DNA of 64,000 nt from Isurus oxyrinchus (taxonomy: Eukaryota). Positions 1-64,000 of the stretch are shown here, piece after piece. Positions within the stretch are counted from its first letter, which is position 1. Every line of letters begins with the position of its first letter. The DNA is taken from the NCBI GenBank assembly GCA_026770705.1, contig JANJGN010000385.1, forward strand, positions 62,001-126,000, written 5' to 3'. The notes beneath the pieces are model-generated. The model had not been told where the DNA came from. It was given only the letters and a program-made list of their open reading frames with translations, and made no database searches. A program made the translations under genes and the position numbers.

Positions 1-164
1 GAAAATTATTTTTAGGCTTATGGGAACAAGACTTAGTTCCTCAAATCCTTTCTTTTGCAATAACACACTACAAGAATTCTGTTTAAATAAATTCCAGTTA
101 AACTTTGCCATGAAAGGATATCTTCTCACACTCCGCTCTACCTCAGCACTAACCCTCCTACAGT

Positions 165-472
165 CTGGCACCCCCTCAATACTGACCCTCCGACTGTGCG
201 GAACTCACAGTACAGACAATCTGACAGTGCAGCACTCCCTCATTACTGACCCTCTGACAGTGCAGCACTCCCACATTACTGACCCTCTGACAGTGCAGCA
301 CTCCCACATTACTGACCCTCTGACAGTGCAGCACTCCCTCATTACTGACCCTCTGACAGTGCAGCAATCCCACATTACTGACCCTCTGACAGTGCAGCAC
401 TCCCACATTACTGACCCTCCCACAGTGCAGCACTCCCACAGTAGAGTCCCGCTGACAGTGCAGCACTCCCTC
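165..472 (+). repeat. 33-bp minisatellite (unit ~CAGTGCAGCACTCCCTCAGTACTGACCCTCTGA)
   Basis: Tandem copies are visible and give the spurious TVQHSHITDPL ORFs. The same family recurs at ~23.5-24.0, 26.9-27.0, 36.1-36.8, 38.7-38.9, 45.9-46.2, 48.3-48.6, 52.8-53.2 and 59.6-59.8 kb. Confidence 0.95.
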
Positions 473-697
473 CGTAATGATAACAGGGGTCGTTGAAATG
501 TATCATACGGCCCGAGACCTGTATTGGGGACTCTATCGCCTGAGTTTCAGCCTCTGTGGTGAGGGGGAGGAGTCTAATCCCACGGAGCCAATGGAGAAGC
601 TTCATGACTACAGCTGCCCAAATATGAGCTGACAGATCACACATGGTAAACGTTTTGCTGAGAGCACAAAACATCCTCGATCTTCTCACTGATTACC

Positions 698-710
698 CAC
701 TTCCTCATTT
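698..710 (-). promoter_or_regulatory. PU.1/ETS-type site (AAATGAGGAAGTG on minus strand) upstream of the Siglec first exon
   Basis: CACTTCCTCATTT at 698-710 matches the PU-box GAGGAAGT and lies ~130 bp before the first donor. Motif match only. Confidence 0.45.
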
Positions 711-759
711 TGTCTCACAGTGACACATCCACCCTTTCTAATTAAACACACAGAGGGAG

Positions 760-838
760 CAGCACAGGAAGAGGTCATTCAGCTCAAGCAGAGCGTGTGG
801 GCAGTTCCTCCCCAGGCGAGCAGTCGGACAGGTCCTGG
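760..838 (+). other. Siglec gene A: non-coding first exon (start approximate)
   Basis: Strong donor CTGG|GTAAGT at 839. The exon and donor are conserved in the inverted paralog (59920-~59995). Confidence 0.65.
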
Positions 839-1288
839 GTAAGTAACGGAACGATTGGAATTCACTTCCACCACCAACACCGTCCTTTGTTGATGTTGTG
901 ACTTTATAAAGACAGATTCCAATGATTGATGCCTTTGAAAGATTTCTACTGGTTATTGAGATCTGGGTGTGAGACTCAAGTCTGTTGTACAGAACATCTT
1001 TCTAGCTCAAGGGATGAGGGAAGTGCAGAGACATGAGCTTTGGGACGTCTTGAGGTGGTGAAAGGTGCTATAGAAATGCAAATCCTTTAATGTTTTTCTT
1101 TCTTAAAGTCTTGTAACTCTCTGCAGAGCACCTATCATCCCACAGAGAATCAAATTAGTCTGTAAAGACATTGTCCAAAAACAGTTCTGATCTCTTGAGA
1201 GCTGTCGGACAAGAGGTGAGGTCTCATTAACTCCTTTCTCTTTCAGAGTTTGAGAGTCAGAAGCTTATGAAGTATCTGGGAGTGGACA

Positions 1289-1328
1289 ATGATCGGGAAA
1301 TCCTACTTCCTCCTGTCACTTCTCGAAG
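1289..1328 (+). CDS. Siglec A leader exon MIGKSYFLLSLLE (exon begins 1247)
   Basis: Acceptor TTTCAG at 1241-1246, ATG at 1289 with A at -3, phase-1 donor GTAATA at 1329. Joins V1 to give ...LLSLLEVGLSQ/EW. Confidence 0.85.
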
Positions 1329-4300
1329 GTAATAACATCGTCAGCTCGGACAGGTTTATGGCTAATAGTCTTTGTAAAAGATCATTCTTATTGAGTGTGA
1401 TTGGGGACCGATTCAGCAGTGAGCCAGTGTACAAACTGACACCAAGTCCCATTCACCCATCACCCCTGTGCTCACTGATATACACTGACTCCCTGTCTGA
1501 CAGCAGAATTGGAGGAGAGCAGAGATCTCAGAGGGATTTAGGGTTGGAGGAGGTTACACAGATAGAGAGTGTAGAGGGGGGATGGTGGGGTAAGAACTCG
1601 ATGATGAGAATTTGAAATTTGAGTCATTGCTGGACTGGGAGTCAGTGTAGTTCAGCCAGTGACAGGAGAGCGATCCACTGACTAGAGAATCAGGAATCCC
1701 AACTGGGGGATGAGGTCTATCCTGATGCTGGGACTCGGATAACAATGCCCTGAAATTTTGTGTCTTTTGCTGATTTTAGTCAGAATTTCCCATGAAGACA
1801 ACACAGCAGCTCCTAGAATAGACAGGCTGTTCAGTGTCACACTTCCTGTCCATTCTCACCATGCTAGATACTTCAATAAGGGAGCAAGATAACTGAAAGA
1901 GAGAGGGAAGGTAAAGCTGTCTGTGTGTAAAGCTGTCAAATATTCTGAGTTATCATGATTGTTTCTGATCTGCTGCAGAGTTTAAAGTTCTCAGAATATT
2001 AGCACTTTGCAGCTCAGAGAGAGACCATTGACTCACTGCCTGAAAGGGCGGTGGAAGCAGATTCAACAGGAACTTTCAGAAGGGGAACTAGATAAATACT
2101 TGAAGGGGACATTTTGCAGGGCTGTGGAGGAGAGAGCAGAGGTTAGAGTGGGACTAATTGGACAGATCTTTCAAAGGCCCAGCACAGGCTCGATGGGCCA
2201 AATGGCATCCTTCATTTCCGGATCATTCTACAATCTGATAAATTAAGCCCCACATCAGTAACTCTTCAGGCTCCTGCTGCAGGGATGGATCTTTGAGAAG
2301 GACAGGGAACAAGAGGTTCCTGGTATCATTTTCATATTTCTTGACAATTATATAAGTGTATAGATCTGTTGAATATTTGAGTCTCTAAAGCGTAGAGGTA
2401 ATCTGCTGTTATATCGAGATCTTGTGGTGGCAAAATTGTCTGGAGGTTTCTTTAATTGCTCACATTGATCTGTGGGATTGTCATTCATCGATGTTGTCCC
2501 TGGTTTCAATTGACATTACACCCTTGATGCAACTGAGGAGGCTTTAAACTAATATGGCAGGGGATCGGATCCCGAGAGGAGGTTCAACAGAGAGAGATGC
2601 ACGGCCAAAATTAGAAGAGAGAGCAAATGAAACTGGAAGGCATAGAAATTATTGGCCATTTAAGGCTCAAGATAGCGTGGCAAAGTTGGATTGTATTAAT
2701 TTTAATGCAAGGAGTCTGACAGACTTGCATTCTCCTGCAGGTGTAATGTTGCAGCTCCCTTGAACCTGCCAATATTGTTGAATCTTTCTGCATATTTCAA
2801 TGTTATGTCATGAACTGAGCTGATGGGATAGTTTCTGAGACTGGGACAGACATAAATCCATTGGCTTTCGGCCGGACCGGACAATCATGGAAGTGGGTGG
2901 GGCCAGAAAATCCCACCCCTATGGGAACATTTTCAGTTAATTTGATGTGCCCAGAGAGATCAATAAAGACCACAATAGACAATTTATTGGCAAGCCACGT
3001 CAGGATATGTGTGAGAGGTGGAATATCGATCACCGCTCCTAGTCTTGTCGTGTACATCATCGCCATTTCCTGGTTTGTCAGTCACCACATGTATATGTTC
3101 CTGATGGAATAGCGGATGGTCATTCTTATTGCTTGAAGGTTCCCCGTTGTGCAGGGTTTGATTGGATCAGCGCACGGCTCTTTGTAGCTGCATCAGCCTT
3201 TGCTCTCGTGCCCTGCCGCTGTCAATGGCCCTTTCTGCCACAAGCCTTGCAGGATTGGTGGAAAGCTGGGCATTTCCTTGGTGCCTGCAGAAGGCCACAC
3301 TTTCCACACGTCTCACTAGGTTTGGATGTTCTAGTGAGTGTGTCAACAATTGATGTTGTACTGAGGACCTGTAAGCTTCGTTGACCTGCGAGGATCACTT
3401 CGTATTTATGTCCATCCTTGAGTAGCTCTTCAATGCTATAGGTTTTGGTCTTATCTAGCAGACCTTTCTGGAAGGCTTCCATGGGAGTGGATGTAATCAC
3501 CAACTCAACAACTCTGTCTGCAGGCTCTGTGTTTGAAATCACAGTGCGTACCCTTCTCTCTACATCGGCTGATGAAGTGGTCTATGGATTGTGTAGGCTG
3601 ATGAAATGACATAAACTCTAGTTGATGAATATGGAGTTTCACCTGATTCTGAACCTGTCTTCCAATGTCGTCCATATCTATTGGGGATCCTTTCACTCTT
3701 CTGCTGTTAATCCTGATGTGCTCAGCCTGTGTAGACCTTCATTCCCAATCGCGAGGTGAATTTTTATGGCTTGCTCGTCTGGTTCAGTCATACCTGAATC
3801 AGGAAACCAGAGCTCTGTATGCTGTTTAAACATTCTGAATTCAGATAGTCGGTCAGCTACATCCCAGTTCAAACTGGGGAATTTAGTGGACATTCTGACA
3901 ATATTCCTTTGACATTCCTTCTCCTACAGGATCTGGGATGAGTGTCGCTTTAGCCCCTTTCGTGCGCTTTTCCGAAGCTCCGCCCACGGAGACGGGTTGT
4001 GGCAGGAACACACCACGGAGTAATGGAGTCTTTGTTTTTTATTCAATTTGCTGTTCAGCAATCTCGAAGCCGCCCGTTATAATCACTAACTTCTCTGGGC
4101 TGATTTTTATAATGGTTTTTGTGTGTTTGACTCTCCCTCGCTCACTATCGATCCAGCCCACACCCTGGTCACTCGCCTTCCCTGACTGAGCTAACCCGCT
4201 GCTGGTCCTGGCGATACACACTGTCCCACTCACTGACCTACAGGCCGTATGCTGTAATCTCACCACGAGGGATCCGTCTGCTCCCCAGCTCTTTACTTGA

Positions 4301-7300
4301 GCTCTTTCCCGTCACTGTGTCTTCAAAGGTTTCCTGAGCAGTCAGTACACTGCGATTTCAACCCTCTCTGATGCTGCGTCTCTGTTGTGGTCTGACCAAA
4401 GCGTCGAGGGTCGTCTCATGTCATGTAGCTCGATCTCAGGCTGTTCACCACGTCATACCTGTACTGAATCTTGCTGCCAGAATGTTTGGCCACCACTGAT
4501 CACCATGTTGTGTTTTTATAATGATATAAAGGCACCAGCCACTGATACGGAATTGGGTAAATACATTGTGGGTTCAGTTATTTAGAACAGGGACATGAGA
4601 ACAGATATACAAGGATAGAAAGCTGGGAGACACCTGCAGCCAAACTGTGTGAGCTGTGTTCTGCTCACAGGCCAAAGAGAAACTTGGACTGGATGGTGTT
4701 ACCATCCCAGCTGATGTTACTACTGGGCAAGTCAGATCCCAGGGTGGAGCTCAGCTTGATAGGTCCTAACTTTTATTTTTTATTTAGGAATGTGGAGTGC
4801 GGCTACTGAACAGAGTCACAGGAGTCATCTGATGAACGTCTAACAAAAGAATAAAACATTTATTAAACTAGGAAAGACAAACTATATGACATTACTCCTT
4901 CACCGAGACCTATACCTTTACAGATACATAAGTAGAACACAAATTACGATAACTATCTTATATTCTCATGTTCACACTAAGTACACAGTCCGTGTAAACC
5001 AATAGACGACCTGTGGTCAGGGACACAACATTCTGAAGCAAGTGGCAGAGCCCACTTGAAACAAATTCTATGTCTCATCTGTCCCCAGACGCTTGTGACA
5101 CTGTGAGCCAACCAGTCTCACTGAAAAGCTTCTTTCATATGAGAGTTTCCAATCTCCACTCTCCAAGAACTCTCTTTGGAATCTCCTCCAACATGACACT
5201 TTCACTCAGACACCTTCCACAAGGGTCCACTTTCACTATTTCAAACTCTCCTTCCCATGTTCCTGTCCCCTGGATCGCCACGTGCATTCAGCCTTCCTTC
5301 CACGCCCTGTCTCTCCAATGCTCAGCCGTGTCAATGGAACACCATGGCTTCACATGGCCGTAGTAATGAGTCACCAACCTGTGGTGTCTCCTAGGATCTT
5401 CTGGCTTCTCACAAGCCTATTTTGCTTTAGGTCTGTGTCCTGCTGCTTCTTCCTTTAAGCTTGAAGCCTTCTTCTGCTCCTCATTCTTAACTTCACTTAA
5501 CAGGGCCTTTTCCAGATTTGACTAGAAGGTTTTCTTGGGCCCTTTCTCCTGTTCCACTCGATGGTTTTGGCTTCTTCTTTACTTTGGGACTGACTATCTG
5601 TCCCAATCCTTTGCTGCTTCTCCTGGCAACTCCTTTCAACAGAACTGAAAGTACTTTTCTGTTTTTCTCTGTCTCTGTGGGTCCTTCCCTCTGGATCACT
5701 GTTGCTAGGCAACAGCACAGTTTCTTACACCTTGTATTTGTTTTGACTTCCCTTCAACAGTCATAAAACCTCAATGAAATGCTGGCTTCTTTGTAACTCA
5801 AGTTCCCCCTTTTCTCAACACCCAAATACAGAAATACAAACTAAACTTGAACTTAAAGATAGACCTTTTGCCTAACACACACAAATACACATAGAACTTA
5901 CTTAAGCGAACACCAGTTCCTAAAAATCACATGACACACTTCCCCTCGAGTGATGTCATGCTGCTGTCCCTGAAAGGCATATTACAAAAGTGTTATCACT
6001 TGGCAGGTGATGTGTGCCAGGCAGACCAAGTCCATGAGAGAAAGGTGGTCACACTATCATAATGATTTTGCAATTTGTATTTATTATGAGATGTGTGCAC
6101 TTAATTCAGAAGCAATAACTCCACCAATACCTTCAGAGATTTAAAACAATAAATTAACATATTTGTCATCAAAATAAAGGATTTCAAGCACATACATAAC
6201 TACAAGACTGCTATCATAACTCCTAAAATTCCTAATTAACCTGACTCCCAGTTACAGTCCCTTTAAGGCAACAGACCAAAAATAGATGTTAGATTTAAAA
6301 CAAAATCAGCAAGTTAACCCAATGCCCCGGACAGTGGAATTCCAAATGCATTGTCCCCAACTTCAGTTCTGTTGGAGAGCAGACTTCTGCACAAACAGGG
6401 TCCTGAGGACCATGAACCAATGTAGAATGAACTTTTCCGCTTTTGTGTCCAGGATTCTCTTCCATCTGGTGTGATACCTTGTGGAGTTCATTGTGTGTCC
6501 TGTAGATGGTCCACACTGCAGCCACTGTGCCCCAGTGATGGAGGGGGTGGATATCGAGTCTAGTGGATCAACAAAACATCCAGAGTTAAATATTGATATT
6601 TCTCTCCCCAGTTGGATTGTCACAAGAGTGGAAAGGTGACACTCCACGAGAGGTGACAGCGCAGGAAGGTTCGTGTGTACAGATTCCATGTCATTACAGT
6701 TATCCATCAGATTTGGTAAAGAAACCACAGGTCGGAATCTGGAAAATGAGAAGATACATACAGAACAAATGGTCTAAATGGTCTATAGCCTTTCACTCCA
6801 AGGGTCACAGTCGCGAGTTATCACAGTTCCACCATCGGACCCGGCTGTCTGGAGACCTGAAAGATGGCGACTGTTCCCTGATTATAAACAACATCAGACG
6901 GGAAGATGCAGGATCTTATTTTTTCACGATAAAATTTGGCAATGGTCCGAGACATAACGTTTCCCCTGAAACCCAGCTTCACGTTTCTGGTAAGTGCTGT
7001 GTTATAATTACTCACCAATTCACATCCAACACTCAATGGGAAATAATAGTGTTTGATTTGCTTGTTTTTTGGCCGTGTTAACCAGCGTCACTATTTTTAA
7101 TGATTTGTCTATTTCTGCTCCCAGATCCATGAGCTTATTGTGTGTGATTGAATCCACATCATAGCTGTAACGTAAACCGAGCTGAGGGGTGATGACACCT
7201 CCCCCCTGAGTGAAGTGTCTCCTCCCCACTACACCTTCCACCCCTCACACTGTCCGTGTAAACCCCCGTCCCATCTCCAGCCTCTCTTTCCCCTCCAAAG

Positions 7301-10300
7301 TCCTTGAACGTGTTTCCATCTCCCGAATCCGGTTCCATCTTTCCCGGAACTCCATGTTTGAATCCCTCCAATCAGGTTCCCACCCCAGCCACTGTGCTGA
7401 AACAGCTCTTATCAAGGTCACAAATGGCATCCTGTGTGACTGTGACAAAGGTCAACTTTCCCTCCTCGTCCTTCTCGATCTGTCTGCAGCCTTTGACACG
7501 CTCGACCACACCATCCTCCTCCAACCCCTCTCCACTGTCGTCCAGCTGGGTGGGACTGCTCTCCCCTGGCTCCATTCTTATCCATCTCATCGTAGCCAGA
7601 GAATCACTTGCAATGGCTTTGCAGCATCATCTGAACAGTATTAGTTTTCACCTGTCCACTGAGGATCCCCAGCTCTACCTCACCACCACCTCTCTTGACT
7701 CCTCCACTGCTGCTAAATTATCAGGCTGCTTATCCGACATCCAGTACTGGATGGGCAGAAATTCCCTCCAATTAAATATTGGAAAGACTGAAGCCATTGT
7801 CTTCATTCCCCGATCCAAACTCTGTTCCCTCGCTACCAACTCCATTCCTCTCCCTGGCAGCTCTCTGAGATTGAAGCCAATCTGTTCACAGCTTTGTTGT
7901 CCCATTTGATCCTGAGATGAGCTTCCGGCCTCATATCTGCGCCCTCACTAACACCGTCTATTTCCACCTCCATAACGTCGTACGACTTCACCCTGTCTCA
8001 GCTCATCTGCTGCTGAAACCCTCATCCACGCCTTCATTACCTCCAGACTCGACTGTTCCAACACATGCTCTACACTCCATAAACTTGAGGCCATCCAAAA
8101 CTGCTGACCACGTCCTTACTCACACCAAGTCCCGTTCCCTTATCACCCGCTCTGCTCGATGACCGAGACTGGCTCCTGGTCAAGCAAAGTCTCAATGTCC
8201 AAATTTTTGAATATTTTTCCTCCCTATTACAGTAATCTCCTCCTTTATCTTCATCCACGGCAACATTCCCTATCGCAGGAGCCTCCTCCAGTCCCTACAA
8301 CCCTCTCTATCTCAGGAGCCTCCTCCAGTCCCTACAACCCTCCCTATCTCAGGAGCCTCCTCCAGTCCCTACAACCCTCCCTATCTCAGGAGACTCCTCC
8401 AGTCTCTACAACCCTCCTATCTCAGTACTCTCTTCCAATCCCGAAAACCATTCCTATCACTGCAAACTCCTCCGGACCCAACACCCCTCCCTATCTCTTT
8501 AACCTCCTCAAGCCCCGATAACCCTCGCGATATTTGTAGCCTCCTCCAGTCCTAACAACCTCCACTATCTCTGCAAACTCCTCCAGACCGAATACCTCTC
8601 CTATCTCTGTAAGCTGGTCCATCTCTTACAACCCTTCATATTTCTGTAACCTCCTCCAGCCCACTACAACCCTCCCTATCTCTGTAACCTCCTCCAGTCC
8701 CTAAGAGTTTCCTTCATCTCTGTAACTCCTCCAGCCATTATAACCCTCCCTATCTCTGTAGCCTCCCTCAGCCCCAGCCACACTCCATATCTATGTAACC
8801 TCGTCCTGCCCCTACAACCCTCCCTATCTCTGTAACCCCATCCTGCCCCAAAAACTCCCCCATCTCTGTAAACTCCTCCAGTCCCTGCAACCTTCCCTAC
8901 CTCTGGAACCTCCACCAGCCTTTCCAACCCTCCCTACCTCTGCAATCCGTCCAGCCCCTACAACTCTTCCTATCCCTGTAAACTCCTCCTGCCCCTAAAA
9001 CCCTCTCTGCCCTTGCAGCCTCCTCCAGTCCCTACACGTTCCCCATCTCCATAAACTCCTCAAATCCCTATAGCCCTCCCTATCTCTGCAACCTCCTCCA
9101 GGTCCTACCACCCTCCCTATCTGCGTAATGTCCTCCAGTATCTACAGCCCTCCCTATCTCTGTTACCTCCTCCAGCCCCCACAAACCTCCCTATCAGTGT
9201 AACCTCCTCCAGCCCCAGATGGAAGGTGGGTCGAGCGGGTCAGTCACTTGCATGTTTATTCTGCAGCTTTAATATTTTAAGAAGGTAAGAATGTAGGAAC
9301 ATAAGAAATAGGGACAGGAGCAGGCCATTCGGCCCCTCGAGCCTGCTCTCACTGATCTGGTTGTGGCCTTAACTCCATTTTCCTGCCTGTCCCCCAAACC
9401 CTTGACTCCCTTGTCGATCAAAAACCTGCCTCACTCAGCCTTGAGTCTATTCAATGGCCCAGACTCCACTGCTCTCTGGGGAAGAGAATTCCACAGGCTA
9501 GCGCCCCTCTGAGAGAGGAAATTCCTCCTCATCTCAGTCTTAGATGGGAGAGCCCTCATTCCGAAACTGTGCTCCCTGGTTCTAGATTCCCCCACGAGGG
9601 GGAAACATCCTCCCAGCATCCACCCTGTCAAGCCCCCTCGGAATCGGATATGTTTCAATAAGGTCACCCCTCATTCTTCTAAACTCCAATGGATACAGGC
9701 CCAACCTGCTCAACATTTCCTCACAGGACAAACCCTTTAATCCCAGGAATCAGCCCAGTGAACCTCCTCTGAACTGCCTCCAATGCAACTCTATCCCTCC
9801 CTAAGTAAGGAGACCAGAACTGTACACACTGCTCCTGATACAATCTCACCAACGCCCTGTGCAGCTGCTGCAAGACTTCCCTCCTTTTATACCCCATCCC
9901 TTTGCAATAAAGGCCAACATTCCACTTGCCTTCCTCATTCCGTGGTGTTCCTGAATGCTGACTTTCTGTGATTCATGTACAAGGACACCCAGATCCCTCT
10001 GTACTGCATTCTGCAGCCTGTCTCCATTTAAATAATATCCTGTTTTTCTATTCTTCCTGCCAAAATAATTTGTTGCCATTCTCCTCAGTATTGACCATCC
10101 CCCCAATTCAGCCTCATCTGTAAATTTTGAGTCTAGTGGATCCACAAACCATCCAGAGTTAAATATTGAGATTTCTCTCCCCAGATAAACCCTCACAAGA
10201 GTGGAAAGGTGACAGTCCACGAGAGGTGACAGCACAGGAAGGTTCGTGTGTACAGATTCCATGTCATTACAGTTATCCATTGTGTCCGGAAAACCAACCG

Positions 10301-13300
10301 CGAGGTGGAGTCTGGTTTAATAATGAGAAACAGATTCCCTGGGCTCCCATTGCCTTTCACTCCAAGGATCACAGTCACGAGTTACCACGGTTCCACCATC
10401 GGACCCGGCTGTCTGGAGACCTGAAAGATGGCGACTGTTCCCTGATTATAAACAACATCAGACGGGAAGATGCAGGAACTTATATTTTCAGAATAGAATT
10501 TGACAATGGTCCGGGCCATAACTATTACCCTGTAACCCAGCTTCACGTTTCTGGTAAGTGCTGTGTTATAATTACTCAACAATTCACATTCAACACTCAA
10601 TGGGAAATAACACAAACTGTGACGTTTACATATTAACACAAAACACAGCTAATTATAACACACTGTCTGATTCTCGATAACCTGGTGATAGCTTCCAGTT
10701 CAGTCCTAAAACAACCTCTAATACTCACTTTAATATCAGTGGTTAAATGTATTGACTGTGTCCATCAATGTTATCAGGTTATCCACTTACATCAATCTCC
10801 CTAATCCTGTTTAAAATTCTTACATATCAACAAAAGAAAGATTTGCATTTCTATAGCGCCTTTCACCACCTTTTGACGTCGCAAATGGATTCACAACCAT
10901 TGAAATAATTCTTGAAATGTAGCCCTTGTTGTAATATAGGAAACACAGCAGCCAATTTGTGCACAGGAAGCTCCCAGAAACAGCAATGTGATCAATAACC
11001 TGATCGTCTGCTTTAAATGCCGGTTCAGTGATTGGTTCAAATGGATTCTCTCCTGCTGGGAACTGGATAGAATTTAAATCTGGCAGATTTCGGAGAAAGT
11101 AACAAGCCAGTGTGTCAGGAACTGTGAGCTGATCCCCCACCCTCACCCGGGATTGTCAATTCAATTGTCTCAAAGTGGAAGTGAATTCATCTGAGTGACT
11201 GAAACTCCACTAAGTCTGAAAATAGGAAAGTCTCTCCTGATCGTTGTAATCTCTCAGTTCTGATATCATCCTTGTAAAAGTGCTTTTTCTTGTGGGACTG
11301 TGATTTCTATTTGAACTGATGCTTCACGTTATATTTCTCTAAAAGGATCCATTCTCTGTCTGTTAGATTTCACAGATAAACCCATGATATTCCCTGCTGA
11401 AATTATTGCAGGGAAGCGTGTGGATGTAAGCTGCACCTTCAACACAACGTGCAATGGAACAGCAGCACCTGTCTTAACCTGGGACACTCCCACTGACGTA
11501 CCTGGATCAGTCTCAAACACTGTAACTCAGCATGGTGTCACTCTGACCTATACTTCTGTTCTGACCCTGATCTCATCACTCAAACACCACGGACACACTC
11601 TAAGCTGCAGAGTGAGATATCCATCTGTTTCATCGGAGCGGACCCTCGTATTAACTGTACAAGGTAAGTACTGAAACCCTTGATTCTATATTAGCTGTAA
11701 TAGGTTACAATGTGCAGAGCAAGATCCCACAAACATCACTGGGTTGAAGACAAAACAGGTCCTTTTTTATTAGTGATATTGACCAGGGAGAGCTCTTCCT
11801 GTATTGAGCCTTGGGATTGTTTATGCCTACCTGATAGGGCAGAGGGGGCCAAGGTTGAACTTAAAAGACAATATAGGATAATATAAATATTGTCTTCATT
11901 GATGTCAAAGATTTTGGGGGTGATGTAGTATAAAAGTTTAATATTAACAATGTAAATAGATAGTATTTATCATCAGTTACTCAAGGTTACATGAGAATAG
12001 AACACGGAGAGAGATAGTTCTATAGATACCTAGGTACATAGAAACTAGGAGCACGATTAGGACATTCAGCCCTTCAAGCCTTCTCCGCCATTCAATATGA
12101 TCAAGGCTGACCCTCTATCTCAAAGCCTTATTCCCGCTTTCTCTCCGTACCCTTTGATGCCCCTAATATCAAAATATTTATCAGTTTCTTTCTTGAATAC
12201 ACTCAGTGACCCGGCCTCCACAGCCTCTGTGATGGAGAATTCCACAGATTGACCACCCTCTGAGTGAAGAAATGTTTCCCTATCTCAGTCCAAAATGGCC
12301 TGCCCTGTATCCTGAGATTGTCGCCCTTGGTTTTAGACTCCCCAACCAGGGGATGCATCCTCCCTCCATCCAGTCTGTCTATCTCTGTTAGAATTTCTTA
12401 CGTTTATTCAGGTCTCCTCTCATTCTTCTAAACTCTAGTGAATACAGACCCAGTCGTAGCAATTCTCCTCATACGACAGTCCTGCCGCCCCTGGTATCAG
12501 CCTAGAGAACCTTCTCTGCACTCTCTCGAAGGCAAGTCTATCCTTTTTTAGGGAGGGAGACCAAAACGGCACGTAGTACCCCATGTGCAGTCTCACCAAG
12601 ACCTTGTATAACTGCAGTGAGACATCCCTACTCCTGAACACAAATCCTCTTGCAATGAAGGCCAACATACCATTTGCCTTCCGAATTACTTGCTGCACCT
12701 GCCTGTTTACTTTCATTGGCTAGTGCACAAGGACACCCAGATCCCTTTATACATCCACATTTCCCATTATATCACCATTTAAATAATACTCTGCCTTTCT
12801 GTTTTTCACACCAAAGCCTACAATGTCACATTCAACCACATCATCTGCCATGTGTTTGCCCACACACACAACTTGTCTAAATCGCCTTGAAGCCTCTTTG
12901 CATCCTCCTCACAGCTCACACCCTTACCCAGCGTTGTGTCATCAGAAAACCTGGAAATATTGCACTTGGCTCCTTCACCCAAGTCATTTAAATATATCGT
13001 GAATAGTTAGGTCCCAAGCACGGATCGCTGTGGTACACCACTAGTCACCGCCTGCCACTCAGATAAAGACTAATTTATTCTGACCCTCTGTTTCCTGTCT
13101 GTCGACCAATTCTCAATCCATGCCAGTAAATAACCCGCAATCCCATGGGCTTTAATGTTGCGCACTAGCCTCATGTAGGACCTTATCAAAAGCCTTCTTG
13201 AAATCTAAAAACACCACATCCACTGGTTATCCCTTATCTATTCCACAAGTTACATCCTCAAAATCTCCAGTAGATTAGTTAAGCATGATTTTCCTTTCAT

Positions 13301-47600: not shown

Positions 47601-49136
47601 GTAATGTGGGCTGGGACATTTTGCAATGTCAGAGGCGCTGTGTAAATGCAAGTTGTGAGTGTTATGTGGAAGGGAGACCCCAGGCGGCAGTCAGTGCCAG
47701 AGACTGGAGTCATTGTGTGCAGACCGTATCTAATCTCTCCGAATGCACAATCGGTTTGACTGTCAGCCAAAGCATTTTTGATATTTGATCCTTCTACCTG
47801 TTTATAACCAGGCCTACATCAAACACCGAGAGGCTGGTTAATCAACAGACACCTTAGAGGATCGAGTGAAAGACAAAGAGGACTTGCATTTCTCTATAAA
47901 AACAAAGAAAACTGCAGATGCTGGAAAGCCAAAACAAAAACAGAATTACCTGAAAAAACTCAGCAGGTCTGGCAGCATCGGCGGAGAAGAAAAGAGTTGA
48001 CGTTTCGAGTCCTCAGAAGGGTCATGAGGACTCGAAACGTCAACTCTTGCATTTCTCTAGCGCCTTCCAACACTTCAGGACGTCCCAAACTGTTTCGCAG
48101 ACAATCAAGTGCTTTTTTTCTTTCATGTGAGGTCACTGATGTACTGTGGGAAAAGAATCAGCCATTGGCGCACAGTAAGATCCCACAGACAGCAGCATGA
48201 TAATGACCAGCGCGCTCCCAGTACTTGCACTGCAAGTGTCAGTTCAGGGTGTCTGCTCGATTCTCTGCAACTCTCAGCTCTGAGTTAAAAGGACCACCAG
48301 GCATAATTGAGAAATTACCGAGCTGTCGGAGGGTCAGTACCAGCGGGGGGGCAGGAGAGTCGGAGGGTCAGTACTGAGGGGGTGCTGCATTGTCAGACAG
48401 TCAGTCTTGGAGTGCTGCATTGTCAGAGGGTCAGTACCGGCGGGGGACTGCACAGTCGGAGGGTCAGTACTGAGGGGTGCTGCATTGTCAGACGGTCAGT
48501 ACTGAGGGAGTGCTGCACAGTCGGAGGGTCAGTACTGAGGGGGTGCTGCACTGTTGAATGCGCTGTCTTTCAGATGAGATGTTAAACTGAGACAACATCT
48601 GCCCTCTCAGATGGATGTAGAGGATTCCATGGCCACAATTTAAATGAAGTGCGTCAGGAGTTGGGGGTATGTGTGGAGGGGGTGGTGGGGGGTGGATGGG
48701 ATGCAGTTATGTCTGCTTTCCTGGGGCAAACATTTATCCCTCAACTGACATTGGTAAAAAACTGAAAATCGGGGCCATTATCACATTTCTGTTTGTGGGA
48801 TCTTGCTGTGCGTGAATTGCCTGCTGCGTTTCCTACATTACAGCGGTGAGCTCACTTCAGAAAAAGTCCTTCCTTCAGCTGTGGAACACTTTGGGCCATC
48901 CTGAGGAGGGGAAAGGCGCTATAGAAATGCGCCATCCTCCTTCCAATGACGCGCCTGATTGAAATGATGCCTTCTTTCTTTCCGGAATGTTCTCACCTAT
49001 TGTCCTCCTGCTTTTCCAGGGCTCCTTGCTGCAGCGCCAGAAGAGAATGGACAGACAGCAGCTCTGCATATTCTGCTGTAGCTGCTGTAATTGGAGAGAA
49101 CCAAATGAGACTTGTGGTCTCTGCTGTAGATATTAG
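44670..49136 (+). CDS. HAMP: Hepcidin-like prepropeptide, 88 aa, exons 44670-44762, 46568-46624, 49020-49136
   Basis: MGSSQMKWRLVLFTLTLLLSLQLSHFFSLSR | VDTALGSSTIEKSVDSPDT | GSLLQRQKR-MDRQQLCIFCCSCCNWREPNETCGLCCRY*. Has a signal peptide, furin site RQKR, the hepcidin 8-Cys pattern C-x2-CC-x-CC-xn-C-x2-CC, and two phase-0 GT-AG introns. AATAAA at 49778-49783. Confidence 0.93.
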
Positions 49137-52100
49137 ACCCTGGCCTCATTCACGCAAGGTCATCCTGCACCATGCCACAGCCTCTCCCCTCCTTATCTAC
49201 TGCTTAGCAATCTATTTCACACAGGCCCTGTTCATTAATTCCAACTGAAACTTTACCTGCGTTTTACAGCAGGGAAAGAAGCCATTCGGCCCATCTGTTC
49301 CATGCTGGAGTTTCTGCTCCACACGAGTCTCCGCCCACCCCTTCTCCATCTCACCCCATCACCATATCCTTCTATTCATTTCTCCCTCGTGTGTTTATCC
49401 AGCTTCCCCTTAAATACATCGACACTATTCACCTCACGTGACTGTGTTTGTGTCTGTCTTTATGAGCGTGTGTGTGTGTGTGTGTGTGTGACTGTCAATA
49501 TGTGTGTGTCAATGTGAATGAGTGAGTGTGTCAGTGTGTCTGTGTGGGTGTGGGTGTGTGAGTGTGCAAGTGAATGTGTGAGGAATCTTATGACTAAGTC
49601 ATTTGAATGGATGTTACTGGGGTTAATGATAGTTAAAATTCAGAGAGATGTAAAGCGGGCCCCTGATTTTGCTGCTTTATGCTCCCGGGCACAGATTCAC
49701 CCCGACAATGTGTTCATGATTCACCATTATCTTGTCGGGACTTTAATTGTAAAGATTATGATTTGTGAAAAAAAATGAATAAACAACTTTTGTCTTCACA
49801 AAGTGTCTGGCTTGGTATTTCAGGCTACTTGTCTCTCCCTCACCCTCCCCCCCCCCACCATGCCCCCCACACCAGGGAACAATTGTCCCCCCTTCCTCTG
49901 AAGTTCTGGGTAAAGATCAGCTTTGTTCAATGCAAGCTGTTCCGACATCGAGAACGTTGTTACAAATATCTCCCAAAGGGCACACGCCATGATAGCCCAC
50001 TTTCAACAGATTTTACCAGTTGACCAGGTTGAAAACCTTTTCATAAACCACAACGTAGGTGTTCAATTCTTGCTGCTGTTTGCTTAATGTTCTCATAACT
50101 GCTATAACCTCTCTAGTTCCACTACATAACAACACCAACGATGGTTGTGATTATTGGGGGTCAATCATCTCAGTTCCAGGACATCACTGCAGGAGTTACT
50201 CAGGGTAGTGTCCTAGGCTCAAACATCTTCAACTGCTTCATCAATGACCTTCCTTCCATCATAAGGTCAGAAGTGGGGATGTTTGCTGATGTTTGCACAA
50301 TGTTCAGCACCATTCACGGCTCCTCAGATACTGAAGCAAGTTATGTCCAAATGCAGCAAGACCTGGACAACATCCAGGTTTGGGCTGACAGGTGACAAGT
50401 AACATTCATGCCACACAAGTACCAGGCAATGACCAGCTCCAACAAGAGAGAATCTAATTGAAGATGCAGAAAATTTGGATTTATGTTCAAGAGCCAGCCA
50501 GGACCAGCAGCTAGGGCGCCAAAGCGTACACATCCTTACGTGAAAACTTAAAAACCTGTACAAAGGGCTCAGTTGGAAATTTGCAATGAGGAAATGGGAG
50601 ACACACACACAAGGACACTGGGTGACTCAATCAAGAAATGGGGAAGGTTATTTCACACCGTCCGATGGCCTTGAACCACATCCAGTCAGCCCCCGGAAAC
50701 CTTTTGTATTGAACAAACATAGATTCTTTGCTGTCTCAAAAGGACAATAGCCAGTCTCTGCCCTGTAATTACTGTACAAGAACACAATTATTAGCCCACC
50801 GGAGGGTCGTTGTGCTGTGGCCTTTGTCTAACTAATACCATTACCTTGTAACTGAGAGTAAAAATATATAAACTGTGCTCATTTGAACCTCGGTGGAGAA
50901 GCGCCTGGACTGCCCAGCGTTTGCTCCCCACATGCCTAATAAAGGAACCACTTGAATATTGCATCTGGAGTCCGAGTGTTGAAATTTTGTACCAGAATAT
51001 TCCACAGACCATTCATAACCATCGCCCCTTGACATTCAATGGCATTACCATCAATGAATCCCCCAATATCAACATCCTGGGAGTTACCATTGAGCAGAAA
51101 CTGAACTGGACCAGCCATATAAACACTATGGCTGCAAGAGCAGGTCAGAGGCTGGGAACCCTGCAGACAGTAACTCACCTCCTGACTCCCCAAATCCTGT
51201 CCACCATCTACAACGCACAAGTCAGGAGTGTGATGGAATACTCTCCACATGCCTGGATGAGCACAGCTCCAACAACACTCAAGAAGCTCGACACCATCCA
51301 GGACAAAGCAGCCCGATTGATTGGCTCCCCTTCCACAGAGCTAGATAGATTCTTGATTAACAAGGGGGTGAAAGGTCATTGGGGGTAGGCAGGAATGTGA
51401 GGTTGAGGTGACAATCAGATCAGCCATGATCTTACTGAATGGCTGAGCAGGTTCGAGGGACTGAGTGACCTACTCCTGATCCTAACTCAGATATCCAGAT
51501 GTTCTCAAAGGCAATTGGGGATGGGCAACAAATACTGGCCTAGTCAGCGACACCAACATCCCTGAAATGAATAAGAAAAAAATGTATCAATCAATTAAAT
51601 TTATTGATTAATCGAATTGAAATTCCTCCAGCTGCCGTGGTGGGATTTGAACCCGTGCCTTCAAAGCATTCACCTGGGCCTCTGGATCACTGGCCTAGTG
51701 CCATTCCCATTGTGCGACTGTCTGCTATCATCATGGCTCTTTCACATCGATGTGGAAGTCCTGATAACAGAAGCATTGGACGAGGTACAGAAAGGTGACA
51801 AATCAGGAGCTCCATTGCTCAATATGAACGGATAATAAAGATAAATGAACATAAACCTTCCAGTCGCTAATTAGGGAGTCACTGTGGAGCCCATGAGTCC
51901 CTCGCAGCGCTATTGTAACCTTCTGGATCCCCAGTAGGGGACTCGGGGTGCAGCTGTGTCTTCCTCATCATTTGGAAAAGCCGGAATTGTTCGGGTGCCC
52001 CTTCAAACAGGCCGAAGATGCAGTGGGTGATGTCTCCCACAGGCCCTGGGAGACCTCCCCTGCCAATTTGTTTTGTAGCTTATTCTTCAACTGCGACATT

Positions 52101-53934
52101 GGATCAGCTTGAAAAAGGGTGAGGCTGAGGCAATACCACCAGGTAAGCTTCTATCCCCTCCCACTTCACCCCCCCCCCCCACCCCCGTAACCATCACAGT
52201 CCCTCCCATCGTGCTGGAGGAGCATAATGTGCACATTCCCCTCCTTCCAATCAGTCTCCTCCCTTCCTCTCTAATCCTTGATCTTATTGTGTTCGGGGTT
52301 GACATCCCAGTCCTCCTCCCTAGACTGTCTGATGTTGACATCCCAATGCCCCATGTAGACCTGACCTCTCTCCAACTAGAGGCCCATTGTACTGTGACTT
52401 ACAGAGACCACCGGCCCCCCTCGATTCCCACCCCCACCCCTACCCTCTATATTACCTGCTCCCCACTGACAGGCTGCAGATGCCTCCCCTGACTGGGATT
52501 GTGCCACCTGCGGCCTAGTATCAAGCCACCCACCCCCAGGACCGACGTGTGTGAGGGACTGACCACGTCCTGCACACCATGCTGGGCACCACCAACCCAG
52601 GACTGCCAGGCTGTCCCCACCACACTGGACTGGGACTAGAATAGGCATGCCAAGCACAGCTCTCTAAATCGTGGCGCAGACCCACAGCACTCGCAATGTT
52701 TTGTGGCCCGAATCCTTGCTGAGGAACTGCCCAGCACTAAAAGCAAAAAAACTGCAGATGCTGGAAATCCAAAACAGAAACAGAAACAGAAATACCTGGA
52801 AAAACTCAGCAGGTCTGGCAGCATCGGCGGAGAAGTACTGAGGTAGTGCAGCACTGTCGGAGGTTCAGTACTGAGGGAGTGCTGCACTGTCAGAGGGTCT
52901 GAGCTGAGGGAGTGCTGCACTGTCGGAGGCTCTGAGCTGAGGGAGTGCTGCACTGTTGGAGGGTTTGAACTGAGGGAGAGCTGCACTGTCGGAGGGTTTG
53001 AACTGAGGGAGTGCTGCACTGTCGGATGGTTTGAACTGAGAGAGTGCTGCACTGTCGGAGGTTCTGAACTGAGGGAGTGCTGCACTGTCTGAGGGTTTGA
53101 ACTGAGGGAGTGCTGCATTGTCGGAGGGTCTGATCTGAAGGAGTGCTGCACTGTAGGAGGGTCTGAACTGAGGGAGTGCTGCGCTGTTGGAGGGTCAGTA
53201 CTGAGGGAGTGCTGCGCTGTCTAAAGAACATTGTACAAATTGCACAAAATTGCATCTGATGCCTGTGTCTCATGCTAACATGAAGTTCATGCACACAACA
53301 GGAATATTTCTCGCTGTTTCTCTGCAGCAAGACAGCTTTGATATCACACCACCCACTGGCAAGTGTGTGCAGCTACAATGTGACTTGTTTACATTGGAAA
53401 TTTCTATTATAAAGATGGACAGAGGAATTCATCTGATTGGAAAACGTGACAACATGAAGTAATGTCTTTGAGCCAAGAATTTTGCAGCAAAATAAGAATT
53501 TTAATCTTTAAATATCTACAGAACAGGCTGAGCATTTTAATCACTTGAGTTAATCAATGTAATTTTATTCATAAGCCAAATGCTTCTTACAATCTATCGC
53601 AGCATGAAAAAAGTGCAGCATTCAGAAAGCACATTCCAATCAGAGAACAGAGTTTAGCAACGTCACATTTCTGTTCATTCCTATTCGACCATGTTGGCTG
53701 CACACAGACAGACAATGCCGTGGTTATGATGTGTCCACACAGCAGGACTGGGGAGCACCAGGTATAAGGAAAAGTTTCAGCTTGCTGAGGAGAAGAAGGA
53801 GAATCTCTCGTTCCAGGTTTCTCTCCGTACATTAAGAAGCAGGCATGCCGATGTTTCATTGCACTCTGTCTGCTGATGGGAGTCCGCTTGGAAATTGCTG
53901 TTTGTGCTGATGGAAAGAATAAGCTTTTCATAAA

Positions 53935-54530
53935 TGGAGGGATTGAGTACAAACACAGGGAGGTTATGCTGAACATTTATAAAGCTCTGGTTAGGTCACA
54001 ACTAGAGTATTGTGTCCAGTTCTGGTCTCCTCACTTTGGGAAGGAAGTGAGGGTCCTTGAGAGGGTGGGGAGGAGATTGAGCAGAATGGGTCCAGGGATG
54101 AGGGATTTTAGCTACAAGGTTGGGTTGGAGAAGCTGGGGTTGTTCTCCTTGGAGCAAAGGAGATTGAGGGGGGATCTGATCGAGGTGTACAAGATGATGA
54201 TGGGTTTAGATAAGGCAGACAAAGAGAAGCTGTTGCCATTAGCTGATGGTACAAGGACTGGGGGACACAGATTGAAGGTTTTGGGCAGAGGGGGGATTTG
54301 AGGAGGAACTTTTTTACACAGCGAGTGGTAATGAGCTGGAACTCGCTGCCTACGAGGATGGTGGAAGCGGAGACGATGAACGATTTCAAAAGGAAATTGG
54401 ATGGACACTTGAGGGGAAATAAACTTGAAGGGATACGGGGATAGAGCGGGGGAATGGGACTGACTGGATTGCTCTACAGAGAGACAGCATGGAGTCGATG
54501 GGCCGAATGCCGTCCTTCTGTTCCATGATG
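53935..54530 (+). mobile_element. CR1-type LINE 3' end
   Basis: GIEYKHREVMLNIYKALVRSQLEYCVQFWSPH..LFSLEQRRLRGDLIEVYK. Confidence 0.9.
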
Positions 54531-54551
54531 AGACTGTTGCTGTACAAAGCT

Positions 54552-54691
54552 TCAAACAGTCTGTCGACTTCCTTTCACTGTTTGTCTCTCCCAGACACAG
54601 ACTCCAGCGATAGTGATAACCACAGCCACAAGGAATATCACAGCTCGTATTCCCAGGATCAGGATCACGTGCAGAATCTCTCCTCCACTGT
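54552..54691 (-). CDS. Gene B TM + short tail exon (H)SGGEILHVILILGIRAVIFLVAVVITIAGVCVWERQTVKGSRQTV*
   Basis: Pyrimidine-rich TCTCTAG acceptor; phase 1 matches the upstream Ig donor; CGA (Arg) at 54647-54645 inside the hydrophobic stretch; TGA at 54554-54552. Not in the ORF track frame. Confidence 0.82.
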
Positions 54692-57600
54692 CTAGAGAAC
54701 ACACAGAAAGAAATCATCACTGACTCTCCGCTTTCAATCTCTCACTCTGGCTGAACAATCAAGCTTCATATCACTGCAACATTTGCTGTAATATTGACCC
54801 ATCCACTGGGATTCAATGTGGAATGAATGTTTTCATTGTAAACACTCTAAGAGTGGACAATCGGAACTTTCCCCTTAGCGTGGAACATTGGTGAGAATGG
54901 ATCATTGTGCTGTTGGACTCCCTGTCCAATGTTTCTCTCCATCGCTGTGTACAGGATTGTGCTGTAGAAAATTCTGGAAACGTTTAGTGCAGGGTAGAAA
55001 TCCATCTCGGACGCGTGTGCGAATCGGGCAAGATCGAGATGGACTCCCCCATGGACTTACACCCCCCGCTTAATAAACAGGTCCAATCTTTATCCAGAGA
55101 GAGGGGAGAATGTGGAACTCGCTCCCACAGGGAGTGGTCGAGGTGAACAGTATCGATGTATTTAAGGGGCAGGAGGGTCGGTAACCAGAGGGACACAGAT
55201 TGACGAACCGGAGGGGGAGATGAGGAGAATTTGTTTTGACAGAGTGAGTTGTTGTGATCTGGAAGGTTCTGCCTGAAAGGGCGGTGGAAGCAGATTCAAT
55301 AGGAACTTTCAAAAGGGAAATTGGATAAACACTTGAAGGAGGAAGATGGGGGCAAAGTGGAGTGGTGGTTAGTGGATCTGATGGGATAGAACATTGAAAG
55401 ACCTGGCACAGGCTCAATGGGCTGAATGGCCTCCTCCTGTGCTGTATCATTCTCCGCTTCCATGATCTCTCCCCCAGTCAGTAACCACTCCAGATCCCTC
55501 TTGAAGGTGACAGAGAGACAGCAACCACCACACCCACTGACAGCACATTCCCGAGGATCCCTACTCTCTGGGAAAAGATGAACTCCCCAACATCCAGCCT
55601 ATTCCTGCTTCCCAGAGAGTGTAAACCCTTCAGGGAGGCACTGAGGAAGTTTTCAATAAAATGAATTATCAAATCTATCATTTGAGAAATAATTTAATTC
55701 TGATGAACTCACAGCTTGTGTAGCAAACTGGGAAGTGGAGTTGCTGGGAAAGCTGGGAAACACAAGGATGAAGGGCTACAATGCCACCACTGGTGGGAGG
55801 CTGTAACTACAGCGTGACGTTTACATAGGCAGTCATCATTATAAACAGGGGCATTGCACATAATGGGAATTATGTGCACGGAAATAGTGAGAACATTATG
55901 TAAGCTTTTCACCAGCAGGAATTCTCTTCCTAAACCTCTCCAACTCTCTCTTACTCTCAGATACACAAAGAAAATCACACAGAATCAGATAAGGAAGAAT
56001 TAGGTTGGTGATTCGTCAAAGGGTTAGGTTTCAGGAAGCTTCTTAAAAGGAGAGAGAGAGTTGGAGACGCAGAGAGTATCTGTGAGAGCCTCTATGCATC
56101 TGAGTGTCTGTAATAGTAATTTCCATATTCTTCCATAAATATGAATGGGAACACAAATCCCAGAATTCAGGCCAACTCTCCAGTGCAGTACTGAGGGAGG
56201 TCAGGTAACCCATGAGGGAGTGAGTGTTAGTGTTTGTGTGTGAGTGTGTCTTTGTGTGTGGTCATATATGTGTGTCTGCACGTGTCTATTTAGGTGTGTA
56301 TGTTCGATGGTGTTTGTGTAGTGTTCAAATCTGAGAGAGATGTTGAAGTCTGTGTAACTCACGTTCCACACTGATGGTTATGAACCCATCCACTGCTCCA
56401 TGTTCATTCTCTGCCACACACTGATAGTCTCCAGTGTCCCTGGATGTAACATGAGGAATCACCAACCACAGCTCATTGTTGGAACTTGTTCTGTTCATTT
56501 GGACATTCAGATGTCATGGCAGGAATCAAGAAGCCCGTTCACAGGATTATCAACAGAAAGTGAACAACAATTTATACTTAATGGGAAGAGAGTGCTGATT
56601 GGTTGGCAAGTGGACTCTGATAGGTGGAGGTGTTGCCATGGAGAATGGTGTGTGCGAGATGTAAAGTTTAGACAGCTTGTCTCTTCATTCAGCAATAATC
56701 AAATAAAGATCAATTAAATTCTATCGACTTTGAAGCACTTAGAGAGGCCTTAGAATGTGGACACTGAGAACGGGCTGCACTGTCAGAGGGTCTGCGCTGA
56801 GGGAGTGCTGATGTAGAATGAAAGGTGTATGTAATTACCTTGCACTGTTAGTACGAGGGTCCGCTCCGATGAAACAGATGGATATCTCACTCGGCAGCTG
56901 AGAGTGTGTCCGTGGTGTTTGAGTGATGGGATCAGGGTCAGAACAGAAGTATAGGTCAGAGTGACACCATGCTGAGTTACAGTGTTTGAGACTGATCCAG
57001 GTACGTCAGTGGGAGTGTCCCAGGTTAAGACAGGTGCTGCTGTTCCATTGCACGTTGTGTTGAAGGTGCAGCTTACATCCACACGCTTTCCTGCAATAAT
57101 TTCAGCAGGGAATATCATGGGTTTATCTGTGAAATCTAACAGACAGAGAATGGATCCTTTTAGACAAATATAACGTGAAGCATCAGTTCAAATAGAAATC
57201 ACAGTCCCACAAGAGAAAGCACTTTTACAAGGATGATATCAGAACTGAGAGGTTACAATGATCAGGAAAGATTTTCTTGCTCTTTGGCAGTAGTGTTTCT
57301 GTCTCTCAGCTTAATACACGTTCACTCCGAGACATGTGAATTGAGAATACTGGATGAGAGAAGAGGCTCAGTCCAGAGATTGGAGTTAAAAGCAGAATAC
57401 TGCGGATGCTGGAAATCTGAAACAAAAACAAAAATTGCTGGAAAGACTCAGCAGGTCTGACAGTATCAGTGGAGAGGAAGACAGGGTTAACGTTTCAAGT
57501 CTGTATGACTCTTCATCAGACCAGAGGTTTGAGTTCACTGGCTTCTCATTTCCTCAGTGATCTGGGTGATTTATCACCTTGTGGTTTGTTGGATCTTGCT

Positions 57601-59995
57601 GTGCACAAACTGACTGCTGTGTTTTACATCTGTGACTACAATTCAGGAATAATTTCATTGGCTGTGAAGGGATTTGGATCCTCCTGAGGTGGTAAATTGC
57701 GCTGCAGAAATGCACATCTTTCTTTTATCGATACGTGAGACTTTTAAACAGGACAGGAGAGATTGATGGGAGTGGATAACCTGATAATACAGTTAATGCT
57801 TTTCATCATTGATATTAAAGTGAGTATTAGAGGTTGCTTTAGGACTGAACTGGAAGCTATCACCAGGTTATTGAGAATCAGATAGCAAGTTATAATAAGC
57901 TGTGTTTTGTGTTAATATGTAAACGTCACAGTTTGTGTTATTTCCCATTGAGTGTTGAATGTGAATTGTTGAGTAATTATAACACAGCACTTACCAGAAA
58001 CGTGAAGCTGGGTTACAGGATAGTAGCTTTAACTATTCCTGCTGTCAAATTCTATTCTGAAAAAAATAAGGTCCTGCATCTTTCCGTCTGATGTTGTTTA
58101 TAATCAGGGAACAGTCGCCATTTTTCAGGTCTCCAGACAGCCGGGTACGATGGCGGAATCTTTGATCCCTGTGACTGTGACCCTCGGAGTGAAAGGCTAT
58201 AGACCATTTAGGCTGTAGGGTTCCCATCTATTCCTGTCAACCAGATTCCGACACGTGATCTCCCTACGAAATGTGATGATTAACTGTCATGACATGGAAT
58301 CTGTACACAGGAACCTTCCTGCGCTGCCACCTCTCGTGGAGTGTCGCCTTTCCACTCTTGTGACAGTCCAAGTGGGGAGAGAAATATCAATATTTAACTC
58401 TGGAAGGTTTGTAGATCCACTAGACTCGATATCCACCCCCTCCATCACTGGGGCACAGTGGCTGCAGTGTGGACCATCTACAGGACACACATGGAACTCC
58501 CCAAGGTTTCACAATGGATGGAAGAGAATCCTGGACACAGGAGTGGACAAGTTCATTCTACATTGGCTCATGGTCCTCAGGACCCTGTTTAGTGAAGCCA
58601 GTCTTCCACCCAACACAGTGTCTACAAGATACACAGAGAAACTGTGTAAACATCTCATCTCTCTAAACTGACTGGCTTGGCTTCGGTTTAACTTTCAGTA
58701 TTTTTAAATTTCCATATTGTGGTTGCTATGGTGAAACTGTGCAGGAAGAGTGAGGGCTGGACTCTCTGTCTATTCTCACTGCAGCTGTGATGTGGCCGTG
58801 GTGATTGTCAGTAAAATGAAACCCTCTGATCTCCTCCATCCCCGAGGTTTAGGGAGTGAATTCCAGAGCTCAGGCCCCAGGCAGCTGAAGGCACGGCCGC
58901 CAGTATTGGATTGATGGGAATCGGGGGATGGTCAAGAGGCCGGAATTGCAGTAACACAGAGATCTGGGAAGTTGTTTGGTTGAGTTGCAGGAGGTTTCAG
59001 AGATTAAGAGATAAGAATGATCTTTTACAAAGACTGTTAAACATAATTCTGTCTGAGCTGATGATGATATTACCTTGGGAAAGTGACAAGAGGAAGTAGA
59101 TTTCCCGATCATCGTCCACTCCCAGATATTCCATCCACTTCTCACTCTCAAGCTGTGAAAGAGAAAGGAGTTAATGAGACGTCACCTCTTGTCCGAATGC
59201 TCTCGAGAGATCAGAACTGCTTTTAGACAATGTCTTCACAGACTAATTTGATTCTCTGTGGGATGATAGGTGCTCTGCAGAGAGTTACAAGGCTTTAAGA
59301 AAGAAGAACATTTAAGGATTTGCATTTCTATAGCACCTTTCACCACCTCAAGACGCTCATGTTTTGAGATCTTGGTGAACTGTTAACCGTTTGTGTCCTG
59401 ACCCTGTGGTGATATTTCTGCTCAGAGGTGGACAGTCATTGACCAGGAGTTTCTCCTGTGGGTCAGTGGGTTTCACAGCCAAATTCAGGGGCTCTGAACA
59501 TTGTGGGATTCAAGACCCCATTCAGGGGACGTCTGCCCCACAGAGTAGACTGAAACTCCCCAGTGTCAGTACTGAGCAAGTGCTGCACTGTCGGATGGTC
59601 ATTACTGAGCAAGTGTTGTACTATTGTAAGGTCAGTACTGAGGGGGATCTCCACTGTTGGAGGGTCAGTACTGAGGGAGTGCTGCACTGTCAGAGGGACA
59701 TTTATCAGGGAGTGCTGCACTGTTGGAGGGTCAGTACTGAGGGAGTACTGCACTGTCAGAGGGACATTAATCAGGGAGTGCTGCACTGTTAGAGGATCAG
59801 TACTGAGGGAGTGCCGCACTGTTGAAGGGTCAGTATTAAGGTGCTGATTTAGAAGACAGGACAATGTGTTAGGAGCCCTCAGAACTTCCCCCGTGATTTC
59901 CAATCGATCCGTTACTTACCCAGGACCTGTCTGACTGCTTGCCTGGGGAGGAACTGCCCACACGCTCTGCTTGGGCTGAATGGGCCTCCTCCTGT
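54552..59995 (-). pseudogene. Siglec gene B: inverted paralog, activating type (leader-V-C2-C2-TM with Arg-short tail), disabled
   Basis: 5'UTR exon ~59995-59920; leader 59152-59074 (1 nt short); V 58371-57995 (acceptor AG>AC at 58372, TAA at 58282-58280 and 58031-58029, frameshifts); intact C2 57135-56839; 5'-truncated C2 ~56516-56363; intact TM/tail exon 54691-54552. Confidence 0.88.
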
Positions 59996-61770
59996 TCCTG
60001 TGTAACAGGCTTGATGGGGCTGAATGGGCCTCCTCCTATTCCTGTGTAACAGGCTTGAGGGGGCTGAATGGGCCTCCTCCTGTTCCTGTGTTATAGGCTC
60101 GAGGGGCTGAGTGGGCCTCCTCCTGTTCCTGTGTAAAAGGCTAAAGGGGCTGAATTGGCCTTCCCCAGTTCCTGTGTACCAGGCTCGAGTACATTAGGAG
60201 CATCATTGGGAGCAGCATTTCACTTGCACTTCCCTCAATTTAATCTACTGCCTTCACTGCTCCCAATGTGGTCTCCTCTACATGGGACAGACCAAACACA
60301 GACTGGGTGATCGCTCTGATGAACACCTTCGGTCTGTCCACAAGCATGACCCAGACCTCCCTGTCACTTGCCATTTTAACACCCCACCCTGCTCTCATGC
60401 CCACATGTCCGTCCTTGGCCTGCTGCATTGTTCCAGTGAAGCCCAACACAAACTGGAGGAACAGCACCTCATCTTCCGACCTGGCACTTTACAGCCTTCC
60501 CGACTGAATATTGAGTTCAACACTTTCAGATCATGAACTCTCTCCTCCATCCCCACCCCCTTTCCAATCTCCCTTTTTCCAATAATTTATCATTTTTAAT
60601 ATTTTTTTTTATTTATATATTTTTCTTTTCCCACCTATTTCCATTATTTTTAAATGTTTTACATCTGTTGTTGTATCTCTACCTTTTAGCCGATTTCAAT
60701 CCTTTCCCCCCACCCCACCCCCACTAGGACTATCTGTCTCTTGCTCGTCCTGCTTTCTACCCTTAATGTCCCCATTAGCACATTCCTCAGATAATATCAC
60801 CACCGTCAACACCCCTTTGTCCTTTTGTCTATCACATCTTTGGCAACCTCTTCTTTACCTCCACCTATCACTGGCCCACAATCCAGCTCTACCTGCCCCA
60901 CCCCCTCTACCAGCTAAAACGTCACCTCATTTCTCGATTCCCTTAGTTCTGATGAAGAGTCATACAGACCCAAAACGTCAAGTGTGTTCCTCTCCGCAGA
61001 TCCTGTCAGACCTGCTGAGTTTTTCCAGCTATTTTTGTTTTTGCTCCTGTTCTTGTGGAACAGGCTTGAGTGGCTGAATGGAGCCCCTAAAGTTCCTGTG
61101 TAACAAGCTTGTGGAGGCTGAATGGGTCTCCTGTACCTGTGAAACAGGCTCAAGGGGACAGAATGGGCCTCCTCCTGTTCCTGTGTAACAGGCTCGAGGG
61201 GGCTGAATGGGCCTCCTCCTGTTCCTGTGTAACAGGCTCGAGGAGGGTGAATGGGCCTCCTCCTCTTCCTGTGTAACAGGCTCGAGGGGACAGAATGGGC
61301 CTCCTCCTGTTCCTGTGTAACAGGCTCGAGGGGGCTGAATGGGCCTCCTCCTCTTCCTGTGTAACAGGCTCAAGGGGCTGAATGGGTTTCCTATTCCTGT
61401 GTAAGAGGGTTGAGAGACTGAATGTGCTCTTCCTGTTCCTGGATAACAGGCTAATGTGACTGAATGGCCTCCTCTTGTTCCTGTGTTACAGGCTCTATGG
61501 GGCTGAATAGGACTCCTCCTTTTCCTGTGTAACAGGCTCGAGGGGCTGAGAGTCTCTCCTGTTCCTGTGGAAGGGTGTTGAGAGACTGAATGGCCTCTTC
61601 CTGTTCCTGTGTAATAGGCTCATGAGGCTGATGGGCCTTCTCCTGTTCCTGTGTAACAGGCTCAGGTGCTGAATGGGCCTCCTGCTGTTCCTGTGTAACA
61701 GGCCCAAGGAGGCTGAATGGGCCTCCTCCTGTTCCTGTGTAACAGGCTCAGGTGCTGAATGTCCTCCTCT
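59970..61770 (+). repeat. ~42-bp CR1-tail-like minisatellite arrays upstream of gene B, split by a Penelope element
   Basis: Arrays at ~59970-60190 and ~61040-61770. Confidence 0.88.
60215..61040 (+). mobile_element. Penelope-like element 3' fragment
   Basis: Near-identical to the copy at ~18.0-18.8 kb (MGQTKHRLGDRSDEHLRSV..LNIEFNTFRS). Confidence 0.88.
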
Positions 61771-63092
61771 CATTAAAAATAAATACTGCAGATGCTGTAA
61801 ATCTGAAATAAAAACAGAAAATGCTGCATTAACTCAGCAGGTCTGGCAGCAGCTGTGGAGAGAGAAACAGAGTTTTTGCTTATAGACTCTGAAGAAGGGT
61901 CATACGGACTCGAAATGATTATTCTGTTTATCTCTGCACAGATGCTGCCAGACCTACTCAGTTTCTCCAGCATTTTCTGTTTTTATTTCAGGTGCTCTCT
62001 TGTTCCTGTGTAGCAGGTTCGAGGGGGCTGAATGACCTCCTCCTGTTCCTATTCAATGGGCAGTCAAAGCATGTGTCTGATTTTGGACATCGAACCCAAT
62101 TCTGTCCTCAGGACACTGATAGAGGGAGAGACCAGTTATAGATCAATGCAGGAGGATTATTTATTTTCCCAATCTTTGATCCAAGCATCTCATCAAACAC
62201 AGAGCGGAATACTGATCAAGGATGTTGGTCTCTGTAATCTGTAACACATCGCACAGTCCACCCATCCACTCAGCCTTCAGGATGGATGCTAAATGTACTC
62301 TCCAAGTGTGAAGGACTAAAATTGTGGTTTATTGCAGCTATATCTCATTCTGTTATCAAAGCTGTCTCATCCATCCATGACATATTGAAGAAGATAAACC
62401 TGCAACCAAATTTTCACATCATAATTTCCAATGTTCATTGGCAATATCAATGTAAACATGTCACGTTGTACTGATGAACTCCCATCATTGGTGGCACTGT
62501 AGCACATGTTATCTTCTAAGCTGCAGAGAATTTCTCAAATCTCCAATCAAATTGTATCCCAGATTGTTGTTCGTTTCGCTGTTTAACAATGAAGTGTAAA
62601 ATCCAAATATATTTCTGAAAATACATTTGACTACAAAATGGTGTAAATTTTACCAATCTCCTCTGTTCCAATTATCCACCGATCCTGCATTTCCTGAAGT
62701 CTGCACTGGCTGATGAATATTCTAAACACTGACAGACAGGAAGGTGAATAACAGAATGAAAATTAACTCTTAATCACGGACACGGGATTGAATTTGTCCG
62801 TTATGTCCTGGTACATCATCGAACGATATCTAAAGACATTTACAATCAGAATGGAGAGAAGGATGTTTCCAACAGTGAGGGACAATTCTGAAGGAGGATG
62901 TTCGAATTGAAACCCACAGACAATCATCCTGGATAGATCATTCCGAAGAAATTCCATCAGATTGTAACAAGAGGTTTAAATCTATTTCCTGGGAGTGAGT
63001 TCCTGTGGATATTAGGAAGGTAAATTGGAGTTTTGAATGATTCTCCCATTCTGTATTCTCCCCACACTGTGTGTGTCTCATTCTTGCTCTGT

Positions 63093-63209
63093 TTATAAAT
63101 TCCCATAAACAGAATCCTTGGCAAAATCACAGTTTGCGTAAAGATCATCATCTGTATCAGGATTGACTCCGCGGTTAGATTTCATTTCCAGATCCTTCTC
63201 ATCTTTCTT
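63093..63209 (-). CDS. Terminal cytoplasmic exon of a further Tyr-motif receptor (rest of gene beyond the window): KKDEKDLEMKSNRGVNPDTDDDLYANCDFAKDSVYGNL*
   Basis: TTTCTATTACAG acceptor; only phase 0 stays open; two acidic-preceded Tyr motifs; AATAAA on minus at 62333-62328. Confidence 0.72.
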   Translation of the reverse strand, partial: KKDEKDLEMKSNRGVNPDTDDDLYANCDFAKDSVYGNL

Positions 63210-63304
63210 CTGTAATAGAAACAGAAATGATCAGAGTGACAATCAGAGTGATCAGTGTTTAGTATTATTGATCCAAATCGAAAATTCCACCCACAATACA
63301 TACA

Positions 63305-64000
63305 TTAATTATTGACACTGAACAGGGTTTGATTATTGACACTGAATGGGGTTTGATTATTGATACTGAACAGGGTTTGATTATTGATACTGAACGGGGT
63401 TTGATTATTAATATTGAACGGGGTTCGATTATTGATACTGAACGGGGTTTGATTATTGATACTGAACGGGGTTTGATTATTGATACTGAACGGGGTTTGA
63501 TTATTGATACTGAATGGGATTTGTTTATTGATTCTGAACGGGGTTTGATTATTGATACTGAACGGGGTTTGATTATTGATACTGAACGGGGTTTGATTAT
63601 TAATACTGAACGGGGTTTGATTATTGTTACTGAATGGGGTTTGATTATTGACACTGAACGGGGGTTGATTATTGATACTGAACGGGGTTTGATTATTGAT
63701 ACTGAACGGGGGTTGATTATTGATACTGATCGGGGGTTGATTATTGATACTGAACGGGGATTGATTATTGACACTGAACGGGGTTTGATTATTGATTCTG
63801 AACGGGGTTTGATTATTGAAACTGTACGGGGTTTGATTATTGATTATGAACGAGTTTTGATTATTGATACTGAACGGGGTTTGATTATTGACACTGAACG
63901 GGGTTTGATTATTGATTCTGAACGGGGTTTGATTATTGATACTGTACGGGGTTTGATTATTGATTATGAACGGGTTTTGATTATTGATACTGAACGGGGT
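63305..64000 (+). repeat. 24-bp minisatellite (GGGGTTTGATTATTGATACTGAAC)
   Basis: Many tandem copies running off the window end; gives the SVSIIKPR pseudo-ORF. Confidence 0.95.

What the first reader, a model, noticed from the sequence alone, without database searches (positions are those of the whole stretch)
1289..59995. Paired inhibitory/activating Siglec system in inverted orientation, flanking the hepcidin gene
Seen: gene A (+) has an uncharged TM and ITIM/ITSM tails. Gene B (-) shares the leader, V and C2 exons but ends in an unrelated exon with an intramembrane Arg (ILGIRAVIFLV) and a ~12-aa Tyr-free tail. Known: this is the design of mammalian paired Siglecs (Siglec-5/14, Siglec-11/16), whose activating member recruits an ITAM adaptor (DAP12) through a charged TM residue; an N-terminal TM Arg is also typical of FcR-gamma-coupled receptors. 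Inference: a shark lineage evolved, or retained, a paired Siglec system.
Basis: partly seen in the sequence, partly recalled or inferred. Interest (0 to 1): 0.87.

Follow-up and report, generated by a model that had tools for sequence, protein, structure and literature searches.

The report
Shark Siglec pair; activating twin broken
Beside a shark's hepcidin gene lie an intact inhibitory Siglec-like receptor gene and an inverted, decayed copy ending in a genuine "activating" membrane exon with a buried arginine; that design is common in sharks, but this copy is most likely a pseudogene.

Summary
The sequence facts are mostly right. Gene A (+, 1289-27393) reads as an intact inhibitory Siglec-like gene. 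It has two Siglec-type V domains, C2/Ig domains, an uncharged TM and ITIM/ITSM tails. A hepcidin exon lies at 48972-49136. The exon at 54552-54691 (-) is exactly as described: 140 nt, an Arg inside the TM, and a 12-aa Tyr-free tail.

That exon is real. It ends at least 15 RefSeq-predicted shark proteins with an invariant ILGIRA core. These include intact V-C2-ArgTM Siglec-like proteins of catshark and white shark. RNA-like contigs join it by a canonical GT..AG intron to the C2 exon at the exact coordinates. A DNA run lacks that joint.

Gene B itself is most likely a pseudogene. Its V exon has two in-frame TAA codons and has lost its acceptor AG. Its leader has a 1-nt deletion, and only half of its third Ig exon survives. 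So the paired inhibitory/activating design holds for the shark family, but here the activating partner is dead. The real activating twins of gene A lie elsewhere. The adaptor is unknown.

The scan had already found the same Arg-TM exon on other pieces of this genome. RefSeq names such proteins automatically. I found no paper that describes them.

The parts
1289..1328 (+). Gene A leader exon (MIGKSYFLLSLLE, phase 1). An out-of-frame upstream ATG lies at 1267.
   Evidence: The same leader is found in S. canicula and C. carcharias RefSeq proteins P0012, P0013, P0088 and P0097.
6612..6989 (+). Gene A V1: a Siglec-type V-set exon in which the F-strand Arg is replaced by Thr (FFTIKF).
   Evidence: AG/GT boundaries, 378 nt in phase. 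Pfam V-set 50.8 bits and Ig_CD22 38.7 bits. Best solved-structure matches are CD33 and Siglec-5, E about 1e-11.
10185..10553 (+). Gene A V2: a Siglec-type V-set exon that keeps the sialic-acid Arg (IFRIEF).
   Evidence: Siglec-5/7/CD33/8 match at E 4e-14 to 2e-13, with the Arg aligned to the Siglec-5 YFFRVE motif. 78% identical to the activating S. canicula protein P0013.
11367..11663 (+). Gene A C2-set exon (Siglec domain 2).
   Evidence: Pfam C2-set_2. Aligns to domain 2 of MAG and CD33. In phase, with AG/GT boundaries.
16190..16471 (+). Gene A Ig3a exon. Its donor lies 4 nt before the gap at 16476.
17388..17667 (+). Gene A Ig3b: a near-identical tandem copy of Ig3a with a 2-nt deletion (280 nt, out of frame). 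Probably a pseudoexon or an assembly flaw.
19537..19812 (+). Gene A Ig4 exon.
20769..21062 (+). Gene A Ig5 exon.
21983..22079 (+). Gene A TM exon, uncharged (WTVGLFTTGIMLSVFLAGIFIFICV).
   Evidence: No similarity to B's TM exon.
22804..24420 (+). Gene A cytoplasmic module 1: exon 22804-22885 plus terminal exon 24172-24420 (FLYANP and TEYAQI).
25600..27393 (+). Gene A cytoplasmic module 2, a duplicate: exon 25600-25681 plus terminal exon 27145-27393 (ITIM LLYTNI, ITSM TEYAQI).
   Evidence: 88% identical to the tail of the inhibitory C. carcharias protein P0075.
48972..49136 (+). Last exon of a hepcidin-like gene (RQKR cleavage site and an 8-Cys peptide).
   Evidence: Pfam Hepcidin PF06446, 29.7 bits against a cut-off of 27.
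54552..54691 (-). Gene B terminal exon: the Arg-containing TM cassette (ILGIRA) with a 12-aa Tyr-free tail and a TGA stop.
   Evidence: phmmer E 7e-14 to 1e-7 to the C-termini of shark proteins. Spliced joint 54691 to 56839 in runs X1, X2 and X5, absent from DNA run X16.
56364..56513 (-). Gene B relic of the third Ig exon. Only the 3' half remains (146/150 nt identical to gene A 17517-17666), and the spliced form skips it.
56839..57135 (-). Gene B C2 exon. It is intact and differs from gene A's by 1 aa. It lies inside a roughly 400-nt tract that is 98% identical to gene A.
   Evidence: Both of its splice boundaries are used in RNA-like contigs.
57995..58373 (-). Gene B V exon, a pseudoexon. 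The acceptor is AC (58373-58372) and there are TAA codons at 58282-58280 and 58031-58029. Extra bases at 58217 and 58060 are not seen in the reads.
59074..59134 (-). Gene B leader exon, with a 1-nt deletion after the ATG at 59112. The deletion puts the upstream ATG at 59134 in frame with the hydrophobic core.

Best explanation
The window is a piece of a shark Siglec-like receptor cluster at the hepcidin locus. The nearest proteins are from the white shark.

Gene A is an inhibitory-type receptor. It has a signal peptide and two Siglec V domains; only the second keeps the sialic-acid Arg. These are followed by a C2 domain, three or four Ig domains, an uncharged TM, and a tail with ITIM and ITSM motifs. 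That tail would recruit SH2 phosphatases (inferred).

Gene B is an inverted partial duplicate of the 5' part of gene A. It ends in a terminal exon of unrelated origin. That exon is a conserved shark cassette encoding a TM helix with a buried Arg and almost no tail. Intact relatives with this cassette would need an acidic-TM ITAM adaptor of the FcR-gamma, DAP12 or CD3-zeta type to reach the surface and to signal (inferred; the adaptor is not identifiable from sequence).

At this locus gene B has decayed. There are two nonsense codons and a lost acceptor in the V exon, a leader indel, and a truncated third Ig exon. A recent gene-conversion tract keeps its C2 exon nearly identical to gene A's. 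Gene B is therefore a pseudogene, possibly still transcribed. The working activating twins of gene A are other genes of the cluster.
For: Shown:
- Gene A's exon structure and motifs.
- Siglec identity of V1, V2 and C2.
- Hepcidin between the two genes.
- The cassette ends 15 shark proteins with an invariant ILGIRA core, in Siglec-like, CD22-like and SLAM-like families.
- Intact leader-V(Arg)-C2-cassette proteins exist in S. canicula (P0012, P0013) and in C. carcharias (P0020, P0017).
- Inhibitory relatives with the same TM and LLYTNI/TEYAQI tail exist (P0075, P0021, P0026).
- The canonical joints C2 donor to cassette acceptor (56839/54691) and V donor to C2 acceptor (57995/57135) appear in RNA-like runs and not in the DNA run.
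- Gene B's lesions.
- The second TAA is in the frame fixed by the exon's donor, so upstream indels do not affect it.
- Both TAA codons sit where relatives have Tyr (P0088).
- The conversion tract is 392/400 identical, against 66-86% in the flanks and the V exon.
Against: - Two of the frameshifts in B's V exon (58217, 58060) are absent from the reads (58217 in every contig covering it, 58060 in all of X1's contigs and one of the DNA run's). With them removed the exon is 375 nt and in one frame. The assembly is therefore not fully reliable here, and the other lesions were not checked against reads.
- The leader deletion brings an upstream ATG into frame.
- An AG 13 nt downstream of the lost acceptor would keep the frame (seen directly in the sequence).
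- The C2 and cassette exons are intact, and spliced contigs map here.
- The spliced contigs were accepted at 93% likeness and have only 23-28 nt on the shorter side of the joint. They may come from paralogs that are 91-96% identical.
- Adaptor coupling and sialic-acid binding are untested. In a teleost receptor (IpLITR 2.6b) the TM charge was not even needed for adaptor binding (PMC4810170).
Confidence: 0.75

Rival explanations
1. Gene B is a working activating Siglec-like gene with the architecture leader-V-C2-ArgTM. On this reading its apparent lesions are assembly errors or alleles of the sequenced individual.
For: - Two of the frameshifts are contradicted by reads from three runs, including DNA.
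- After removing them the V exon is one 375-nt frame that keeps the Siglec Cys pattern and the Arg.
- The C2 and TM exons are intact.
- Canonical V-to-C2 and C2-to-TM joints are seen.
- An upstream ATG restores the leader frame.
- The relic Ig exon is skipped, giving exactly the architecture of the intact proteins P0012, P0013 and P0020.
Against: - Two independent Tyr-to-TAA substitutions remain, as does the AG-to-AC acceptor change. These are base substitutions, not homopolymer slips.
- Among the differences listed, none falls at those places. However, 128 rows were not shown.
- The rescued leader would have a net acidic N-region.
- No AATAAA or ATTAAA lies within 950 nt downstream of the stop.
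Confidence: 0.15
2. The Arg-TM exon does not belong to gene B. It would be a chance ORF, a piece of a transposon, or the last exon of an unrelated gene.
For: - It has no counterpart in gene A.
- It lies 2.1 kb from the nearest intact Ig exon, with repeats in between and a retroelement ORF just downstream at 53789-54298.
- The same cassette also ends CD22-like and SLAM-like proteins.
Against: - The joint 56839/54691 links it to the C2 donor with GT..AG and the right phase.
- The junction peptide (VQ-DSGGE) is the one found in P0001, P0012, P0017 and P0020.
- E-values against the whole library are as low as 7e-14.
- No other Ig exon of another family lies on the minus strand nearby.
Confidence: 0.03
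3. The tail-to-tail arrangement of A and B around hepcidin is a scaffolding artefact. On this reading A and B are not neighbours, or not inverted, in the real chromosome.
For: - Nine gaps of estimated length lie in the window, six of them between gene A and hepcidin.
- Islands of 31 and 160 nt between gaps suggest short-read scaffolding.
Against: - Hepcidin and gene B are on one uninterrupted stretch (39461-64000).
- First-stage notes report further Siglec genes about 27 kb on either side (untested).
- A recent A/B conversion tract argues for physical proximity.
Confidence: 0.1

Closest known systems
Human paired Siglecs: Siglec-5/Siglec-14 and Siglec-11/Siglec-16
   Same: - Linked genes with similar N-terminal Ig domains kept alike by gene conversion.
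- One member has ITIM plus ITIM-like/ITSM tyrosines. The other has a positively charged TM residue and a short tail (PMC13358205, PMC4042635).
- An inactive activating member also occurs in humans: the SIGLEC14 null and SIGLEC16P alleles (my own knowledge).
   Different: - The shark TM exon has no detectable similarity to anything solved. It is a cassette shared with CD22-like and SLAM-like receptors.
- Here the conversion tract covers the C2 exon, not the ligand-binding V exon, which is only 80-86% identical.
- The locus is next to hepcidin, not in a CD33-related cluster.
- The adaptor is unknown.
- The activating copy here is dead.
RefSeq-predicted elasmobranch Siglec-like proteins, for example C. 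carcharias 'CD33-like' P0020 and 'Siglec-12 X2' P0017, S. canicula 'Siglec-13' P0012 and 'Siglec-14 X2' P0013, and the inhibitory P0075, P0097 and P0021
   Same: - The same leader, V, C2, Arg-TM cassette or uncharged TM, and LLYTNI/TEYAQI tails.
- Per-exon identity to the window is 78-98%.
- 91 relatives of 150-478 aa were found in sharks, rays and skates.
   Different: - These are automatic gene models with names borrowed from mammals.
- None is identical to gene A or gene B.
- Gene B has no intact counterpart among them.
Teleost paired immune receptors (LITRs, NITRs) and the conserved fish Siglecs (Siglec-1, CD22, MAG, Siglec-15)
   Same: - Stimulatory forms have a charged TM and a short tail and couple to FcR-gamma-type adaptors. 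Inhibitory forms carry ITIMs (PMC4810170).
- Siglec-15 uses a TM Lys for DAP12/DAP10 (PMC7226832).
   Different: - LITR and NITR ectodomains are not Siglec V-sets.
- Teleost genomes are reported to lack CD33-related inhibitory Siglecs (PMC7226832). The shark family has many such genes.

Membership tests
Siglec (sialic-acid-binding Ig-like lectin) | N-terminal V-set Ig domain closest to Siglec V-sets | tested here: met
   Best solved-structure matches for V2 are Siglec-5, -7, CD33, -8, sialoadhesin and MAG (E 4e-14 to 7e-12). V1 gives the same set. Pfam Ig_CD22 scores above its cut-off.
Siglec (sialic-acid-binding Ig-like lectin) | Conserved F-strand Arg that binds the sialic-acid carboxylate | tested here: met
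   Present in gene A V2 and aligned to the Arg of the Siglec-5 YFFRVE motif. Present in gene B's V exon in the read-corrected frame. Absent from the N-terminal V1, which has Thr there.
Siglec (sialic-acid-binding Ig-like lectin) | Cys pattern: C-x6-C on strand B, one Cys on strand E, and a third Cys in domain 2 for the inter-domain bond | tested here: met
   SCVQIPC and DCSL in V1 and V2; three Cys in the C2 exon. Disulfide formation itself was not tested.
Siglec (sialic-acid-binding Ig-like lectin) | Binding of sialylated glycans | not testable with these tools
   Needs glycan arrays with V-domain Fc chimeras and an Arg-to-Ala control.
CD33-related Siglec subgroup | Phylogenetic grouping with CD33-related Siglecs rather than MAG, CD22, Siglec-1 or Siglec-15 | tested here: inconclusive
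   Only bit scores are available: Siglec-5 56, CD33 54.5, sialoadhesin 52, MAG 49, Siglec-15 37, CD22 26. No tree was built. The position next to hepcidin points rather to the MAG/CD22 neighbourhood (PMC4453067 plus my own knowledge).
CD33-related Siglec subgroup | Membrane-proximal ITIM plus a distal ITIM-like/ITSM tyrosine | tested here: met
   Tail 2 has LLYTNI, then TEYAQI 24 residues later. Tail 1 has only TEYAQI.
Paired inhibitory/activating receptors | Linked genes with highly similar ectodomains | tested here: inconclusive
   C2 exon 97.6% nt and 1 aa different. V exon only 80-86% nt. Linkage of A to B rests on scaffolding.
Paired inhibitory/activating receptors | One member with an ITIM tail, the other with a charged TM residue and a short tail without motifs | tested here: met
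Paired inhibitory/activating receptors | Both members encode receptors | tested here: not met
   Gene B has two TAA codons and a lost acceptor in the V exon, a leader indel and a half Ig3 exon. The caveat is that the assembly was not checked by reads at the stops.
Paired inhibitory/activating receptors | The activating member associates with an ITAM adaptor through the TM charge | not testable with these tools
Shark Arg-TM terminal cassette (ILGIRA exon) | Terminal phase-1 exon with an invariant ILGIRA core and a Tyr-free tail of at most 17 aa | tested here: met
   140 nt. 80-96% identical to the C-termini of P0001, P0002, P0017 and P0020. The core is invariant in 15 proteins.
Shark Arg-TM terminal cassette (ILGIRA exon) | Spliced directly behind an Ig exon | tested here: met
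   Joint 54691/56839, GT..AG on the minus strand, in X1, X2 and X5 and not in DNA run X16. A paralog origin of the contigs is not excluded.

The most novel reading that the evidence does not exclude
Elasmobranchs carry a large family of CD33/MAG-like Siglecs of their own, organised as inhibitory and activating twins. The family sits at the ancient hepcidin-MAG/CD22 locus. The activating forms are made by attaching one mobile Arg-TM terminal exon that is also used by CD22-like and SLAM-like receptors. Paired Siglec signalling would then be either as old as jawed vertebrates or invented independently outside mammals. This window would show one step of its birth-and-death turnover: a freshly converted but dead activating copy.
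Probability: 0.5. Interest if true: 0.7.

Novelty: new variant of a known kind. Interest (0 to 1): 0.5.

Why it matters
Reviews treat paired inhibitory/activating Siglecs as a mammalian, largely primate, answer to pathogens that mimic sialic acids. They also state that fish lack CD33-related Siglecs (PMC13358205, PMC7226832).

A family of dozens of such genes in sharks and rays, with ITIM/ITSM members and Arg-TM members sharing 78-94% identical V domains, would move that arms-race logic to the base of jawed vertebrates. It would also give a natural system for asking how activating partners are made (exon cassette), kept alike (gene conversion) and lost (pseudogenes like gene B).

The value of this particular window is limited. 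Its activating copy is dead, and the cassette had already been noted elsewhere in this genome.

Tried and rejected
I therefore could not test whether the catshark or white-shark genes also flank hepcidin.
- The findings search by sequence was blank.
- The TM exon matched no solved structure even at E 10.
- The spliced gene models were never joined. All searches were done exon by exon by reference, so no whole-protein search, fold or signal-peptide test of gene A or B was made.
- Assembly gaps were not filled or looked up.
- The single read-laying run covered gene B only, so gene A's splicing was not checked. That includes use of V1 plus V2, Ig3a versus Ig3b, and tail 1 versus tail 2.
- In that base differences and 228 joints were not shown. 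The two TAA codons, the acceptor and a leader-to-V joint therefore remain unverified.
- I first read the leader deletion as fatal. I withdrew that after finding that the upstream ATG comes into frame.
- Paper searches for shark or elasmobranch Siglecs and for shark ITAM adaptors found nothing specific.

Full report
**What is in the window**

The window has nine assembly gaps and many satellite arrays and retroelement fragments.

A self-comparison shows that 1046-1391, 6381-7046, 10129-11000 and 11142-11695 on the plus strand match, inverted, 59355-59011, 58604-57938, 58427-57565 and 57358-56807. There are therefore two related genes in opposite orientation. A hepcidin-like last exon lies between them at 48972-49136, with an RQKR site and an eight-Cys peptide (Pfam Hepcidin 29.7 bits, cut-off 27).

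**Gene A**

All exons have AG/GT boundaries and fit in phase:
- leader 1289-1328
- V1 6612-6989
- V2 10185-10553
- C2 11367-11663
- Ig3a 16190-16471
- Ig4 19537-19812
- Ig5 20769-21062
- an uncharged TM exon 21983-22079
- a cytoplasmic exon 22804-22885 and terminal exon 24172-24420
- a duplicate of that module at 25600-25681 and 27145-27393

Tail 2 carries a canonical ITIM (LLYTNI) and an ITSM (TEYAQI). Tail 1 has only FLYANP and TEYAQI.

A second copy of Ig3 (17388-17667) has a 2-nt deletion and is out of frame.

V1 and V2 are Siglec V-sets. Their best solved relatives are Siglec-5, -7, CD33, -8, sialoadhesin and MAG (E 1e-14 to 1e-10). The essential Arg aligns in V2 and is replaced by Thr in V1. 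The C2 exon aligns to domain 2 of MAG and CD33.

**The Arg-TM exon**

The exon at 54691-54552 (-) is exactly as described. It has a pyrimidine tract and AG, starts in phase 1, has 45 codons and a TGA, has an Arg about one third into a 29-residue hydrophobic stretch, and has a 12-residue tail without Tyr. It is unrelated to gene A's TM exon.

A phmmer scan of 1.84 billion representative proteins found seven shark proteins that end in this exon (E 7e-14 to 4e-6; P0001-P0007). It also found a Mustelus SLAM-like protein that ends in a shorter form of it (P0009) and one model in which it lies internally (P0010).

The full-length-cassette proteins are RefSeq models from Scyliorhinus torazame, Chiloscyllium punctatum, Hemiscyllium ocellatum and Rhincodon typus, plus one GenBank hypothetical protein of S. 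torazame. The RefSeq names are CD33-like, Siglec-12, Siglec-13, sialoadhesin-like and CD22-like.

Further searches added intact leader-V(Arg)-C2-cassette proteins of S. canicula (P0012, P0013). They also added white-shark proteins whose cassette is 91-96% identical to the window's (P0020, P0017, P0018).

The core ILGIRA is invariant in all 15 cassette-bearing proteins. This agrees with an earlier follow-up of this scan on another piece of the genome (s1-300793). That follow-up called it a cassette reused by three receptor families. I re-derived that result independently.

**RNA evidence**

I laid Logan contigs of three RNA-like runs (two organism labels, two studies) and one DNA run on 54350-59360.
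- A joint from 54691 to 56839 (skipped part CT..AC on the plus strand, that is GT..AG on the minus strand) is present in X1, X2 and X5 and absent from the DNA run.
- It links the donor of gene B's C2 exon to the acceptor of the cassette in the right phase. The junction peptide matches that of P0001, P0012, P0017 and P0020.
- A second joint, 57135 to 57995, links the V donor to the C2 acceptor in X2 and X5.
- The relic third Ig exon is skipped.

There are caveats. The runs are only guessed to be RNA. Contigs were accepted from 93% likeness. The shorter side of each joint is 23-28 nt. Paralogs 91-96% identical exist, so the transcripts may come from a paralog rather than from this locus.

**Gene B is broken**

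- The leader has a 1-nt deletion after the ATG at 59112. However, this brings the upstream ATG at 59134 into frame with the hydrophobic core and keeps phase 1.
- The V exon acceptor is AC instead of AG (58373-58372).
- The V exon has TAA at 58282-58280, in the conserved YSYP motif, and TAA at 58031-58029. Both sit where relatives have Tyr.
- The assembly also has two single extra bases at 58217 and 58060. At 58217 every contig that covers the place lacks the extra base, the DNA run's included. At 58060 all of X1's contigs lack it, but only one contig of the DNA run (252.9 of 670 depth). Without them the exon is 375 nt and one frame, still with both TAA codons.
- The second TAA is in the frame fixed by the donor, whatever happens upstream.
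- Of the third Ig exon only the 3' 150 nt survive. The missing half borders a stretch that is very deep in the DNA run, which suggests a repeat.
- No polyadenylation hexamer lies within 950 nt of the stop.

I conclude that gene B is a pseudogene, with about 80% confidence. The remaining doubt comes from the shown unreliability of the assembly at two indels.

**Gene conversion**

Across the C2 exon and 130 nt of the upstream intron, A and B are 392/400 identical. The flanks are 66-82% identical and the V exon 80-86%. The two C2 exons differ by one amino acid. This is the pattern of a recent conversion tract, as in mammalian paired Siglecs, but here it covers the C2 domain and not the ligand-binding domain.

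**The family**

A search with P0013 found 91 relatives of 150-478 aa, all from sharks, rays and skates. A simple classification found 15 with the cassette and 29 with an uncharged TM and ITIM and/or ITSM. Among the latter, white-shark P0075 has a TM and tail that match gene A's.

Activating proteins share 78-94% identical V domains and 89-94% identical C2 domains with gene A. P0017 even has gene A's two-V arrangement.

The paired design is therefore real at family level, and gene A's working twins are other genes. First-stage notes place further Siglec genes about 27 kb on either side of this window (not tested).

**Mechanism**

Shown: the architecture, the motifs, the conservation and the splicing.

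Inferred from established knowledge of paired receptors (PMC13358205, PMC4810170): ITIM/ITSM tails recruit SH2 phosphatases, and an Arg-TM receptor needs an acidic-TM ITAM adaptor.

Which adaptor is used cannot be read from the sequence. In catfish IpLITR 2.6b a TM Lys pairs with FcR-gamma-type chains, not with DAP12, and neutralising that Lys did not abolish binding (PMC4810170).

**Known or new**

In mammals HAMP, USF2, MAG and the FFAR genes share one locus (PMC4453067). That CD22 lies beside MAG is my own knowledge. A Siglec cluster beside shark hepcidin fits that old neighbourhood.

The literature I could search says fish have only Siglec-1, CD22, MAG and Siglec-15 and lack CD33-related Siglecs (PMC7226832). 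I found no paper on elasmobranch Siglec expansions or on paired shark Siglecs. The whale shark genome paper only lists Siglecs among the Ig-domain gene families it found enriched.

The proteins do exist in RefSeq under automatic names, and this scan has noted the cassette several times on other DNA of this genome.

**Limits**

- The spliced models were never joined. All searches were exon by exon.
- Gaps were not filled.
- Only gene B was laid with reads.

Noticed in passing
window 16190-16471 and 17388-17667: There are two tandem copies of the third Ig exon, about 99% identical after the first 30 nt. The second has a 2-nt deletion near its 5' end (280 nt, out of frame). It is either a pseudoexon that must be skipped or an assembly flaw next to the gap at 16476-16603.
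   Followed up: partly
window 1267-1328 and 59134-59074: The leader exon carries an upstream ATG in another frame (MKYLGVDNDREI...). RefSeq models P0075, P0041, P0004 and P0005 start there, while P0012, P0013, P0088 and P0097 start at the MIGKSYFLL ATG. So either there is a uORF or some starts are mis-annotated. In gene B a 1-nt deletion fuses the two frames.
   Followed up: partly
window 11238-11637 versus 57264-56865: A roughly 400-nt tract covering the C2 exon and 130 nt of intron is 98% identical between genes A and B. The flanks are 66-86% identical. This indicates a recent gene conversion between inverted copies 45 kb apart.
   Followed up: yes
window 22188-24420 and 24988-27393: The whole cytoplasmic module (a small exon plus the terminal exon) is duplicated in tandem at about 94% identity. 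Only the distal copy has a canonical ITIM. Which copy is used is unknown (also noted as s1-869612).
   Followed up: partly
window 58217 and 58060: Public-run contigs have one base fewer than the assembly at these two places: every covering contig at 58217 (the DNA run's included), and at 58060 all of X1's contigs but only one of the DNA run's. Base-level accuracy of the assembly is therefore imperfect here. Contigs otherwise differ from the window by 0-4%.
   Followed up: partly
window 57374-57541, 56534-56869 and 55358-55525: These stretches have extreme depth in the DNA run, up to 1.7 million against a few thousand elsewhere. They are high-copy repeats inside gene B's introns. One of them borders the truncated Ig3 exon.
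   Followed up: no
window 123-480, 23458-24053, 36049-36795, 38662-38985, 45877-46154, 52834-53221 and 59555-59841: Arrays of one 33-nt satellite occur in both orientations. Two other satellite families are also scattered through the cluster: one at 8261-9217, 20137-20477, 41701-42311 and 44955-45828, and another at 40870-41320, 59960-60190 and 61044-61770. A 24-nt array lies at 63268-64000. These could serve as substrates for rearrangement.
   Followed up: no
window 49032-49136: The hepcidin-like mature peptide has a long loop between the Cys pairs that contains an N-x-T sequon (NET). This is also noted as s1-869622.
   Followed up: no
P0004, P0005, P0007 and P0009 (other sharks): The same Arg-TM cassette ends multi-Ig 'CD22-like' proteins and two-Ig 'SLAM family 9-like' proteins. 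The exon has therefore been shuffled among at least three receptor families.
   Followed up: partly

What the first reader, a model, noticed from the sequence alone, without database searches (positions are those of the whole stretch)
6612..10553. Two tandem V-set domains: distal one lacks the sialic-acid Arg, proximal one keeps it
Seen: V1 reads YFFTIKF (Thr, 6926) and V2 reads YIFRIEF (Arg, 10490); V1 also lacks the G-strand aromatics (HNVSP versus HNYYP). V2 starts DKPSQ rather than the leader-completing VGLSQ, which fits internal use. Both exons are phase 1-1, so either can be skipped. Known: Siglecs normally have one V-set domain, Siglec-12 being the two-V exception. Inference: V1 is a decoy, shield or protein-binding cap, and splicing could give binding and non-binding isoforms.
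Basis: partly seen in the sequence, partly recalled or inferred. Interest (0 to 1): 0.72.

Follow-up and report, generated by a model that had tools for sequence, protein, structure and literature searches.

The report
Shark Siglec with arginine-less outer cap
A shark immune-receptor gene stacks two sugar-binding-type domains and the outer one lacks the arginine that grips sialic acid, a loss that recurred in outer domains at least three times in this very large gene family, likely because the inner domain keeps the sugar-binding job and frees the outer one to sense something else.

Summary
In detail: V1 (6612-6989) has Thr and V2 (10185-10553) has Arg at the Siglec F-strand site, and both exons are phase 1-1. 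The gene is a shark Siglec-like receptor with an ITIM tail, from a family of at least 652 V exons in which stacked V domains are common, not an exception.

V1 belongs to an outer-only 'cap' class with a basic, Trp-rich loop. The Arg was replaced non-conservatively in three expanded lineages (Thr/Met 53, Ser 21, Gly 7) and one single copy. All 82 are first V exons. Inner V exons carry an extra loop Cys (83 of 85, against 3 of 100 N-terminal), which likely bonds to the V above.

The splice switch is doubtful: leader-V2 gives a poor signal peptide and an orphan Cys. The Thr clade shows no purifying signal, so drift remains a serious rival. This copy has a frameshifted third C2 exon; 6 of 7 sister genes are open. 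The scan noted the Arg loss and the extra Cys before on other DNA of this genome.

The parts
1289..1328 (+). Leader exon (phase 1); its last codon is Glu where most paralogues have Gln
   Evidence: Glu in 7 of 73 leader-like matches, one of them a spurious hit. A GT..AG joint from this donor to the V acceptor is seen in contigs of 3 of 4 runs from related organisms.
6612..6989 (+). V1, outer 'cap' V-set exon: Thr at the essential Arg (6926-6928), Lys two residues on, G-strand VSP, basic Trp-rich C-C' loop, Siglec Cys 21/26/87
10185..10553 (+). V2, inner V-set exon: Arg at 10490-10492, G-strand YYP, internal start DKPSQ, extra B-C loop Cys (residue 33)
11367..11663 (+). C2 exon a, with the loop Cys that aligns to the MAG Ig2 partner of the V-C2 disulfide
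   Evidence: joint 10553>11367 in contigs of 4 of 4 runs; MAG alignment
16190..16471 (+). C2 exon b, open
17388..17667 (+). C2 exon c, 280 nt, frameshifted by a 2-nt deletion (stop at codon 466 if included; in frame if skipped)
   Evidence: the deleted form is in 2 of 59 copies of this exon type
19537..19812 (+). C2 exon d, open
20769..21062 (+). membrane-proximal Ig exon, open
21983..22079 (+). transmembrane exon, no charged residue in the helix
22804..24420 (+). first tail set (exons 22804-22885 and 24172-24420): weakened ITIM (FLYANP) and TEYAQI
25600..27393 (+). second tail set (exons 25600-25681 and 27145-27393): ITIM-type LLYTNI and ITSM-like TEYAQI

Best explanation
This gene encodes a shark Siglec-like, likely inhibitory receptor with two stacked V domains, in which the inner domain keeps the arginine and likely binds sialic acid, while the outer domain lacks it and likely acts as a cap for a different, probably acidic or protein, ligand. 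Shown by sequence: the architecture, the outer-only cap class, repeated Arg loss in caps, and the extra Cys of inner domains. Inferred: V1 Cys21 bonds to V2 Cys33 as V and C2 do in MAG, so V1-V2 is a fixed unit rather than a splice switch. Also inferred: the inner Arg makes the outer Arg dispensable, and the basic Trp-rich loop is the new binding surface. This particular copy gives a full-length receptor only if its frameshifted third C2 exon is skipped or is an assembly error; its near-identical sisters are open.
For: Position rule: all 53 Thr/Met exons of the census start with the leader-completing VGL. None has a V within the 5.5 kb fetched upstream, and all have a V directly downstream; that V has Arg in 49 of 53, and 4 were cut off by the end of the stretch. 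All 21 Ser exons are first V with an Arg V behind. The 7 Gly exons found last also follow a leader and precede a V (Arg seen in 6 of 7). Independence: Thr/Met plus Ser/Gly as one clade is rejected (p-AU 6e-39, Arg codon removed). The 7 Gly exons plus the Ser group is rejected too, and GGA and ACG differ at all three bases. First-of-stack exons are 39 of 123 in the C52 sample, so three or four events all falling there has a chance of about 0.03 to 0.01 (my arithmetic). Caps are one side of a 100/99 branch and occur with Arg in Carcharodon and Cetorhinus, so the class predates the losses. Mean loop charge is +6.6 in Thr/Met caps against -0.5 in inner domains. Between cap lineages the loop has pN above pS (0.30-0.36 against 0.18-0.21 in three comparisons). 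Thr/Met caps are broken no more often than inner exons (5 of 54 against 6 of 91; singles 11 of 35). Loop Cys: 83 of 85 inner against 3 of 100 N-terminal exons, and 32 of 41 against 9 of 83 in other sharks and rays. The MAG C37-C165 bond is described in PMC5150538 (passages). Contigs of related organisms join V end to V start at the exact splice sites (sides under 31 letters, so weak).
Against: There is no purifying signal in the Thr/Met clade. Pairwise pN/pS is 1.42 (framework 1.10) against 0.53 for inner exons. The variant ratio is 1.86 (CI 1.02-4.70) and does not differ significantly from inner exons (p 0.14). Exon diversity is 3.8% against 1.9% in the downstream intron. The Thr/Met group is one clade, so 53 copies are one event, and Thr/Met plus the 7 Gly exons as sisters is not rejected (p-AU 0.41). 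Counter-cases: Lys in 4 last and 2 single V exons, and Ser in 2 broken single V exons. Two ray proteins keep Arg in V1 and have Lys or Ser inside, so the polarity is lineage-specific. Many caps keep the Arg (15 of 32 in the C52 sample). No binding data exist, and the disulfide distance could not be measured. Patterns miss some V exons, so the census is a lower bound.
Confidence: 0.5

Rival explanations
1. Relaxed selection: once an inner V supplies the Arg, the outer V is a mere spacer. Its Arg decays neutrally, and the mutant cassette spreads by duplication and gene conversion with no new ligand.
For: No purifying signal in the Thr/Met clade. Four stops and one lost donor among 54 exons. The V1-intron-V2 block is homogenised between sisters (intron 2 differs by 0.2-0.6%, intron 1 by about 2.7%). 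It explains the position rule equally well.
Against: The cap loop is distinct, basic and shared with other lamniform sharks. Three lineages expanded after the loss with mostly open exons (49 of 54, 21 of 21, 7 of 7). The structural Cys and Trp are kept. Inner Arg exons also look near-neutral on the variant count (0.98), so the test has little power.
Confidence: 0.3
2. V1 still binds acidic glycans, through the Lys two residues after the Thr (same strand face), its basic loop, or a Siglec-6-like second pocket at the domain interface. The receptor would then be bivalent.
For: The R-I-K form exists in Carcharodon and Cetorhinus caps, so the Lys likely came first. The D-strand Arg is kept in all 49 intact Thr/Met exons. 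Siglec-6 binds glycolipids without its canonical Arg, using a pocket that needs the interdomain disulfide (PMC10122656, passages).
Against: Ser and Gly clades have no such Lys. The G-strand tyrosines are lost in 26 of 54 Thr/Met exons and in 0 of 140 intact Arg exons, as expected if the pocket is dead.
Confidence: 0.12
3. One reading: V1 or V2 is skipped to give binding and non-binding isoforms.
For: Both exons are phase 1-1 with near-identical splice sites. 17 of 85 inner V exons in the family start with VGL and could complete a leader.
Against: In this gene leader-V2 gives a weak signal peptide and an unpaired Cys (inferred). The inner-type start and Cys are conserved across sharks and rays, which points to constitutive internal use.
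Confidence: 0.08

Closest known systems
Primate Siglec-12 / human Siglec-XII
   Same: Two N-terminal V-set domains, C2 domains, tyrosine-motif tail; Arg missing from V1 in humans (PMC7876704 and PMC6288428, passages).
   Different: Human Siglec-XII lacks Arg in both V domains, and chimpanzee Siglec-12 binds through the terminal V. The shark polarity is the reverse. It is also not one gene but dozens, with stacks of up to 7 V and an extra inner-V Cys. Orthology was not tested.
CD33-related Siglecs (CD33, Siglec-5, -7, -8, -10) and MAG
   Same: Best PDB sequence hits of V1 and V2 and best fold hits of a related shark V-V-C2 model. Siglec Cys pattern and ITIM plus ITSM-like tail.
   Different: These have one V domain. 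A teleost study states that fish lack inhibitory CD33-related Siglecs (PMC7226832, passages; the word 'shark' does not occur in it).
Siglec-6 non-canonical pocket; ape Siglec-5/14 without the Arg
   Same: Siglec V domains that work or persist without the canonical Arg.
   Different: Single-V proteins with no inner Arg-bearing partner domain.
[quoted passage not shown]
   Same: Same family; 32 of 86 hits have 2 or more V domains.
   Different: None of the 86 hits, nor the further cluster members parsed, has Thr at the Arg site. They are machine names, and some models probably fuse neighbouring genes.

Membership tests
Siglec family | N-terminal V-set domain with the Siglec Cys pattern (B-E sheet bond plus interdomain Cys) | tested here: met
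   Cys 21/26/87 in V1 and 21/26/84 in V2 align with CD33 and Siglec-5
Siglec family | Essential F-strand Arg in the N-terminal V domain | tested here: not met
   Thr in V1; Arg only in V2. Hence filed as Siglec-like, of the Arg-lacking kind
Siglec family | A- and G-strand aromatic residues of the sialic-acid pocket (roles recalled; MAG Y127) | tested here: inconclusive
   A-strand Trp kept in both; G-strand Tyr-Tyr only in V2
Siglec family | Following Ig domain supplies the partner Cys of the interdomain disulfide | tested here: met
   C2a loop Cys aligns with MAG Ig2; V2 has a loop Cys for V1. Met by sequence only; the bond itself was not measured
Siglec family | Sialic-acid-dependent binding | not testable with these tools
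   needs binding assays
CD33-related Siglecs | Neutral TM helix with ITIM and ITIM/ITSM-like tail motifs | tested here: met
   LLYTNI and TEYAQI, uncharged TM
CD33-related Siglecs | Clustered, fast-evolving family with conversion and pseudogenes | tested here: met
   at least 652 V exons; homogenised blocks; broken copies
CD33-related Siglecs | Orthology or synteny with the mammalian CD33-related cluster | not tested
   no tree with tetrapod Siglecs was built; C2a is closest to MAG
Siglec-12 type (two V-set) | Two V domains with the ligand-binding Arg in the terminal V | tested here: not met
   the polarity is reversed

The most novel reading that the evidence does not exclude
Sharks run a modular, hundreds-strong Siglec repertoire in which disulfide-locked stacks of V domains split the work. 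Inner domains read self sialic acid. A dedicated outer cap class has repeatedly discarded the arginine under pathogen pressure and become a diversified receptor for non-sialic ligands, so that one inhibitory receptor integrates two kinds of signal.
Probability: 0.3. Interest if true: 0.8.

Novelty: new variant of a known kind. Interest (0 to 1): 0.58.

Why it matters
Siglecs are described as single-V lectins with one two-V exception, and inhibitory CD33-type Siglecs are said to be missing from (bony) fish. A shark genome with hundreds of such V exons, stacks of up to seven, and repeated loss of the key Arg in the outer domain gives natural replicates for an open question: why Siglecs lose this Arg and what they bind afterwards. 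Matched Arg-keeping and Arg-lacking cap domains exist side by side and can be compared directly.

Tried and rejected
- RNA of this species: no RNA holder was listed, which says nothing on expression. Contigs laid from related organisms read Arg at the F-strand codon in the three contigs that covered it; these are paralogues in other species, so this is no test of Thr-V1 expression. No silent control stretch was laid.
- The idea that DKPSQ was copied from the C2 exon start was dropped: the used C2a acceptor lies 9 nt upstream and DKP is a point variant of AEP/DEP.
- Assembly duplication as the cause of V1/V2 was rejected: the exons are 87% alike and the intron between them is not a repeat of the flanks.
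- Exon-versus-intron conservation among the six closest sisters is uninformative because the whole V1-V2 block is homogenised.
- Branch-wise substitution counts were not obtained; selection rests on pairwise and segregating-site counts, which cannot separate relaxed from diversifying selection.
- The single-sequence model of V1 was too poor to use (pLDDT 49.6). The model of a related V-V-C2 protein (pLDDT 75) gave no coordinates, so the disulfide was not measured.
- The new N-V-S sequon in V1 is followed by Pro and is probably poorly used (recalled rule), so I do not build on it.
- Two miscounted patterns found nothing and were replaced.
- Ten paper searches listed no paper on shark multi-V Siglecs. 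Subscription papers are not searched and no supplements were read; supplementary file 9 of PMC8455134 may list Siglec families.
Full report
The observation. V1 (6612-6989) and V2 (10185-10553) are open phase 1-1 exons, 87% alike in DNA, with differences concentrated in the first nine bases, the B-C/C-C' loops and the F-G region. The codon at 6926 is Thr and that at 10490 is Arg. Both align with the essential Arg of CD33, Siglec-5 and Siglec-7.

The gene. It has a leader at 1289-1328, V1, V2, five further Ig exons, an uncharged TM exon and two tandem sets of tail exons, the second with LLYTNI and TEYAQI. Contigs from related organisms (RNA status guessed by the tool; paralogues, not this gene) join the leader donor to the V acceptor in 3 of 4 runs and the V donor to 11367 in 4 of 4. 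The nearest proteins are from Cetorhinus and Carcharodon, so this is most likely a lamniform shark. This copy has two flaws. Its third C2 exon is 280 nt and would stop the protein at codon 466; only 2 of 59 copies of that exon type have this deletion. Its leader ends in Glu instead of the usual Gln. Of 7 sister genes fetched, 6 are open throughout and 1 has a stop in a C2 exon (the 'STOP' flags on the first tail exon there come from my wrong phase setting, and one search shows that exon open).

The family. One F-strand pattern finds 604 V exons and a second finds 48 others. Counts may be inflated if the assembly holds both haplotypes, but one contig alone carries four identical V1 copies. In a near-complete sample of the first 2.55 Mb of contig C52, 39 of 72 V arrays hold two or more V exons, up to seven (a few clusters were only partly fetched). 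Among 86 shark and ray proteins, 32 have two or more V domains (some models probably fuse neighbouring genes). So two V domains are ordinary in elasmobranchs, against the statement that Siglec-12 is the only such Siglec (PMC7876704, passages).

Inner V exons are a specialised type. Of 85 intact inner V exons, 83 carry an extra Cys in the B-C loop, against 3 of 100 N-terminal ones (201 intact of 227 complete exons, 16 of unknown position left out). One of the three later proved to be inner. In other sharks and rays the figures are 32 of 41 and 9 of 83. The Cys lies seven residues after the B-strand Cys. In the C2 domain the partner of the Siglec interdomain bond lies six after it (alignment to MAG; C37-C165 in PMC5150538, passages). 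I infer that V1 is stapled to V2 as V2 is to C2; this was not measured. Contigs of two runs join a V end to a V start exactly at the splice sites, once to the AEP type, but with sides under 31 letters.

V1 belongs to an outer-only class. Exons whose C strand runs into a basic, aromatic loop were found as first V of a stack in 76 of 78 cases; the other two are one of unknown position and one broken inner copy. They form one side of a 100/99 branch in a tree of 81 exons (59 caps and 22 of 83 other unique exons; the loop columns were included). Mean loop charge is +6.6 in the Thr/Met group and -0.5 in inner exons. The same loop types occur with Arg in Carcharodon and Cetorhinus, including an R-I-K form.

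Arg loss. Within the 604 exons the census gives 46 Thr, 7 Met and 6 Lys, 1 Ser and 7 Gly. Within the other 48 it gives 21 Ser and 1 Gly. All 53 Thr/Met, all 21 Ser and all 8 Gly exons are first V exons with another V behind them. That V has Arg wherever it was fully fetched (49 of 53, 21 of 21, 7 of 8). The 7 Gly exons were found after the rule had been formed and fitted it. Thr/Met is one clade. A common origin with the Ser group is rejected. A sister relation with the 7 Gly exons is not rejected, but their codons differ at all three bases. That makes at least three events, four with the single Gly copy. Against a background share of 39 of 123, this has a chance of about 0.03 to 0.01. Against the rule: Lys in four last and two single exons, Ser in two broken single exons, 15 of 32 caps in the C52 sample keeping Arg, and two ray proteins with the reverse polarity. 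Loss of the G-strand tyrosines occurs in 26 of 54 Thr/Met exons and 0 of 140 intact Arg exons, which reads as a second step after the Arg was gone.

Selection. Thr/Met caps are broken in 5 of 54 cases, inner exons in 6 of 91 and single exons in 11 of 35. There is no purifying signal in the Thr/Met clade: pairwise pN/pS is 1.42, the variant ratio is 1.86 with CI 1.02-4.70 (the 5 exons with a different loop left out), and the exon is more variable than the downstream intron. Inner exons also come out near 1 on the variant count, and gene conversion is evident. These data cannot separate diversifying selection from drift.

Mechanism. Most likely (0.5) the receptor is a fixed V1-V2 unit. V2 likely binds self sialic acid and signals through the ITIM tail, and V1, freed of that task, likely presents a basic aromatic surface to another ligand, which could be microbial. 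Pure relaxation (0.3) explains the position rule equally well and lacks only an account of the conserved, distinct loop. Residual acidic-glycan binding by V1 (0.12) has a precedent in Siglec-6 (PMC10122656, passages). The splice switch (0.08) is hindered by the poor leader-V2 junction.

Known and new. The closest known case is Siglec-12/XII, with the reverse polarity in chimpanzee and both Arg lost in humans. A teleost study says fish lack inhibitory CD33-related Siglecs (PMC7226832, passages). The whale shark genome paper mentions Siglecs once (PMC8455134, one passage). Ten searches listed no paper on shark multi-V Siglecs, though NCBI's automatic names already tag such proteins. Earlier notes of this scan report the Arg loss and the extra Cys on other DNA of this genome. 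I had found both before that look-up, and the notes are not independent support. Verdict: real, a new variant of a known kind, interest 0.58.

Noticed in passing
window 17388-17667: The third C2 exon has a 2-nt deletion and a frameshift. The same deletion is in one other copy (G000:C52:440200) of 59, so it is either recurrent or an assembly error.
   Followed up: partly
window 22804-27393: The two tail exons are duplicated; the first set has a weakened ITIM and the second an intact one. The same arrangement is in 4 of 7 sister genes, so alternative tails could tune signalling.
   Followed up: partly
window 1267-1328: An out-of-frame ATG lies 22 nt upstream of the leader start. Two Carcharodon protein models begin with its reading (P0085, P0086), so it is conserved and could dampen translation.
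   Followed up: no
window 755-839: An exon-like stretch reads like the first tail exon of another Siglec type (compare P0017 and P0025); it may belong to the upstream gene or to the 5' UTR. A similar stretch lies on the minus strand near 59900-60000.
   Followed up: no
window 54600-59134 (minus strand): A single-V Siglec-like pseudogene: leader, frameshifted V, C2a, a truncated C2 and what looks like a TM remnant.
   Followed up: partly
window 44670-46625: A signal-peptide-like exon and a short second exon of an unrelated gene; not identified.
   Followed up: no
G000:C52:1871363-1887100 (L172, L173): A seven-V stack: one Ser-type cap followed by six Arg-bearing V exons at about 2.3 kb spacing, a candidate multivalent sialic-acid receptor.
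   Followed up: partly
L113, L115, L117, L118: The reverse arrangement: an Arg-keeping cap over an inner V with Lys at the Arg site.
   Followed up: partly
P0009, P0015: Ray proteins with four V domains keep Arg in the first and have Lys or Ser in inner ones.
   Followed up: no

Follow-up and report, generated by a model that had tools for sequence, protein, structure and literature searches.

The window analysed here, a stretch of 64,000 nucleotides from contig C385 of the shortfin mako Isurus oxyrinchus, contains an intact three-exon hepcidin gene with GT-AG introns, flanked by exons that match V-set/CD22-like and C2 immunoglobulin profiles (Table 1). The gene has the features by which a hepcidin is recognised: three exons, a signal, a prodomain, an R-X-K/R-R site and a mature peptide. 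Exon 3 scored 30.6 bits against the Pfam Hepcidin profile (PF06446, cut-off 27), and a search of all six frames of the window for C-x-CC-x-CC found the mature peptide alone. Translation of positions 49047-49136 (+) gave a 29-aa peptide with eight cysteines followed by a stop, with the 8-aa spacer NWREPNET between Cys5 and Cys6, in agreement with the initial annotation. The human chain aligned to it with a 4-residue gap at this spacer. The closest named protein comes from the basking shark Cetorhinus maximus, and the start of Cetorhinus protein P0003 is equivalent to the first of the two in-frame ATGs in exon 1 (44670). The eight mature-peptide cysteines are invariant columns in an 81-row alignment. 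Structure prediction from this alignment gave two strands with the loop between them at a mean pLDDT of 63.8; the model had no Foldseek or VIA-align match, an uninformative outcome for 38 residues. A low-confidence helix predicted from a shallow 5-row alignment (pLDDT 55.7) was dismissed as meaningless.

Table 1. Features of the hepcidin gene and its surroundings in the window (window coordinates).
Feature	Position	Strand	Description
Upstream Siglec-like gene	6629..27390	+	Two V-set exons (~6629, ~10202), C2 exons; tyrosine motifs in two cytoplasmic-tail exons
GGCGCC hexamer	44451..44456	+	234 bases 5' of second ATG; in 72/84 expanded copies with exon 1
TATA-like box	44593..44597	+	In 84/84 copies with exon 1; same place in both C34 copies
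Coding exon 1	44670..44762	+	Signal peptide; in-frame ATGs at 44670 and 44685; GT donor
Coding exon 2	46568..46624	+	Prodomain; 57 bases, AG/GT
Coding exon 3	49020..49136	+	Prodomain end, furin-type site, mature peptide, stop
Furin-type cleavage site	49035..49046	+	RQKR
Mature N-terminal arm	49047..49064	+	Replaces the SHLSIC-type motif found in the C34 pair
Hairpin loop, Cys5-Cys6	49089..49112	+	8 residues, between two predicted strands
N-E-T sequon	49104..49112	+	Asn 10 residues from the C-terminus, immediately before Cys6
AATAAA	49778..49783	+	Candidate polyadenylation signal
Broken Siglec-like V and C2 exons	56364..58404	-	Downstream of hepcidin

The main feature of this gene is an approximately 90-fold amplification, which is beyond the reach of a reading of the window alone. 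Searching the shark's own genome for exon 3 returned 92 matches from 93 candidates. Of these, 89 had identities of 70-100% and were located on 14 contigs, and two further matches, both on contig C34, had 54% identity; one match on C13 (E 1.89) was dropped from every count because it had no exon structure. The reverse genome search with the C34 peptide revealed no additional canonical copy. The 14 hepcidin contigs total 13.8 Mb, corresponding to one copy per 155 kb, and copies are present in both orientations. Raw DNA reads from another sample with the same species label (X23, 1903.6 million letters) gave a depth of 27.5 over exon 3 and its 3' flank, against a single-copy expectation of 0.38 that takes the genome size as the assembly size, which corresponds to ~72 copies. 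Because of this estimate, and because 85 of the 89 segments around exon 3 are distinct, the amplification is not merely an assembly artefact. Some assembly copies may be haplotype duplicates and the copy number is therefore given as 70-90. A hepcidin exon 1 match at C385:247076 without a nearby exon 3 match indicates that partial copies exist beyond the 89 counted.

All 89 copies were examined with 7 kb of upstream sequence. Three exons, canonical splice ends and eight cysteines were found in 43 copies, which encode 21 different mature peptides. The other 46 are lesioned, with overlapping lesion classes: TT for GT at the first donor (36 of the 84 copies with exon 1), exon 2 missing (10 copies) and exon 1 missing or truncated (5), both as judged within the stretch examined, frameshift (3), altered acceptor (2) and lost cysteines (2). 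The donor change (window 44763) occurs in copies in which exons 1-2 are nearly invariant, and its scatter over the tree points to exchange between copies. The proposal that the TT copies form one dead clade was rejected, since at least eight changes on well-supported branches would be needed to place the label on the tree. Further lesions were not significantly enriched in TT copies (7/36 against 5/48, p 0.35), and up to 29 TT copies had no other lesion. In reporters, TT donors of the G|TTAAG type are described to splice at the normal position, whereas most GT-to-TT changes disrupt splicing (PMC6280755). Some TT copies may thus be partly active via a non-canonical donor, which makes 43 a lower bound on the number of usable copies. 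The cleavage site reads RQKR in 64 copies, RQNR in 19, HQNR in 3 and otherwise in 3. The Asn for Lys at codon 8 of exon 3 (window 49041-49043), present in 22 of the 89 copies, may alter processing.

The two C34 matches are canonical, cationic, sequon-free hepcidins (L010 and L011), situated 31 kb apart at a separate locus. Downstream of them lies a Siglec-like V exon, and upstream a seven-transmembrane gene that we take to be a free-fatty-acid receptor; the neighbourhood would then presumably resemble that of human HAMP-MAG-CD22-FFAR. This receptor gene is not amplified (two genome matches, both on C34). Around the gene, blocks spread across more than 10 kb align the window with C34 at 84-94% identity, and the introns and 3' UTR of the expanded copies are ~8-10% diverged from C34. 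In a tree built from non-coding pieces of the 80 copies with all exons (78 expanded and 2 C34, with 11 expanded copies left out), the 78 expanded copies formed one star-like clade against C34 with support of 100/100. The amplified family is derived from the shark's own canonical C34 locus. Descent from the teleost HAMP2 lineage was rejected in view of non-coding DNA that is ~90% identical to this canonical locus over more than 10 kb. The conserved His-hydrophobic N-terminal arm (SHLS/THFP type), whose role in ferroportin binding agrees with the burial of the termini in the complex (PMC8235187), is present in the C34 pair and absent in 86/86 in-frame copies. Upstream of the gene, the window copy has the block that bears the GGCGCC hexamer (window 44315-44700, compared with C34:15238711-15235713) ~2.6 kb nearer the TATA box than L011 does, and no counterpart of this block was found near L010. 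The hexamer itself we take to be similar to a BMP-response element.

In non-Cys mature codons, the clade majority letter departs from both C34 copies at 22 of the 42 first and second positions, compared with 54 of 780 non-coding positions (p 1e-13), and 17 of the 21 non-Cys mature residues differ from C34. The C34 peptide itself is within two or three residues of those of Cetorhinus and Scyliorhinus; being nearly unchanged among these sharks, it places the change on the branch to the amplified clade. Among the paralogs, variants present in three or more copies, here called common variants, occupy 15/42 of these first and second positions, compared with 48/815 non-coding positions (p 4e-8) and 1/29 third positions (p 0.001), and they are found at 0/135 sites of exons 1-2 and 0/16 Cys positions. 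At 0.066, the nucleotide diversity of non-Cys nonsynonymous sites exceeds that of introns (~0.015) and of exons 1-2 (0.002). The mature N-terminal arm is among the parts that vary most between paralogs. No part of the precursor other than the mature peptide shows rapid amino-acid change. CpG hypermutation was rejected as the source of the variants (CpG transitions 0/16).

Several observations weigh against a selection signal in the mature peptide, among them that copies with lesions show as much diversity in this region as intact copies do. The mature alleles comprise 21 nonsynonymous and 2 synonymous changes, a ratio that is not significant by site counts (p 0.24), and over all mature codons pN equals pS in the comparison with C34 (0.34 each). 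Third positions are also raised relative to C34 (7/29 against 54/780, p 0.004), with four of the seven located in multi-hit codons. A locally high rate, or older divergence shielded from conversion, may contribute. Since gene conversion makes sites and copies non-independent, all these p values overstate certainty.

The doubling of the loop had been taken initially as a novelty of the window gene. This view was not sustained: both C34 copies have an 8-residue loop, as do 7 of 12 named cartilaginous-fish hepcidins in the database, Callorhinchus having 10 residues and four others 4, and an RNA-like contig of a second species carries a loop of the C34 type. By this comparison the long loop is older than the window gene. 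The proposed net charge of zero (3 Arg against 1 Asp and 2 Glu) is correct for the window peptide and is not a trait of the family, as only 4 of 86 in-frame copies have it; the charge is +1 in 6, +2 in 51, +3 in 24 and +4 in 1 copy, so that 76/86 are at least +2. The C34 mature peptide has a net charge of +5. The fall from +5 to mostly +2 or +3, which a sialylated glycan would deepen, speaks against simple membrane lysis. Neutral and anionic hepcidins are on record for fish (PMC12255565, PMC3978493).

The sequon is fixed in the amplified clade. N-E-T is present in 86/86 in-frame paralogs and the same codons occur in the three frameshifted copies, giving 89/89, and a second-species contig of the amplified type shows zero letter differences in the loop with the sequon unchanged; its depth of 605.8 has no single-copy baseline and gives no copy number. 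The expectation that the sequon is conserved thus held within the amplified type and failed across shark orthologs: the C34 pair, Cetorhinus, both Scyliorhinus loops and Mustelus are sequon-free. Among 85 distinct database mature peptides a loop sequon occurs only in two Mobula sequences, and four others have an N-terminal N-x-S only. The seven database 8-residue loops all end in Thr, preceded two residues earlier by K (4), N (2) or Q (1). The K or Q in five of these seven, including two other rays, led us to reject an ancestral elasmobranch sequon, at which Mobula had hinted. From these alignments the loop sequon was probably gained twice, in the amplified shark clade and in Mobula. Relative to C34 the K-to-N change (K-K-T to N-E-T) involves a single third-position base. 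The sequon is therefore a cheap gain and could be a side effect of a loss of positive charge. That Asn and Thr do not vary between the paralogs is not significant by itself, as 9/21 non-Cys residues are invariant (p 0.17).

C-terminal N-x-T sites and sites bracketed by disulfides are described to be glycosylated post-translocationally by STT3B with MagT1, with N-x-T preferred over N-x-S and site use that can be incomplete (PMC3613688, PMC4137057). Glycans are rarer in C-terminal than in internal regions, and efficiency was lower for a site located 14 residues before the end (PMC3613688). The loop Asn lies between cysteines, 10 residues from the C-terminus, and taking position and motif together, we consider it reasonably likely that it carries a glycan.

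The amplified family is spliced and abundant in three RNA-like runs from one sample. Summed contig depth, a rough measure of expression, is ~100-1200 in intron 2 and ~1e5-7e5 from 49020 onwards. In runs X1 and X3 the contig ends left loose at 49019 consist of the 3' end of exon 2 joined to 49020, and thus represent spliced transcripts. Runs were matched at 90% likeness, and the mature region of C34 falls outside this limit. Less than 1% of depth in each RNA-like run carries the Ser codon letter that the window has at 49081, so the window's variant is a minor one there. The Asp-type letter at window 49051 accounts for ~40-48% of contig depth (X1, X3 and X4) against 9/79 assembly copies, a possible case of uneven expression or an artefact of contig depth. 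One contig of run X4, with a depth of 6460, jumps 83 bases within the mature region (49049-49133), with unread letters between.

The Siglec-like cluster in which the copies reside is very large, extending over contigs C52, C71, C121, C150, C189, C323, C385 and others, and tandem V exons are common. A search with one V exon gave 1053 first-look candidates; the best 150 of these 1053 were all at least 91% identical and lay on 12 of the 14 hepcidin contigs and one other. Within 264 kb of C385, 17 Siglec V exons and 2 hepcidin third exons were counted. Of the 17, 12 keep the Arg that we take to be the sialic-acid Arg; some V exons do not have this presumably essential residue, with Thr in the exon at window 6629.

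The interpretation towards which we lean is that the window gene is one of ~70-90 recent copies of a hepcidin offshoot that would make secreted host-defence peptides, probably N-glycosylated, and that would no longer act as a ferroportin hormone. The offshoot arose from the canonical hepcidin locus and spread inside the large Siglec cluster; its copies would have multiplied by unequal exchange that took linked Siglec genes along, and would have undergone gene conversion among themselves. Furin would release a secreted disulfide hairpin of 27-29 aa whose loop Asn would be glycosylated post-translocationally by the STT3B complex. The variable N-terminal arm and first strand may recognise microbes or parasites, the glycan may provide solubility and persistence at high concentration, and iron control would stay with the C34 pair. 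In the ferroportin complex the hepcidin termini are buried and the variable loop is largely extracellular (PMC8235187). For these reasons replaced termini should change the receptor, whereas a long or glycosylated loop need not do so, in keeping with the situation in Mobula, and the altered receptor proposed in the initial annotation would fit the replaced N-terminus. The interpretation given there is partly supported. A comparable division of labour is described in teleosts, where hamp1 lowers iron and the duplicated hamp2 is antimicrobial and leaves iron parameters unchanged (PMC8502971, PMC6240063); the retention of a canonical pair beside the offshoot matches that split.

Alternatively, hepcidin copies may have multiplied only through linkage to selected Siglec genes, in which case one or a few copies would be important and the sequon would be a chance feature preserved from the founder. 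The excess of V exons over hepcidin third exons in C385 (17 to 2), the 1053 candidates for a single V exon (of which the best 150 were scored), the 46/89 lesioned copies with 36 sharing a GT-to-TT donor change, and the p value of 0.17 for Asn/Thr invariance are all in line with this. Copies carried along passively should vary like introns, yet exons 1-2 and the cysteines are without common variants and the non-Cys mature positions have about six times the non-coding variant rate. The spliced, abundant RNA and the possibility that some TT copies are partly active also count against it, and we consider passive multiplication unlikely as the full account. It does explain the mechanism of amplification even if the host-defence explanation holds. 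Another option, which appears distinctly unlikely, is a retuned iron or metal hormone that acts on a ferroportin, for example the second one of cartilaginous fishes, or serves as a decoy of the canonical hormone, with a glycan outside the cavity that prolongs its life. Some cartilaginous fishes are reported to have a second ferroportin without an equivalent of C326, and in the complex the variable loop is mostly extracellular (PMC8235187). The hepcidin-1 of Mobula hypostoma joins a loop sequon to a canonical N-terminus, and the GGCGCC element lies close to the start. This option conflicts with the burial of the termini in the complex (PMC8235187), both of which are changed here, and with the two canonical copies retained, and a single host receptor fails to explain 21 diverging peptides or ~70 copies.

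A role of the peptide as a ligand for the flanking Siglecs, suggested initially for a sialylated form, had only linkage in its support, and the linkage is older than the sequon. As an explanation it would entail a sialylated glycopeptide that binds the co-amplified Siglecs, either as a self signal or as an opsonin bridging microbe and receptor. A sequon fixed in a clade amplified among Siglecs would suit this, as would the presence of the best 150 V matches on 12/14 hepcidin contigs and one other, the Arg kept in 12/17 V exons and the unamplified state of C34's neighbouring receptor gene. The linkage predates the sequon, since the sequon-free C34 pair already has a Siglec-like neighbour, and human HAMP presumably likewise neighbours MAG and CD22. 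Furthermore, a small peptide bearing a single glycan binds only monovalently and weakly, with many other sialoglycoproteins present in plasma, and the diversification lies in the peptide, where it is invisible to a glycan-reading receptor. We regard this role as very unlikely. Equally improbable is a combined form in which dozens of diversifying glycopeptides are co-amplified with their own receptors, the peptide face binding microbes while the sialylated loop glycan engages paired Siglecs; if true, the region would be a ligand-receptor supercluster of innate immunity.

In the literature searched, with most subscription journals outside its scope, no shark hepcidin expansion and no glycosylated hepcidin were described. 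The accessible text of a nurse shark plasma study has one mention of hepcidin, and in that of a white shark transcriptome paper hepcidin appears only in a reference. None of the database proteins returned by the searches was of the amplified type, and annotation may be missing this family. The largest families found in the literature have 6 to ~15 genes and are all from bony fishes. They include the six hepcidin genes of large yellow croaker (PMC6240063), the hamp1 and hamp2 genes of gilthead seabream, the latter numbered to 2.14 (PMC11043163), and a further HAMP2 expansion in sea bass (PMC8502971). Like these teleost HAMP2 expansions, the shark family is multi-copy beside a retained canonical iron-type copy and combines variable N-termini and fixed cysteines with accelerated evolution of the mature peptide and varied charge, which in one seabream peptide is -2 (PMC12255565). 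It differs in its independent origin, its severalfold higher copy number, the dispersal of its copies across a Siglec cluster, and its 8-aa loop and fixed N-x-T sequon. A 2014 review places HAMP2 only in ray-finned fish (PMC3978493). With ~70-90 copies, the shark would have repeated the ray-finned split between hormone and defence peptide independently and on a much larger scale.

Closer to the window gene, the canonical elasmobranch hepcidin-1 proteins (L010 and L011, Cetorhinus P0003, Scyliorhinus P0009) share its exon sizes and an 8-aa loop ending in Thr, and the C34 pair has a signal and prodomain nearly identical to those of the amplified copies and introns that are ~90% identical. In contrast, hepcidin-1 has an SHLS-type N-terminus, a net charge of +5 and K-K-T in the loop, and occurs here in two copies. 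Non-canonical N-termini are also combined with 4-residue loops in hepcidins of Rhincodon (P0016) and Scyliorhinus (P0011), which suggests that there were more offshoots of separate origin. Human hepcidin-25 (PDB 1M4F, 6WBV chain) agrees with the shark peptide in eight-cysteine spacing, furin-type release and the predicted hairpin, and differs in its single gene, 4-residue loop, lack of a sequon and ferroportin-binding N-terminus. Mobula hepcidin-1 (P0004, P0008) has an 8-aa loop with N-x-T at the equal position; its motif is N-R-T, it is cationic, and in M. hypostoma the N-terminus is canonical. Its sequon is probably a separate gain, because two other rays have K-K-T. The Mobula protein with a canonical N-terminus is possibly a naturally glycosylated iron hormone. 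The fixed N-glycan site would make the amplified shark peptides naturally glycosylated hepcidins, with the manta rays as a second case in an apparently canonical hormone, and the canonical hormone beside the shark offshoot provides a built-in control for the residues that separate hormone from defence peptide.
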